DNA of 64,000 nucleotides. It comes from Leucoraja erinacea (taxonomy: Eukaryota). The translations under genes were made by a program, and so were the position numbers. Positions within the stretch are counted from its first letter, which is position 1. The number at the start of each line of letters is the position of its first letter. The notes beneath the pieces were generated by a model, which saw only the letters and a program-made list of their open reading frames with translations, was not told the origin of the DNA and did no database searches. This document shows positions 1-64,000 of this stretch, in pieces. Location: NCBI RefSeq assembly GCF_028641065.1, contig NC_073399.1, forward strand, positions 32,736,001-32,800,000, read 5' to 3'.

Positions 1-444
1 GAGGTCCCGGTGGGTGGGTGGTTGGTGAGGCAGCGAGGTGAGTAGATCTTGAGGCCCTAAGCTTATGCAACAAGTGTCATCTTGGACTTGAACGAACGCA
101 AGGATTTCATTTGTCTTGTGAGTGGCGCAGTGTTAATGTGGTAGGAGTGAGTGATGACAAAACAAAACATTTAATGAGTTTAAAGAAAAAAGATTTTTAA
201 GCACAAATATAGTGAAGGTCATAATCAGATGCCAAAAAAATCAATGGAACAGCCGGAAAAAAAGCAATCGAAAATGTAGTGTATGTGTCACTTAAATGGA
301 CGAAGCAAAAACAGGTCGAGTTTTTAGAACTGTATATAATATTGTATACAAAAGGTAGACACAGATATGTCTTCTGCTATTGAACTGCAAGAAAGAAACG
401 GCATCGACTTAGGGTATGTTCTACACTCTCGTAAGTCCTGTGCA

Positions 445-676
445 GTGGAATTCTCTGCCACAGAAGGTAGTCGAGGCCACAGTTCATTGGCTATATTTAA
501 GAGGGAGTTAGATGTGGCCCTTGTGGCAAAGGGGATCAGAGGGTATGGAGAGAAGGCAGGTACAGGATACTGAGTTGGATGATCAGCCATGATCATATTG
601 AATGGCGGTGTAGGCTCGAAGGGCCGAATGGCCTACTCCTGCACCTAATTTCTATGTTTCTATGTTTCTATGTTTC
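445..676 (+). mobile_element. CR1-clade LINE 3' end (family A, TTTCTATG-repeat tail), inserted in hAT transposase
   Basis: ORF2 C-terminus [18 protein letters not shown], followed by the 3' UTR GATCAGCCATGATCATATTGAATGGCGG and an octamer tail. Confidence 0.9.
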
Positions 677-1455
677 TCATCACATGGTGAACCAGATGCG
701 AAAGACAGTGGTGGAAAATATAATTTTAAAACGATCTAAAATGTCTATTATGATTGATGAATCTACTACAATTAATGGGACAACTGTTCTAGTAGTCTGC
801 TTGCGAGCAACAGTTGGTGAATCTTCCCAACCTATATCATTCTATTTTGAGAATATATGAGACTTAGAGCAAATGCAAAATCTATAAATGATGGGCTTCC
901 AAGTTGCTTACAAAGAGGTGGTTTTTCAATACAGTACCTAAATGAAAATGTGTTATCACTTGTAACTGATGGTGCATCAGTAATGTTAGGACGAAATGCA
1001 GGGGTTGCAAAACTATTTCTTGATGATTTCCCTAATGCAACTGTTGGCCCTGTGCTTGTCACAGGCTTGAACTCAGTGTAGGTGATGCTTTGTGATGTTG
1101 CAGGTTTGAATCATTTTCAGATATTTTGCGATAAATTGTATTCCTTATATCATAGGTCTCCTAAGAATCAGGATGAGTTAGCTGCCTGCGCTGAGCCTCT
1201 TCACTGTCAACTGTTGAAAATGGTCGTGTTTTCAGTGTGAGATGGGCTGCTTCATCTTACCGAACTGTAAAGGCAATGTGGCAGTCTTATAAAACTATTT
1301 GGGAGCATTTTGGAAAAGCAAGCAGTGATGCTTCAAGATCTAGTGCAGAGAGTGCAAAGTACGAGGAGCTGAAAAATGTATTAGAATCATCAGCTTCCGT
1401 AAATAATTTGGGCTTGTTGATGGACAGTTTGCTCGAGTTGTCAGAACGGTCACTT

Positions 1456-2516
1456 AATAATAATAACTTGATTTATAGAACACTTTAAAAACAACCACTG
1501 TTGCAACAAAGTGCTGTACATGACTAATCATGGACAAAAAAATATTATAGGACAATAAAAAGATTAAAAGAGAAAGTAAAAACAATTAAAAAAAATTAAA
1601 AAAAACCATTAAAAACACTAAAACAGGAGCAAAGTCTCATGCAGGGTCAAAAGCCAAGGAATAGAAATGGGTTTTAAGATTGGTTTTGAAGATGGACAGT
1701 GAGGGGGCCTGTCTGATGTGCAACGGCAGAGTGTTCCATAACGCCGGAGCAGCAACAGAGAAGGCTCTATCCCCTCTGAGCTTCCGCTTAGACCTCGGTA
1801 CCTCCAGGAGCAGCTGATCAGCTGACCTGAGGCACCGGGCAGGAGAGTATGGATGAAGCAGCTCAGAGAGGTAAGGCGGGGCGAGGCCATTTAAATATTT
1901 AAAAACAAATAAAAGAGTCTTAAAATGAACTCGAAAGTGCACCGGGAGCCAGTGGAGGGAGGCCAGAATTGGCGTTATGTGCTCCCTCTTTCGAGTTCCA
2001 GTTAAAAGGCGAGCAGCAGCATTTTGAACCAACTGGAGACGAGCCAGCGAAGATCGAGTAACTCCAAAATAGAGTGTGTTACAGTAATCCAGCCTAGATG
2101 TAATAAAGGCATGGATTACTGTTTTAAAATGCTGCCGCTCAAGAATGGGCTTCACCTTTGCCAGCTGCCTTAAATGAAAGAAGCTGGACTTTACTACCGC
2201 GCCTATTTGATGATCCAATTTAAAATCACTGTCCATCTAAAATCCTAGAAAGTTTAGGGCCATCCAGACATTATGTCATCAAGACATAACAGAAGTGATT
2301 TGACAGAGAATGCATCTTTCTTCCAGCGGCACATATAGTTGGCCATCATCAGCGTAACAATGAAAAGAGATGCCATGCTTTCTCAGAATGGAACCCAGAG
2401 GAAGTAAGTTCAGTGAGAAAAGCAGGGGCCCTAAAATTGAGCCCTGTGGAACCCCATATGACAGAGGGGCGGAGGAGGATTCAAAACCAGCAAGGCTTAC
2501 ACACATAGTTCTGTCT
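1456..2516 (-). mobile_element. L2-clade LINE, 5'-truncated
   Basis: RT motifs GVPQGSILGPLLF and YADD; C-terminal SRLDYCN, LQLVQNAAARLL, HITPILASLHWLPV; (TAT)n tail at ~1456-1466. Confidence 0.9.
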
Positions 2517-4736
2517 TGAACTGCAGAACCAAAACTGTACACTTAGTAAAGCACATGAGGAAATGAAATAAACTATCAGGGTTCTTGAATGTCAAATAGA
2601 GAAGCCAGGAAAATGTTATACTCAAGTGGAGAAAGCAACAAGCCAGATGATATTTAATGGAATAAATGTGAGAGTTTGTAAAGTACCTACTATACATAGA
2701 CAACAGTTTTTGAGGAGTTTAGTCAATAATATGAAATCCAGGCTGCTTAAATCCACAACAGCTTACAATGATAAATGTAACAAGTCAAAATATTTAGACA
2801 TTAACAATATTCCAGAAGATTCACTGTTTATCTTTGGGGAAAATGATGTAGAAGAAATAGCAGAACAATTTGGCTTAAATGGTCGGCTTTGTGTCTGAGC
2901 CTTCAGAGAAATCAAGGAATCTAAAGGGAAGATAGTTTCTGCAGATTTTCAGCAGCTGCTAACTGCTGTTAATACAATTCCAGTATCAACAGTAGAATGT
3001 GAAGGAAGCTTCAGTGGCATGAATGTCTGCATGTCCACACAACATGCAAGACTTCAAACTCTCAGCGTCTCCAATTTGTTAAGTTGGTGGGACCTCCTCC
3101 GTCAAAATTCAACCCCGGAGAATATGTGAGGACATGGCTTCTTAGTGGCAGAAGGCGTGCTGAAGAAACGGCATGCAGGAAGAAAGAGGTGACAGCAAAA
3201 CATTGAGATGATATGCCATTATGGAACATTTTGTAATGTAAACGAGAGAGAGAGAGAGAGATAGATGCCAGAACGCAGCTATGACATATAATACACAATA
3301 AACAGTTATGCATTCTTTTACTCTTGCATGGGTATGACTGCACATCACCCCCCCTTCCTTCCATCAGCCTCATGGACCTTAGAGTACCCCTAGTTCCTAA
3401 AACCCATTTCCATCACTGTAAATAACAATATTAAATTTGAATATTCAAATGCCTTTGTTGAGGCAAGCTACCTACTGTCAACATTCATAAACCTTCTGAG
3501 GGCAGATGCCAACATTGGAAACATCCTCCTGCTGCCATAGTATTGTGAAGGGTAGATCTTTGGATATATCAACACCCCAAGTAATGACTGGCTGAACAAA
3601 TATGTCTATGGCGATGGAGGCAGATGCTGGAATAGTGGGCAAAGCACATATTGCTGAAATAATTCAAAAGGCCATGCTACATCTGTGGAAGGAATGGACA
3701 GATGACATTTTGGGGCAGGACTCTTTTACAGACTTAACAAGGGTCCCAACCTGAAAGGTTGTCTATCATGTTCCTCCACAGACCACAGTTTAATTCACCT
3801 CGTGGTAACATTATTAGTTCGGAACCTCCCTAGTCTCATTCGAGGGTTGAAAACACATGGCCACTTATACCTTTGTCACAATGGTGTAAAATATCTGAGC
3901 TCACAGGTTCTATTCCCTGTTTCCAATGCTTGCACCTTCATCCGCTGTTACTCTCACTTCCCTCTCAGTGCAGTGGCTGTTGAAATATTTGTCACGTAAC
4001 CTTGTTTTTGTACATTTAGCCACTGCCTGCCAGAATGTAGCATGGTTGTGTAGGAAAGAACTGCGGATGCTGGTTTAAATCGAAGATAGACACAAAATGA
4101 TGGAGTAACTCAGTGGGGCAGGCAGTATCCATGGAGAGAAGGAATGGGTGATGTTTCGAGTCGAGACCCTTCTTCAAACTGAATGTAGCATGGTTGTGTC
4201 AGTTTCCAAAGCAAACATATTATGTGGCCCCCCAGCTGTATCCCGATATCTTGATCCCTCTACAGGCAGTGCTTATTTAGTTCAGGTACTTTTTTTAGCA
4301 ATTTTTTTAATGAATCACTGCTTGTAAGTTAAATTTGGAGGTGCTTTGTGAGCAGAAAGGAGATGAGGAGGGATTTCTTTAGTCAGTGGGTGGTGAATCT
4401 GTGGAATTATTTGCCACAGGCGGCTGTGGAGGCCAATTCATTGGGTATTTTTAAGACGCAGATTGATTGATTCTTGATTAATAAAGGTGTCAAGGGTTAT
4501 GGGGAGAAGGCAAGAGAATGGGATTGAGAAGGAAAGATGGATCAGCCATGATTGAATGGCGGAGCAGGCTTGATGAGCCGAATGGTCTAACTTCTGCTCA
4601 TAACTTATGGGCTCACAAGTATAAATATGTGTAGGAGGAAATGGAAGTTAATAAGAGTTCTGACCTCTCAGATATATATATGACATGAGTGAATATTTTT
4701 TTGACCTAACATTAAGAATACACAAGCACAATGCAA

Positions 4737-4950
4737 GAGACCCAGGTTTCATTACATTCTCCCTATGGGTTTTCTCCAGGTGCTGCAATTTGCTCCCACA
4801 CTCCAAAGGTGTACAAGTTCGGAGGTTAATTGGCTTCTGAAATTTGTCCCTAGTGTGTAGGATAGTGCTAGTGTACAGTTGGTTGCTGGTTGGCATGGAC
4901 TCGGTGGGCTGAAGGGCCTGTTTCCACGCTGCATCTCTAAAGTCCAAAGT
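4737..4950 (+). mobile_element. HE1-like V-SINE, partial
   Basis: SINE body GTTTTCTCCAGGTGCT..CCCACACTCCAAAG and tail GGGCTGAAGGGCCTGTTTCC..CTGCATCTCTAAA. Confidence 0.75.
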
Positions 4951-4969
4951 CACATATAAGCATGTAAGC

Positions 4970-5285
4970 AAAAGTAAGCATGCAGGTACAGCAGGCAGTG
5001 AAGAAAGCGAATGGCATGTTGGCCTTCAAAACAAGAGTTGAGTATCGGAGCAAAGAGGTCCTTCTGCAGTTGTACAAGGCCCTAGTGAGACCACACTTGG
5101 AGTATTGTGTGCAGTTTTGGTCTCCAAATGTGTGGATTTACATGCTTGCCATTGAGGGAGTGCAGCGTAGGTTCACGAGGTTAATTCCGGGGATGGCGGG
5201 ACTGTCATATGTTGAAAGAATGGAGCGACTGGACTTGTATACACTGGAATTTAGAAGGATGAGAGGGTCTCTTATTGAAACATAG
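4970..5285 (+). mobile_element. CR1-clade LINE ORF2 fragment
   Basis: LYKALVRPHLEYCVQFWSP and VQRRFTRLIPG motifs. Confidence 0.9.
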
Positions 5286-5289
5286 AATT

Positions 5290-7870
5290 TTTCCTGGATA
5301 ATGGATATCCCGGTTAGGGCAACCATGGGAGCATAGAGCATTCCCTATGGTCTAACCTCAGCCCTAAACTACTGTAAATATTAAAAAATGGCCATGAAAA
5401 TATTAAGAAAACAAGCATAATCATGGCATATATGGGATGATATCCTCATATTAGGGGAAACAAAGGAATTAGCTGTGGGAGCAGTTCTAGCTACGAAACA
5501 GCTCTCTAAAGCTCTGAGGTTTATCCCACGCCCAGATATACCAGAATTGAAGCGTTAACTACCAAGGATTATCTGGGCTTCAATAATAATTCCGTCCATA
5601 TGACTGTTACTTTGCCAAGGTACTTGGGTCACTATAATCAAATCATGAATGTACCCACTGAAGCTATATCACAATTAAGGTGGTGGGTAGACATATATTT
5701 GGCATAGTTCTCAGCCCTATTATCATCACCAATCCCAATTTGGTTATTAAAAACCGATGCCAGTACTTTAGGCTGGGGAGCAACTAAACTCCATATCCAG
5801 CACAGGTAACAGATGGACCAATTCACAAACATCGTTACTACACATACCGGGCATCAACTACTTGGGATTGGTGATCGCCTATTGGGCTAAAAAGCATATG
5901 CATTTCAAATGCAGCACGCACATATGTGGTTACGGATTGATAATACTATGGTGGTGGCTTACATCAACCATATGGGGAGCATAATAATCATTATTGTGGA
6001 ACAAATTGGTCAAACAAATCTGGCAATGGTGTGTCAAAAGACATTTTAACTATCAGCTGCCTAGAACACAGTGGGAGACACCATGTCACGGGGTAAAATT
6101 TATGATTACATTGAATAGATGTCAAACCCAAAATATCTGCTAAAGGTATTAAGCAGTTTGAAAGCCAGATATCAATTTGGTTGCACAAGAAGGAATCACC
6201 AGTAACCTATGTATGTGACTTAGGAACCAGATTAGAGGCAGCAGCGATAGATGCCTACACGCTGGAAGGGGGAATTTTTGCTTTGCCTTCCTCCCTTCTG
6301 CCTCATCAGACGAGCATTTCGCAATACAGATGGGATCTGTCTCCGAGGTATTGAACGTGCCCGACCGGCCTACACAGCCATGGTTCCCAGTTCATCACGA
6401 CACGGTGGGCGAGTCACCTATGGATTTCCCTAGTGGACCATGGTTGCTGACTCAACCCAGTATCAGGCACAAGCCACCCATGCCAGGGAAACATCAAACT
6501 CCTGGGTGCAGGTTTTGAATAGACCTTACCAGGGACTGGGATTATCCAAAGGAACCATTACCACCATGTCGGCATCCCTGCGAACAGTCACTAAAAGCTA
6601 ACATGGGTAAAATACTGCCACGACGCAGGGACAACGAACTATTCAACCACTGACGTATTGGAGTTCCTGGAACATCTACACCATGACTAAAAGGTGAGTT
6701 ACAGTGCCGTAAATACAGCATGGAGCGCCTTATCTGCTTATCTAAAACAGCATGACAGCAGAGCATGGGATCCCATCTACTGAAGGTAAACTTATGAAGG
6801 GCAACTATAATAATGCCCCAAAAACCCAGGTATACCCATGTATGGGATATTGGTGTGATATTGACATACCTCAGAGAATGGCACCAGCCAGATCCCTCAG
6901 CTTGCTCAATCTATGTTAAAAACGCTCATGCTTATGGCTCTCGTACACGCTCACAGAGTCCAGTCACTCCATAAACTAGCCTGGATAACATGGTGATTAC
7001 CCCAGACGCATCACGTTCATATTCTACGTCTGGGAAATCTAACTCGCAGGTATATGGGACTAGGCGAGATTATGAGTTCGGCACGGACTAGTAAGGTCGA
7101 GATCGCCTGTGTTTTCCTTGCTGTAATCGTTATATGGCTATATGGACCAGGAACGCCCAATTAACTGGTGGGATTCCGGGCCTACCCACCAGAGTCCAGG
7201 TTGAGTGTGGTGACCCATCTACTACTATATATAGACACAACCCACAATCTTAGAGGGAGAGGAAAGCCTATGGGTCAACCACAGAAACCCCAAGACGGGG
7301 TACGAGCCAAACCACTCCAAGGTGGCTCAAACAGGTACTGAAAGCTGCCGGAATAGATAATAATACATTTTAATCCCATTCCACTAGGGCAGCATTGGTA
7401 TCAGCGGCTGAACGAATGGACATCCCGGTTGACCACATTCTCAATACGGCAGAATGGTCAAGGGAATGACGTTCAGAACAATTTTATTATAAACCGTTGA
7501 TAAACCTGATTTAATTGCAGGAAGAATATTACAAACTGCAATATTAATTTAAGCTCAGGGGAGCTCTTTATGTTGTTATTGTTAACAAATACCCTTCTGT
7601 TTCTTGTGAAAGCAGATCCACTGGTTGATTACGATAACACTTCCTCCCTCAAAAACTTCGGCAGTGAGTGAAATAAAAACTGTTACACGGTTTGAAATCA
7701 CAGACTTTGAAGTCTTCACGGAATCACTCACGTGACTCCGAAGTAAAATAGTAAGATTAAACGAGTACTTACCAGTATGAAGTTTGATCTGTATTTTATG
7801 AGGAGTTACGGTGAGGTATTACGTGCCCGCCGCTCCCACCCTCAATATATAGATCAAACTAATAAACTGA
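5290..7870 (+). mobile_element. DIRS1-like tyrosine-recombinase retrotransposon, decayed 3' two-thirds (RT, RNase H, MT-like, YR, terminal region)
   Basis: RT-like DDILIL (~5437); RNase H TDASTLGWGA (5753-5782) and DNTMVVAYINHMG (~5939-5977); PPFCLI and PTQPWFP (~6290-6390); recombinase HSTRAA (~7376-7395) and HILNTAEWS; domain order typical of DIRS. Confidence 0.9.
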
Positions 7871-8267
7871 TGTCTCATGATCTTTACTATCTTTACTATC
7901 TTTACTAAAGAAGGCAGGAACAGGGTGATCGGCCATGATCCCTGAGAATGGCAGTACTGGCTCAAAGGGCCGAATGGCCTACTCCTGCACCTACTGTATT
8001 GTCTATTGTCTATTGTCACATGCTCCAAGATCCAACAATATCAGGACCGGGACATTCCCTCGTTAATCAGTACAGTAAACAAACTATTAACTTTAAACTT
8101 TTCCTGTTTATTCATGAAGGTTCATAAATAAAGAGAAAGTAAATCATGAACTCTACCACAAGTAAAAGTGGAAATCCAATTGACTGTGGAGCTAGGAAAA
8201 GCAATAACAAGATCCAAAATGAGTCAACTAATGTTGAAAATGAGAATTAGATTAAAATAAACATACT

Positions 8268-9184
8268 CAAGTCAAGTCAAGTTTATTTGTCACATACACA
8301 TGCGAGATGTGCAGTGAAATGAAAGTGGCAATGCTGCGGACTTTTGTGCAAAAGACAAAACAACCAAACAAACCATAAACACAATCATAACACACATATT
8401 CTTTTACATCATAAATAATGGAAGGAAAAACGTCCAGTAGAGTTAGTCCCTGGTGAGATAGGCGTTTACAGTCCGAATTGCCTCTGGGAAGAAACTCCTT
8501 CTCAACCTCTCCGTTCTCACCGCATGGCAACGGAGGCGTTTGCCTGACCGTAGCAGCTGGAACAGTCCGTTGCAGGGGTGGAAGGGGTCTCCCATGATTT
8601 TATTTGCTCTGGAGTTGCACCTCCTGTTGTATAGTTCCTGCAGGGGGGTGAGTGAAGTTCCCATAGTGCGTTCGGCCGAACGCACTACTCTCTGCAGAGC
8701 CTTCCTGTCCTTGGCAGAGCAATTCCCAAACCAGATGGTAATGTTCCCGGACAAGATGCTTTCCACCGCCGATGCGTAGAAGCACTGGAGGATCCTCGGA
8801 GACACTCTGAATTTCCTCAATTGCCTGAGGTGGTAAAGGCGCTGCCTTGCCTTACTCACGAGTGCTGAGGCGTGTGATGCCCATGTCATATCCTCGGAGA
8901 TGTGGACTCCCAGATATTTAAAACAGTTCACCCTATCCACAGGATCCCCATTTATCCTCAATGGAGTGTACGTCCTCGGATGATGTGCCCTCCTAAAGTC
9001 CATGATCAGCTCCTTCGTTTTTTTAATGTTCAAGAGGAGGCAGTTATCCTGGCACCAGAGTGCTAGATCAGCCACCTCCTCCCGGTAGGCCTTCTCGTCG
9101 TTGTCTGAGATCAGGCCCACCACCACAGTGTCATCAGCAAACTTAATTAATGAGTTGGAGCTGAACCTAGCCACACAGTCATGT
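8268..9184 (-). mobile_element. Rex1/Babar-type LINE, 5'-truncated, open RT C-terminal ORF
   Basis: KFADDT, NIKKTKELIMDFRR and FKYLGVHISEDMTW motifs; 3' stem-loop, GTGACAAATAAA and (CTTGA)n tail; near-identical to the copy at 22245-23070. Confidence 0.9.
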
Positions 9185-9215
9185 AACTTGTAGGATTGTT
9201 ACAATTACAGTTTTA

Positions 9216-9690
9216 CATAGAAACATAGAAAATAGGTGCAGGAGGAGGCCATTCGGCCCTTCGAGCCAGCACCACCATTCATTGTGATCATGGCTGATCG
9301 TCCCCTATCAATAACCCGTGCCTGCCTTCTCCCCATATCCCTTGACTCCACTAGCCCCTAGAGCTCCATCTAACTCTCTCTTAAATCCATCCAGTGACTT
9401 GGCCTCCACTGCCCTCTGTGGAAGGGAATTCCATAAATTCACAACCCTCTGGGTGAAAAAGTTTTTTCTCACCTCAGTCTTAAATGGTCTCCCCTTTATT
9501 CTAAGACTATGGCCCCTGGTACTGGACTCGCCCAATATTGGGAACATTTTTCCTGCATCTAGCTTGTCCAGTCCTTTTATAATTTAATATGTTTCTATAA
9601 GATCTCCCCTCATCCTTCTAAACTCCAGTGAATACAAACCTAGTCTTTTAAATCTTTCCCCATATGGCAGTCCCGCCATCCCAGGGATCA
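9216..9690 (-). mobile_element. CR1-clade LINE 3' portion
   Basis: [22 protein letters not shown] motif and TTTCTATG tail. Confidence 0.9.
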
Positions 9691-9924
9691 AGGGATTTAA
9701 CCCAAATATATAAAAAGGAAAGGCAACAACACAACCTCAACAATAATTTGCAACACTAATGCCCTGTAACGATTTGTTCCCAAACCCTTTCTTTACTTTT
9801 TCAAGTTCAGAAATGAACTGTATTCGTAATAAAACATATACAAAGTGAAAGAACAGTGCAAAACTCTTAATACATTCTTAGTGTCTGTTCAATATTGTTA
9901 GTGTTATTCCACATATGGTAGCAC

Positions 9925-10417
9925 TGGGGTTTCCAACTTTCTAAATCCCAAACAAGGGACAAAAGGTCAAAATAAGGGACAAATTCCTGCTGGCAATTCG
10001 TTGACTGACTGGGCTATGGCTGGGTGAATAATGAGTTGGCCCGGATGCTGGACTGTACACAAAGCCCAGCCGGTGGGCCAGCTGAGGAGTTTTGGCCCGG
10101 GCACTGGACTTTGTGTGTGCGTGGGCCTGGGCCAAAACTCCTCAGCTGGTCGGCCAGCTGAGCTTTGTCTTCTGCTGCATGCAATGTCTGGCACCCCATC
10201 CAACTCATGAACTGTTGAGGCGCTGCTGCTGCACGCCATGGGCTGCACTACAACGGGACGGGTGAGGTGGGGCCGTACGCGGGTCTCCGACCCGACAGTA
10301 TCCTCGACCCGAGTAGTAGCATTCAAATACGGGACAAGGGCGGACCCAGTATGGGTCCATTCAATTTAGCCCAATACACGGGATGTCCTGGCTAATATGG
10401 GACAGTTGGCAACCTTA
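9925..10417. mobile_element. Non-autonomous hAT element (MITE)
   Basis: Imperfect TIRs TGGGGTTTCCAAC / GTTGGCAACCTTA; 8-bp TSD GGTAGCAC (9917-9924) / GTTAGCAC (10418-10425). Confidence 0.8.
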
Positions 10418-10519
10418 GTTAGCACTTCCCTTTTTCTTTACACAATGCACCCTTGTCCCTCATTTGACCCCCTGGGGTGATGTCCCTTTCCTTGTATGAG
10501 GCCATATTCCTACAGACAC

Positions 10520-11250
10520 AGTACTGCACAGACAAATTCTGCTCCAACTTCATTCACAGTTTGCAGATGACACCACTGTGTTGGGCCTGAACTATGATGT
10601 GACAGAGTTCAGAAAGGAGACAGAGAGTTTATTCAAATGGGGACAAGACAACAACTCTCTCTCTCAGCATCAACAAGGTGAAGGAGCAAGTTATTGACCA
10701 GGAAATGAGGTGGCGTACATGCCCCAGTCAGTATCAATGGTGCTGAAGTGAAGATGGTGGAGACCTTCAGTCCCAAGGTGTAAATATCACCAACAAGTCC
10801 TGGTCCAACCATGTTGAAGCTAGGGCCAATAATGCACACCAACATTCCCAATAGAGCAAAGGAAGTTTGGCATTCTCTAACAACTCTTGCCAACTTTTAC
10901 AGCCACCTCATCATCCTAATGGGATGTGTTACAAAGTTTCTGAACCTTTTCATACCGCTAGTTTCCCTCACCCCTGACTCACAGTCTGAAGAAGGGTCTG
11001 GACCCGAAATGCCACCTATTCCTTCTCTGTAGTGATGCTGCCTGTCCCGCTGATTTACTCCAGCATTTTGTGTCTATCCTCTGGGATGTATCACAACTTG
11101 GTTTGGCAACAGTTCTGCCCAAGGCCACAAGAAATTGCAGAGAGCTGTGGATGGGTGTTACTTCATCACACAAGCCAGCCTCACACCATCGATTCTATTT
11201 ACACTTCACACTGCCTCAGGAATGCGGCCAATATTATCAAAGATGACCAC
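10520..11250 (+). mobile_element. Old degenerate Rex1-like LINE fragment with a nested Penelope terminal fragment
   Basis: QFADDTTV-encoding sequence at ~10557-10580 and further Rex1-like remnants; Penelope terminal piece at ~10980-11080. Confidence 0.6.
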
Positions 11251-11483
11251 CCCCCCACCCTACATCAGTCTGAAGAAGGGTTTCGGCCAGAAACGTTGCC
11301 TATTTCCTTCCCTCCATAGATGCTGCCTCACCCGCTGAGTTTCTCCAGCACTTTTGTCTCCCTCCTAAGCCCATTCTCCTGCCTTCTCCCCTTAACCCCC
11401 GACACCCGTACTGATCAAGTTTAAGGAAGGACTCGATAAACCAGGGGGAGGGATGCTTTGTAATTATGGTGTGGAGGCAGAGC

Positions 11484-12007
11484 ATATAACCATATAACAA
11501 TTACAGCACGGAAACAGGCCATCTCGACCCTCTAGTCCGTGCCGAACACATAATCTCCCCTAGTCCCATCTACCTGCACTCAGACCATAACCCTCCATTC
11601 CCTTCCCATCCATATAACTATCCAATTTATTTTTAAATGATAAAAACGAACCTGCCTCCACCACCTTCACTGGAAACTCATTCCACACAGCTACCACTCT
11701 CTGAGTAAAGAAGTTCCCCCTCATGTTACCCCTAAACTTCAGTCCCTTAATTCTCAAATCATGTCCCCTTGTTTGAATCTTCCCTACTCTCAGTGGGAAA
11801 AGCTTTTCCACGTCAACTCTGTCTATCCCTCTCATCATTTTAAAAACCTCTATCAAGTCCCCCCTTAACCTTCTGCGCTCCAAAGAATAAAGCCCTAACT
11901 TGTTCAACCTTTCTCTGTAACTTAGTTGCTGAAACCCAGGCAACATTCTAGTAAATCTCCTCTGTACTCTCTCTATTTTGTTGACATCCTTCCTATACTT
12001 AGGCGAC
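11484..12007 (-). mobile_element. CR1/HER1-like LINE 3' portion (family B, TATATGGT tail)
   Basis: ORF 11560-12027 with VQRRFTRMLPG and FFTQRVVAVWNE; the same family occurs at 26965-27437 and 54800-55050. Confidence 0.9.
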
Positions 12008-12335
12008 CACGGAATGAAGGGAAACAAATCGGACTTATTTATCTCTATTTGGACTTTACTGCTACTGATTGTGGATGATCAGCCATGATCACATTGAATG
12101 GTGGTGGTGCTGGCTCGAAGGGCCGAATGGCCTACTCCTGCACCTATTGTCTATTGTCTTTACCTTGCACTAGACGTTATTCCCTTTATCCTCTATCTGC
12201 ACGCCGTGGACAGCTCGATTGTAATCATGTGTAGTTTTTCTGCTGACTGATTGGCTGTTCACTGTACCTCGGTCCACGTGCCAGGCCGAGCTTCCGTTGT
12301 GCTGCGTCTGTCTCTCATAGGATTGCCAAAGTAAA

Positions 12336-12740
12336 GGGCCTGTCCCACTTACGTGACCTTGGCTCGCAAATTACGCGACCTCGTGGTCGCTTGAGGCGTA
12401 CGGGCACCGTATGGCCGCGCGGGGCCGGTCCCACTTAGAAGTGTAGAATTGTGCGGGGCTGGTCCTGAGATCGCGTGGGGCTACGAAATTGTGGCAGTGG
12501 CCGAAATCTTCGTGCGCCAATGGCCTGTCGACAAACAGGCGCTTTGCAATCGTACGCAGCGTCTTGACGGCGTACGCCTAGCGCGTAGTGTTGCGCGATG
12601 ACGTCACCGCCCGGCGTGGCGTTGTGTGATGACGTCACCGCCAGATGCCGTGCGACGCCCAAATTCAGTCGGCCCGCCTCCTGCCCAGCTGATTGGTAAG
12701 TATGACGCAAATGACGTCACGCACGAACTTTAGCGCGTAC
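12336..12740. mobile_element. GC-rich non-autonomous DNA element, Harbinger-like terminus, right end missing
   Basis: Starts GGGCCTGTCCCACTT, similar to the terminus of the MITE at 27457-27692; internal TGACGTCA repeats. Confidence 0.5.
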
Positions 12741-13524
12741 TTAGATGCTTAAAAACACATTGCATCAGGTTCAGAAATAGCTACTTCCCCACTGTTGTCA
12801 GTCAACTGAATAGTCCCCCCCATGTGCCAGGATGTGACTCCATCTTCATCTACCTCATTGCAGAACCTGCACTTTGTACCTGTAACACTATAACTGTATA
12901 CTATATTCTACATTCTGGTGTTTTCTCCTTATACTTGAATATGACGTGACTATTCCTGTGTGGAATGATTTGACTGGATAGCATCTCAGTATAGATAATG
13001 ATATTAAACCAATAATAAGAAAACATGAGAGGTTAAGGGGAAAGGCCATTATTAAATACTGATGAGAAACAACAGAGTTAGAGTTGCCACCTTACAATGC
13101 CAGAGAACCAGGTTCGATCCTGTCTACGGGTGCAATGGAGTTTGTTCGTTCTGCCCATGACCTATGTGGATTTTCTCCGGGAACTCCGGTTACCTCCCAC
13201 ACTCCAAGGATGTACAGATTTATAGGTTAATTGGCTTCGGTAAAATGATAAATGATCCCCAGTGTGTAGGATAGCACTGGTGTACGGGTATCACTGGTCG
13301 GCGCAGACTTGGTGGGCCGAAGGGCCTGCAATTGAATTTGGAGCAAATTTTGTTTTCACTCAGTGTCAAACAAGGAGCAAATCATACAGTAAGTTGAGAC
13401 CCAAAAGGAACTACAGTACTACCAGTGGGACATCAATATTCTGGAGACTGAAGCTCGCCTAATATTTAATTTTCATGTAATATTTACACTTTTGTATATC
13501 GGCAGCACACATTCAAATCTCACA

Positions 13525-13660
13525 GCATCGTGGCTCAGTGGTTAGTGCTCCCATTTCTGGGTTGGAAGGTTGTGGGTTCAAATCCCACTCCAACGCACAG
13601 AAATCTAGTGATGTTTGGGTGCTGAACAGGGGGAGAACTGCAGTGGTGGGTCTGTTTTTC
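13525..13660 (+). mobile_element. Old tRNA-derived SINE head (SacSINE1/DeuSINE-like)
   Basis: A box GTGGCTCAGTGG and B box GGTTCAAATCC, followed by a body unlike HE1. Family assignment is from recall only. Confidence 0.45.
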
Positions 13661-13694
13661 AAACAGTGGCACAGGCAACACAGGCAGACATGAG

Positions 13695-15240
13695 CACCTC
13701 CATCCCCCACCACGATGGTCTCACAGCCCTCCGGTTCTTCCTCGACCAGAGAAGCAACCCATACCCAGCCACTGACACTCTCCTCCGCCTAGCGGAGCTG
13801 GTCCTTACCCTCAATAACTTCACGTTCGACTCCTCCCACTTCCTCCAAATCCAAGGCGTAGCTATGGGCACACGCATGGGCCCCAGCTATGCCTGCCTAT
13901 TTGTAGGTTACGTTGAGCAATCCTTGTTCAATACATACCAGGGCCCCATCCCCAACCTCTACCTCCGCTACATCGACGACTGCTTTGGTGCCACCTCCTG
14001 CACCCGCACACAACTGACTGACTTCATCCACTTCACCACTAATTTCCATCCGGCACTGAAATACACCTGGACCATTTCCGACACTTCCCTACCATTCCTT
14101 GACCTCACTATCTCCATTGCAGGTGACAGACTTCTAACCGACATACACTACAAACCCACTGACTCCCATGGCTATCTTGACAACACGTCTTCCCACCCTG
14201 CTTCCTGTAAGGACTCCATCCCCTACTCCCAATTCCTCCGTCTACGCCGCATCTGCTCCACGGATGAGGCGTTCCACACCAGGACATCTGAAATGTCCTC
14301 ACTATTCAGGGAACGGGGGTTCCCCTCCTCCACCATAAATGAGGCTCGCACCAGGGTCTCCTCCATACCCCGCAACACTGCTCTCTCTCCCCATCCCCGC
14401 ACTCACAACAAGGGCCGAGTCCCCCTAGTCCTCACCTTTCACCCCACCAGCCGTCACATACAAAAAATAATCCTCCGTCAGTTTCGCCACCTCCAACGTG
14501 ACCCCACTACTCGCCACATCTTCCCATCTCCCCCCATATCTGCCTTCCGCAAAGACCGCTCCCTCCATAACTCCCTTGTCAATTCTTCCCTTCCCTCTCG
14601 GTCCACCCCCTCCCCGGGCACTTTCCCTTGCAACCGCACGAGATGCAACACTTGTCCCTTTACCTCCCCCCTCGACTCCTTTCAAGGACCCAAGCAATCG
14701 TTCCAGGTGCGACAGAGGTTTACCTGCATCTCTTCCAACCTCATCTATTGCGTCCGCTGCTCTAGATGTCAGCAGATCTATATCGGTGAGACCAAGCGGA
14801 GGTTGGGCGATCGTTTCGCCGAACACCTCCGCTCGGTCCGCAATAACCAAGCTGACCTCCCGGTGGCTCAGCACTTCAACTCCCCCTCCCACTCCGCCTC
14901 CGACCTCTCTGTCCTGGGTCTCCTCCATGGCCACAGCGAGCAGCACCGGAAATTGGAGGAACAGCACCTCATATTCCGTTTGGGGAGTTTGCACCCCCGG
15001 GGCATGAACATCGAATTCTCCCAATTTTGTTAGTCCTTGCTGTCTCCTCCCCTTCCTCAGCTCCCCTGCTGTCTCCTCCCACCCTCCAGCCTTCTGGCTA
15101 CTCCTCCTTTTCCCTTTCTTGTCCCCACCTACCCCTACCCCCGATCAGTCTGAAGAAGGGTTTCGGCCCGAAACGTTGCCTATTTCCTTCGCTCCATAGA
15201 TGCTGCTGCACCCGCTGAGTTTCTCCAGCTTTTCTGTGTA
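13695..15240 (+). mobile_element. Penelope-like retroelement, 5'-truncated, open RT + GIY-YIG ORF, with 3' terminal repeat
   Basis: GVAMGT and YLRYIDD (RT); NLIY..YIGET and RFAEH (GIY-YIG); 15-bp TSD ACAGGCAGACATGAG at 13680-13694 and 15241-15255; inserted inside a SINE. Confidence 0.95.
15150..15177 (+). ncRNA. Minimal hammerhead-ribozyme-like motif in the Penelope terminal repeat
   Basis: CUGAAGA-A-[GGGU UUCG GCCC]-GAAA-CG-UU. Penelope-like elements are known to carry minimal hammerheads. Stem I is weak and there is an extra A. Confidence 0.65.
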
Positions 15241-15469
15241 ACAGGCAGACATGAGTTCAATCCTGACCTCAGCTGATGTCTCTGTGGAGTTTACACTTTC
15301 TCCTGGTGTTCCGGTTTCCTCCCACATCCCAAAGATGTACGAGTTTAGAAGGTTAAGTGGCCTTAGTTGAGATTAGTTCCATTTAATGTCACGTGTACCG
15401 AGGTACAGCGAAAAGCTTTTTTCTATCGTGCTATCCAGTCAGCAGACAGACTATACATGATTACAATCG

Positions 15470-16605
15470 TGTAATTTTTGACCATCTTACTCAGAGTCCC
15501 CCACTGCTGCGCAGGACAAGAGGATTTTTCCCATCGATGAAAAATAAAAGAGTTATTAGTGTTTAAAAAATGTTAAGATTCTCTCTCCTGAAGGCCACGC
15601 CCCTTCCGGAGGGACTATAAAACCCAAAAGTGTGGAGGTGCCTCAGTTTTCTGCAAGATGGGGGAGCGAGAGGTCATAATTCTCAGTCTGAGCTGTGAAT
15701 AACACTGATTACATGTCTACTAAACTGTGAGTGGTTTTACTCACCTGTCAGTGCCCTTAATGTGGTTTGAAAATGTAGTTTTAAAATGCAAAAGTATGTT
15801 TTGGTTTAAAAGTGCTAAAGCTGTGTTGCCTTTGGTTTAGAAAGTGCTAAAGCGAGCTGCCCTGCCTAATTAGAGCTGCCTTGCCTTCTATATAATTTAA
15901 AGTCTAATCTTGACCACTTCCTGTTTGCGCTCTATATTGATTTTAGAAAAAACCGCTACCACGTACTGCTGTGATTTTTGGCCATCTTACTCAGAGCCAC
16001 CCTGCGCTCATCAGGTGCTGAGGATTCTTCCCATCGATGAAAAATAAAAGAGTTATTAGTGTTTAAAAAATGTTGAGATTCTCTCTCCTGTCAATCACGC
16101 CCTGAAGGTCATGCCCCTTATGGTGGGATGGGGGGGGGGGACTATAAAACCCGGAAGTGTGGGCGTGGCTCAGTCTCTGCAATATGGGGGAGGGAGAGGT
16201 CACGACTCGCTGTCTTTAGTGGCCTTGCACCCTCCTTGAAATTATATGAAACTGCACTTGAATTTGGTGCCCTTGCACCCTGTATGAAATGAAATTTCAA
16301 GGAATAGCCGTGAGTCAACTGCGAGCCCACCAGCCGTGAGTGAGTGAGCTGCCAGCACAACAGGCTTGAGTGACTGAGCCACCAGCCCAAGAATCCATTT
16401 GGCCCACAATGTCCATACTAGCCCTCTGGAAACCAGTCCCTTCAGTGCACAACACCCATACTAGCTCTCCAGAACCCCCCCCCCCCCCCACTGGCCACCA
16501 ATATTGGAATTGGCGGAGAGGCGGAACATTGCGTTGGGGGACCAGCCCTCCCGTGTGATGCTAGGATGCAACGGGTCCCACTTAGTCTATAACGGGTCCC
16601 ACTTA
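15470..16605. mobile_element. Unclassified non-autonomous element with internal ~190-bp direct repeat
   Basis: 15472-15665 is repeated at ~15970-16200 (CCCATCGATGAAAAATAAAAGAGTTATTAGTG...); ends in tandem AACGGGTCCCACTTA. Confidence 0.5.
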
Positions 16606-17314
16606 TCCCTATAATTTGCCTCTAGTGTGAAGGAAGTGGATGGGAAGGTGGAATAACATAGAACTAGTATGAACGGGTGATCAATGGTCAGCATGGACTC
16701 AGTGGACTGAAGGGCCTGTTTTCATGTCTTATCTCTAAACCAAACTACAATAAATCTTAGCATGATGCTAAGGAGTGCAAGATAATTCCATTGCTCGCAG
16801 TGACTTGAGGCTAGAGGGTATTCTGGACCCATTCTATAGCATTCACAATAGCATTGGGCTATTGTGAGGACACTCATCATAGAGTCACACAGCATGGGAA
16901 CAGGCCCTTCATCCCAGCTTGTCCATGCTGACCAAAATACCACATCAAAGCTAATCTCATTTGCCCATGTTTGGTCCATATCCTTCCAACCTTCCCTATC
17001 CATATACCTGTCCAAGTGTCTTTTAAGAACATGATGATAAATCAGCAGAATTTATGCAAAAAATCTTCACTATAATCTCAGGTTTTATTAGCATGGGATG
17101 TACAGTACACATGAATATAAATTTGACAGTGTTTGGAGGGACATTGGACATAACACACCTTGTTTTCAGTTATTATTTTTCCAGGTTGCATGTACAACTA
17201 CTTGCCCACCTTTCATTCATCACTGTGTTAATCTCCCACTCTAACATGGTCCTAATACACTGTCAGCATAAAACAAGGCAGCATGTAGCTGTACCTGTGA
17301 CTCTTGTGGTCTAT

Positions 17315-18182
17315 GACTCTTGTAGGCGGCGCGACTCTCGTCAGCAGCGGCCTCTGCAGCCCGTCTGCGTTTTTATTATTTTTTGTCTATGTTTCTATGT
17401 AGTTTTTGTTATTTTTTGTTGGGGTGTGTGTGTGTGGGGGGGTGGGGGTGGTGTGGGAGGGAGGGGGTACTTTTAAATCTCTCCCTGCACGGGAGACCCG
17501 ACCTTTTCTTTGTTGGGTCTCCGTTGTCGTTGGGGCTGCAACGAGGAGCGGCCTCCAACAGGAGAAGACCGGGGACTCTGGTGCCGACGACTCACCTCAC
17601 CGTCGCAGAGCTGGCCGAGTCCGGAGCGGGTGGAGCGATGGTGGAGCGCTGCTGCTGCTGCGGCCCGACCTCCGGAGATTCTGTGGCTGCAACTGCGGGT
17701 CTGGTGGACGGCGGCACCGGGAGCCCGCGGGTCCCTGGAGGGAGACCGCTTTTCAGGGCTCTCGCAACGGCGACTTCTCCCGCCCGAGTTGCGGGGTCGA
17801 AGAGCTCCTGGAGCGGGGCCTGACATCACCGCCCCGTGCGGCTTGGAATGGCCGCGGGACTCTGCGAGCGCACGCCGGGGGGCTCTAACATCAAGACCCG
17901 GTGTGCGGCCTTGCACCTCCCGGCGTGGCTTTAATGGCCGCGGGACAATCTCCATCGCCAGCCGGGGGCTTTGACTTTGACTCTGACATCGGGGGGGGGG
18001 AGAGTGCAGTGGAGAGATAAGTTTATTTGGCCTTCCATCACAGCGATGTGATGGATGTTTATGTAAATTATGTTGTGTCTTGGGTCTATTTGTTTGTAAT
18101 GAATGGCTGCAGAAACGGCATTTCGTTTGGACCTCAAGGGGTCCAAATGACAATTAAATTGAATCTTGTATCTTTTATCTTG
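17315..18182 (+). mobile_element. GC-rich non-autonomous retroposon (hairpin-core family), flanked by 59-bp direct repeat
   Basis: Direct repeat 17256-17314 = 18183-18241; core CCTTCCATCACAGCGATGTGATGGATGTTTATG at ~18031-18063; tail hairpin, TGACAATTAAA and simple repeat. Confidence 0.8.
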
Positions 18183-18580
18183 TACACTGTCAGCATAAAA
18201 CAAGGCAGCATGTAGCTGTACCTGTGACTCTTGTGGTCTATTAAGTTAAGGCTGGGTGTTTGTCAGGCTGATGGGATAAGTCTGAACTTGGATTTAGAAT
18301 GCAAGAAAGAATGTCATGCTTAGACTTTCAACATTTGTCAATTTCATATTACAATAAAAAACATGTTGAAAATTGTCAAAAAACAAATTTAATGATAATG
18401 ATATTTTCTTCGTCATCAAAGATTTACAATGTTGCCAAGAAATTTGAGTAATCATATAGCAAAGGCTATCTTTCTTTTATACTTGAGTGACGCCTGATCA
18501 TAATCTTCTGAATGTCAAGTCTCTTCTTGTTATTTCAGCTCCGTTTATACACCCTTCATTCACTCTTCTTTTCTGAAGGA

Positions 18581-18699
18581 TCAGATCTCAGTCAATTGGC
18601 TTGGAAACAAGTAAAATATAATTAGCTGTTTGAATTGTGATTTATCAGTACTTTGAGCTGTGGTGGAAATATCGAGACATGATGATGTTGCTAATTTAC
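18581..18699 (-). CDS. IgSF receptor, tentative last coding exon (GKLATSSCLDISTTAQSTDKSQFKQLIIFYLFPSQLTEI*)
   Basis: Acceptor ..CCTATTATCATAATCATTCAG; phase 1 gives 39 open codons in unique sequence, ending T-E-I. An alternative acceptor at ~18600 would give a much shorter tail. Confidence 0.45.
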
Positions 18700-19920
18700 C
18701 TGAATGATTATGATAATAGGCAAGAGGGTTTTTCATATCCTAATCTAACACTTGTTTCAGGAATTTAACTTGATAAAATAATTTAGTTTGCAGATCATGT
18801 AAAGTCTTGTCACTTCAACTCTGTGCCATCTGTCACGAAATAAAGGGCAGCACAGCAGCGCAGCTAGTAGTGCTGTTGGCCCGCAGTGCCAGAGACCCAG
18901 TTGCGAACTTAACCTCGAGTGCTGTCTGTGTGGAGTTTGCACATTCTCCGTGTGGGTTGCCTCTGGGTGCTCTGCTTTCCTCCCACATCCCACAGATTGC
19001 ACTTTGGGAAGTCAAATGCAAGAGGAATGTATACAATAAATGATAGGACTCTTAGGAGCACTGATGTACAAAGGGGTCTTAGGGATAGACACAAAAAGCT
19101 GGAGTAACTCAGCGGGTCAGGCAGCATCTCTGGAGAAAAGGAATAGGGGATGTTTCGGGTCGAGACCCTTCTTCAGTCTTCAAGGGATCTTGAGGTGCAA
19201 GTTCATAGCTCCTCGAAAGTGACACACAGTAGTCAAGCTGGTAGAGAAGGCATGGTTCCCTTCATCGGTGATGATGTTGACAATTCAGGAAGTCAGGTTG
19301 TAACTGCGTAACATATTGGTGACGTTGCATTTGGACTATTGTGAGCAGGTTGTTGTTGCCGTACTGCAGAAAAGGAGAGGGGGTGTTGAAGAGGGTGAAA
19401 AATGGGCTTACCTAGATTCTGGATTGATTAGAGAATTTTCTAAATTCTAAAAGGAGAGATTGAACAAACATGATTGTTTTATCTGGAGCATTGAGGTTTG
19501 ATGGAGGTTGATAGAGGTTTATAGAATAATGAGCGGGTAAATAGTCAGTCTTTTTCCCAGTGTGCAAATGTCAAATACTTGAGGGTATAGCTTTAAGCTG
19601 AGAGAGGGATAGTTTAAAGGAGATTGACCAGGCAAGTTTTCTTAACACAGCCGTAAGTGCCTGGAGTACACAACCAGGGAAAGTGTTGGAAGCAACATTT
19701 AAGAGGTGTTTAGACAGGATTTGGTCAGGAAGAAAATGGACGGATATATACAATGGCTGATGGAATGAATTTAGATTGGCATCACAGTCTGTGCATACAT
19801 TGTTGGCCAAAGGGCCTGGTCCCATGCAACACCATTCCATGTGCTACGTTCTAATTAAAGGTAAAGAAGGCGCTCTTATTTGACATTGTAAAACATTTTA
19901 TTTTAAAAAAATTGACATAC

Positions 19921-19965
19921 CTATTAGATTTGACCGTGATGTTTCAGAAAATCTCCTCATCGATG
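19921..19965 (-). CDS. IgSF receptor cytoplasmic exon (ASMRRFSETSRSNLI)
   Basis: Acceptor GATTTTCTCTAAAG, donor G|GTATGT; 45 nt, phase 1-1, open frame, unique sequence. Confidence 0.7.
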
Positions 19966-20884
19966 CTTTAGAGAAAATCACAACATTATTATTCAAGTAA
20001 ATGTCAGGTTAGCAGTAGGTTAGAGTTGAAAGATTATTTCCTAGATAGCATTGCTTCATAAACATGCACCATGTCACACTCCTGTCTAACACCAAACTCT
20101 CGTCTTTTTTTAAACTCTAGATGTGTCTCGAGGTGTTAGGCGAATGGGCCAATGTAAGGCTAATGGAGTTTACTGTGGATAATCATTTACATTGGTACTT
20201 AAAACAGGAAGGCATTATTACTCGAGTCAATGATAGACTGGCAAAAGAAAATGTGCTGATGCCTGGTGTCCATGTGCACCAATTGTTGAGATTGAATCCT
20301 AGCGAGCCGCAGCCATGTGCCCAAAAACAGGCTGGGGTGGAATGGGAGAACTCGGAAACCACCCGGTGGGGAGGATGGAGAGAAACGGTGGCGGACACTG
20401 GATACAGGGCCCCTGTGAGGCACTGCCCATCCCAACAACTGGCCCGACTCACCCGCTGCGAGAGGAGGAGGATAGAAGGAGACGACGGCGGTTGCTGGAC
20501 CAAGGGCCCAGTAAGAAGAACTGGGGGTCTTATGTTCTGCTCCCTCAAGTTCCGTTGCGGGAAGCGCCCCCCCCCCCCCTCCCAAGAACAAGGGATAAGG
20601 CAGCGGTGCAAGGAGAGGGACATCGGATCGCGGGACGACACAGATTGAAACGATGGCTTTAACAAGCTTTTGTGGCCGGCTGCAGCAGGGACTGTAAGAT
20701 GGCATCAAAATGGCACCTCTTGCATACAACTAGTGCACTGTTCTACATTCTGTGTTAACTGGTAGATGGTGCTTATGTACGTGGATAATCTTGCTGAGTT
20801 TTATGCAAAAAATGTATTTCACTGTACCTGGGTACACATGACAACAAAGAAACATTGAACCATTGAAAGCAGCATTCAGTTTAG

Positions 20885-21190
20885 GTTAGTTTAGTTTAGA
20901 GATACAGCATGGAAACAGGTCCTTTGGTGCACCAAGTCCACACCGACCAGCGATCCCCGCTCATTAACACAAGCCTGCACACACTAGGGACAATTTACAC
21001 ATACACCAAGCCAATGAACATACATACCTGTTTGTCTTTGGAGTGTGGGAGGAAACTGACGATCTCGCAGAAAACCCATGCGGTCACGGGGAGAACGTAC
21101 AAACTCTAGACAGACAGCGCCCGTAGTCAGGATCGAACCCGGGTCTCTGGTGCTGCAAGTACTGTAAGCAGCATCTCTACCCATGCACCA
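20885..21190 (-). mobile_element. HE1-like V-SINE
   Basis: B box GGTTCGATCC, V-SINE-like core GAGTTTGTACGTTCTCCCCGTGACC, (AAACT)n tail. Further copies at about 13075-13330, 18845-18990, 21475-21915, 28990-29285, 29440-29655, 32325-32580, 32700-32950, 33540-33815, 34140-34345, 42635-42915, 54535-54700, 55215-55505 and 63420-63635. Confidence 0.85.
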
Positions 21191-21983
21191 CTGGCCAGCC
21201 ACCCACGTCGTGGCTGCTTCAGCTAGCAAGGCCTCCATTGCAAGAAAGTTTGAGTACAGGAGCAAGGCTGAACTGTGCAACTGCACAAGATCTGGCTGAA
21301 ATCCAATCTGTTTCATGTGCTATTTTGATCCCATTGATGTGAGCAGGAATGTGTTTGTTATGGAAGGATTGAGTGGTTGTTCACTAGACTGATTCCCGTG
21401 ATGGAGACATTGATGGGTGGGCAGAGAATAGGTTAGTCAGATCTATATTCACACAAGATTAGAATAAAGAGAAAATAGGTGGCTCAGTGGCACAGCGAGT
21501 GGAGCTGCTGCCTCACGGCACCAAAGGCCCGGGTTCAATTCTGACCTCGGGTGCTGTCTGTGTGGAGTTTGCACGTTCTCCATATAACCGTGTGGGTTTC
21601 CTCTGGGTGCTCCGGTTTCCTCCCACATCCCAAAGATGTGCAGGATTGTAGTTTAATTGGCCTCTATAAAAAAAATGTCGCATTGTGGCACCCATACATA
21701 ACGTGCTCCAAAAATAACAAGTTAACTCTCCATTTTATAGCTGGCTGCATATGATATAAATTCAGGAGATAACAGTGACAGGGACCAAGAGAAGTCTGTG
21801 TTGGAGAGTGGATGCAAAAGGGGGATAACATAGAACTAATGTGAACAGTCGATCGATGGTCGGCATGGACTAGGTGGGCCGAAGGGCCTGTTTTCATGCT
21901 GTATCATTAAACTAAATGATTCTTTGAAAACTGCTATGCAAAAATCAGTTTTTCCCTTTCAATTATCAGAATTAATAGTTTAC

Positions 21984-22124
21984 CTCGAGATGACCGTTTT
22001 TTGTAGTAAAACATTGCTGAGAATATCAGAAGCATTAAGAAAACCACGGATAGAATAAGACCAACACCAGTTCTCTCCCTGTCTTTTGATTTCTCCAATG
22101 CTGCTGTATTTGAGTACCCAGATC
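21984..22124 (-). CDS. IgSF receptor stalk + transmembrane exon (GSGYSNTAALEKSKDRERTGVGLILSVVFLMLLIFSAMFYYKKRSSR)
   Basis: Acceptor TTATTTTCTATTTCAG, donor G|GTAAAC; 141 nt, phase 1-1; ~22-aa uncharged hydrophobic helix followed by KKR stop-transfer. Confidence 0.88.
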
Positions 22125-22244
22125 CTGAAATAGAAAATAAATAATTAACGTGTCTCAAAAGGAAGAATATACTTTACTTTAGACTTTAGAGATGCAGCAG
22201 GGAAACAGGTCCTTCAGCCCACCTAGTCCGTGCTAACCCCATGC

Positions 22245-23070
22245 ATCTAGCACTCTGGTGCCAGGATAACAGCCTCCTCTTGAACATCAAAAAAACGAAG
22301 GAGCTGATCATGGACTTTAGGAGAGCACATCATCCGAGGACGTACACTCCATTGAGGATAAATGGGGATCCTGTGGATAGGGTGAACTGTTTTAAATATC
22401 TGGGAGTCCACATCTCCGAGGATATGACATGGGCATCACACGCCTCAGCACTCGTGAGTAAGGCAAGGCAGCGCCTTTACCACCTCAGGCAATTGAGGAA
22501 ATTCAGAGTGTCTCTGAGGATCCTCCAGTGCTTCTACGCAGCGGCGGTGGAAAGCATCTTGTCCGGGAACATTACCATCTGGTTTGGGAATTGCTCTGCC
22601 AAGGACAAGAAGGCTCTGCAGAGAGTAATGCGTTCAGCCGAACGCACTATGGGAACTTCACTCACCCCCCTGCAGGAACTATACAACAGGAGGTGCAACT
22701 CCAGAGTAAACAAAATCATGGGAGACCTCTTCCACCCCTGCAACGGACTGTTCCAGCTGCTACGGTCAGGCAAACGCCTCCGTTGCCATGCGGTGAGAAC
22801 GGAGAGGTTGAGAAGGAGTTTCTTCCCAGAGGCAATTCGCAATTACAGAGACTGTAAACGCCTATCTCACCAGGGACTAACTCTACAGAACGTTTTTCCT
22901 TCCATTATTTATTATGTAAAAGAATATGTGTGTTATGATTGTGTTTATAATTTGTTTGGTTGTTTTGTTGTTTGTCTTTTGCACAAAAGTCCGCGAGCAT
23001 TGCCACTTTCATTTCACTGCACATCTCGTATGTGTATGTGACAAATAAACTCGACTTGACTTGACTTGAC
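22245..23070 (+). mobile_element. Rex1/Babar-type LINE, 5'-truncated
   Basis: Near-identical to 8268-9184; (GACTT)n tail. Confidence 0.9.
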
Positions 23071-24274
23071 TAGCACTATTCTACACACCCAGGACAATTT
23101 ACAGAAGCACCTGGAGAAAACCCAAACTCCGTACAGACAACTACTGTCGTCAGGATCAAACCTGGGTCTCTGGTGCTGTAAGTCAGAAGCTCTACCACTG
23201 AACTGCTCTGATTTCTTCTTGATAAAGTAGATTTTATAATTTATTTATACAAGGCACTTGTGACACAGAATGGACAGGAATCTGAGACCAGGGAATAAGG
23301 ACAATACTAATGGAGACTCAACTCTGGATGACGGTTAAACCCAATGCGGGGCTCACTGAAATTCCATTGTAATCATAACTAACTTATGAAAATTATGTGT
23401 CCAGAAGCCTTGGAAAAAACCATGCCTCACATCAAGCAGCAAAGCTTACAGAGGAGGGGAGTCAGAGAGTGTGGAGGGCCCTTGGAGAGATACCCAGCAG
23501 GGGATGCAGAGAACGAAGGGGGACCTGGCTGGGGTGGGGGGTCACCGAGATCAAAGGGGGGGGGGATCCAGCGGAAGAGGGGAGTGGGCTGTTGCCACTT
23601 GCGGCTGCAGGCAGTTGATAGGACTGTTCGGCGCAGTTTTGTAACTTAGTCAGTGCCAAAACATGGCAACACTTGTGTACTGCCTCGGTGAAGTCTGCTA
23701 TATAATTTTACAAGGTTGTTTGCAAAACAAAGCATTTCACTGTATCGAGACATGTGCAACATTAAAGTATCATTGAATCATTGAGTATTCAACACTGTGA
23801 TTCTTCAGAGATGGAACTCAGTTTATAGCTTGAAGGATTTTCGGTTGACTCACTCTCTGCAATGAGTTTTATTTTATAGTCAAAGTTAACCTATTATTGC
23901 CTGATTGCAATTAGAGCAAAAAATGGCCTAAACATTTAACATTTTCATTATGTTTGCAACATTAAAGAACTAGTTCCAATCAAAATCATCGCATCGATAA
24001 TAATAAAAATAACATATAACTATGCAATGAAGGGTGGAACAGTGACTCAGCTGGTAAAACACTTCCAGTCCGAGCGGCGATGGGTCTTTCAATTAAATCC
24101 TAGCGCTTTGGCTCAACTGGAGAGACCTACATCAGGTAACGCCGTAGTGGTAGTTGACTCAATAGTGGGAGGTACGGATAGGAGATTCTGTGGAAACAGG
24201 CGAGATTCGAGGTGTTGCCTCCCTGGTGCCAGTGTTCAAGACATCTTGAATTGATTGCTGGGCATCCTCAAAGG

Positions 24275-25114
24275 CAGGGGTGGAAATCCCAGGGGGGTGG
24301 AGGGGCGGGGCAGGGGACACACGTCCCCCGGTTTTGAGAGGTGGGGGACGAACCCCCCCATTTTTTGTAATCCGGATTTTAAAACCCGGTGAAATCTTCG
24401 CTTTCCGCGAGACAGTGGGGGTGGGACTGCTGATCGAGGGCGCCGATTGGATGGGAGAGACGTGGGGGCGGGACATGATGATTCAGCGCGATCATTGGAG
24501 GAGGGTCCTGTCGGTCACAGGCGGAAGTGGAGGGGGGGGGGGTGGGGGGTGGGACTGAGGATAGAACGTGGTCATTGGAGGAGGGAGACGTGCCAAAACA
24601 CTCTTGGCAGCCCTGGACACCAACCTGCGCCTCATCCGCAGCCAGGATCGACCCCGGCTCTCCGGCGCTGCAATCGCTGCCGAACTGCCACTGGACCATC
24701 TCCAGGGGGTGGCCAGAGACGTCGGGAGTCAGACAGGAGCTGTGCCCCCAGGCCCATAGCCAGCACAGAGAAGCAGCGCTAAATCTAGCTCAACTCTGCC
24801 TGTCCTGCCAGGTTAACCTACAGCCCTGCCTGGATTTACGGGAAATATGGCCCAGGTTTACAGCCAGCGCGGAGAAGCAGGACTAGCTCCACGACTCCAG
24901 GCTGGTGTCTCGTCAGTCCAGGCAGGGCTGTAGGTTAACCCGGCGAGACAGGCAGAGTTGAGCTGCATTTAGCGCTGGATTGAGCTGAAATAACCGTTCA
25001 AAAGGCCCACGGCTGAAGCCTCTGAAGGCTCGCGTGTGAGTGAGTGTGCACATGCGCGCGCGGTCGCCAAGAAGTGGTGTCCCCCCCATATTTTGATAGC
25101 GATTTCCGTGCCTG
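24275..25114. mobile_element. Non-autonomous hAT element nested in CR1 ORF1
   Basis: TIRs CAGGGGTGGAAATC / GATTTCCGTGCCTG; 8-bp TSD CTCAAAGG / CTCAAGGG; internal ~60-bp inverted repeat 24773-24834 vs 24916-24978. Confidence 0.85.
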
Positions 25115-25485
25115 CTCAAGGGGGAAGGGGAGCAGCTGGAAGTGGTTGTGCAAGTTGGCACAAATGACGTTGGGAAGAAGAGGAAGGAGGTTCTGCAACA
25201 CGAGTTTAATGATTTCGGAAGAAGGCTGAAAAGCAGGACCTCTAGGGTGTTTATCTCTGAATTGCTTCCAGTACCTCATGCTGGTGAGGGCAGAAACAGG
25301 GAGATAGGGGATCTGAATGTACAGCTGAGGGGCATATGCAGGGGGCAAGGATTTTGATTTATAGACCACTGGGATCTCTTCTGGGGTAAGGGGGACTTGT
25401 ACCATAGGGATGGGTTACACCTTAACTGGAGGGGGACCAACATTCTGGCAAGTAGGTTTGTTAGTTCTGCACAGGGTGGGTTAGA

Positions 25486-26360
25486 CATAGAAACATCGAA
25501 AATAGGTGCAGGAGTAGGCCATTCGGCCCTTCGAGCCTGCACCGCCATTCAATATGATCATGGCTGATCATCCAACTCTGTATCCCGTACCTGCCTCTCT
25601 CCATACCCCCTGATCCCCTTAGCCACAAGGGCCACATCTAACTACCTCTGAAATATAGCCAATGATCTGGCCTCAACTGCCTTCTGTGGCAGAGAATTCC
25701 AGAGATTCACCACTCTCTGTGTGAAAAATGGTTTTCTCATCTCGGTCCTAAAAGACTTCCCCCTTATCCTCAAACTGTGACCCCTTGTTCTGGACTTCCC
25801 CAACATCGGGAACAATCTTCCTGCATCTAGCCTGTCCAACCCCTTAAGAATTTTGTAAGTTTCTATAAGATCCCCCCTCAATCTTCTAAATTCTAGCGAG
25901 TATAAGCCGAGTCTATCCAGTCATTCTTCATACGATAGTCCTGACATCTCAGGAATCAGTCTGGTGAACCTTCTCTGTACTCCCTCTATGGCAAGAATGT
26001 ATTTCCTCAGATTAGGAGTCAAAAACTGTACGCAATACTCCAGGTGTGGTCTCACCAAGACCCTGTACAACTGGAGTAGAACCTCCCTGCTCCTATACTC
26101 AAATCCTTTTGCTATGAATGCTAACATACCATTCGCTTACTTCACTGCCTGCTGCACCTGCATGCCTACTTTCTGAAGAAGGGATTCATCCCGAAACGTC
26201 ACCTATTTCCTTCGCTCCGTAGATGCTGCTGCACCCGCTGAGTTTCTCCAGCATTTTTGTGTACCTTCTGCCTACTTTCAATGGCTGGTGTACCATGACA
26301 CCCAGGCCTCGTTGCATCTCCCCTTTTCCTAATCGGCCACCATTCAGATAATAATCTGGG
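25486..26360 (-). mobile_element. CR1 family A LINE 3' portion
   Basis: LVRPHLEYCVQF and TRGHSL motifs; tail with a private TTTTCGATG variant. Confidence 0.9.
26174..26268 (+). mobile_element. 95-bp Penelope terminal mini-insertion starting at the hammerhead-like core
   Basis: 11-bp TSD TGCCTACTTTC (26163-26173, 26269-26279); (C)TGAAGAAGGGATTCATCCCGAAACGTC. Confidence 0.8.
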
Positions 26361-26964
26361 TTTAAACTAAATAGCCGGGGGGGGGGGGGGGGGGGGGGAA
26401 TCGACAAATTGGAAGTACAAAGATGGAGTTAAAGGGGAAGAGAGTAAAGTTATGAAAGACACCTGAATTAATGGAACGGAAAGTTCAAGAAAGAATAAGA
26501 GAGTAAGGTCAAGTGAAATAGGAACTGGTGTGAGAGGGGAGGTGAATACCAAATTTAAAATGTTATATATGAATGTGGGAAGTATAAGAAATAAAGTAGA
26601 TGAGCTTGGGGCTCAGTTAGGGCTCCAATTACTTTATTATATGATAAATCAGGTCATAAATGAACCATGAGATTAAAGTAAACTGAGATACAATAGGTGC
26701 TAAGAGTTCTCTATTACTCAGTCAAGGTGTTGTATCTATAAATCTAGAGATAATAGTTGTAGGAGCTGTTATAAATGGAATGACCAAGCCAAATAAAACA
26801 CTCAACAATATCGTAATTGCAGATTTCCAGTAATAGGATTTCTGTATGTTTATCTCTGGGACCACTGCCAACTCCATATGTCCATATATACCATTAAAGG
26901 CACTAAATAAGTCGGAAAAACAAGGGAATGCAGATGCTGGTTTACAAACAAAAATACAAATTTT

Positions 26965-27437
26965 ACTAAAATGTTGCCTGGGTTTCAGCACCTAAGTTAC
27001 AGAGAAAGGTTGAACAAGATAGGTCTTTATTCTTTGGAGCACAGAATGTTACAGGGGGACTTGATAGAGGTCTTTAAAATTAAGAGAGGGATAGACAGAG
27101 TTGACGTGGATAAGCTTTTTCCATTGAGAGTAGGGACGATTCAAACAAGAGGACATGATTTGATAATTAAGGGACAAAAGTTTAGGGGTAACATGAGGGG
27201 GAACTTCTTTACTCAGAGAGTGGTAGCTGTGTAGAATGAGCTTCCAGTGGAAGTGGTGGAGGCAGGTTTGATTTTATCATTTAAAAATAAATTGGATAGG
27301 TATATGGACGGGAAAGGAATGGAGGGTTATGGTCTGAGTGCAGGTAGATGGGTCTAGGTGAGAGTAAGTGTTCGGCCCGGACTAGAAGGGCCGAGATGGC
27401 CTGTTTCCATGCTGTAATTGTTATATGGTTATATGGT
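26965..27437 (+). mobile_element. CR1/HER1-like LINE 3' portion (family B)
   Basis: Homologous to 11484-12007. Confidence 0.9.
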
Positions 27438-27456
27438 TGTAAAGTGCCGGAGTTGA

Positions 27457-27692
27457 GGGCCTGTTCCTCTTTCAAGACCTAATTCACAACCTTTTTTACT
27501 CGTGGACATTTTTCATCACGCTAGAAAAAACGCCCCCGACCTACTTGATGCCACGAGTACCTACAACTAGCATCACAGCCTGCTACGACTTACCTCCAAC
27601 CTCCTCTGACCTTGTGAGGGCTATGCTGCGAGTATGATTCAAAGGCAAAGTCGGCAGAGGTCGTGAATTAGGTGTGAAATTGGGAAAGGCCC
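27457..27692. mobile_element. PIF/Harbinger-like MITE
   Basis: ~35-bp imperfect TIRs GGGCCTGTTCCTCTTTCAAGACCTAATTCAC / GTGAATTAGGTGTGAAATTGGGAAAGGCCC; flanks TGA/TTA. Confidence 0.65.
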
Positions 27693-28647
27693 TTATCACA
27701 GACAGCATCTCTGGAAGACATGGATAGGTGACGTTTCAGGTCAGGACTCTTCTTAAGACTGCAGGAGGGAGGGGGAAAAGACGGAAAAGAGGTGGGGGCA
27801 TGACAAATCCTGGTGAATGATAGGTAGATACAGGATAAAGGGGGGTTGGTGTTGCAGATTGGAGGGCACTGAGCCAGAAATGCCAAATATCGTACAGTTC
27901 CTTCACATTTATCTACCTTTCATTTGAAATGACTCTGGATAGCTTACAGCTCCTTGCTCTCATCAAATAGCAGAAAACTGATGAAGTTTGTGTATCAATA
28001 ATAAGACTTCTCTACTTGTCATTCACAAAGGCCACTTGTTGCACAATTTATCAATATCTGATATTTCTCCATCAAAACCTTCTATTTTCTCAATTCTCAC
28101 AGCATTTAATATGTAAACTGAATCTTCATGAGAGGAATAGATCGGGTAGATGCACAGAGTCTTTTGCCCAGAGTACGGGAATCAAGGACCAGAGGACATA
28201 GGTTCAAGGTGAAGGGAAAAGATTTAATAGGAATCGGAGGGGTGACTTTTTCACACAAAGGATCTTGGGTGCACGGAACAAGCTGCCAGAGGAGGTAGTT
28301 GAGGCTGGGACTATGCCATAATTTAAGAAACAATAAGACAGGTATATGAATAGGACAGGTTTGGAGAAATATGGATCAAACGCTGGCAAGTGGGACTAGT
28401 GTAGCTGGGACACTGTTGGCCGGTGTGGGCGAGTTAGGCTGAAGGGCCTGCTTCCACACTGTATCACTCTATGGCTACTAAGGGTCTCGACCCGAAACGT
28501 CACCCATTCCTTCTCTTGACAGATGCTGCCTGGCCCGCTGAGTTACTCCAGCATGTTGTGTCTATTTTCCGTTTAAACCAGCATCTGCAGTTCTCCCCTA
28601 AACATGATCTCACTTACGCATCCACTCCCTGGTGCAATATTACTCAC

Positions 28648-28953
28648 CTTCAACGATCAAAGTGATGAGCGCAAAGTCATATCCATGATCTTTACGCACA
28701 GTATACCGATACGTTCCGTTATCTGACAGTTCCGTTTTATGGATAATCAGTGACAGATCATATGGGTCTTGATGGCGTAATTGGATTCGATCCTGACCTC
28801 CAAGAACATTCAATGTTTCATCACGGGTTGGATCTTGATGCAGTTTTATTAATGTGATGTTAGTTGGACCTGTTGTATCTGTTTTGCACGGTAGGGTGGT
28901 ATCCTCATGCAGTTTTCCTGTCACAGATTCGTTACAAACCAAAGTCACAGATG
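28648..28953 (-). CDS. IgSF receptor, second V-set-like domain exon
   Basis: Acceptor TCTTTCTATGATTTTCAG, donor G|GTGAGT; 306 nt, phase 1-1, open; TTLPC, DLSLIIHKTELSDNGTYRY, ITLIVE. Confidence 0.88.
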
Positions 28954-29799
28954 CTGAAAATCATAGAAAGAAGAGGGACAGGCCTTTTAGAACGCCGCGG
29001 TGCATCAGTAGAGCTGCTGCCTCACAGCGGCAAAGACCCGGGTTCGATCCTGACCTTGGGTGCTATCTGTGTGGAGTTTGCATGCTCACCCTGTGACCAT
29101 GTGGGTTTTCTCTGGTTCCCTCCTGTATTCCAAAGACGTGCGGGTTTGTAGGTTTATTGGCCTCTGAAAGTTGCCCAAAGTGTGCAGGGTGCAAAGGGGG
29201 ATAACATAGAACTAATGTGGGGGTGATAATGGTTGGCATGGGCTCGGTGGGCTGATGGGCCTGATTCCATACTATCACTCTATGATTAAGGGTCTCAACC
29301 AGAAATGTCACCCATTCCTTCTCTCCAGAGATGCTGCCTGGCCCACTGAGTTACTCCAGCACTTTGTGTTTATTTTCTGTTTAAACCAGCATCTGCAGTT
29401 CCTCCCCACACATTATCTCACTTGCTCATCCACTCCCTGCACACTAGGGGGAGGTTTACTTTTATAGAGACCAAATAATTCCCACAACCCACAAAACTTT
29501 GGGATGTGGGAGGAAACCAGAGCACCCGGAGGAAACCCACGCGGTCATAGGGAGAACGTGCAAACTCCACACAGACAGCACCCGAGGTCAGGATCAAACC
29601 CGGGTTTCTGGCGCTGGAGGCAGCTGCCCAACCACAGCTGTGCCACTGTGCCGCCCACTAAAGAAATATAGAGTTTAAAAAAAAAGCCGTGGTAATACTC
29701 TCTGAACGTAATCCTCAACATTCCATAAATTTACCAAACTCACACCTGTGCTTTGGAAGCGGAAAGCTGCAATTTATTAACAATTAACTGTAACCAGTA

Positions 29800-31897
29800 C
29801 AGGTGCACAACCTTTTATCCGAAGATCCAAATAACGAAAGCCTCCGAATAGCGGACATTTTTTCGGTCCTTGAAGAAAGGTCCTTGAAAACGTTCACCGA
29901 GGGCGGCCCGCAGAGGTGACAGCGGAACCTCTGGTCGGTCCTCGAAGAAAAGGGAACTAAATCCCCATTCATAAAAGAGAAGGTGAGGGTATATTGCGCA
30001 GGAGGGTTAATAATTGACAATATGCTGCTACCTGCCCGCTGCGTTAAAAAGTTCCCACGGTAGACACGATACACAGTGTATCGTGAGTCTTGCGTGGGAA
30101 CTTTTTAACTCAGCGTGCAGGCAGCAGTAGATTGTCGCTCCCTTCAGTTTCACCCCACCTACACCCCTCTGCTTCCCGGCCATGTGTGTGACCCCTTCCC
30201 CCCCCTCTCCAGCTCCCCGCTCAATGCACCGGCGCGGGGGCTTTGTACTGTCTTCACGTCGCGATGCTAGCAGCACAGTGCAGTCACCGGAGACGTCAGG
30301 ACCAACGGAACACCGACCCCCAGGCCCACTGCAAGCACGGAGATCCCAGATCAGCAACTCCAGCCCAGCCCCGTTCCAACTCCAGAGGAACACGCTCCCT
30401 GTATGGGCAGAAGCTGATGGTGTGCAAGGGCTCCGTCTTGTTCTTGGGGTCGCGCAGCTCGGGCTGTGGGCGAACTGCCACTTGTCGCCATAGCGGCCCA
30501 CTGGGGAGCGGATTCCTCTGGAGTTGGAGGGGGAGGGGGGTATTGTGCTGTTTGATCGCCCCCTACTATCCCAGGGACAGTGAGACAGGACGTTCACCGA
30601 GGGCGGCCCGCAGAGGTGACAGTGGAACCTCCGGTCGGTCCTCGAAGAAAGGGGAACTAAATCCCCATCCATAAATGAGAAGGTGAGGGTATATTGCGCG
30701 GGAGGGTTAATAATTGACAATATGCTGCTGTCTGCCCGCTGAGTTAAAAAGTTCCCACGGTAGACTCACGATACACAGTGTATCGTGAGTCTTGTGTGGG
30801 AACTTTTTAACTCAGCGTGCAGGCAGCAGCAGATTGTCGCTCCCTTCAGTTTCACCCCACCTACACCCCTCTGCTCCCCGGCCATGTGTGTGACCCCTTC
30901 CCTCCCCTCTCCAGCTCCCCGCTCATTGCACCAGCGCGGGGGCTTTGTACTGTCTTCATGTCGGCGATGGCAGCAGGCCAGTGCAGTCACTGGAGACGTC
31001 AGGACCAATTGGACGTCGACCACCAGGCCCACCGCAAGCACGGAGAACCCAGAGACCCACAGCCAACAGCAGCCCAGCCCAGCCCCGCTCCAACTACAGA
31101 GGAACCTGGGTTGCGGATGACGGGGCGCAGCTTGGGGCGTCGTAGGGGCCCATCGGGGAGCGGGTTCCTGTTGGTCCTGACGTCTCCGGCCACCTGCTAT
31201 CCTCCGGGAACTGTACCGCCCTTGCAGGAGAGTGGGGTTGTTTGCAGTTGCAGAGGGAGGGGGCAAGGGCGGTACAGTTCCCTGTCTCAGCTCCAGTCCA
31301 GGGGGGTGGCCGGAGACGTCAGGACCAACGGGACAGCGACCCCCAGGCCCACTGCAAGCACGGAGACCCACAGCCAGCAGCAACTCCAGCCCAGCCCCGC
31401 TCCAACTCCAGAGGAACACGTAGGGGCAGAAGCGGATGGTGTGCAAGGTGTTCTTGGGGTGGCGCAGCTCGGGCTGTGGGCAAACTGCCACTTGTCGCCG
31501 TAGCGGCCCATCGGGGAGCGGATTCCTCTGGAGTTGGAGGGGGAGGGGGGTATTGTGCTGTTTGATCGCCCCCTGCTATCCCAGGGACAGGGAGACACAG
31601 CGGCTTTTTAGACTGGTGGGCAATCACTTCCAAAGTTCTGCCCACACAGTCAGTACACCTCTCCTACACTGCATTTCATACTGCAAGAAAAAACGACATT
31701 GAAGACTCAAACTCGCGACCGAGTAACTGCCGGGATCAAGGCGCAAACTCGCGACCTTGCGGATATGAGCCGAGCACTCTACCACTGAGCCAGCCATTAA
31801 AATCTACGCTAAAAAATTTCCATTCCGAAGACCGACAAATTCTGAATTACGAAAAGTGTCTGGTCCCAAGGCTTTCGGATAAAAGGTTGTGCACCTG
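29800..31897. mobile_element. Non-autonomous Tc1/mariner (pogo/Tigger-like) element with internal tandem amplification
   Basis: 24-bp perfect TIRs CAGGTGCACAACCTTTTATCCGAA and TA target duplication; ~700-bp unit at 29890-30589 repeated from 30590. Confidence 0.85.
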
Positions 31898-31943
31898 TAT
31901 TTAAAAAGTGAAAGAAAGGAAGAGAAAGTACAATATTACTCAC

Positions 31944-32279
31944 CTTCAACGATCAAAGTGATGAGAGCAGATGCATGTCCATGTGTTGCATACAAGGCAT
32001 ACTGATACGTCCCGTTATCTGACAGCTCCGTTTTATGGATTATCAGTGACAGATCATGTTGACAACGTAATTCATCTTGACAACGTAATTGGATTCGATC
32101 CTGACCTCTACGAACATTTTCACTTGAGGTGGAGATCAATTTTTTATTACGGGTTTGATTTTGATGCAGTTTTATAAATCTGATGTCAACTGGGTCTGTT
32201 GTATCTGTTTTGCACGGTAAGATGGTATCCTCATGCAGTATTCCTGTCACTGATGCGTTACAATCCAAAGTCACAAATG
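31944..32279 (-). CDS. IgSF receptor, first V-set-like domain exon
   Basis: Acceptor TCTTTCTATGATTTTCAG, donor G|GTGAGT; 336 nt, phase 1-1, open; TILPC, DLSLIIHKTELSDNGTYQY, ITLIVE. Confidence 0.9.
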
Positions 32280-32964
32280 CTGAAAATCATAGAAAGAAGA
32301 GGAACAGGCCTTTTAGAACAGAGTGGTGCAACCCTGGAGCTGCTGCCTCACAGCGGCAACGACCCGGGCGCTATCTGTGTGGAGTTTGCAGGTTTTCCCT
32401 GTGATCCTGTGGGTTTTCTCCGGTTTCCTCCTATATTCCAAAGACGTGCGGGTTTGTAGGTTAATTGGCCTAAGTAGGCAGGGTGCAAAAGTGGGATAAC
32501 ATGGAAGTGTACGGGTGATCATGGTTGGCATGGGCTCGGTGGGCCGAAGGGCCTGTTTCCATGCTGTATCTCTGAACTTAAAACTAAACACAACATCTGT
32601 GCCAAACATGTTGTCAACATAAACTGATCTCATCTGCCTGCACGTGACAACATGCCTCCATTACCTGAATATCCATAAGCTTCCATCAACTTCTAGTAGA
32701 GTTTAGAGATATGGCCTTTCAGCTCACCAAATCTGCACAAACCACCAATCACTTGTTCATACTAGTTCTATGTTGTCCCACTTTCCCTACAAGTCACGGG
32801 CAATTTACAGAGGCTAGTTAACCTGTAAATCCATCTTTTGAGATGTGGGAGGAAACCAGAGCACCAGGGGAAACCCACGCGGTCACAAGTTGAACGTGCA
32901 AACACCACACAGACAGTAACTGAGAGCAGCATCAAACCCGGGCCTCTGGGTTTTAGGTACTTAC

Positions 32965-33028
32965 TTTCTGCAGAGGGTACGCATAAGTGTAGAATGAAAT
33001 AAAGATAAAATGTGAGGCATAAATCCAT
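32965..33028 (-). CDS. IgSF receptor signal-peptide exon (MDLCLTFYLYFILHLCVPSAE-T)
   Basis: ATG at 33028, hydrophobic leader, perfect phase-1 donor A|GTAAGT; a pyrimidine-rich acceptor before 33046 suggests an upstream non-coding exon. Confidence 0.85.
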
Positions 33029-34524
33029 TTCCAGAATTCAGTTCACCTGCCGATATAAAGATAATACGAAAAAAGTTACAATCTTTCAGATCTCATAAAA
33101 TCAATTCCACTTTTCTTGTGCTCCCTAAGCTTGGAAGGTAGGACATTTACTGACATTTTGGTTGTTGAAAATAATGGAATTAAATGTTCCAGTGAAAATG
33201 TATTGAATAAATCACGTGTAATGTTTAAAGGGAATTGATCATCCCTTTGGAAAACTTTAGTGCCCCTCTCTCGTGGCTTTCCATTTGCCGATGCCTCTAT
33301 GAGATGTTTCACTAGCAGCTTGGGTTCAGGGTTTAAGTTTATTATTGTCACGTGTATAATGAAAGGCTTTTCTTTGCGTGCTACCCAATCCAGTCAAATA
33401 ATACTGCACACAAATGCAATCAAACCAAACACAAGTACAAAAGGTAGAATGAAGCTAAAGGTACCAGAGTGCAGAATATAGTTCTCAGGATTGTATCGTC
33501 TGGAAATAGTGATAGATTTACAGGTGGTATATTTAGACTTTAGATTTACAGTGTGGCGACCCTTTGACCCATCGCGTCTGCGTTGACCAGCGACCTCCCT
33601 GGACCCTCGCACTATCCTACACACTAGGAACAATTTACAATTCACAGAAGCCAATTAACCTAGAAACCTTTGGATTGTGGGAGAAAACCGGAGCACCCGG
33701 AGAAAACCCATATGGTCACAGGGAGAATGTACAAACTCGGTACAGACAGCACCCGTAGTCAGGATCGAACCCGGACCTTTTGTGCTGTAAGGCAGCAACT
33801 CTACCGCTGTGCCGCTGTACGGCACTATGTTGCCCCAGATGATAAGAGATCCTCCTGTGGGACCAGCATGTAAAGAGTCGCCATGCTCCGACATTATCTT
33901 GGCCTGATCATCTTGGCTTGGCAGGGGTGATGGAAAAACACTTTGTTCAAGCAGTAGTGTGTGTGTGAGAAAGGCATGGTTGTGTTTTTCAGCACCTTAA
34001 CCTGAGCCGTAACAGTCTGGGCTTGTTGGCTGCGGGCACTTTTGTAGCCAAGAACTACCCTTAACTATTTACAGTTCAGAATGCAGCAGCCACTACATGC
34101 TAATGGAACCAGGTACAAAACAATTTAACTATCGTAAGCACGAGGGACAATTTACAATGTTTGTCGAAGCCATTTAACCTATAAATCTATGCGTCTTTGG
34201 AATGCGAGAGGAAACCGGAGCACCTGGGTAAAACCATGTGGTCACAGTGAGAACGTACAAACTTCGAACAGACAGCACCCGTAGTCAGGATCAAATCCGG
34301 GACTCTGGCGCTGTAAAGCAGCAACTCTACTGCTGTGCCACCGTGACACCGCAATAATACGGGGAGTTCTTACAAGGAAATAGAGGTCTTGAAATATCTC
34401 CTGCAAGTACAATTAAGAAGAATCCTAAATCATTCTATAAGTTATTAGGAACAAGAAGGTAGCCATGGAAAGAGGGGAGGGAAATGTCTCCTTCACAATC
34501 ATACACATGAGGGAGCCACACGAT

Positions 34525-34840
34525 GCATGGTGGCGGAGCGGTAGAGTTGCTACCTTATAGCGCTTGAAACTCCGGAGACCCGGGTTCGATCCCGGCTACG
34601 GGTGCTGTGTGTACGGAGTTTGTACGTTTTCCCCGTGACAGCGTGGGGTTTCTCCTAGATCTTCGGTTTCCTCCCACACTCCAAAGACGTACAAGTATGT
34701 AGGTAAATTGGCTTGGTATAAGTGTAAATTGTCCCTAGCGTGTGTCTAATAGTGCTAACATGTAGGTGCTGGTCGGTGTGGACTTGGTGGGCCGTAAGGC
34801 CTGTTTCCGCGCTGTATCTCTAAACTAAACTAAACTAAAG
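34525..34840 (+). mobile_element. Near full-length HE1-like V-SINE
   Basis: A box GGTGGCGGAGCGG, B box GGTTCGATCCC, core and (TAAAC)n tail. Confidence 0.85.
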
Positions 34841-36124
34841 AATAGGAGGGGGGATCGATATGCGCAACCAAGAGGTGTAGAAATACTATAAATGTATACT
34901 TCCCATCTGTATTCACCAAGGTGAAGTGTGTGCAGTATAAGGAGTTCGGGTTTGAACATGCAGGCATTGAGATGGTGTTATTAGATTGTCTTGGAATGTT
35001 TAAAGGTGAATAAATGCCCAGAGCCACACAGGATCTACGTCAGAATGACGTGGGGAAACAAAGTCAAGTACAGTTCAGTTGAGTTTAGTTCACAAATACT
35101 GTGAGAATCAGGGCAATGGAACTCTCGCCTGTAGCAGGAGCACAGGCACAGACTCAGCCAACATGCAAAAACATAAGCTATATGTAACATACATAAATTA
35201 CACATACATTCTGCAAGGCAGCAAAAAATAAATAAGACTACAGAAAAAGACAATACATAGTGCAAAACACAAGTAGAAAAATAATCATTGTAGTGCAAGA
35301 GGTGGTCCTTAGGTTCTGTTGTCGAAGTAGGATTAGGGTTGTATGCGCGGAAACATGCCCATACTCATCTACGGGTGCTATCTGTACAGAGTTTGTACAT
35401 GCCCAACTTGCCAACACTGACCAATAGGTCCCACCTACAGTAGTCCTACCTGCCTGCGTTTGGTCTATATCCCTCTAAACCTATCCTATCCTTGCAACTA
35501 TCTAATTGTTTCTTAAATGTTATGATAGTACCCGCCTCAATTACCTGGTAGCTCGTTCCATGCACGCACCACACGTTGTGTAAAATAGTTACCCCTCATG
35601 TTCCTATGAAATCTTTCCCCCCCTCACCTTAAACCTATGTCCTCTGGTTCTTGATTCCCATTTTGTGGGCAAGAAACTGTATGTCCACCCGATCTATTCC
35701 TCTCACATCCTCCTGCGCTCCAAGGAATAGAGTCCTAGCCTGATCAACCGCTCCCTAGAGCTCAAGCCCTTGAGTCCTTGGCCTTGGAAATATTGTAAAT
35801 TGTCCCTAATGTGTATGATAGTGTTTGTGTAGGGGATGGTCGCTGGTTGGAGCAGACTTGTTAGGCCTGAGGACCTGTTTCTGTGCTATATCTCTAAAGT
35901 ATTGCGTTGAATTGATTGTTGAGATTTTTGCAATCATATTATCCCCAGGTGAAGACTAGATGATAGCTAATGTTGTTCCTTTCTTTCAGAAGGACAGTGT
36001 AAGCCCGGTAACTTCAGACAGGTAAGCCTCAGGTCAGTGGAGAAACAAGGAAATGCAGGTGTTGGTTTATTTTAAAAAAAAGACAAAGATACGAAGTGAG
36101 GATCAGCCTGCTGGATGTGCTGCA

Positions 36125-36430
36125 AACCATTTTAACTCCCCTTCCCGTTCCTGTACAGACTTTTCTGTCCTGGACCTCCTCCATTACCAGAGTGAGGCCA
36201 TAAGCAAACTGGAGGAACAGCACCTCATATTCCACTTGGGTACCTTACAACCTAACTGTATGAACATTGAATTCTCAATTTTTAGGTAACAAACTTACAA
36301 AGACCACCATCCCTCTCTTCCCTGTGCCCCAATGGTCTAATTTAAGAAGGGTCTCAATCTGAAACGTCACCCATTCCTTCTCTCCAGAAATGCTGCTTGT
36401 CCCGCTGAGTTACTCCAGCTTTTTGTGCCT
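36125..36430 (+). mobile_element. Penelope 3' fragment (GIY-YIG C-terminus + terminal repeat)
   Basis: HFNSPS..KLEEQHLIFHLG, homologous to the end of the ORF at 13615-15033. Confidence 0.85.
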
Positions 36431-37347
36431 ATCGTCATTCCACTTTCTTCCACCCACCTATATTCCTTCCCCTGGCTCCACAAGTTGCACCTCTTCCATC
36501 CTTATCTCATATCTTTAGTCTTTTCATCTATGGACTGTCCAACCAGCTGCCTATCAACTCCACCCCTCATTTGTATCCACCTATCATTCACCATGCTTTG
36601 TCCAGCCCCACCTCTCTTCCAGTTTTCGTCCCATCCCATTTGGCAGCACTGGGCTGGGCTACTCGCTGGAGTTTAGAAGGTTGAGGGGGGGACCTCATTG
36701 AAACTTACAGAATAATGAAAGGCACAGATAGAGTGGATGCGGAAAGGATGTTTCCGCTGGTGGGTGTGTCTAGGACCAGAGGTCAGACTCAGAATTAAAG
36801 GGCGCTCTTTTAGAAAGGAGGGGAGGAGGAATTTATTTAGTCAGAGAGTAGTTCATCTGTGGAAGTCTTTGCCACAGAGGGCAGTGGAGGCAGTCAGTGA
36901 ATATTTTTACGGCAGAGATAGACAAATTCTTGATTAGAACAGGTGTCAAGTGTTATGGGGAGACGGCAGGAAAATGGGATTATGAGGCAGAGATCAGCTA
37001 TGATTGAATGGCGGAGTAGACTCGATGGGACGAATGGCCTAATTCTACTACTATTATTTATGAATTTATTAACGCCCCACCTCCTCCCCTCCACCACAGT
37101 CAATCTGAAGAAGAGTCTCGACCCAAGACATCGCCGACCCACGTTCTCCACAGATGCTGCCTGACCCGCTGAGTTACTCTAGCACTTAGTCGCCTTTTTG
37201 AGCCTTAGGTCAGTGGTTGGGCAATTCCTAAGGAACGTGATTTATGTATCTTTCAAATGGCAGAGATTTGAATAGGTGACATTTAGCCTGGCTCTGTGTA
37301 GGGGAAATCCTGTCCCACAAATTTGTTTGTGTTTATTGAGAGAACCC

Positions 37348-38035
37348 CAGGGGCGCCACATGTTTGTCAGCCTTGCCAACAGTCTATCTGTTTTGTCGTC
37401 TCTTTTTGTGTTATTATTAGTGTGTTTTAAAGTTTGTGTAAATGTTCCCCAGTTTGTTTTATGCGGGGGAGGGGTAGGGGGTCGAGGGAATTTTTTTTCC
37501 AGTCTCTTACTTTGCCGGAAATGCGATTGTTTCATGGGTCGTATCTCCGGTTGTTCTGCGGCCTAACATCATGGGGCTGGAGACCTCGCACGAGACTGAC
37601 TTTGGGCCCCACTGCGGGGACTTTGCCTGGGACTTTAACATCAAGGGCTCGCAGTCTCGGGAGAGACCGAGTCGGGAGCTCCAAGGACACGGAAGGTTCG
37701 ACAGCATTGACCTGGGGTCCGGTGGAGCTGAGATCCCCCGATGCAGGAGCTTGATCGCCCCAACGAGGAAGTCCCGCCGCCGGCTACAAGACTAAGATCG
37801 TTCCGTCAACGGAGGCCTCGAGGCCCCCGACCGTGGGAGAGCAAAGGGAAGAAATGCAACTTTCTTTTGCCTTCCATCACAGTGAGGAATGTGGATGAGT
37901 CGCTGTGATGGATGTTTATGTTTAGATGTATTTTGTGTGTTCTGTTGCTTTTTATTTGTATGAATTACTTGGCAAATGACATTCCTCGTATGTTGCAAGA
38001 CATACTTGGCAAATAAAGTATTATTGGATTGCATT
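37348..38035 (+). mobile_element. GC-rich hairpin-core retroposon copy
   Basis: 5' AGGGGCGCC, T-rich then G-rich blocks, core CCTTCCATCACAG..CTGTGATGGATGTTTATG at ~37870-37920, different 3' tail. Confidence 0.75.
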
Positions 38036-38404
38036 GAGAAAACAAAAGAGACTTTGTTGTCTTATGGACTTTGGCACGGCATTTGGCAAGCCTGCGTGTT
38101 AAGGAACTTAGGAGCCATAATAGGCTTGTTGAAAGGAGGCAGAGTGTTGTGGTAGAAGGATGGGTTTTTTTCTGATTGTAAGTCTGTCACCATTAGTTTA
38201 TCAGTGGGATGGGTGCTGTAACCTTTGTGTTTTATTCTGGTAACTAGGGCATGAATGTAAGAGATTAGTAAATCTGCAAGTTACATTAAAATTATTGGTG
38301 TTGCGGATTGCAGGGCAGGATTGTTAGGCTATAGTAAGACATAGATCAGATGACAAGTTGGGCAGAGCATTGGCGGATGGAATTTAATCCTGCCAAATCC
38401 TGAG

Positions 38405-38720
38405 GGCGGCACGGTGGCGCAGCGGCACAGTCGCTGCCTTACAGAGCTTGCAGCGCCAGAGATACCGGCTCGATCCCGACTACGGGCTCTGTCTGCACAG
38501 AGTTGGTACGTTCTCACCGTGACTGCCTGGGTGTTCTCCGAGATCTTCAGTGTCCTCCCACACTCCAAAGACGTACAGGTTTGTAGGTTAATTGGCTTGG
38601 TATAAGTGTAAATTGTCCCTTGTGTGTGTAGGATAGTGTTGATGTGCGAGGATCGCTGGGCGGCACGGACTCGGAAGGCCGAAGGGCCTGTTTCCGCACT
38701 GTATCTGTATCTCTAAACTA
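38405..38720 (+). mobile_element. Near full-length HE1-like V-SINE
   Basis: GGTGGCGCAGCGG A box, B box, core and tail. Confidence 0.85.
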
Positions 38721-39345
38721 AAGCGGCAGTTGATGCATACTGGGAGCTCAATTGTAGATAGGACATATATAGTCAATGGCAGCACTAAGGAATATTGATG
38801 AACAGATAAACCTCTTTGTCCAAGTCCATTATTCCATCGGAGGAATTGATTGGGGAGATGCACAAATTCTTGCCCAGAGTAGCGGAAATCTAGAACCAGA
38901 GACCATTGGTTTGTGAGGGAGGAAAGATTTAATAGGAACTTGAGATGTAACTTTTTCACACAAAGGTGGGTGTATGGAACGAGCTGCTGGTAGAGGTAGC
39001 TGAGGCAGGTACTGTTGCAACGTCCAAGAAGCAATTAGACAGGTACATGGGCAGGACAAGTTGAGAGGGATATAGGCCAAACGCAGGCAAGTGAGACTAA
39101 TGTGGATGGGATATGTTGGCCGGTGTGGACATGGTGTTATCTATAATGCGCTGTCAGAGAAGGTGGTAAATTCAGATACCAATTACTACGTTAAGCACAG
39201 ACAGATTGTTCAGAGCCAAGCTTAGAAGGATACAGGCAAATGGAATTGGTTTAGTTGGACTAAAATGTTGGCATGGACATGGTGGGGCCGAAGACCCCTT
39301 ACTGTGCTGTACAGGTTTGTGAATCAATAACAATAGAGTTTATGA

Positions 39346-39533
39346 ATGATGTTTAAGAAGGAACTGCAGATGCTGGAAAATCGAAGGTACACAAAAATGC
39401 TGGAGAAACTCAGCGGGTGCAGCAGCATCTATGGAGAGTCTGAAGAAGGGTTTTGGCCCGAAACGTTGCATATTCCCTTCGCTCCATAGATGCTGCTGCA
39501 CCCGCTGAGTTTCTCCAGCATTTTTGTGTACCT
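39346..39533. mobile_element. Palindromic Penelope mini-element: inverted terminal-repeat arms around a hammerhead-like motif
   Basis: 52-bp perfect inverted repeat 39385-39436 / 39482-39533; 16-bp TSD ACAATAGAGTTTATGA (39330-39345, 39534-39549). Confidence 0.85.
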
Positions 39534-40397
39534 ACAATAGAGTTTATGATTTGATTAACTTGCCTGCCTCGGCAATGCCACCAGCATAATCAAGGTCGAG
39601 TCTTACCTCAGTGATTCCCTCTTTTCCCCACTCCCATAAGGCAAAAAGTACAGAAGTGTAAAAACGCACACCTTCAGATTCTTCTCAGCTGTTATCAGGC
39701 AACTGAACCATCCTACCACAATCAGAGAGCAGTCCTGAGCTACTGTCCACCTCATTGAAGATCCTCAGACCATCTTTATTCGGACTCTACTGGACTTTAT
39801 CTTGCACCAAACATCATTTCTTTTATCCTGTATCTGTACACTGTAGAGGGCTTGATTGTAATCATGTACATAAAGCCTTTCCGCTGACTGGTTAACATGC
39901 AACAAAAAGCTTTTCGCTCTACCTCATCAGTACACGTGACAATAAACTAAACTAAACAATAATAATATCTTACAGTTATACAAATGAGTGGTCAGAGCCT
40001 ACAGAGTTTTGCATACATCATGGTAAGCAAATATTGCCTTTTGAAGGCCATGCTGATTTACTGGAATAGACTGGATGCCCTGGATTGCAATTCCTTAAGC
40101 ATTGATAATTAGGAAACAATCCCATGGAAGTGGGCGAGATCAGGCATGGAAGTGATAGCATTGTTGGAAACACATTTATCTGGATGGGAATGTTTAACTT
40201 AGTTTAGTTTAGTTTATTGTCATGTGTGGAATGAAAAGCTTTTGCTGTGTGCTATCCAGCCAGCTGAAAGACAATATATGACTACATTTGAGCTATTTAC
40301 AGTGTATAGATACATGATAAGGGAATAATGTTCAGTGCAAGGTAAAGCCAGTAAAGTCCGATTAAAGATAGTCTGAGGGTCACCAATGGGGTAGGTA

Positions 40398-41024
40398 TTA
40401 GAAACATAGAAACATAGAAACTAGGTGCAGGAGTAGGCCATTCAGCCCTTCGAGCCTGCACCGCCATTCAATATGATCATGGCTGATCATCCAACTCAGT
40501 ATCCTGTACCTGCCTTCACTCCATACCCCCTGATCCCTTTAGCCACAAGGGCCACATCTAACTCCCTCTTAAATATAGCCAATGAACTGGCCTCAACCAC
40601 CTTCTGCGGCAGAGAATTCCAGAGATTCACCACTCTCTGTGTGAAAAAAAGTTTTCCTCATCTCGGTCCTAAACGATTTCCCCCTTATCCTTAAACTGTG
40701 ACCCCTTGTTCTGGACTTCCCCAACATCGGGAACAATCTTCCTGCATCTAGCCTGTACAACCCCTTAAGAATTTTGTAAGTTTCTATAAGATCCCCCCTC
40801 AATCTTCTAAATTCTAGCGAGTACAAACCGAGTCTATCCAGTCGTTCTTCATATGAAAGTCCTGCCATCCCAGGAATCAGTCTGGTGAACCTTCTCTGTA
40901 CTCCCTCTATGGCAAGAATGTCTTTCCTCAGATTAGGAGACCAAAACTGTACGCAATACTCCAGGTGTGGTCTCACTAAGACCCTGTACAACTGCAGTAG
41001 AACCTCCCTGCTCCTATACTCAAA
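40398..41024 (-). mobile_element. CR1 family A LINE 3' portion
   Basis: ORF 40593-40991 with CR1 RT C-terminal motifs and octamer tail. Confidence 0.9.
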
Positions 41025-42916
41025 TATTAATTCAAGACTGCTCTCTAATTGTGATAGGACGATTCAGTTGCATGATAACAGTTGGGTAGAAACAGTCTCT
41101 GAATCTGGAGGTGTGCGATTTCACACTTCTATACATTTGCCCAAAGGGAGTGGGGGAAGCGGCCAGGGTCCGACTCGTTCTTGATTATGTCGCTGGCCTT
41201 GCCGAGGCAGCACGAGGGAGAAACAAGGTCAATGGATGGGAGGTTGGTTCTTGTTTAAAACAAGAAGCCATGACTTAAAAGCATTTCTCGTCCAAGCAAA
41301 GAGGAAATCTAGAATTCTTTAATCAGAGTACTTCTGAAGATTTCAAATTTAACCATTTGAAATTTGAGATGAATGGATTTTATTAGGAATCGGTATCAAG
41401 GGTTATGGAACCAAAGTAAGTGGATGGGGTTAAGAAATGATTCAGCCATGAGGTTAAATATAATGGCAGGTTATGGAGGTCATGCTGGAACTGTTTAAAA
41501 CAGTAATTATGTTACAAATAGGAACCCCACGGGCAGGTTTTTCCATACACAGAGCGGTGGGTATATGGAACGAGTTTGAGTAACATTTAAAATGCCCTTG
41601 GACAGGTATTTGGATAGGAAAGGTTTAGATGGATATGGGCTAAATGTGGGCAAATGGTATTAGTTTAGATGGTGCAATTTGGTCAGTATGGATAAGTTGG
41701 GATTAAGGGCTCAATTTTGCGTTAAATGACTATCACCATAACTGAGAGCCACGGTATAGTTCTGGAAACTAAAAAAAGGGAAAATGACAAGTCCAGTAAC
41801 AAGCAAGAGTAGGAATTTAAGCAGAGCATTTCGTTATTTTCAATGTCTGCCTATGTCACCACTTTCAGGGATCCATGCATTTACATTCCAGGGTCCTGCC
41901 TTAAGTCTTCCCTGGTTTAACCTGCCAGTCCAAATCATTGCACTTGGGATAAAATTCAATTCTATCTGCCGTTCCTTGGGCTCAGTTTCCAAGTTGATCT
42001 ACATTCTGTTGTAATGTTAGATAACCCTTCTCACAGTCCATTATACCACCGATGTGTCACAACATGCTCCAGTGCTCAATATTAAAGAGAACATTAAACT
42101 ACTCAGTGAAGTAAGGTGGGATCCCAAGCTCCAATACTTTCTTCCTGTGTCAAACATAAGAAATATGCAGAAACACAAAGGAACTGCAGATGCTGGAATT
42201 TTGGGCAAAACACAGGGTGCTGGAGGAGCTCAGTGGGTCAGGCAGCATTTGTGGAGGGAAGGGATAGGCGACGCTTCGGGTCGAGACCCTTCTTTTAAAG
42301 AAAGATCTTGACTCGAATCATCGCTGGAGTTTGTACGTTTTCCCTGTGACCGTGTGGGTTTCCTCCGGGTGCTCCGGTTTCCCCCACATTCCAAAGACAT
42401 GATGATTTGTACGTTAATAGACCTCTGTAAATTGCCACTAGTGTGTAGGCACTGGATGCAGAAGTGGGATAACATGGGAAGTGGGTAGAGGTGGTGCGTT
42501 CGGCACAGATTTGGTGGCCGGAGTGCAGGTTTCTACGCTTCATCTTTCAAATCAATTCTATTCAATGTTCGAGGGGCATTTGGCCTATTTTACATGATCC
42601 ATCATTCAATACGATTTGTGGCTGATCTATGCGACACATTGGCGCAGTGGTAGAGATGCTGCCTTACAGCACCAGAGACCCAAGTGCAATCCTGACTACG
42701 GGTGCTGTCAGCTCAGAGGTTGTACTCTCTCCCCGTGACCGTGTGGGTTTTCTCCAGGTGCTCTGGCTTCCCCCCATGTTCCGAAAACATCCAGGTTTGT
42801 AGGTTCATTGGCTTTGGTAAAATTGTAAATTGTGTGTAGGATAGTATTAGTGTCTGAGGTGACCGCTTGCTGGCATGGACTCAGTGGGCAGAACAGTCTG
42901 GTTCCACGCTATATAT

Positions 42917-43357
42917 AAAAGCTCAGAGAATTGCTAAGGACAAACTGCACCCCCTCCACATACACCTGGATCTCCTGCCATCAAGCAAGAGATATCGAAG
43001 CATCAAAGCCCGGACTACAAGACTGCTAAACAACTTCCTACCACAGGCTGTGAGGCTGCTAAACAGTCACTCTGTACTCACAGTCACTTGATTCTGCGGC
43101 TGGAACGGACACTTTAATAACTGGCACTGGCCACTCAAATCAGCTGCCCCGGACATTTTTATGATTGGTTTATTGTATTTTAACATTGTGTTTTACCTGC
43201 TTTTAACTATTTATACTGTTCCATCAGGGACTGGATTGTTTTTAGTGTTATTATGTGTGAAATGTTTTAAATTTCATGTGCGATGCTCCACTATTCACTG
43301 GGAAACGTCTTTTCATTTTGCACTGTACAACTGTTGCTTGCAAGATGACAATAAAGG

Positions 43358-43417
<60 letters not shown>
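42917..43417 (+). mobile_element. Rex1-like LINE 3' end with (ATTG)n tail, inserted in a SINE tail
   Basis: HPLH..LLPSSKRYRSIKARTTRLLNNFLPQAVRLLN; TGACAATAAA followed by (ATTG)n at 43358-43417. Confidence 0.8.
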
Positions 43418-43418
<1 letters not shown>

Positions 43419-44402
43419 ATCTCCAAACTCTAGATTTAGCTTTCCTACATTAACCCCAGATGCCTTGATATGCTTCTTGTCTAAAATCAGTCAGTAATTG
43501 AGTTGACTGGGCCGCCATCGGCTTCTTTGGTAGAATTGTCCAAAGCAAAGTTTAACATATGGTGAGATTTTGACGGCGTTGGGCCTATTCTCTCTGGAGT
43601 CTGGCAGGATGAATGGGAGCCTCATTGAAAACTACTGAATAGCAAAGTGCCTGGATTGAGTGGATGTGGAGAGGATGTTTCCGCATGTGGAGAGGATGTG
43701 ACCAGTGGGCATAGCCTCAAGATAAAAGGACATACCTTTACAAAGGAGATGAGGATGAATGTCTTTAGCTAGTTGGTGGTGAATTTGTGGAATTCATTGC
43801 CATGGAGTGCTGTGGGGACTGTAATTGGGTATTTTTAAGGTGCAGAATATTGATTAGTAAGGGTGTCAAGGGTTTTGGGGGGTAGGCAGTAGAATGGGGT
43901 TGAGAGGGATAGATAGATCAGCCATGATTGAATGCCGGAATAGACTTGATGGGTCAAATGGCCTAATTCTGCTCCTATGACTTATGAACTTCACGGCCCC
44001 CCGGGAGATGACGTTCCTTACCCCCGTTGTCCTGAACAGCTGATTCCTGAACCTAGACGTGATGTCAGCACCAGATACATGAGCTGATTAGTGTTCTGTA
44101 ATTATCATTGCACACCACATCAAACGTTTGGGAGTTTTTCATGAGATCATCTCTCATTCTTGCAAACTCTCTCTCGAGGATCAATCCACTTAGCCTCACC
44201 AACAAAACCCTTCTCCCACGATAGACACAAAGTGCTGGAGTAACTCAGCGGGTCAGGCAGCATCTCTGGAGAAAAGGAATATGTGATATTTTGGGTCAGA
44301 CCCTTCTCCAGATGCTGCTTTATATCATCAACATCTGCAGTTCCTTCCTACACATTTTGCCTGCTCCCTAGAATCAATCTGGTGAGCTTTAGTATTAAAG
44401 TC

Positions 44403-44824
44403 GAAACATAGAAAATAGGTGCAGGAGTTGGCAATTCGGCCGTTCGAGCCTGTACCGCCATTCAATATGATCATGGCTGATCATCCAACTCAGTATCCTG
44501 TACCTGCCTTCTCTCCATACCCCCTGATCCCTTTAGCCACAAGGATCACATCTAACTCCCTCTTAAATATAGCCAATGAACTGGCCTCAACTACTTTCTG
44601 CGGCAGAGAATTCCAGAGATTCACCACTCTGTGTGAAAAATGTTTTTCTTATCTCGGTCCTAAAAGACTTCCCCTTTATCCTTAAACTGTGACCCCTTGT
44701 TCTGGACTTCCCCAACATCGGGAACAATCTTCCTGCATCTAGCCTGTCCAACCCCTAAAGAATTTTGTAAGTTTCTATAAGATCCCCGCTCAATCTTCTA
44801 AATTCTAGCGAGTACAAGCCGAGT
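44403..44824 (-). mobile_element. CR1 family A LINE 3' portion (donor of templated copy at 51320-52102)
   Basis: Family A 3' UTR and tail. Confidence 0.9.
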
Positions 44825-45579
44825 TAACAGGGGCAGCATAACGCTGCAGCTGGCGGAGCTGCCGCCCCACAGCGCTAGGGACTTGTGTTCGATCCTGATC
44901 TGGGGTGCTGTTTTTGTGGAGTTTGCATGTTCTCCCTGTGACCGCATGAGTTTCCTCGGGGTGCTCCGGTTTCGTCCCAAATTCCAAAGACGTACGGCTA
45001 TATAGGTACGTCCAAATCATTGCGTTTTGGTTCAAATTAATTTCTATCTGCCGTTTCTTGGCCCAGTTTATCTATGTCCAGTTGACAGCTTAGATAACCT
45101 TCCCCACTGTCTCAAATTCCAAATACCTACAGATTTGGAGGATAATTGACCTCTGTAAATTGCTCCTGGTGGTGTAGGGAGTGAATGCGAAAGTGGGATA
45201 ACATAGAACTAGGGTGAATGGGTGATACATGGTCATGGTGGATTTGGTTGGTCGAAGGACCTGTTGCTATGCTGTTTCTTTAAACATCGTTCCTCGGTCG
45301 GGAGACAAGGATTATACAGAATATTCCACCTTTGCTTAATTATATTTGATGGATGCATCTTTGTAAACACATCCTTCAGCAGTGAAGACCAATAGACTAT
45401 GTGCTTTCTTAACTGCTTGTTGCATAGACACATGTTTTCAGTGAGAAGTGTACAAGGATATCTAGGTCCCCCTTAATATCTTTCAGTCTCTCCCATTACA
45501 AAAGATGTTGTCTTCTTATTGTTGCCCCACCAAATTGGACAATGTCCCATCATGTCTATATTATATAAAGGAGGCCACT

Positions 45580-46240
45580 AGGGGCGCCGCATGAAGGCTG
45601 CCTCTGCCTACAGTCTGTCTGTATTTTCCCATCTTTTTTTATTTTTGTAGTTTGTTTAAAAGTATGTTGAGGAGGATTTGTTTGTTTTTCTATGTGGGGG
45701 AGAGGGGAGGGGGAAGGGGGAAAACCGTCTCTCAGTCGCCCCCTGGTGAGGATGTGACTATTCTCCGAGTCGTGTCCTCGCCCCCCCCTCCCCTCGCGGC
45801 CTACCACCTGGATTGGCGCGGCCTTTCCTGGATACATCGCGGAGCGGGGCGATACCTCTACTGGGATCGCCGTTTGAAGCTCCCAAGTGCTGGGCCTGCT
45901 GCACAACATCGCAGTGGTTTTGAAGAGCTTCCAGCGCAGGAGGCGCTGACTTGAGTTCCATCATCCTGGCGAGAGAACCTGAGCATCGGGCCACCCATAG
46001 CGGTGACTGTGGAGGGCTCGGGTGGTCCCGACCACGGGTGAACATCAACGAACATCACAGAGGAGAATGACTGAACTTTGGACCTTCCCTCACAGTAGCA
46101 AACTTTGATTCCGCTGTGCAGTGGATGTTTATGTCTATTGTGTTTTGTTCTTTGTTATTTGTATGGCTGTATGGTGTCCCCACATTTCACTGAACCAATT
46201 GGTGCATGTGACAATAAATGTCTCTTGATCTTGATATCTT
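45580..46240 (+). mobile_element. GC-rich hairpin-core retroposon copy
   Basis: 5' AGGGGCGCC, same block order, core CCTTCCCTCACAG..CTGTG..GGATGTTTATG at ~46083-46133, Rex1-like tail TTCACTG..GTGACAATAAA. Confidence 0.75.
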
Positions 46241-46605
46241 TATTTGTGATTAAATAGGATTTGGGAGATGTGAAGATTCCCTTTCATGCCTTCGTTCTTT
46301 CTTGTTCTACAATGTTGAAAACTCTATTCTTTACCTTGAACCTTGCCCTTGACTCTGCTTATTATACACGAGTTTGGCTCGATAATATTTATATACAGAT
46401 CTTATCTGATCTGATTGGACAGCACGCAAAACAAAGGGAGAGAAACGAGAGAGGGGGGGGAGAGGGAAACATAGAAAATAGGTGCAGGAGTAGGCCATTC
46501 GGCCCTTCGAGCCTGCGCCGCCATTCAATATGATCATGGCTGATCATCCAACTCAGTATCCCGTTCCTGCCTTCTCTCCATACCCCCTGATTCCTTTAGC
46601 CCTTT

Positions 46606-47047
46606 AGAGGGGGGGGAGGGAAAGTGAGAGAGGGGAGAGAGGGAAAGAGAGAGGGGGGGAGAGGGAAAAAGAAAAGAGGGCAGGAGTAGGCCAGCCCTTC
46701 GAGCCTGCGGGGGCTGAGGGCCTTCTCTCCAAAAGCCCTTTAGAGGGGGGGAGGGAAAAGTGAGGGGGGGGAGAGGGAAAGAGAGAAGGGGGGAGAGGGG
46801 AGAGAGGGAAAGGAGAGAGGGGGGGAGGGGAAAGAAAGGGGGGAGGAAAAAGAGAGGGGGGAGGGAATTGTGAAAGGGGGGGGGGGGAGGAGGGGAGGGA
46901 AGAAGAGCGGGGAAGAGAGGGAGGAGGAGAGAGGGGGAAGAAGAGAGGGGGGAGGGAGAGAGGGGGTGATTAACAGGGAGGGAAAGGAAGAAGGAAACGG
47001 GGAGGGGGTAAGGTGGAGAGGGGGTGTGGGGAGCGGGGAGAGAGGGG
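46606..47047 (+). repeat. Polypurine (G/A) low-complexity tract
   Basis: Almost pure G/A, with degraded re-reads of the adjacent CR1 tail; possibly low-quality sequence. Confidence 0.8.
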
Positions 47048-47053
47048 CAGCTG

Positions 47054-47756
47054 CAGGGCCGGATTTACGTATAAGCTAGACAAGCTTAATCTTAGGGCCT
47101 CGAGTTCTAAGGGGGCCTTACTCTCCTCTCTGCCTTACCGAACCCGTCGAACCTCTCCCCTCATTGATACCGAACGGTCTATCCTCAGCAGAGGCCTCAC
47201 CTTTGTCCCCCTCCGTTGATGATTCCTTTTCCCGTCTACAACGGACCCCCTCCTCTTGTACCCCCCTCACGGCCAATGAAATTTGGGGGTCACCATCTGA
47301 CGTTGGAACGGGACGACATTCTCAGCGGCTTGGACTTCCGAATCGGCCACTTCCTACCAGAGACCGCACCACCTGAAGTCCACAGGCTGAGCTGGGTGGA
47401 GATTCACGCTGGTGGCCCTCGGCAAAGGGTCCCCAGGGCTCCGCGATATTAAAATCAGCGCGGCCCGAGTCTGGGAGCTCCGCAAACCACAGCTCGGTGA
47501 TGTTGAAGCAGCAGGCCCAACGCTCAGGAGCTTTAAACGGCGATCCAGGTAAAGCATCGCCCGCTCCGCGGTGAATCCAATATGGATTTTAAAACCAACT
47601 GTTTAATGACAACATACAGTCGGATCTACAAGGGTCACACTGTCACTGTCGGGTAGTATGGTCCTCTAGTCGTGGGGGTGGGGGATTGGGGGGGGGGGGG
47701 GGGGGGGCTCACAAGTGAAATAGCTTAGGGCATCTCTTCACCTAAATCCGGCCCTG
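47054..47756. mobile_element. Non-autonomous hAT element carrying fragments of other repeats
   Basis: TIRs CAGGGCCGGATTTA / TAAATCCGGCCCTG; perfect 8-bp TSD GGCAGCTG (47046-47053, 47757-47764). Confidence 0.9.
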
Positions 47757-47889
47757 GGCAGCTGCGAATAGCAGCAATAAAGAGCAGAAAGAACTATTTA
47801 TTACTTAAGCTTATTACTTAACTATTTATTACGAACACATGAAGTCACAAAGAACTGTAGGCTGAACAAAATACAAAGTGTTGGGGAAC

Positions 47890-48700
47890 TGAGAGTACAG
47901 AGAAGGTTCACCAGACTGAGTCCTGGGATTTCAGGACTTTCATATGAAGAAAGACTGGGATAGACTCGGCTTATACTCGCTAGAATTTAGAAGACAGAGG
48001 GGGGATCTTATAGAAACTTTTGTATTGGACTGGCTAGTTCCCGATGTTGGGGGAGTCCAGGACAAGGGGTCACAGTTTAAGGATAAGTGGGAAATCTTTT
48101 AGGACCGAGATGAGAAAAACATTTTTCACACAGAGAGTGGTGAATCTGTGGAATTCTCTGCCACTGAAGGTAGTTGAGGCCACAGTTCATTGGCTATATT
48201 TAAGAGGGAGTTAGATGTGGCCCTTGTGGCTAAAGGGATCAGGGGGTATGGAGAGAAGGCAGATACAGGATACCAAGTTGGATGATCAGCCATGATCATA
48301 TTGAATGACGGTGCAGGCTCGAAGGGCCAAATGGCCTACTCCTGCACCTATTTTCGATGTTTCTATGTCTAACCCACCCTGTGCAGAACTAACAAACCTA
48401 CTTGCCAGAATGTTGGTCCCCCTCCAGTTAAGGTGTAACCCATCCCTTTTGTACAGGCCCCCCTTACCCCAGAAGAGATCCCAGTGGTCTATAAATCAAA
48501 ATCCTTGCCCCCTGCATATGCTCCTCAGCCGTACATTCAGATCCCCTATCTCCCTGTTTCTGCCCTCACCAGCATGAGGTACTGGAAGCAATCCAGAGAT
48601 AACCACCCTAGAAGTCCGGCATTTCAGCCTTCTTCCGAAATGACGGTGCAGGCTCGAAGGGCCGAATGGCCTACTCCTGCACCTATTTTCTATGTTTCTA
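47890..48700 (+). mobile_element. CR1 family A LINE with duplicated tail enclosing a 274-bp inverted copy of 25212-25485
   Basis: Tail 1 ends at 48367, insert 48368-48641, tail 2 at 48641-48700. Confidence 0.85.
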
Positions 48701-49050
48701 TTAACTCAGTGGGCCAGGCAGCATCTGTGGGGGGAATGGACAGGTGATAGTTCGGGTCAGGACTCTCCTTCAGACCGAAATGAACTTTCACTTCAGATAG
48801 ACACAGAATGCTGGAGTAACTCAGCGGGACAAGCAACACCTCTGGAGAGAAGCGAATGGGTGCCGTTTCGGGTCGAGACCCTCTGAGTCTGAAGAAGGGT
48901 CTCGACCCGAAACGTCACCCATCCCTCCTATCGAGAGATGCCGCCTGACAACGCCGAGTTCCTCCAACACTTTGTGATGAGTGTAGAGATCTGGCGCAGT
49001 TTCACCTAAAGCCGAGGTCAGGACGATATTCAGGAGTCTCCAGCCAACTA

Positions 49051-49647
49051 NNNNNNNNNNNNNNNNNNNNNNNNNNNNNNNNNNNNNNNNNNNNNNNNNN
49101 NNNNNNNNNNNNNNNNNNNNNNNNNNNNNNNNNNNNNNNNNNNNNNNNNNNNNNNNNNNNNNNNNNNNNNNNNNNNNNNNNNNNNNNNNNNNNNNNNNNN
49201 NNNNNNNNNNNNNNNNNNNNNNNNNNNNNNNNNNNNNNNNNNNNNNNNNNNNNNNNNNNNNNNNNNNNNNNNNNNNNNNNNNNNNNNNNNNNNNNNNNNN
49301 NNNNNNNNNNNNNNNNNNNNNNNNNNNNNNNNNNNNNNNNNNNNNNNNNNNNNNNNNNNNNNNNNNNNNNNNNNNNNNNNNNNNNNNNNNNNNNNNNNNN
49401 NNNNNNNNNNNNNNNNNNNNNNNNNNNNNNNNNNNNNNNNNNNNNNNNNNNNNNNNNNNNNNNNNNNNNNNNNNNNNNNNNNNNNNNNNNNNNNNNNNNN
49501 NNNNNNNNNNNNNNNNNNNNNNNNNNNNNNNNNNNNNNNNNNNNNNNNNNNNNNNNNNNNNNNNNNNNNNNNNNNNNNNNNNNNNNNNNNNNNNNNNNNN
49601 NNNNNNNNNNNNNNNNNNNNNNNNNNNNNNNNNNNNNNNNNNNNNNA
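49051..49647. other. Assembly gap (597 N)
   Basis: Run of N. Confidence 1.
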
Positions 49648-50869
49648 AACTGCTACAGTCGCCTCTGCCGTGAGCCCGTCATAACCACAACAAAGTGGCT
49701 TATATTCTGCAAAAAAAGCGTGCCCACTAACCGTCACCAGGCAGATGATGTATCCTCTGCCGGGTTTAATCCCCGCCGACCACATCCATCCTGAGCGATC
49801 GCACCTTCTCATTAAACCCGGTGCAGGGGGGTAAACACTGGTTTAAACACTTCGCCCACTCGCCTGCGGTTTCTGTTTCAGTTTGGAGATTCGGGAGCAA
49901 GCAATAACTATCGGTCCATGGGCGGAAAACAAAGCATTCTCTGCATCACAGTAGTCCTTAACCAACGTGGGGAGAGACTGCGTCAATTGTCTTAGTTAAA
50001 ATGTTTACACAAAGTGACCCAACAGGTCAGGCAGCATCTCTGGAGAAAAGGAGGAGGTGTCGTTTCGGGTGGAGATCTTTCATCAGGCACAGGGTCTCTG
50101 AAGAGTGGGGTCTCGACCCCAAACGTTACCTATTCCCTTTTCTCCAGAGATGCTGCCTGACCCGCTGTTACTCCAGCATTTTGTTGGTACACGCTTCGGT
50201 GTAAACCGGCGTCTGCAGTTTCATCTTACGCATAGTTAAAATGTTTTAAATTTTTGAATGATTAAAATGTATTTAAAAGAACGAATGACGTCAAAGAGGC
50301 AAACATACACAAATAAACGCAAACACTCAATATCCTGTAGCTCAAATGGAAAGTTGCACTTTGTCCCAGCCGCCAGGCTCTTGTTGATTTAAGGTCCAGC
50401 GATTGTCCTCCTGGTCGCGGGAGAGGGTTGCAGTCTGCAGCTTTCCTTGCCGATAGTTCCACACGGACCGCTGAAAAATAACGTGGAGGACCCACTGTGG
50501 AGGACTCCGGGGTTAGAGGAAAGATAGCTGAGTTTATAACTATATAGTCAGACTGCACAGAAACAAGTCCTTCTGCGCGACTTGCCCATGCCGACCAACA
50601 TGTCCCATCTGTGCTAGTTCCACTTGCCTGCATTTGGCCCGTATCCCTCTAAACCTATCCTATCCATGTAACTGTCCAATTTTGTTTGAAAGTTGGTTAA
50701 GTGCCTGCCTCAAGTCCCTCCTCCTCAGATCGTTCCATACACCCACCACCCTTTGTGTAAATAAATCCCCTCAAGTTCCTATTAACGCTCCCCCTCCCCC
50801 CTCACCTTAAACCTACCTCCTTGATTCCCCTACTTTGGATAAACAAAACTCTGTGAATTTACCCTCTCC

Positions 50870-52148
50870 ATGTCTTATGAAGAAAGACTGGATAGACTTG
50901 GTTTATACTCTCTAGAATTTAGGAGATTGAGAGGGGATCTTATAGAAACTTACAAAATTCTTAAGGGGTTGGACAGGCTAGATGCAGGAAGATTGTTCCC
51001 GATGTTGGGGAAGTCCAGGACAAGGGGTCACAGCTTAAGGATAAGGGGGAAATCCTTTAGAACCGAGATGAGGAGAACTTTTTTCACACAGAGAGTGGTG
51101 AATCTCTGGAACTCTCTGCCACAGAGGGTAGTTGAGGCCAGTTCATTGGCTATATTTAAGAGGGAGTTAGATGTGGCCCTTGTGGCTAAAGGGATCAGGG
51201 GGTATGGAGTGAAGGCAGGGATGGGATACTGAGTTGGATGATCAGCCATGATCATATTGAATGGCGGTGCAGGCTCGAATGGCCGAATGGCCTACTCCTG
51301 CACCTATTTTCTATGTTTCGACTTTAATACTAAAGCTCACCAGATTGATTCTAGGGAGCAGGCAAAATGTGTAGGAAGGAACTGCAGATGTTGATGATAT
51401 AAAGCAGCATCTGGAGAAAGGTCTGACCCAAAGTATCACATATTCCTTTTCTCCAGAGATGCTGCCTGACCCGCTGAGTTACTCCAGCACTTTGTGTCTA
51501 TCGTGGGAGAAGGGTTTTGTTGGCGAGGCTAAGTGGATTGATCCTCGAGAGAGAGTTTGCAAGAATGAGAGATGATCTCATGAAAAACTCCCAACCTTTT
51601 GATGTGGTGTGCAATGATAATTACAGAACACTAATCAGCTCATGTATCTGGTGCTGACATCACGTCTAGGTTCAGGAATCAGCTGTTCAGGACAATGGGG
51701 AGAAGGAACATTATCTCCCAGGGGGCCGTGAAGTTCATAAGTCATAGGAGCAGAATTAGGCCATTTGACCCATCAAGTCTATTCCGGCATTCAATCATGG
51801 CTGATCTATCTATCCCTCTCAACCCCATTCTACTGCCTACCCCCCAAAACCCTTGACACCCTTACTAATCAATATTCTGCACCTTAAAAATACCCAATTA
51901 CAGTCCCCACAGCACTCCATAGCAATGAATTCCACAAATTCACCACCAACTAGCTAAAGACATTCATCCTCATCTCCTTTGTAAAGGTATGTCCTTTTAT
52001 CTTGAGGCTATGCCCACTGGTCACATCCTCTCCACATGCAGAAACATCCTCTTCACATCCACTCAATCCAGGCACTTTGCTATTCAGTAGTTTTCAATGA
52101 GGGCCGAATGGCCTACTCCTGCACCTAATTTCTATGTTTCTATGTTTC
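50870..52148 (+). mobile_element. CR1 family A LINE with duplicated tail enclosing a 783-bp inverted copy of 43620-44402
   Basis: Tail 1 ends at 51319, insert 51320-52102, tail 2 at 52102-52148. Confidence 0.85.
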
Positions 52149-52650
52149 ATAGGGTGATTTCACGAAAGGTCACTGGAGCGTAGATCCGCACCCATGTGAC
52201 CGAAAATCTCAAGTGGAGGACATGCTAGACATCCGGTACATGTTAGTGGATGGGAAAAACGCACTTTCCCACCCGTTAAAAACATAGAAAACGGCCAGGT
52301 TTTGATCTGCAATTTACTGTGCCAGTCGGGGTGACCGTGAGGCACAGCTACCTAGATTTACAGTTAAAAAAAAAGATAGAAACTAAGGTAAATTAAAGAG
52401 GGAGCTGAAGGTGCCAATCCAGCGGAAGTGAACAGCGGACATTTGCCATGGAGATTTAAAGGTCCAAAATATCGGGAATTATCGCATTTGCTCGCTGCAT
52501 TTCATCAAAAGTAAGTCATTTTACTTTTGATGAAATGGGAAAGTGCGTGTTTTCCCATCCACTAACATGTACCGGATGTCCTCCACTTGAGATTTTCGGT
52601 CACGTGGGTGCGGATCTACGCTCCAGTGACCTTTCGTGAAATCACCCTAT
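52149..52650. mobile_element. MITE with ~115-bp inverted arms
   Basis: ATAGGGTGATTTCACGAAAGGTCACTGGAGCGTAGATCCGCAC.. mirrored at 52535-52650; additional 17-bp hairpin at 52498-52537. Confidence 0.85.
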
Positions 52651-52914
52651 ACCACTCGTGATCTTGTACACCTCATTAAGATTAGCATCCTCCTGCGCTC
52701 CAAGGAATAAAGTCCTAGCCTGCTCAACCTCTCCCTCAGGTCCTCGAGTCTTGGGAAAATCCCCATAAATGTTCCCTGCACCCTTTCCAGCTTGATAACA
52801 TCTTTCCTATAACATGGTGACTAAAACTGAACACAATATTCTAAATGTAATCTCACCACTGTCTTGTACAACTGTAACATGACCTCCCAACTTCTATACT
52901 CAATACTCTGACAG

Positions 52915-53990
52915 GTAGATACAAAATGCTGGAGTAACTCAGCGGGACAGGCAGCATCTCTGGAGAGAAGGAATGGGTGACTTTTCAGTTCGAGACCCTT
53001 CTTCAGACTGATGTCAAGGGAGTGGGCAGGACAGAGATAGAATGTAGTTGGAGACAGTTAGACTGGTGGGAGAACTGGGAAGAGGGATTGGATGGAGAGA
53101 GAGGGACATGAGCAAGGGCTATTTGAAGTTAGAGAAGTCAATGTTCATACCGCTGGGTGCAAGCTACCCAAGCAAAATATGAGCTGCTGTTCCTCCAATT
53201 TGCACTGGGCCTCACTCTGACAATGGAGGAGGACCAGGACAGAGAGGTCAGATTGGGAATGGGAAAACGTTCCCAATGTTGGGCGAGTCCAGAACCAGGG
53301 GCCACAGTCTTAGATTGTAGGGGAGGTCATTTAAGACTGAGGTGAGAAAAAACTTTTTCACCCAGAAAGTTGTGGATTTATGGAATTTCACTGCCACAGA
53401 GGGCAGTGGAGGCCAAGTCACTGGATGGATTTAAGAGAGAGTTAGACAGAGCTCTAGGGGCTAGTGGAGTCAAAGGATATGGGGAGAAGGCAGGCACGGG
53501 TTATTGATAGGGGACGATCAACCATGATCACAATGAATGGCGGTGCTGGCTCGAAGGGCCGAATGGCCACCTCCTGCACCTATTTTCTATGTTTCTATGT
53601 TTCTATGGGAGGGGGAGTTAAAGGAGTGAGCAACCGGGAGATCATGTAGGTAAAGGTTTACTGAGCAGAGGTGTTCAGCGAAACGATCGCCGAGCCTGCG
53701 CTTGGTCTCACCGATGTAGAGATGTTGACACCTGGAGCAGCGGATACAGCAGATGAGGTTGGAGGAGGTGCAGGTGAATCTCTGCCTCACCTGGAAATAC
53801 TGTCGGGGTCCTTGGATAGAGTCAAGCAGGGGAGGTAAAGGGACAGGTATTGCATCTCCTGCGGTTGTGGGGAGGGGGGGGTTTGGGTGGAAAACGAGTT
53901 GACCAGAGAGTTGCGGAGGGAACAGTCTCTGTGGAAAGCAGAAGGTGGGATGTGGGAAGATGTGGCTAGTATTGGGATCCCGTTGGATCC
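52915..53990 (-). mobile_element. Penelope 3' portion with nested CR1 fragment (53270-53607)
   Basis: SSNLICCIRCSRCQHLYIGETKRRLGDRFAEH; terminal repeat at 52915-53012. Confidence 0.85.
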
Positions 53991-55654
53991 TCGGGCAGCT
54001 TGTTCCATACCCTCACCACCCTTTGTGTGAAAATGTTACCCCTCAGATTCCTATTAAATCTTTTCCCTTTCATCTTAAACCCATGTCCCCTTGTCCTCGA
54101 TTCACCTACTCTGGGCAAGAGACTGTGTGCACCTTGATTCAGATAAAGTGCAAGATGCCTGCATCACAATCTCTCACGATACCTGGTCCACAGCAGAATC
54201 AAACCGCTGCATGTGGCAATAGATTACACAGTGGCGTACGTGTGGGGAGTAATAGAAATGGAACTGGTCAACAGACTGGAGATGAGATATCATTTATGGC
54301 CTTAGGTAAACACTGGCAAGGTAATACCATCCTTTATATCAGGCAGGGCTTGTCACTATTCATTACAAGAGAGGGTTGGTAGCACTACTGCTGACTAAAT
54401 CCCAAAGGATGAAACTATCAGAATGTTTCTGTGGATGTTTGCTTGCACCAGGTATATCTGTCTCTGCTGGAGTTGACTGCTGGGCAGTTCATGTGGAGAC
54501 ACATTCCCGTTTCATGCCGAGGACCTGAGGAGCGACACAGTGGCACAGCGGTAAAGCTACTGCCTCACAGCACCAGAGGCCCGGGTTCGATCTTCACTAT
54601 GGGCGCTGTCTGTACGGAGTTTGTACGTTCCCCATGACCACATGGCTTTTCTCCAGGTGCTCCTCCAGGGTTTCCCATCACATTCCAAAGCCGAGCAGGT
54701 TGTCGGCCAGGAGTGTTTTATCGTCATTTATCCCAGACAGAACAAATAAATTCTTACTTGCAGCAGCACACCAGAATGTGTAAACATAATACTCTGTAAG
54801 TTTAGGGGTAGCATGAGAGGGAACATATTTACTCAGAGAGTGGTAGCTGTGTGGAATGAGCTTCCAGTGGAAGTGGTGGAGGCAGGTTCGATTTTATCAT
54901 TTAAAAATAAATTGGATAGGTATATAGACGGGAAAGGAATGGAGGGTTATGGTCAGAGCGCAGGTGTATGGGACTAGGGGAGATTATGTGTTCGGCATGG
55001 AGTTGTAGGGCCGAGATGGCCTGTTTCCGTGCTGTAATTGGTTATATGGTTAATATAATAAACGAGAAAAAAGTTCAGTGTACATATACGAACTCGGTTG
55101 GCCAAAGGGCCTGTTTCCACGCTGTATCTCTAAAGCCTCCTATGTCATATACTCCAGACTATTTCTTTGACCTGTACCAATAGTCATGCAGTTCTGCGAT
55201 TGATCCTGCTCAATGGTGGCTCAGTGGTAGAGTTGCTGCCTGGCAGTGCCGGAGACCCGGGTTCGATCCCAACTACGGGTGCTGTCTTTATGGAGCATGT
55301 GCATTCTCTCCATGACTGTGTGGGTTCTTTGGTTTCCTCCCATACTCCAAAGACGGACAGCTATGTATGTAAATTGGCTTGGTATAACTGTAAATTGTCC
55401 CTAATGGGTGTAGGATAGTGTTAATATGGTCGGTGCAGACTCGGTGGGCCAAAGGGCCTGTTTACACTTTACGCTTTATCTCTGAAACTAAAACTAAAAC
55501 TAAACTGTTGAACTTCTGTGGGAGCAAAGAGAAGCTCCCAGCAAAGTCACATTGTAAGTTGGGTCATAAAACCCATCGTAAGCCTTGACATTTAAACTGA
55601 AAGGAATATGTATCTTGATTTAAACAGTCATACAGCATTGGAAACAAACACTAT

Positions 55655-55800
55655 TCAATTCAATTCAATTTATTTGTCATTTGGACCCCTTGAGGTCCAA
55701 ACGAAATGACGTTTCTGCAGCCATACATTACAAACAAATAGACCCAAGACACAACATAACTTACATAAACATCCATCACATTGCTGTGATGGAAGGCCAA
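55655..55800 (-). mobile_element. 3' end of GC-rich hairpin-core retroposon (same tail as 17315-18182)
   Basis: Reverse complement matches 18028-18165, including the TTTGGACCTCAAGGGGTCCAAA hairpin. Confidence 0.85.
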
Positions 55801-57604
55801 AAAAAATATCTCTCCCCTATCACTAAACGAGTATTTAAAATACGAGGAAATTAAAACATATTTTAGTGCTCAGTAGCCACTACTCATTAAACTGGGACAG
55901 AAATAGTCCAAGTGAAACAAAAGATGAATAACAAAAGATGACGTTTTACAAGGGAAAAGTACAGGTTTGATTGGTATCTCCTGTTAGTGTCATTTCCAGA
56001 AATGGCAAATCAACAGGTATCATAAACTATGTGTTTACAGAACCTTTCTCGTCAATGTCGATGGAATAAGAGACGTAACCACTCCTGTGTTGCAACTGCC
56101 GGCACAGTATATCTGTTTTTAGAACAAAGTTCCTTCCTATGATTGACATCAGGATAATTAGTATTATATAATAAGGCAAAACAGGTTAGCATCTTTATGG
56201 TGCAATGTTTATAGTAGACACCATTGTACACCATTGCACAAGTTAAGGTGATACTGTTAAACAAGTTCAGGCACTAATATTTTCCAAGTTTCATTGCATT
56301 TCCCCACAGGAGTTGACCTTTTTTACATTCCTGGAATCAATTCATGTCATGATGGTTGCAAAGTTATTACTATGATGCATTGAAGTGGGCATCAAGATAT
56401 ACTCACTGGCATGGATTTATATCAGCAATAAATGTTCACAATAGAGAAACATAATTCTCCTTGAAACCGAGTGGGTTTGTCCAGGTGCTCCAGTTTCTTC
56501 CCACACTGCAAAGACGTGCAGGTCTGTAGGTTAATTGGCTTCTGTAAATTGTCCTTAGTGAACAGTGTAACACTAGAATACAGGTGATGGTCAGCACGGA
56601 ATCAGTGGGCCGAAGGGCCTGTTTCCATGCAGTGTCTCTCAACTAAAAGTGTAACTGTGTCACTGATCATAGAAACATAGAAACATAGAAATTAGGTGCA
56701 GGAGTAGGCCATTCGGCCCTTCGAGGCTGCACCGCCATTCAATATGGTCATGGCTGATCATCCAACTCAGTATCCCTTACCTGCCTTCTCTCCATACCCT
56801 CTGATCCCCTTAGCCAGAAGGGCCACATCTAACTCCCTCTTAAATATAGCCAATGAACTGGCCTCAACTACCCTCTGTGGCAGAGAGTTCCAAAATGGTT
56901 AACTCATTTTTTTAATTTTTAATTGTGGAACATCAAAATTTAAAACAAAGAAAATTAACTCATTTAACTTCATCAATAGTTAGTTAACAGTGGTTAATGC
57001 AAAAGACTAGGTTTCAGGCAGAAAGAGTAAAATTAGGAATAGTAGTTTGAGAACCACTTTGTTCTGGTGAGCTTTGAGACTGAACAAGCTTTGGGTCATA
57101 TTTACCAGATCACATACAAACTGCATAATTTCTGTCACTTCCATAGTCTCGTCATGTACTGGACTACTTCAACTTATATTATTCCACAACTTTATTATCT
57201 TTAAACTGCGCTCCTTCTTGGTTGACTTCACCCTAAAGACCAATATGGTTTTATCATAAATCCCACCTATCTTCATTCTTATCTTAATATCATCTGACTC
57301 ACTCATTTTTGGCAATACCAAAAACCTCTACAGAGATTGGACCCACCCATTTCCATGACGATTTCTGTTCAATGACCTCGCCCTCTCTCTCCATCCCTCC
57401 CCTAACTAAGTCGCACCAGGTTCCCGTTCACACCTAGCAAAGCTAACAATGGCCTGTTCCATTATCATTGCTACATTTTGTATATCGTTCATTCATAATA
57501 ATAATACATTTTATTTAATGCCGCCTTTCAAGACACTCAAGGTCACCTAACATCATATAATATCAGCAATAAACATATAATAAGTGAAAAGTATTCATGC
57601 ATAT

Positions 57605-58805
57605 TCATGTATATGCTAATGAGTTGGTGTTGTATATAAGTAGGGAATGTTGGGTAATAAATCTCTCTTGTGATCCAGGCAGCCTGCGTGTAAGTTGTTA
57701 TTTATTCTGCTGTCCGGAATATAACAAAATTGGCAACGAGGATGGGATAGAGTTTGTGAACTCATCCTTTAAATACAATGCAGGACTGTTTTGCAACACG
57801 CAGTATTGTTTAGCAGTTTAAACAGTAAATACGGAGTTGTGTCGCAGTTGTTTGCGAGCTGGACATGAGAGACCTGCAGATCCGTCTATGCAGGGGACTG
57901 TAGTTTAAATCAGCAGCTGGATAAATCGGCGAGAGTTTGTCAGGCTATCTCTATGTTGTGTCTACGTGGCAAGATGTCGTCCTTGGGAGTGTATAACATT
58001 TTAGAATGAGTTTTTTTGTCGAATTCCTCATGCTGAATAGTCTTTGTACAGCTAAGTTTTAGATGAATTGCTACACCAGAACAGACTGGAATTCGGGGTT
58101 TTTGAACAGACTTTTTATTTAAATAAAAGAGAATGACACGATGGCAGCGAACACGGGCTACATTGGAAACATTGGCACTTTTGACCAGAGTAGATAACCG
58201 TTCAGCTTCTATATGGAGAGAGCAAACATGTTTGCTCATGAGAAGAACTTTTTTCACACAGAGAGTGGTGAATCTCTGGAACTCTCTGCCACAGAGGGTA
58301 GTTGAGGCCAGTTCATTGGCTATATTTAAGAGGGAGTTAGATGTGGCCCTTGTGGCTAAGGGGATCAGGGGGTATGGAGAGAAGGCAGGTATGGGATGCT
58401 GAGTTGGATGATCAGCCATGATCATATTGAATGGCGGTGCAGGCTCGAAGGGCCGAATGGCCTACTCCTGCACCTAATTTCTATGTTTCTATGTTTCTAT
58501 GTTTTACACTGCAAACAATATATTGGAAATTAGTGGTGAAGGAGAGATAGCGACTGAAACAAATATGTCCGTTTGCAAACGCATGAAAGCGATTCTGCTC
58601 ACGGAGATCGGTCCTGAAGTGTACAGCGTACTTGTGAATCTCCTTGCACCCTTAAAGGCAAAAGATGTGCCATTCAATGACATTATAAAGGAGCACTTCA
58701 ACCCAAAGCCTCTGGAAATTGCAGAAAGCTATAAATTTGGCACTAGAAACCAGAAGCAGAATGAGACAATCAATGAGTACATTGTTGCCTTGAAAAACTT
58801 ATCGG
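57605..58805 (+). mobile_element. Gypsy LTR retrotransposon 5' part (LTR end, PBS, gag), interrupted by CR1 at ~58238-58504
   Basis: LTR end ..ATAACA followed by PBS-like TGGCAACGAGG (57731); gag MAANTGYIGNIGTFD..YMER..F, AILLTEIG, EHFNPKP..AESYKF..RNQ..ETINEYIVALKNLS. Confidence 0.8.
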
Positions 58806-59581
58806 CAGTTCATCGGCTCTCTCCGCGAGCCGCTGCGGGTCGCTGATATCGGCTCCCGCTAGCAATAGCTGCACTTCGTCGGGCATCTGCTCTAAGAACG
58901 GCTGTTCGAAAAGCAGGCAGGGGCGGTGTCCATCCATCAGGGCCAACATCTTTGCTATGATCGTCGATGGCCTTCGGTCTCCGATACAGTCCATATGTAG
59001 CAACCTTACCGCCCTGTCTGTACGGGTAAGACCGTAAGCATGAAATAACAGGGCCTTCAACCCTTCGTACTTGCCGCTGGATGGATGGTCTCTTATAAAG
59101 GGCAACAGCCTCGATGCACAGTCCTGTGGTAATGCTCCTACCACATGAAAATGCATGGTGTCATCATCGTCGATGCGATGTTGATGAAACTGTGCCTCAA
59201 CATGGGCGAACCACACCTGAGGTTGATCAGGCCAAAAGGCTGGCAGTTTGAAGGCTGGTGAGCCCTGCCTCGTGCTGGCTGATTCTGCGGAAACATTCTC
59301 TTCCTGCATAATTCTTCTTGTCTAACACTGGCGATCACGTCGGGGTCACCAATTTAGTGGTCTGAGAAACGACTACTGGAGTTTTAAACAGATCTTTATT
59401 TGAAAGTTCAATAACCACCATACAGGCTTTTCAGACACGTCTGCCCACAACAGTGGTCAGCGCTGAACTAACTCATGCAAGGGAAAAACCACGCAAAACC
59501 AGCAGCCCCTCCCGAGTCACGTGACCGTGGCTTCCGAACGCCGGGTTCAATATCTGCGTGCGCTAGCAGACGGCGCTACAT
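58803..59581 (-). mobile_element. Second gypsy-type element 5' part (LTR, PBS, gag), opposite orientation
   Basis: LTR starts TGTAGCG at 59581 and contains AATAAA; PBS TGGTGACCCCGACGTGAT (59352-59335); gag KLPAFWPDQPQVWFAHVEAQF. Confidence 0.85.
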
Positions 59582-59850
59582 TGTCATCAATAAAAGCTTA
59601 ATTCATATATTAGGGTTAAGAGATACAGGCCAAACCCAGGCAAATGGGACTAGTTTAGATGGGGCATCTTGGATGGTATTGATTAATTAGGCTGATGGGC
59701 CTACATGATCCTGGAGAAAATATAGATTGGCATAGGTTTTAATGCAGAATAACAAACTTCACCTAGCAGTGTCAGTTATTTGAATTAGAGAAAAAGTGAA
59801 TTTCACACAGAGATTCACCACTCTCTGTGTGAAAAAAATTATTCTCATCC

Positions 59851-60126
59851 TTTAAAACCGAGATGAGAAAAACTTTTTTTCACACAGAGAGTGGTGAATC
59901 TCTGGAACTCTCTGCCACAGAGGGTAGTCGAGGCCAGTTCATTGGCTATATTTAAGAGGGAGTTAGATGTGGCCCTTGTGGCTAAGGGGATCAGGGGGTA
60001 TGGAGAGAAGGCAGGTACGGGATACTGAGTTGGATGATCAGCCATGATCATATTGAATGGCGGTGCAGGCTCGAAGGGCCGAATGGCCTACTCCTGCACC
60101 TAATTTCTATGTTTCTATGTTTCTAT
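59851..60126 (+). mobile_element. CR1 family A 3' end with fold-back 5' junction
   Basis: 59807-59849 is the inverted copy of 59861-59903. Confidence 0.85.
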
Positions 60127-60744
60127 GAACAGTTTATCCTGAAATACAAACTGCTCCATTAATTTTAATTCTGACATCTAATGATAAGCTGCAACGTTTT
60201 AAACTTACTACACAAAATGTATCAGTGGGCCCCAAAATGGAAAAGACTCCAATGCAGGCTCACCAAGAAGTACTGAAGGAAGCCCAAAATCTAGACGCTA
60301 ATGGAACCAAAAGATATAGACCTGGAACCAACAGTATGCAGAACTGATCAGTCGGCACCCAATTGGTGGTGATCTCAGGTAATTATACCGTGATAAATTA
60401 GGGGAGCAGATTAACTGCAGGTGTAACTCCTAATAGTTCAGTGGAGGAGTGTGGAAAGAGTCTCAAGTGTCTGAATTGTCTGAAAAGTGTGACAAAATGA
60501 CTTTGTGAAGATCTTCCAGTTGAATGCTATAAAGCTCAGTGTGGATGGGACATGTTCGTCAACATGAGCAAGTAGGGCCGAAGGGCCTGTTTCCACACAG
60601 TATGACTGTACGATTGTATGACTGTATGACTTTATATCTGACTCCTTGTTGCTGAATCTCTTGCCATAATCTTACTGCTCTGATGAGATGTTGATCAAGA
60701 AATTGGTCCATCATACCACAAGTGAGATAAATAGATCTACATAT

Positions 60745-61022
60745 AGACCCCGACCTCGGGTGGACTATGAGGGGGAGAACTGGATATTTTTAGTGCCTTC
60801 CCTCACAGTGAATTCTGCTGTGGGGGGACGTTTCATGTTGATTTCTATAGTGTACTGTTCTGTGTCTTTTTTTCTTTTTTCTCTTTTTTGTTTTGTATGG
60901 ATATATTGACATTTGGTCTGTTCTATTAATTTAATCAAACTCTGTAAAGCACTTTGGTTCAAATACTGGTTTTGTTGAAAAGTGCTATATAAATAAAGAT
61001 TATTATTATTATTATTATTATA
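60745..61022 (+). mobile_element. 3' end of hairpin-core retroposon with L2-type tail
   Basis: Core GCCTTCCCTCACAG..CTGTGGGGGGA; tail TGTAAAGCACTTTG..GTGCTATATAAATAAAG(ATT)n. Confidence 0.65.
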
Positions 61023-62412
61023 GCTTCTTCTTCTTGCGTTTGAGGCAGCAGAGGTCCGCGGCAGGGTGATGCCATCCGGTTCGACACCCGTAGGAGCCCA
61101 CAATAAAAAGGGCGCATGCTCCGGGTTGGCGCCAAGCTGCAGTGCTGCTACTCTCTCTGTTTGTTGTCGTTCCCCTGCCTGAGATCAGTTGACAGTGGTG
61201 AATCTCTGGAACTCTCTGCCACAGAATGTAGTTGAGGCCACAGTTCATTGGCTATATTTAAGAGGGAGTTAGATGTGGCCCTAGTGGCTAAAGGGATCAG
61301 GGGGTATGGAGAGAAAGCAGGTACAGGATACTGAGTTGGATGATCAGCCAAGATCATATTGAATGGCGGTGCAGGCTCGATGGGCTGAATGGCCTACTCC
61401 TGCACCTATTTTCTATGTTTCTATGTCTATGTTTCTATGACAGGGCTCACCACGGGGAGGTCGACAACATGAGCCACGTTCAATAGCTGAATTGGATGCA
61501 GCTGTCTATTAGTCATCTATTCTCAGCGAAACCCTTGGCTGATTCTTCTTTCAAAAGAGCTTTTGGCTTGAAATATTTTAATTTCATGCGATTTGAGTTC
61601 AGTTGGCCTGACAACTGCACCACTTTGTGGTCACTGTCAGAGGAAGTAGTCTGCTAGTCACTTTTATTGATGCAAAATTACAGAAAATATATTGAAACCA
61701 TGAAATATGTTGAACATTTGACAACGATGTTGCCAGGAGTATAGACGTTGGGAGATCATGTTGCAGTTTAAGACGTTGGTGAGGTCGCATTTAGAGTATT
61801 GTGTTCAGTTCTAGGCACCATGTTATGGGGCAGATGGAAAGGGTACAAAGAAGATTTACAAGGATGTTGCTGGGACTAGAGGGTCTGAGGTAAAGGGAGA
61901 GGTTGAGCAGGCTAGTACTTTGAGCGTAGGAGCATGAGGGGTGATTTCATGAAGGGAAATGATGGGATAAACGCACAACCTTTTGCCCAGAGTAAAGGGA
62001 TTGAGAACCAGAGGACATAGGTTTAAGTTGAGGGGGAAAGGATTTTATAGGAACCTGAGGGGTGACTTTTTTACACAAAGGATGGTGGATGAATGGAATG
62101 AGCTTGCGGAGGTGGTAGTTGAGGCAGGTACTATTGCAACGTTTAAGAAGCAGTTAGATAGGAGCATTGATAGAACACGTTTTGAGGGATATGGGGCAAA
62201 CACAGGCAGGTGGAACTTGTGTAGATGGGGCATGTTGGTTGGTGTGGGCAAGTTGGGGCCAAGGGCCTGTTTTCTCACTGTATGACTTCATGACCAGGGG
62301 AATCATGTAAAATGATTAATTAGGAAGTTACATTGTATAATTGGCATTATCTAGACCCAGTTGGCATTCAAAATTATGGGAAAGTATGAGAGTGTGTACA
62401 GTGAAATATTAT

Positions 62413-62414
<2 letters not shown>

Positions 62415-62466
<52 letters not shown>

Positions 62467-63355
62467 TATAGTATTTATATAGCACATTTATAGTCAATTT
62501 TCATTGACCCCAAAGTGCTTTACATAATTTAAAAATCAGTTCCATACAAAGCATAAAGATGGGTTAACAAAATAATAAAATGCATAAACAGGACACAACA
62601 TGTAACATAAACATCCACCACAGCATTCATCACTGTGGTGGAAGGCACAAAAATTTTGGCCGTCCTCCTTCATTTCCCCCCCATGGACAAGACCAGAGTC
62701 CAGTCCAGGATCGGTCTTTCCTCACCGGAGACCGCGGCTTCAAGATTGTGTAGGCCACAGGCCGGCGGTTGAGATTTAAAGTCCCCGCCGCAGCCAGAAG
62801 CACCGTAGACTGCAGGGCCGGCGGTCGAAGCTCCCCTCCAGGGGTGATGGTAAGTCCATGCCGGGCCCGCGGTAGAAGTTATCCGCGGGCCGGCAATGGC
62901 GGCTTTTTCTTCCCCCGGGTCCCCCACGAGGGATCCCGGGCTGTAGACGCCGCAGCAGCTGGAACTCTGCAGACCGCGGCTTCAGGATGCGACTTCAGGC
63001 TGCCGGCTGCCCCGGGCCAGTGAAACGGAGCACTCCCCTCCAGCGAGACCCAGCGAGGGCTCACCCGCTCCACGCCGAGAGCCCACGCTGCGCCTGCCGC
63101 TGAAGCCCCGGGCACGTCTCCGGGAAAGACCTCGCCGATCCTTGATGGTAGGCCACGGGGGAGGCGACCTGGAAAAAGTTGCCTCTCCATGGAGGAGGCG
63201 ACCGAAGCGGTTTCCCCCTTACACCACCCACACCACCCCCCACACAAAACACAAAAACCCCACTAAATACACACTTTAAAACATACTAAAAATAAAAAAT
63301 AAAATTGAAAGGCTGACGCGCTGCTGCCATGGCTGCCGCCAGAACAGCGCCCCTG
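62415..63355 (-). mobile_element. Full-length GC-rich hairpin-core retroposon with L2-type tail and (TAT)n microsatellite
   Basis: 5' AGGGGCGC at 63354; core TCCACCACAG-loop-CTGTGGTGGA at 62613-62642; (AAT)n at 62415-62465. Confidence 0.75.
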
Positions 63356-64000
63356 GAGTTATGTGCACGAGTTGGTAACGTGCTATAGATGATGTTAAGA
63401 TTGGAAGTTTTTGACGTGATACAGTGTGGAAACAGGCCCTTCAGCTCACCGAGTCTGCACTGACCAACGATCACCTGTACACTAGTTCTATGTTTCCCCT
63501 GATTTGCATCCTACACACTAGGAATAATTTACAGAAGCAAATGAACCTCCAAACCTGCATGTCTTTGGAATGTGGGAGGAAACAGGAGCATCCAGAGATA
63601 ACTCGCAGGGAGAACATGCAACCTTCTCACAGTGAATGACCACATTTTGGTTTAGTGTTGGGATAAGGTAAAATAAAATAAATTACGAATACACTTAAAA
63701 AGATGGGCAATATAGGGTTAAACTGATCTTGTTTTGAGCAGTAAATATGCTGCTCCCCCCTCAAGTCACCTTGCTCCTTTTCCCTTCTTCATGCAGTCAG
63801 CAGCATCTCAGTGAGATCCAATAGACATGGAAGCTTTCCCATCATTATTAGCAACACGTTGTGTGGCTGAACAACTTCCTGCAACAATTCCTCATGGACA
63901 CCAACTGTAACATCACTGGTGTGGTTCTGACATGAGCGGGGCTTCCACATCTATATAACTAAATGTCCCATCTTGACCATTCCTGACTGCGCTCTATATT

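Follow-up and report, generated by a model that had tools for sequence, protein, structure and literature searches.

INTRODUCTION

SINEBase defines a short interspersed element (SINE) as an interspersed repeat of less than 1 kb with at least 100 copies and at least 60% identity to tRNA, 5S or 7SL RNA over 60 nt, which is transcribed by Pol III from a promoter inside the element and depends on a partner LINE (PMC3531059). In the CORE, V, Deu and Meta superfamilies, one conserved domain is found with different LINE tails and modules are exchanged; conserved-domain elements are exemplified by HE1 and SacSINE1 in sharks and rays and by the HCD-SINEs of bivalves (available parts of PMC5499810, PMC11481361 and PMC3747384). 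The heads of these superfamilies are derived from tRNA or 5S and are transcribed by Pol III. Why SINE superfamilies keep their central domain while heads and tails are swapped is a long-open question.

The SVA, LAVA, PVA and FVA elements of apes are transcribed by Pol II and are involved in exon trapping through splice acceptors. They depend on L1 and a poly(A) tail, and their building blocks are Alu, ERV and a regular VNTR. They are described as non-coding and trans-mobilised, with a GC-rich, repeat-containing body and exchangeable modules (available part of PMC5753468). BuceSINE and ManaSINE2 of birds, which have AviRTE partners, are also non-autonomous and LINE-tailed, with a GC-rich head of unknown origin and an unknown polymerase (available parts of PMC4844689, PMC5786205 and PMC7245038); they have a bipartite RTE tail, a single partner and a GGCCCCGG motif. 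The bipartite LINEs (RIME, NARTc, the Vingi-1_EE derivatives, Bov-A and RTESINE1/2) likewise lack ORFs, are expected to be transcribed by Pol II and carry a LINE 3′ end (available part of PMC5786205), both of their ends coming from one LINE. Here we describe a family of retroposons that resembles each of these systems in part.

RESULTS

Six copies share a head and a hairpin core

The stretch of DNA analysed, 64 kb in its entirety (the window), contains six copies of the element, of which A, C, D and E are full length (661-941 bp) and B and F are 5′-truncated. Every one of the six had been proposed in a preliminary description of this DNA and was found in its place.

Copy A, 17324..18182, + strand: full length, ending in a Rex1-type tail and belonging to a high-copy subfamily
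Copy B, 55655..55818, − strand: 5′-truncated, A subfamily (94% over 157 bp), core at 55761-55805
Copy C, 37349..38036, + strand: full length, core at 37861-37923 with a long loop, Rex1-like tail (the weakest tail match)
Copy D, 45580..46240, + strand: full length, core at 46074-46136 with a damaged 3′ arm, Rex1-type tail
Copy E, 62415..63354, − strand: full length, core at 62603-62654 with a compensatory C-G pair, L2-type tail with (TTA)n
Copy F, 60745..61022, + strand: 5′-truncated, core at 60787-60840 containing G-U pairs and one change to C-G, (TTA)n in the L2-type tail

The results of nhmmer showed that the full-length copies are homologous in all pairs (best E values 9e-22 to 2e-5). When a covariance model was trained on A, B, C and E, it found the two copies kept out of it, F at E 7.5e-7 and D at E 0.0014, and, apart from antisense self-matches, nothing else below E 0.3. 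The common parts of the family are the head, with 64-70% identity among A, C, D and E, and the hairpin core, the arms and flank of which are 82-100% identical when the loop is excluded. The bodies, which had been called hard to align, have an identity of 43-63%. The block GGCCTA(A/C)CA, previously taken to be shared, is present in C, D and E, but A has no clear block.

No published description of the hairpin domain or of the element was found in the literature searched, in agreement with the earlier suggestion that the family is possibly undescribed. The exact core patterns had no match in viral contigs, metagenome contigs or prokaryote genomes. A relaxed core pattern gave 119 metagenome loci, but at E<0.4 none of them aligned to the head or to a full copy, and these were rejected as chance matches; a loose core pattern was likewise discarded as evidence, with about seven chance matches per simulated window.

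Insertion marks and abundance

The preliminary description had copy A begin at 17315. The element was confirmed there, but it begins, with AGGCGGCGCG, at about 17324, and the bases before it repeat target DNA.

17256..17314, + strand: left target-site duplication of A, 59 bp, 100% identical to 18183-18241
18183..18241, + strand: right target-site duplication of A
17315..17323, + strand: nine extra bases at the 5′ junction of A, repeating target DNA 17299-17307

A clear target duplication was seen in A only. This 59-bp duplication, the two 5′-truncated copies and the microsatellite ends are marks of retroposition.

Copy A belongs to a very abundant repeat. The public contigs aligning to 17050-18450 numbered 19,995 and 26,577 in two runs, and in run X1 the summed depth exceeded 0.33 million in 16 of the 18 element bins compared with 18-25 on the single-copy flanks, climbing at about 17325 and dropping at about 18180. 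The 15 joints shown included no empty-site joint at A, and the left junction of A is crossed into the element by a contig of organism B, so that there was no sign of an insertion polymorphism. Two raw runs are the source of the RNA evidence. The RNA reads showed no sharp start, and the depth in run X24 was equal in both mate directions; 72% of the RNA reads continue into unlike sequence, and those extending beyond the tail enter mixed flanks (96 reads, agreement 0.49).

The family has neither a small-RNA head nor a shared ORF

Copy A is made up of the following parts.

17324..17545, + strand: shared head, with a GC-rich start, a T-rich block and a G-rich block (G4/GC-box-like)
17546..18021, + strand: CpG-rich body, with a degenerate internal repeat (17807-17889 / 17897-17975)
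18022..18066, + strand: core, with a pyrimidine tract, the stem 18034-18042/18047-18055 and a CAG ending at 18043, then GTTTATGT
18091..18182, + strand: 3′ part, with TTTGTA and then the Rex1-type tail (stem-loop, ATTAAA, degenerate short repeats)

The T-rich block of A contains runs of 5-6 T, and each of the four heads has four to six runs of at least four T in its first 150 nt. A B box within one mismatch was found in none of these heads, and the scan gave a single A-box-like match, in C, consistent with the earlier claim that Pol III boxes are absent. Together, the T-runs and the missing B box argue against Pol III. ARAGORN detected no tRNA in the window and Rfam gave no match there at gathering score; at E≤10 Rfam gave seven matches, all far below gathering score and none over A, E or F. 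No likeness of the element to rRNA, snRNA or tRNA was found. Simple descriptors of HDV-like and hammerhead ribozymes had no match on either strand of four copies, nor was there an Rfam match. Joint folding of the four heads by RNAalifold gave an unconvincing long-range fold, and single heads folded at z 0.05 to -2.0.

The statement that the copies share no ORF also held: the copies have different longest ATG frames (up to 160 aa), and five short cross-copy protein matches mix frames and strands, as expected from DNA homology. The bodies are 58-66% GC, with a CpG observed/expected ratio of 0.76-0.87 compared with 0.49 for the window. The body of A has a recurring (A/C)CATC(A/G) motif, and a unit-sized deletion of it (17827-17919) is present in public contigs. 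CATCA occurs 11 times over the five bodies against 1.2 expected, and the internal repeat is significant in one of the five, that of A (score 55, shuffle maximum 35). Transcription is likely to be driven by an internal Pol II promoter.

The core folds into a hairpin in five of six copies and has conserved unpaired flanks

The core domain is about 45-60 nt long and its stem 9-13 bp. The hairpin is the minimum-energy fold in five of the six copies (z -2.1 to -3.6); D, which was missing from the core list of the preliminary description, does not form it (z -0.7). Two double-sided changes were observed, U-A to C-G in E and A-U to C-G in F, and the stem of F contains two G-U pairs, workable on the sense strand only. 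A pair-count tool run on four copies gave no significant covariation, 111 of 500 shuffles being equally high. The simulated chance that all pairs are kept with a double change was 0.023 for E and 0.014 for F, in a simulation that excluded D, with its broken stem, and took one register for F. Covariation of the hairpin is suggestive but not proven, and two compensatory events among four independent lineages do not establish a family defined by covariation.

The unpaired letters on either side of the stem, CCU before and UGUUUAUGU after, are conserved to the same degree as the stem itself, implying that sequence counts as much as structure. RNA reads showed joins to other sequence at both core edges: 124 reads join it before 18030, and 88 reads (agreement 0.94) do so behind 18069. 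It seems reasonably probable that the core has been retained as an RNA element able to function with whichever partner and that it marks the body-tail junction at which tails were exchanged.

The 5′ arm of the core resembles a splice acceptor

The 5′ arm of the core resembles a 3′ splice acceptor (pyrimidine tract plus CAG) lying within the stem, upstream of UGUA and AAUAAA. In all six copies 12-14 of the 16 letters ahead of the CAG are pyrimidines, compared with 157 of the 2580 CAG sites in the window, a score that counts as one observation and not six because the six cores share one ancestor. Downstream, TTTGTA is present in all six copies and A(A/T)TAAA in five; E has no AAUAAA. An acceptor can aid 3′ processing without removal of an intron (available part of PMC3737548). 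On such a scheme, the stem would hide the acceptor AG and terminal-exon factors would be recruited, and the hidden acceptor would help the intronless RNA to form its 3′ end, unspliced, at the AAUAAA of the tail. That this is the job of the core is a tentative and rather doubtful proposal. The RNA reads lend it no support: the 24 of 1523 loose ends and 15 of 36 joints shown included neither a poly(A) end nor a join at the CAG. A poly(T) loose end at 18022 in run X22 looks like oligo-dT mispriming.

Two tail classes lie behind one core

Four LINE 3′ ends in the window are relevant to the tails.

1450..2236, − strand: LINE 3′ end, which we take to be L2-type, with RT C-terminus and 3′ UTR; tail homologous to E and F
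8267..9198, − strand: Rex1/Babar-type LINE 3′ end (PF09004), tail class of A, B and D
22190..23064, + strand: second copy of the preceding Rex1-type LINE 3′ end
42918..43420, + strand: 3′ end of a different Rex1-type LINE family

In place of the common tail claimed earlier, two tail classes were found behind the same core, Rex1/Babar-type on A, B, C and D and L2-type on E and F, and all six copies end in such sequence plus a microsatellite. The tails of E and F match the L2-type 3′ end in the window (p=0.002 each, 400 shuffles) and none of seven other 3′ ends (p≥0.12), whereas those of A, B and D each match five or six of these seven (p≤0.012) and not L2 (p≥0.49). The tail of C matches only two of the seven candidates (p 0.002 and 0.025), the better match being itself a non-coding element. 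Terminal stem-loops occur in both tail types (z -3.8 in A, -5.0 in E and -2.8 in F); the tails of C and D fold no better than shuffles.

Homologues of the LINE at 8267..9198 are single-ORF EN+RT elements of fish. The exact partner LINE was not found in the window, and partners are set here at clade level, under clade names that are in part our presumption. The 3′ ends at 39937 and 40222 are probably mislabelled as CR1/HE1. The DNA before 39937 looks by eye like a Rex1-type C-terminus, yet it falls below the tblastn threshold.

Going by the rule of tail recognition known for stringent LINEs, the element would almost certainly be copied in trans by target-primed reverse transcription, its tail selecting the LINE partner. 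The two tail classes behind one core, and with them the apparent exchange of tails between two LINE clades, are the main point that the preliminary description lacked; it also did not report the 59-bp target duplication, the abundance of the element or the resemblance of the 5′ arm to a splice acceptor.

DISCUSSION

By the SINEBase definition (PMC3531059), the family is not a SINE. Its copies are shorter than 1 kb, tens of thousands of contigs align to A, and A, B, D, E and F have a LINE-like 3′ end (weaker in C), from which dependence on a partner LINE may be inferred; however, ARAGORN and Rfam revealed no identity to tRNA, 5S or 7SL. Of the superfamily proposed earlier, what stands is a SINE-like, non-coding retroposon superfamily with a conserved hairpin domain. 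Like CORE, V, Deu and Meta, it joins one domain to the tails of different LINEs but, judged by their descriptions, it is set apart from them by a head that is not tRNA- or 5S-derived and contains T-runs, and by a length of 660-940 bp. It differs from BuceSINE and ManaSINE2 in its Rex1/L2-type tails, long T-rich/G-rich head, CpG-rich body and common hairpin, and from the SVA group in having sequence-specific Rex1/L2 ends with a microsatellite in place of L1 dependence and a poly(A) tail; only one of five bodies has an internal repeat that is significant. Nor did Rfam or the simple descriptors reveal in it the ribozyme of retrozymes or of retroposons with an HDV-like 5′ end. Unlike bipartite LINEs, it combines one head with the tails of two clades. 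We favour, with moderate confidence, a non-autonomous retroposon superfamily that likely owes its transcription to Pol II and its copying, in trans, to two LINE clades.

That single head with two tail clades also argues against a single LINE parent. Another possible origin is a set of internally deleted (bipartite) LINEs in which the head would be a Rex1- or L2-type 5′ UTR, the core plus T-rich linker part of a 3′ UTR, and the tail a later replacement. Such LINEs do exist, and Pol II is expected to transcribe them, but the available part of PMC5786205 names ORF-less ones among RTE, Ingi, Vingi and R2 only. Weak alignments were obtained between the core plus linker of C and two Rex1-type 3′ UTRs, at 8292 (p 0.003) and 23039 (p 0.007), and between that of A and two UTRs (p 0.023 and 0.010), four of 40 comparisons on TG-rich DNA being at p≤0.025; those of D, E and F gave no such match, the LINE UTR tested does not form the stem, and no LINE 3′ end in the window carries the core. 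We regard this origin as unlikely. An unusual SINE, transcribed by Pol III or Pol I from an unrecognised head (for example derived from an rDNA spacer or snRNA), would fit the fixed 5′ start of all four full copies, and SINEs headed by 28S or GC-rich sequence exist (available part of PMC4844689), but the several T-runs in the first 150 nt would terminate Pol III and the element matches no rRNA, snRNA or tRNA, which leaves this reading very improbable.

Two further explanations concern the core alone. The core may be a ribonucleoprotein handle independent of the partner, comparable to the SRP9/14 domain of Alu or to the proposed role of CORE/V domains, which brings the RNA to LINE proteins or protects it, its likeness to a splice site being due to chance. 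A role of this kind is one of three standing models for conserved SINE domains (available part of PMC5499810). The core is retained with both partner clades although body identity has fallen to 43-63%, and the loop of the core is free in length while its unpaired flanks are conserved; on the other side, a stem of 9-13 bp is small, and D is full length despite the loss of its stem. We regard the handle as a genuine possibility, though not a probable one. The hairpin could also be a mere by-product, a quasi-palindrome self-repaired by template switching that has no selected RNA function but pauses reverse transcriptase and so is a hot spot of tail exchange. Inverted repeats that undergo template switching gain matched changes on both arms without selection, the module edges lie at the core, and B and F are truncated about 50 nt or less upstream of it. 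However, the G-U pairs of F are unlike products of arm-to-arm copying and the unpaired flanks are equally conserved, as is the head, making a by-product decidedly unlikely.

On the preferred reading of a Pol II-transcribed superfamily with exchanged tails, the family shows the same pattern as the conserved-domain SINEs but with a small domain (about 45-60 nt) that has an obvious fold and the look of a splice signal. With a domain so small, foldable and splice-like, a few mutants in the fish LINE retrotransposition assays already in use could address why such domains are kept. ORF-less and likely Pol II-transcribed retroposons would also be extended to Rex1- and L2-type partners, for which the available part of PMC5786205 reports no bipartite derivatives. 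As a speculative proposal that we hold to be on the doubtful side, the elements may represent an unnamed class of vertebrate retroposons, a Pol II superfamily with a CpG-island head and a portable RNA switch, the folded-away acceptor, which licenses 3′ ends and fits different LINE clades. If this is true, no earlier superfamily would combine a conserved domain with the lack of a small-RNA head, and such a domain would gain a concrete, testable function. At six copies per 64 kb, the family probably makes up a sizeable, mislabelled share of the repeats of its host. Each copy would add a candidate acceptor and a poly(A) signal along with a CpG island, and the family matters as a possibly undescribed kind of genomic parasite.

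Copies, retroposition and abundance

The window is animal DNA dense in repeats, many of them fragments resembling CR1, Rex1, L2 and Penelope elements, a content that suggests a cartilaginous fish, probably a ray or skate. The six related stretches reported in the preliminary description are present there, four full-length and two 5′-truncated:

17324–18182, + strand: copy A, full-length
37349–38036, + strand: copy C, full-length
45580–46240, + strand: copy D, full-length
62415–63354, − strand: copy E, full-length
55655–55818, − strand: copy B, 5′-truncated (A subfamily)
60745–61022, + strand: copy F, 5′-truncated

Nhmmer detected homology in all pairs of full-length copies, and a covariance model trained on A, B, C and E recovered the held-out F and D in the 64 kb searched, with no credible match there beyond the known copies. 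Identity is uneven along the element: 64–70% in the head, 43–63% in the body and 82–100% in the hairpin arms plus flank (loop excluded).

The element is a retroposon. Copy A is flanked by perfect 59-bp direct repeats (17256–17314 and 18183–18241), and nine additional bases at the 5′ end repeat target DNA; none of the other five copies (B–F) has a clear target duplication. A 59-bp duplication is unusually long for an L2/Rex1-type insertion. Two public DNA runs gave 19,995 and 26,577 contigs matching 17050–18450, and in the DNA run X1, 16 of the 18 bins within the element had a summed depth above 0.33 million versus 18–25 on the flanks, although neither measure is a copy number. The depth edges lie at ~17325 and ~18180; the T-rich and G-rich blocks account for the two bins of low depth. 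As a rough inference from contig depth, the A subfamily has ~10^4–10^5 copies, in agreement with its two copies in 64 kb. The dominant changes among matching contigs were C>T and G>A, as expected for methylated CpG decay. Sequencing runs under at least three organism labels contained related DNA.

Tails and probable LINE partners

Mobilisation of RNAs by stringent LINEs via a common 3′ end is established (PMC3747384). The tails of E and F, a stem-loop plus (TTA)n, match the L2-type LINE 3′ end at 1450–2236 (p = 0.002) and none of seven other LINE/element 3′ ends compared. The tails of A, B and D match five to six of the same seven and not the L2-type end; the C tail matches two of the seven. 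Reverse transcriptase (RT) coding ends adjoin three of the seven, with PF09004 in two, and homologues of the PF09004 3′ ends (675 hits among 1953 candidates) are fish elements with a single endonuclease-RT ORF, which fits Rex1 as the LINE type behind the ends matched by A, B and D. The clade names of the tail-type LINEs (Rex1, L2) are otherwise presumed. No partner LINE near-identical to the tails was found. Rex1 is described as lacking ORF1, with coverage in rays among the highest (PMC13343379), and its end is described as carrying a conserved 3′-UTR and oligonucleotide repeats (PMC6274825).

RNA reads diverge from copy A into other sequence just before the core (18030) and also depart directly behind it (18069), showing that the core is common to relatives with other bodies and tails.

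Head, body and probable promoter

No tRNA or Rfam match was found and, as previously claimed, no shared ORF. In line with the earlier claim that Pol III A/B boxes are absent, the four heads have no B box. Each head has 4–6 T-runs, three of four carry a G-quadruplex/GC-box pattern, and no ribozyme was found in the copies. A fixed 5′ start combined with the lack of a tRNA/Rfam match, B box, ribozyme or shared ORF suggests that the element carries its own Pol II promoter internally. The bodies are CpG-island-like, and CATCA occurs 11 times in five of them versus 1.2 expected (0/500 shuffles). The copy A body contains a significant internal repeat (offset 90), matched by a deletion at 17827–17919 in public contigs; internal repeats in the other four bodies were not above shuffles.

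The hairpin core and its possible function

The predicted fold, a 9–13 bp stem with a 4–20 nt loop, is found in five of six copies. The covarying core claimed earlier is favoured by a double-sided stem change in each of E and F (simulated probability 0.023 and 0.014, respectively, with D left out and the register of F assumed), but a pair count on A, B, C and E was not significant (111/500). The unpaired flanks are conserved as much as the stem. Two G–U pairs in the F stem are valid on the sense strand only. A-to-G changes relative to the majority create G–U pairs in the F 3′ arm (60818–60827); they may be neutral transitions within a stretch of G or may reflect A-to-I editing of the RNA before insertion.

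The same short arm pattern with variable positions paired was seen in metagenome hairpins L043, L081, L107 and L109, of which L043 and L109 are alike; 34 of 122 metagenome pattern matches were paired. These hairpins are unrelated to the retroposon family.

In all six copies, which count as one ancestral observation, the 5′ arm consists of pyrimidines (12–14 of 16 positions) up to a terminal CAG; 157 of 2580 CAG sites of the window lie in such a context. TTTGTA follows the CAG in all six and a poly(A) hexamer in five. Because a terminal acceptor is able to promote 3′-end formation without intron removal (PMC3737548), the core might be a hidden splice acceptor that would aid 3′ processing of element RNA. 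This is the best single guess for the hairpin's function, though a doubtful one that finds no support in the RNA data. Reads matching copy A (3122 of 12.9 million in RNA run X24; 11,283 of 17.6 million in RNA run X22) were mostly 80–95% alike, on both strands and mostly continuing into other sequence; the matches listed showed neither a peak of starts nor a poly(A) end nor a join at the CAG. Their pattern resembles read-through transcription of many loci and leaves germ-cell transcription of the element itself neither proven nor excluded.

Other elements in the window

A 703-bp element lies around a stretch related to copy D:

47054–47756: hAT-like element, 17-nt terminal inverted repeats, 8-bp target duplication

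Positions 47411–47583 (−) inside it are homologous to the copy D body (E 1.8e-13); it is a DNA transposon that has taken up a piece of the retroposon family of copy D. A second GC-rich, apparently non-coding pair (20300–20870 and 23400–23795, both +) has Rex1-type tails ending in (CATTGAA)n, aligns mutually with a score of 94 versus a shuffle maximum of 67 and lacks the hairpin core; it is possibly another non-tRNA retroposon family. The GC-rich stretch 29890–31597 consists of ~700-bp tandem duplicates with shorter repeats nested. An open frame of 473 aa (13612–15033, +), which we take to be Penelope-like, had no match in Pfam. A frame with DUF7041 (58770–59321, −) is likely a Gypsy gag fragment.

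Relation to known families

The SINE-like superfamily proposed earlier holds in its working mode, which is similar to that of conserved-domain SINE superfamilies (PMC5499810, PMC11481361), but not in its head, which differs from that in the SINEBase definition of a SINE (PMC3531059). Two bird SINEs likewise carry a GC-rich head described as of unknown origin (PMC4844689, PMC7245038, PMC5786205). SVA and LAVA are comparable as trans-mobilised composites (PMC5753468). Less probably, the element derives as a bipartite LINE whose core region came from a Rex1-type 3′-UTR. This origin is kept in play by 4 of 40 comparisons in which the core region aligned weakly with Rex1-type 3′-UTRs; the available text of PMC5786205 names RTE, Ingi, Vingi and R2 as the only sources of ORF-less bipartite LINEs reported.

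No description of the family was found in the openly accessible article text searched, which included passages of a preprint on a batoid genome (10.64898/2026.10.27.761883) as well as a skate Hox paper (PMC2746220). Automated repeat libraries very probably contain fragments labelled Rex1, L2 or unknown. The copies belong to a real and abundant superfamily of non-autonomous retroposons that swap tails and lack a small-RNA head.

Follow-up and report, generated by a model that had tools for sequence, protein, structure and literature searches.

A B7-like skate gene with two V domains, a likely A-B strand disulfide and an outer domain hypervariable relative to the inner one

In Leucoraja erinacea, one locus encodes two immunoglobulin V domains whose reference sequences lack both the canonical B-F cysteine pair and the C-strand Trp, raising the questions of which bond might take the place of the canonical one, to which family such a gene belongs and what its outer domain might do. 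These questions are addressed here in a window of 64,000 nucleotides (contig NC_073399.1, positions 32,736,001 to 32,800,000), which is the whole stretch of DNA analysed.

Gene structure and protein

The receptor gene (LOC129708458, minus strand) is real and encodes a membrane protein of the IgSF that carries two V domains. Five exons, all on the minus strand, with AG/GT ends and all in phase 1, join without a stop into 297 residues that are identical (297/297) to isoform X1 of the L. erinacea RefSeq protein (299 aa), bearing out the consensus splice sites and the leader-V-V-stalk-TM-tail order of the initial annotation. The coding exons and associated elements are as follows.

32965..33046, minus strand: leader exon, which opens behind an AG acceptor with 18 nt of 5' UTR and encodes, from the ATG at 33028, a 21-residue signal peptide (RefSeq residues 1-21)
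31944..32279, minus strand: V1 exon, 336 nt, phase 1-1, with Cys28/Cys44 and the extra Cys88/Cys94; the variable domain
28648..28953, minus strand: V2 exon, 306 nt, phase 1-1, with Cys140/Cys156; little variation
21984..22124, minus strand: stalk and transmembrane exon, with the stalk, a transmembrane segment lacking charged residues (hydropathy peak beginning at residue 256) and, in addition, basic stop-transfer residues
19921..19965, minus strand: cytoplasmic tail exon, 45 nt; contains an RRxS motif but lacks tyrosine motifs
18592..18599, minus strand: start of the last coding exon (acceptor at 18599), completing Ala298, Asn299 and the stop, followed by 3' UTR
28632..32471, no strand assigned: tandem duplication unit, in which V exons and intron flanks are repeated at ~3.3-kb spacing with 85-90% identity (repeat families D1, D11, D12 and D18)
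29798..31899, no strand assigned: element within the intron between V1 and V2 that has inverted repeats at its ends and tandem copies of ~700 nt inside; not receptor-coding

The AG acceptor of the leader exon implies an upstream non-coding exon, and an ATTAAA lies at 18393. Skipping of the V2 exon in RefSeq isoform X2 yields a V-TM form. A length of ~336 aa had been given for the protein, but it is 299 aa long, and the 39-residue last exon formerly claimed (18581-18699) uses the wrong acceptor. This long tail exon (18699-18581, acceptor at 18700) was rejected, its tail being found in 0 of 25 skate proteins, all of which end two residues after the 45-nt exon, as use of the acceptor at 18599 would give; a minor isoform with the long tail is possible. 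Inspection by eye also led to the rejection of a hydrophobic frame (near 26700-26870) and of two AG/GT candidates (near 23300 and near 23900), which contain stops or have no counterpart in the RefSeq protein. Twenty unnamed database proteins of the same type (18 full-length, 2 without leader) lie on contigs of 965-1532 nt, which are presumably spliced because the coding gene itself spans 14.4 kb.

A charged transmembrane residue and a tail tyrosine motif are both absent from the sequence. The RRxS tail may resemble the end of human CD80; tails of this kind recur among 67 family members (R[RK]x[ST] in 35, RRxSxxP in 17, as raw counts with no chance control).

The V2 exon is 85% identical to the V1 exon at the DNA level, and these two are the only V-like exons in the window, with no third or CD7-like one. 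No neighbouring gene was detected by Pfam on 68 of the 90 long frames of the window, a search that short exons would escape and that gave repeat-type matches in three; no remnant of a C-domain exon was seen in the window among the matches listed, which cover about four of seven C queries. An assembly gap, flanked by a 97% inverted duplication, lies ~16 kb upstream of the gene.

Domain features and the replacement bond

Both V exons score above the Pfam V-set cut-off of 26 bits (34.2 and 34.9). The DNGTYxY motif with Tyr at the F-Cys position, the replacement of the C-strand Trp (IRFIK / ITLIK), the extra A-strand Cys 16 residues before the B-strand Cys (Cys28/Cys44 in V1, Cys140/Cys156 in V2) and six N-glycan sequons (NAS, NQT and NGT in domain 1; NES, NIT and NGT in domain 2) are all present as first described. 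Overlooked in that description were the second Cys pair of V1, Cys88/Cys94, and the fact that in 6 of 21 Leucoraja-type sequences V1 does have the canonical F-strand Cys.

In the predicted model of V1 (pLDDT 83, and 92-97 over residues 1-20), strand A of the V sandwich ends with the first Cys, and strand B contains the second. Fold matches of this model reach Z ~14, with the V domains of B7-H3 and B7-H6 among the top ties (Z 13.8-14.2, rmsd 2.1, 105-108 residues aligned). Nectin, CAR and SLAM-type V domains are also among the tied matches, and such ties are common to all V domains. A full-length prediction from a 14-sequence alignment was discarded (pLDDT 56.5, too low to use), and a V1 homodimer prediction, in which the alignment was not used, scored 0.00 and speaks neither for nor against a dimer.

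Evidence on the bond comes from 130 non-redundant V domains, gathered by likeness to a query already having the A-Cys. Where the F-Cys is missing (61 domains), the A-Cys and the B-Cys are always both present; where the A-Cys is missing (39 domains), the F-Cys and the Trp always are; the remaining 30 have all three core Cys. An A-B bond is favoured because every one of the 61 retains both partners, and the place of the canonical bond is likely taken by one that joins strands A and B through Cys28 and Cys44; what had been put forward as something that may happen is thereby raised to a likely arrangement by comparison. Pairing may differ where three core Cys coexist (30/130 domains and 6/21 V1 variants). 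As a precedent, a same-sheet bond has been published for SECTM1, itself a restrained model (PMC4603632).

Family relationships and loss of the C domain

Judged from sequence, the skate gene is a member of an unnamed B7-like V-C family of fishes. To the same family belong the zgc:174863 or 'CD276 antigen-like' genes of teleosts, sturgeon, bowfin, bichir and coelacanth, which share the A-Cys 15-17 residues before the B-Cys, the FG-loop Gly and often an RRxS tail, but differ in being mostly V-C and in that 29 of 90 family domains keep the F-strand Cys. The B-strand Cys is invariant. Across these 90 domains the FG-loop Gly is always present (90/90), and the A-Cys to B-Cys spacing is 16 in 74, 15 in 15 and 17 in one. 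Besides sharks and rays, the rewired Cys pattern occurs in bichirs, sturgeons, bowfin, teleosts and coelacanth, and the earlier view of it as specific to an elasmobranch lineage has to be given up; it is the V-V form that is restricted, having been seen in three skates. Orthologues, which the initial annotation could not assign, are LOC116988133 (Amblyraja) and LOC144594901 (Rhinoraja).

The sister group of the skate V-V genes is formed by V-C genes of sawfish and stingray. Shark, sawfish and stingray relatives carry CD80-like/BTN-type C domains, and the ectodomain of V plus CD80-like C seen in them is absent from the skate gene, in which the second domain is a V rather than a B7-type C. Because the V-C layout is present in these relatives, sequence comparison shows the skate layout to be one of descent with loss, in which the C exon was lost and the V duplicated. 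Several members lie on one chromosome in shark, stingray and coelacanth relatives, as tandem multigene families.

Among solved structures, family profiles find CD276 and then PD-L1 as the best V-C matches, long multi-Ig proteins scoring by summing domains. Shark and ray relatives share with the B7-H3 (CD276)/PD-L1 branch the V-then-C layout and C-domain motifs, but the skate gene differs from this branch in its extra A-strand Cys, its lack of Trp, F-Cys and C domain, and its two V domains. In a tree of 115 columns with long branches, 57 family domains stand apart (98/97) from five B7-H3/PD-L1/BTN/HHLA2-like outgroup rows, whose labels were assigned in this analysis by likeness to profile matches; the exclusion of two B7-H3-like rows at this support, on this short alignment, argues against B7-H3 (CD276) orthology. 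Orthology with PD-L1 (CD274) was rejected: the Amblyraja orthologue found here is XP_032900532, and the true PD-L1 genes of skate and catshark are separate, with canonical motifs, that of Amblyraja being XP_032874294 (PMC12151841). The RefSeq labels 'PD-L1-like', 'CD276-like' and 'BTN-like' are automatic. Pfam on 68 family members gave only generic Ig families among the matches listed (25 of 40), and protein-atlas searches gave generic V-set clusters, with no SECTM1 cluster among the matches listed. No description or function of the family was found in the literature searched; subscription papers on fish B7 genes, outside that search, may name it.

The N domains of CD2 and CEACAM are V domains that lack the B-F bond and also the B-strand Cys, and they are followed by C2 domains; variation in CEACAMs lies on the membrane-distal GFC face. 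The skate protein resembles them in having a V domain without the B-F bond and variation on a membrane-distal face. The comparison with CD2/CEACAM-type receptors does not hold further, since the relatives are V-C, CD276 and PD-L1 are their best V-C matches among solved structures and the B-Cys is invariant; the one CEA entry in the profile search had a far lower score over a short stretch.

Variation of V1 and its proposed explanation

What is new here is that V1 is shown by sequence to be hypervariable relative to V2. Among 21 Leucoraja-type sequences, 30 of 112 sites vary in V1 vs 8 of 102 in V2 (Fisher p=3e-4), and 24 of the 30 V1 sites fall within 59 residues, from the BC loop to C'' plus F-G (p=5e-4), p values to be read in the light of face segments picked after the sites were seen and of sites that are not independent. 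Database copies of V1 differ by up to 20 residues (up to 18%), about the distance to Amblyraja (19); this is variation at the amino-acid level only, and assembly chimeras could shuffle variants. V2, the transmembrane segment and the tail are almost invariant. A search of sequencing runs listed 11 with part of V1, none of them with half its words, and no RNA run among those listed, and is not evidence either way.

As a whole, the locus is read as encoding a 299-residue, B7-like protein of two V domains, membrane segment and short tail, in which the V1 face would be the ligand surface, Cys28-Cys44 the bond, V2 a spacer and the V1 types alleles under pressure; we give this combined reading an even chance. 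The protein likely acts as a cell-surface ligand, its partner being bound through the BC-loop/C-C'/F-G face of V1, with V2 likely a spacer standing in for the lost C domain. Allelic hyperpolymorphism of V1 is, taken separately, rather probable, and the differences would likely be alleles kept by pressure on the binding face. Immune or pathogen pressure on that face is the likely source of the outer-domain divergence, and a pathogen using or mimicking the face would be the most likely agent.

Alternative explanations

The V1 types might instead stem from recent paralogy, from copy-number variation or from sister species, the protein still being a B7-like ligand with small-family diversity. Hidden paralogues are plausible because the relatives are tandem multigene families, and the 20 unnamed records bear no species label; the upstream assembly gap with its inverted duplication also speaks for this. 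Against this, the window holds one V1 and one V2 exon only, and one annotated V-V gene was returned per genome from three skate genomes. All 20 unnamed proteins have in V2 the same deletion of 6 residues as the Leucoraja gene, which is absent from Amblyraja and Rhinoraja, and the V1 types occur in free combination with variants of leader, V2 and stalk, over a near-invariant V2, transmembrane segment and tail. One gene pool is favoured because three V1 types are each found with both stalk variants. This alternative as a whole is less likely than not.

A second alternative concerns origin: the family would correspond in fishes to SECTM1 of mammals and be the stock from which it arose, and the skate protein would be a CD7-type co-stimulatory ligand. 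Mammalian SECTM1 / K12, a CD7 ligand of eutherians, is the closest precedent for the bond. It has two invariant N-terminal Cys (38 and 55, 17 apart) and an F-strand GxYxWxLxGxQ (PMC4603632), and shares with the family a V-like domain, a predicted atypical same-sheet bond between two close Cys and an aromatic side chain where the F-Cys would be. GxYx[WYF]x[LIV] occurs in 59 of 90 family domains vs 0 of 40 others (GxYxWxL in two), and skate isoform X2 is V-TM, as is SECTM1. However, the full SECTM1 motif is in 0 of 90 family domains, the FG-loop motif differs, spacing is 16 in most and 17 in one, SECTM1 has a single Ig domain, homology searches gave no SECTM1-named match and the window has no CD7-like V exon. 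In the published study BLAST found no SECTM1 in fish, birds or marsupials, and the gene is reported as eutherian-only (PMC4603632). With convergence plausible, descent of SECTM1 from this family is unlikely.

Relaxed constraint, or gene conversion with V2 after duplication, would explain V1 variation without any binding face being selected. In Rhinoraja the two V domains cluster with each other (99/92), and therefore homogenisation or repeated duplication does occur; moreover, it is in the variable segments that paralogues are least conserved. Yet V2 shares the fold and does not vary at any site of its BC or FG loops, and V1 keeps strands B, D and E invariant with the frame intact in 21/21, making this explanation quite improbable. 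Least likely of all is that V1 is an allele-specific self-recognition domain (homophilic adhesion or allorecognition) in which self/non-self discrimination, not pathogens, selects polymorphism: deep, patchwork variation restricted to the membrane-distal domain and the nectin, CAR and SLAM-type fold ties would fit, but the relatives of known structure that lie nearest in sequence are B7 ligands, which bind heterophilically, and such ties are shared by every V domain.

Implications

The family offers a natural series, from three-Cys to two-Cys members, for an Ig domain trading its canonical disulfide, and many fish RefSeq 'PD-L1-like' or 'CD276-like' labels are flagged as a separate branch. If the SECTM1 link were true, it would provide an origin for a gene reported as eutherian-only; the joint proposition, that in skates a single-locus non-MHC immune surface gene carries MHC-like ancient allelic lineages at its binding face and that the unnamed jawed-fish B7 branch with the A-B disulfide is the missing ancestor of SECTM1, an orphan mammalian co-stimulator, is a long shot. 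Outside the MHC, a surface gene that varies strongly is usually the sign of an interface between host and pathogen or between self and non-self. If V1 is allelic, the gene would be a candidate of this sort that can be put to a direct test in a model cartilaginous fish, V2 serving as an internal control.

Gene structure and predicted product

LOC129708458 of Leucoraja erinacea, uncharacterised in annotation to date, is encoded on the minus strand by coding exons with AG/GT ends and phase 1 junctions.

ATG at 33028, minus: leader exon, AG/GT ends, phase 1
32279-31944, minus: V1 exon, AG/GT ends, phase 1
28953-28648, minus: V2 exon, AG/GT ends, phase 1
22124-21984, minus: stalk/TM exon, AG/GT ends, phase 1
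19965-19921, minus: 45-nt tail exon, AG/GT ends, phase 1
18599, minus: last acceptor, supplying the final two residues of the 299-aa protein

Joined, the leader, V1, V2, stalk/TM and tail exons give 297 residues, every one of which matches RefSeq isoform X1 (P0011, 299 residues). The initial annotation had placed both V exons and their unusual motifs correctly in coordinates and strand; its six N-glycan sequons are also right, and V1 and V2 both score above the Pfam V-set cut-off. The 39-residue tail it read from 18699 occurs in none of 25 skate proteins, the 18599 acceptor being used instead. It also overlooked a second cysteine pair in V1 (Cys88/Cys94), which Leucoraja and Amblyraja share and Rhinoraja lacks; the pair likely forms an extra disulfide. 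In the first two genera, this D-E loop pair arises from a short direct repeat at V1 residues 86-95 (exon 31944-32279).

Twenty unnamed database proteins belong to the gene (18 full-length, two without leader). Because their contigs measure 965-1532 nt and the coding exons cover 14.4 kb, we infer that they are spliced transcripts. RefSeq gives an isoform skipping V2 in two skates.

An element bounded by terminal inverted repeats, its interior made up of ~700-nt tandem copies (95-96% alike), lies in the V1-V2 intron (29798-31899), and a LINE-like fragment occurs in two copies, 98% identical and oppositely oriented (8474-9068 and 22245-22839), one of them within the V2-TM intron. About 16 kb upstream, an inverted duplication (43620-44640 and 51082-52102; 1021 nt, 97%) flanks a 596-N gap at 49051-49646, possibly marking an assembly join. 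A stop-free frame of 473 codons (13612-15030, plus strand) lies within a repeat-like stretch; a Pfam search at 0.001 gave zero matches for it, and by eye it looks like a retroelement fragment.

A probable alternative bond between strands A and B

V domains were collected (192; 130 after 90% clustering) by likeness to a query carrying the strand A cysteine, so the argument holds within the family. Where the strand F cysteine is absent (61 domains), those of strands A and B are both kept in 61/61; where the strand A cysteine is absent (39), the strand F cysteine and the Trp are kept in 39/39. All three cysteines occur in the other 30, one of which, in an outgroup protein, is probably an alignment accident. 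At 50% clustering, the corresponding numbers are 16, 17 and 21. Retention of the strand B cysteine where its canonical partner is gone is what an A-B bond predicts, and such a bond (Cys28/Cys44 in V1, Cys140/Cys156 in V2) is quite probable from these patterns. A model of V1 (68 sequences, pLDDT 83) folds as a V sandwich in which the first cysteine ends strand A and the second lies within strand B, positions that we take to face each other across adjacent strands in V domains. Its fold matches are tied between VSIG4, CD155, B7-H6, nectin-4 and B7-H3 (Z 13.8-14.3). B7-H4 comes up as a fold tie alone (Z 13.1) and is absent from the top 60 sequence matches listed.

Relatives and origin of the V-V form

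Alignment-based searches found relatives in sawfish, devil rays and stingrays and in many sharks, and several commonly sit on the same chromosome. With an exhaustive profile search, the range widened to bichir, reedfish, sturgeon, bowfin, teleosts (zgc:174863-type) and coelacanth. No tetrapod is among the 20 hits named out of 150 listed (picked as compact and covering most of the profile), and tetrapod members may yet exist. Fish, shark and ray relatives are V-C proteins with a CD80-like or butyrophilin-type C domain; of the V-C proteins with solved structures, CD276 matches them best and PD-L1 next, in a comparison where long multi-Ig proteins also score by adding up domains. Skate and catshark PD-L1, as published, are different genes with canonical motifs (PMC12151841).

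A tree of 62 hand-picked V domains, built on 115 columns and with long branches flagged, separates 57 family rows from five outgroup rows (98/97). V1 and V2 of skates fall into a single clade (100/100) whose sister group is the V-C genes of sawfish and stingrays (98/91). On the skate lineage, then, the gene dropped its C exon and acquired a second V by duplication. Flanks of the V exons recur at ~3.3 kb spacing with 85-90% identity. Rhinoraja V1 groups with Rhinoraja V2, implying homogenisation or separate duplication. Rhinoraja also keeps a conventional V-C member (P0082) on the chromosome of its V-V gene (P0005); the searches gave no such member in Leucoraja or Amblyraja. V-C-C or many-V-repeat members (P0030, P0041-P0043, P0066, P0076, P0077, P0094) show that exon duplication is recurrent across the family.

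Variation of V1

Among 21 Leucoraja-type protein sequences (RefSeq and the 20 unnamed), V1 varies at 30/112 sites, forming 10 haplotypes that differ at as many as 20 positions, against 8/102 in V2 (Fisher p=3e-4), 3/47 in the stalk/TM and 0/17 in the tail. Between the reference and Amblyraja, 19 V1 and six V2 sites differ. Twenty-four of the 30 variable V1 sites fall in a 59-residue portion that comprises the BC loop to C'' together with F-G (p=5e-4, segments picked post hoc), and no variation occurs in strands B, D and E. Sequons are gained or lost among variants, and six (P0003, P0013, P0018, P0022, P0024, P0025) carry the canonical strand F cysteine and lack the neighbouring sequon, a three-cysteine core resembling that of many bony-fish members. 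A two-residue stalk deletion (P0003, P0008, P0010, P0015, P0023, P0025) is accompanied by Ser240Pro in 6/6, so it is likely an allele rather than alternative splicing.

Each of three V1 types is found with the two stalk variants alike, and a Leucoraja V2 deletion is common to 20/20 unnamed proteins, which fits a single recombining gene pool; that the types are alleles is the reading we lean towards. Hidden paralogues or sister-species sequences are a less likely source: relatives do form tandem families, and chimeric assembly of co-expressed paralogues could mimic the mixing, but the window contains only two V-like exons. The differences would be kept by selection on the variable face of V1; relaxed constraint or gene conversion as the cause of the variation seems improbable.

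Proposed function

Charged residues are absent from the transmembrane segment, and the 23-residue tail contains only a basic RRxS and no tyrosine motif, so a ligand or adhesion molecule fits the sequence better than a signalling receptor. B7 proteins bind through their membrane-distal V domain (for B7/CD28 pairing, see PMC11599192). By analogy, V1 likely bears the binding face, and V2 likely preserves two-domain height once C was lost. That V1 instead serves homophilic self-recognition is very doubtful. The whole account, a B7-like ligand with an A-B bond, V1 as binding face, V2 as spacer and allelic V1, stands at about even chances.

Comparison with SECTM1 and significance

SECTM1 offers a published precedent for such a bond: its Cys38 and Cys55 are invariant, and a same-sheet bond between them was modelled under restraint (PMC4603632; see also PMC8515872 and PMC13223139). 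Part of its F-strand motif is common to 59/90 family domains versus 0/40 others, but the full motif never occurs in the family (0/90), and cysteine spacing is mostly 16 compared with 17. The family may resemble SECTM1 in structural working but does not qualify as SECTM1 itself; SECTM1 ancestry, a question separate from the alternatives for V1, is unlikely. No description of the family was found in the available parts of the literature searched, including PMC13262535, PMC3964593, PMC9245511 and bioRxiv 2021.06.11.448072, and core work on B7 evolution may cover it. The rewired domain is common to the whole family; what is distinctive here is the V-V form together with the diversity of V1.

What the first reader, a model, noticed from the sequence alone, without database searches (positions are those of the whole stretch)
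28425..32575. Second Ig exon appears to have arisen by SINE-mediated templated insertion
Seen: 28635-29270 (donor flank CAATATTACTCAC, exon, acceptor, adjacent SINE) is a copy of 31931-32570. It sits between two copies of a ~190-bp recipient segment (retroposon tail, Penelope piece, start of a minus-strand SINE) at 28433-28631 and 29250-29439, and only the second copy continues into the rest of that SINE. One junction lies in the shared tail motif GGC(C/T)GAAGGGCCTG..TTCCA; the other has at most a CA microhomology. Inference: this is a template-switch copy of exon V1 pasted into its own downstream intron, not unequal crossing-over of the whole intron. The symmetric phase 1-1 exon would have added a domain immediately.
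Basis: partly seen in the sequence, partly recalled or inferred. Interest (0 to 1): 0.75.

Follow-up and report, generated by a model that had tools for sequence, protein, structure and literature searches.

The report
Skate Ig exon duplication with readable breakpoints
A little-skate immune-type membrane gene gained a second, still-used immunoglobulin V exon by a local DNA copying event whose two breakpoints can still be read, one inside the shared tail of a SINE and a LINE; this is a clear example of a known kind of exon duplication.

Summary
X2 (28632-29281: donor flank, V exon, acceptor flank, plus-strand SINE) is a copy of X1 (31928-32573), 88.0% identical over 568 nt. It lies between two copies of a ~200-nt composite, A1 28426-28631 and A2 29239-29439 (88.5%). 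The two pairs are equally diverged.

None of 20 other copies of the abundant repeat inside A shares A's flanks, so A1 and A2 are true duplicates.

Junction J1 (28631|28632) is blunt. Junction J2 (about 29250-29275) lies in LINE-tail/SINE-tail homeology.

The gene matches Leucoraja erinacea LOC129708458, a B7-like gene without an IgC exon. NCBI isoforms exist with V2 and without it. The duplication predates the Leucoraja/Amblyraja split.

I favour one template-switching event (0.45). A tail-mediated tandem duplication followed by a ~390-nt deletion (0.35) cannot be excluded.

This is a new member of a known kind, of moderate interest. Earlier scan notes on this stretch are re-readings of the same DNA, not other DNA.

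The parts
32965..33028 (-). Leader exon (ATG at 33028, phase-1 donor GTAAGT)
   Evidence: tblastn of P0001/P0002 residues 1-22; sequence read
31944..32279 (-). V1 exon, 336 nt, phase 1-1, V-set domain
   Evidence: PF07686, 34.2 bits against cut-off 26. Its translation is held exactly by P0052 and P0057.
28648..28953 (-). V2 exon, 306 nt, phase 1-1, V-set domain; cassette exon
   Evidence: 34.9 bits. Its translation is held exactly by P0057 and P0049 and is absent from P0052.
31928..32573 (.). X1: donor flank (16 nt) + V1 exon + acceptor flank (~30 nt) + plus-strand SINE to its tail; continuous with its flanks on both sides
28632..29281 (.). X2: copy of X1, bounded by the two novel junctions
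   Evidence: 88.0% over 568 nt
28426..28631 (.). A1: LINE 3' tail + abundant Penelope-like piece (28480-28604) + last 27-30 nt of a 3'-truncated minus-strand SINE. Continuous on its left with the LINE body (28123-28468).
29239..29439 (.). A2: second copy of A. Its first ~40 nt are the hybrid tail; it is continuous on its right with the rest of the minus-strand SINE (to ~29656).
28631..28632 (.). Junction J1 (A1|X2), blunt: CCCTG|GT(G/A)CAAT
   Evidence: three-way alignment
29250..29275 (.). Junction J2 window (X2 SINE tail into A2 LINE tail). The hybrid follows X1 up to 29249 and follows A1 from about 29275.
   Evidence: (diagnostic columns). A1 and X1 agree at 25 of 30 positions in the core and 33 of 43 over the wider tail.
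28123..28470 (+). 3' end of a non-LTR LINE whose tail supplies the recipient side of J2
   Evidence: Matches other LINE 3' ends at 61946-62287, 35401-35705, 38840-39128 and 50560-50883. ORF 61983-62285 carries the C-terminal FFTQR..WN motif; the label 'CR1-like' is recalled.
29800..31897 (.). Tc1-like non-autonomous element: TA duplication, perfect 24-nt inverted ends, internal ~700-nt tandem repeats. Probably younger than the duplication.
   Evidence: 2 matches in the window, 0 expected; chance of 24 unchanged nt at 12% divergence = 0.047.
21976..22131 (-). Stalk/transmembrane exon (approximate, from tblastn)
   Evidence: P0002 132-182, E 2e-17
19919..19975 (-). Cytoplasmic-tail exon (approximate, from tblastn)
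   Evidence: P0002 178-195, E 3e-4

Best explanation
Firm part (about 0.9). In an ancestor of Leucoraja and Amblyraja, a local DNA-level rearrangement copied the V exon, 16 nt of its donor flank, its acceptor flank and the SINE next to it. The copy was set down a few hundred bases away, in the intron that follows the exon in the transcript. One breakpoint lies in the roughly 30-45 nt of imperfect homology between the SINE's 3' tail and the 3' tail of a LINE. The other is a blunt, homology-free join inside another SINE.

The result is two copies of A and two copies of X, with a single-copy spacer between A2 and X1. The exon is symmetric (phase 1-1) and kept both splice flanks, so it could be spliced in frame at once. 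Today it is a cassette exon that encodes the membrane-proximal V domain.

Favoured path (0.45). There was one replicative event with two template switches:
1. Synthesis ran through A.
2. It jumped forward without homology to the start of X.
3. It copied X to the SINE tail.
4. It re-annealed through tail homeology at the LINE tail in front of A.
5. It copied A again and went on.

The structure, the junctions and the equal ages are shown. That both junctions arose in one event is inferred.
For: - Both duplicate pairs and both novel junctions are present.
- A1/A2 and X1/X2 have equal divergence: K2P 0.125 against 0.126-0.131, Fisher p 0.90-1.0.
- A is a unique three-part composite: 0 of 20 other copies share its flanks.
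- A1 ends inside a SINE that only A2 completes.
- The hybrid tail follows X1 at 18 of 19 informative columns from 29214 to 29249, then follows A1.
- In the 768 aligned nt of A and X, the longest indel in either lineage is 18 nt. A separate 390-nt deletion would therefore be an outlier for this region.
- Tail homology of only 25/30 to 33/43 nt is short for classical unequal crossing-over. It suits homeology-guided re-annealing (inference from recalled knowledge).
- In-frame use: NCBI isoform X1 (P0057) holds V1 and V2 exactly, joined by the predicted Ala codon. Isoform X2 (P0052) lacks V2.
- V2 is conserved between species (tree branch lengths).
Against: - J1 has no microhomology. Replicative template switches usually show 2 nt or more (recalled), and blunt joins are more typical of end joining. 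That fits a separate deletion.
- Nothing in the sequence can date J1 relative to J2.
- Large events do occur here, for example the 2.1-kb Tc1-like insertion.
- V1/V2 dN/dS is 1.00. Both ORFs stay open in 12.8% of 5000 neutral simulations. The pair alone therefore does not prove constraint.
Splicing evidence rests on database proteins only.
Confidence: 0.45

Rival explanations
1. Two steps. First, a tandem duplication of the whole unit (A' + rest of the SINE + spacer + X, about 1.2 kb at the time), by unequal exchange or slippage between the SINE tail and the LINE tail. Later, an end-joining deletion of the ~390-nt spacer in the left copy created J1.
For: The hybrid tail at J2 is what a tail-to-tail exchange gives. 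J1 is blunt, as in simple deletions. The limits of A and X would be set after the fact by the deletion, so no coincidence is needed. The final sequence is identical to the one-step product.
Against: It needs two fixed events. The longest other indel in the 768 aligned nt of A and X is 18 nt. Tail homology is only 25/30 to 33/43 nt, which is short for unequal crossing-over (recalled).
Confidence: 0.35
2. RNA-mediated copy. A plus-strand read-through transcript ending at the SINE tail was reverse-transcribed by the partner LINE's machinery. It was primed on a nick in the nearby LINE tail and 5'-truncated 16 nt past the exon. The nicks were staggered by ~160-200 nt, which produced the A duplication as a very long target-site duplication.
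For: X ends exactly in a retroposon tail, and the recipient junction is in a matching tail. The exon is antisense to such an RNA, so its intron flanks would be kept. Two other local copies in the window have edges inside LINE sequences.
Against: The hybrid lacks the SINE's terminal ~20 nt beyond the junction. A 160-200-nt target duplication would be exceptional (recalled). Landing within about 1 kb of the source, in the same orientation, is very unlikely for retrotransposition.
Confidence: 0.07
3. A1 and A2 are independent insertions of a common composite repeat, and X2 arrived by an unrelated event.
For: The 85-nt core of the piece is as similar to unrelated copies (up to 89-91%) as A1 is to A2. 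Only 2 of 86 core columns carry a shared non-consensus base (16 of the 20 other copies were used).
Against: 0 of 20 other copies share either flank. The composite joins three unrelated elements at the same points in both copies. A1 ends in mid-SINE. Its divergence equals that of X.
Confidence: 0.03

Closest known systems
Alu/Alu-mediated intragenic exon duplications in human genes (passages read in PMC10899794, e.g. TNNT1 exons 10-11 with a chimeric Alu at the junction)
   Same: An exon is duplicated within its gene. The breakpoint lies in directly oriented retroposon sequence and leaves a chimeric element.
   Different: Here the homology is only the ~30-45-nt shared tail of a SINE and its partner LINE (25/30 to 33/43 identical), not two ~300-nt SINEs. 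The second junction is blunt and the spacer is not duplicated. The event is ancient, fixed and in frame rather than pathogenic.
Replicative template-switching rearrangements (FoSTeS/MMBIR). PMC2926785 (passages) cites Zhang et al. 2009 for exonic events; PMC5120786 (abstract) covers complex insertions with small flanking copy-number changes. The pattern name 'duplication-normal-duplication' is recalled, not from a call.
   Same: Two duplicated segments (A and X) flank a single-copy spacer. The inserted copy is flanked by a duplicated piece of the recipient site. One junction lies in short homology.
   Different: J1 has no microhomology. That it was a single event cannot be shown. The scale is about 1 kb, and the product is a functional new exon.
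4Ig-B7-H3 (CD276), formed by exon duplication (passages in PMC12162284, which cites Sun et al. 2011, PMC3172298, not read)
   Same: A B7-type gene gains Ig domains by tandem exon duplication. Isoforms exist with and without the extra domains.
   Different: B7-H3 duplicated a V-C pair, and the pairs are 95% alike. Here a single V exon was duplicated, in a gene with no IgC exon, and the copies are 65% alike in protein.
Exon shuffling by LINE/SVA transduction (recalled; no paper read here)
   Same: An exon travels together with an adjacent retroposon whose tail marks one end of the copy.
   Different: There is no terminal tail and no short target duplication. The copy is local and in direct orientation. 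See the third rival.

Membership tests
Immunoglobulin V-set domain (Pfam PF07686) | Profile match above the curated cut-off | tested here: met
   V2 34.9 bits and V1 34.2 bits against a cut-off of 26
Immunoglobulin V-set domain (Pfam PF07686) | Canonical B-F disulfide and C-strand Trp | tested here: not met
   The F strand reads YRY/YQY instead of YxC, and the C strand reads IKLHQ without Trp. The shark and ray relatives show the same, so it is a trait of this subfamily.
B7 family (V-C-TM ligands) | V domain most similar to B7-type proteins | tested here: met
   Single-V relatives at E 1e-12 to 1e-5 carry the source names PD-L2(-like), CD276(-like) and BTN1A1-like. These are automatic names. 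The weak PDB hits are VSIG4 and BTN2A1.
B7 family (V-C-TM ligands) | Membrane-proximal IgC domain | tested here: not met
   tblastn with the V-C-TM relatives gave no hit to their C-domain residues at E below 0.27 anywhere in the window. The 0.27 hit lies on the plus strand outside the V2-to-TM interval. The skate proteins P0057, P0048 and P0001 have none.
Replicative template-switch rearrangement (FoSTeS/MMBIR type) | Duplicated segments separated by a single-copy segment | tested here: met
   A and X are in two copies. 29440-31927 is in one copy.
Replicative template-switch rearrangement (FoSTeS/MMBIR type) | Microhomology or homeology at every junction | tested here: inconclusive
   J2: met (25/30 nt). 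J1: none.
Replicative template-switch rearrangement (FoSTeS/MMBIR type) | All junctions formed in one event | not testable with these tools
   It needs orthologous genomic DNA or intermediate alleles. Equal divergence is compatible but not decisive.
Simple tandem exon duplication by unequal crossing-over | The whole interval between the recombining repeats is duplicated | tested here: not met
   The spacer and the rest of the SINE are absent between A1 and X2. A later deletion would hide this.
Simple tandem exon duplication by unequal crossing-over | Hybrid repeat at the novel junction | tested here: met
Retroposon-mediated transduction copy | The copy ends with the element's complete 3' terminus and has short target-site duplications | tested here: not met
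   The hybrid leaves the SINE tail ~20 nt before its end. The flanking repeat is 160-200 nt.

The most novel reading that the evidence does not exclude
A single replication template-switch, guided on one side by the 3' tail that a SINE shares with its partner LINE, gave a B7-type gene that had lost its IgC exon a new, immediately spliced second V domain. The V-V form of Rhinoraja arose by a second, independent event of the same kind. Such tail-guided local copying would then be a frequent mutational mode in this genome: first readers left 154 unchecked notes that fit 'templated insertion'.
Probability: 0.12. Interest if true: 0.65.

Novelty: new member of a known kind. Interest (0 to 1): 0.4.

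Why it matters
Exon duplication is the textbook route to multi-domain Ig proteins, but the DNA breakpoints are almost never legible after tens of millions of years. Here both are. They show that about 30 nt of tail homeology between a SINE and its LINE partner was enough to place one junction.

The case also documents a skate-specific remodelling of a B7-type gene. IgC is absent, V is doubled, and V2 is optional. The outer V1 is very variable among transcripts and V2 is conserved. That gives comparative immunologists a concrete gene to test.

Tried and rejected
- **Reads.** Splice joints, independent-sample support for J1 and J2, and alternative alleles therefore stay unchecked by reads.
- **Rfam.** A search of 28100-29480 gave only two sub-threshold chance hits and no hammerhead in the Penelope-like piece.
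- **Private variants in A.** Shared variants in the core of A1/A2 are uninformative: 2 shared, 4 and 6 private, of 86 columns.
- **PDB sequence search.** Only weak hits: VSIG4 at E 0.024 for V2, nothing meaningful for V1.
- **CD7-like reading.** It was prompted by a neighbouring scan note about a SECTM1-like ligand and by a CD7 hit at E 0.95. I rejected it in favour of B7-like, on the far stronger matches.
- **IgC remnant.** None found.
- **Literature.** No paper holds the three LOC identifiers. A search for skate + exon duplication + Ig superfamily + SINE found nothing on this gene. PMC4461229 is not held.
- **Other local copies.** I looked briefly at the other two 'tail-flank-tail' copies. 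Each copy extends one bounding LINE further than the other does, so donor and recipient could not be assigned. I left them there.
- **Joined model.** Exons were searched apart, and full-length queries were database proteins.
- **Supplements.** No supplementary files were needed or opened.
Full report
**What is there**

- X2 (28632-29281) is a copy of X1 (31928-32573): 568 aligned nt, 88.0% identity, K2P 0.131.
- A1 (28426-28631) is a copy of A2 (29239-29439): 200 nt, 88.5%, K2P 0.125.
- The non-coding part of X (acceptor flank plus SINE, 250 nt) is 88.4% identical, K2P 0.126.
- A and X do not differ in divergence (Fisher p 0.90-1.0).

**Anatomy**

On the minus strand, X holds a V exon: V2 28648-28953 (306 nt) and V1 31944-32279 (336 nt). 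Both are phase 1-1.

- The donor flanks are identical over the 13 nt next to the exon (GTGAGTAATATTG) and differ once in the 16-nt flank. The acceptor flanks are identical at 29 of 30 positions.
- A plus-strand SINE starts about 30 nt beyond the acceptor and ends at the right edge of X.

A is a composite of three unrelated pieces:

1. The last ~45 nt of a LINE whose body lies at 28123-28468. This body matches four other LINE 3' ends in the window. The label 'CR1-like' rests on a recalled C-terminal motif seen in ORF 61983-62285.
2. An abundant 85-125-nt piece (28480-28604). It also lies about 120 nt past a Penelope-like ORF with a weak GIY-YIG hit (E 0.0034, below the cut-off).
3. The last 27-30 nt of a 3'-truncated minus-strand SINE.

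An independent SINE copy at 42.4 kb shows that A1's end is SINE sequence. In A1 it stops at 28631, whereas A2 and the independent copy run on (for the rest of the SINE).

**Are A1 and A2 true duplicates?**

The core of the abundant piece cannot tell on its own. Unrelated copies are up to 89-91% alike. Only 2 of 86 core columns carry a base shared by A1 and A2 against the family consensus (16 of the 20 other copies were used).

The flanks do tell. Of 20 other copies in the window, 0 reach left of 28470 or right of 28612. Only A2 shares both flanks. With the mid-SINE end of A1, this rules out independent insertions of a common composite. No homology runs past the proposed junctions.

**The junctions**

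- J1 (28631|28632) reads CCCTG|GTGCAAT. A2 continues CCCTG-CACAC, and X1 is preceded by ...GAAA-GTACAAT.
- J2 lies in the tail. From 29214 to 29249 the hybrid follows X1 at 18 of 19 columns where A1 and X1 differ. From about 29275 it follows A1. In between, A1 and X1 agree at 25 of 30 positions, and at 33 of 43 over the wider tail.

**Geometry at the time of the event**

29800-31897 is a Tc1-like element with a TA duplication. Its 24-nt inverted ends are perfect and are the only two matches in the window. If it were as old as the duplication, the chance of no change in 24 nt is about 0.047. It is therefore probably younger. The donor exon then lay only about 390 nt from the recipient site, and the unit A'-spacer-X measured about 1.2 kb.

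**The gene**

tblastn with relatives places a leader exon at 33028-32965, V1, V2, a stalk/TM exon near 22131-21976 and a tail exon near 19975-19919.

- NCBI's Leucoraja erinacea LOC129708458 isoform X1 (P0057, XP_055510224.1, 299 aa) holds the translations of both window exons exactly. They are joined by the Ala codon that phase 1 predicts.
- Isoform X2 (P0052, 197 aa) holds V1 only.
- Amblyraja radiata LOC116988133 has the same two isoforms (P0048, P0002).

V2 is therefore a cassette exon in the gene models.

Twenty further two-V proteins come from Logan contigs of 965-1532 nt. The exons span 13 kb in the genome, so such contigs can only be spliced RNA (inference).

**Family**

A search of 1.84 billion representatives with V2 gave 43 proteins at E up to 0.001. 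I examined the 10 of these that are 196-300 aa long with one or two matched stretches. The other 33, mostly long multi-Ig proteins, were not examined.

- The stingray, sawfish and shark relatives are V-C-TM proteins named PD-L2(-like), CD276(-like) or BTN1A1-like by their sources.
- The skate proteins have no IgC domain, and the window holds no IgC remnant.
- The whole subfamily lacks the canonical F-strand Cys and the C-strand Trp.

**Dating**

In a tree of 19 V domains:

- The skate V domains form one clade (support 99/99).
- V1 of Leucoraja and Amblyraja group together (93/95).
- Their V2 domains group together (100/98).

V1 of both species shares a 4-residue insertion that V2 lacks. The 6-residue deletion of Leucoraja V2 is absent from Amblyraja V2. 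The duplication therefore predates the split of these genera.

The two V domains of Rhinoraja longicauda group with each other (90/88). Placing its V2 with the other V2 domains is rejected (AU p 0.008). This means either an independent duplication or gene conversion, and DNA is needed to tell which.

**Constraint**

V1 against V2 gives dN/dS 1.00 (Sd 11.0 of 70.8 synonymous sites; Nd 36.0 of 232.2 non-synonymous sites). Both ORFs stay open in 12.8% of 5000 neutral simulations. The pair alone is therefore weak evidence.

- Both exon indels are in frame (12 and 18 nt).
- V2 branches are very short between species: 0.011 and 0.044, against 0.135 and more for V1.
- Among 21 two-V proteins, V2 varies at 8 of 101 columns and V1 at 30 of 111.

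V2 is conserved. V1 is the fast or polymorphic domain.

**Mechanism**

The sequence fits three routes:

1. One replicative event with a forward, homology-free switch (J1) and a backward switch guided by tail homeology (J2).
2. A tail-mediated tandem duplication of the ~1.2-kb unit, then deletion of the ~390-nt spacer in the left copy.
3. Reverse transcription of a read-through RNA ending at the SINE tail, with a very long target duplication.

I rank route 1 first (0.45). It needs one fixed event. The tail homology is short for classical unequal crossing-over (recalled). No other indel in the 768 aligned nt of A and X exceeds 18 nt.

The blunt J1 counts against route 1 and for route 2 (0.35).

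Route 3 (0.07) is disfavoured for three reasons. The hybrid leaves the SINE tail before its end. A flanking repeat of 160-200 nt would be exceptional. The copy landed within about 1 kb of its source in the same orientation.

**Comparison with known cases**

- Chimeric-repeat junctions in intragenic exon duplications are well known for Alu (passages of PMC10899794).
- Template switching has been proposed for exonic and complex events (passages of PMC2926785; abstract of PMC5120786).
- Exon duplication made 4Ig-B7-H3 (passages of PMC12162284).

This locus is a new, unusually legible member of that kind. No paper in the library names the gene.

**Verdict**

- Observation: confirmed.
- Interpretation: partly supported.
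- Novelty: new member of a known kind.
- Interest: 0.4.

Noticed in passing
window 31944-32279 against 28648-28953; proteins P0049-P0071: Among 21 two-V proteins (1 NCBI, 20 from short Logan contigs), V1 varies at 30 of 111 columns (identity to the window 91-111 of 111). V2 varies at 8 of 101 (98-101 of 101). The outer V domain looks highly polymorphic or fast-evolving. The species of the unnamed contigs is unknown.
   Followed up: partly
window 19919-33028 (minus strand): The skate gene has no IgC exon and no detectable remnant. Its closest relatives in sawfish, stingrays and sharks are V-C-TM B7-type proteins. V2 sits where IgC would be.
   Followed up: partly
protein P0001 (Rhinoraja longicauda LOC144594901): Its two V domains are closer to each other than to V1 or V2 of Leucoraja and Amblyraja. 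The tree gives 90/88, and the AU test rejects orthology of its V2 with the other V2 domains at p 0.008. This means an independent duplication or gene conversion.
   Followed up: partly
window 29800-31897: A Tc1-like non-autonomous element with TA duplication and perfect 24-nt inverted ends. Inside it are ~700-nt tandem repeats (29890-30391 against 30590-31105, 91%; 30287-30587 against 31310-31597, 89%) and palindromic stretches.
   Followed up: partly
window 43620-44824 against 50896-52102; 25212-25982 against 47893-48641: Two other local inverted segmental copies (1207 nt at 96.1%; 775 nt at 90.8%). The edges of the first pair, the only ones read, lie inside LINE sequences. Each of its copies extends one bounding LINE further than the other, so donor and copy are not obvious. 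Scan notes s1-877773 and s1-877774 cover them.
   Followed up: partly
window 32061-32092: V1 carries a 12-nt insertion within a locally repeated TTGACAACGTAATT motif, giving ELRCQ. It is shared with Amblyraja V1 and absent from V2. Leucoraja V2 alone lost the 18 nt that correspond to 32118-32135.
   Followed up: yes
window 13615-15033: A 472-aa ORF of a Penelope-like element with a weak GIY-YIG match (E 0.0034, below the cut-off). The abundant 85-nt piece lies about 120 nt past its stop. No hammerhead was found in the copy inside A.
   Followed up: partly
whole genome (scan notes): 154 first-reader notes in this genome fit 'templated insertion'. One is a PARP2 exon copied within its own gene (s1-911198). 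All are unchecked.
   Followed up: no
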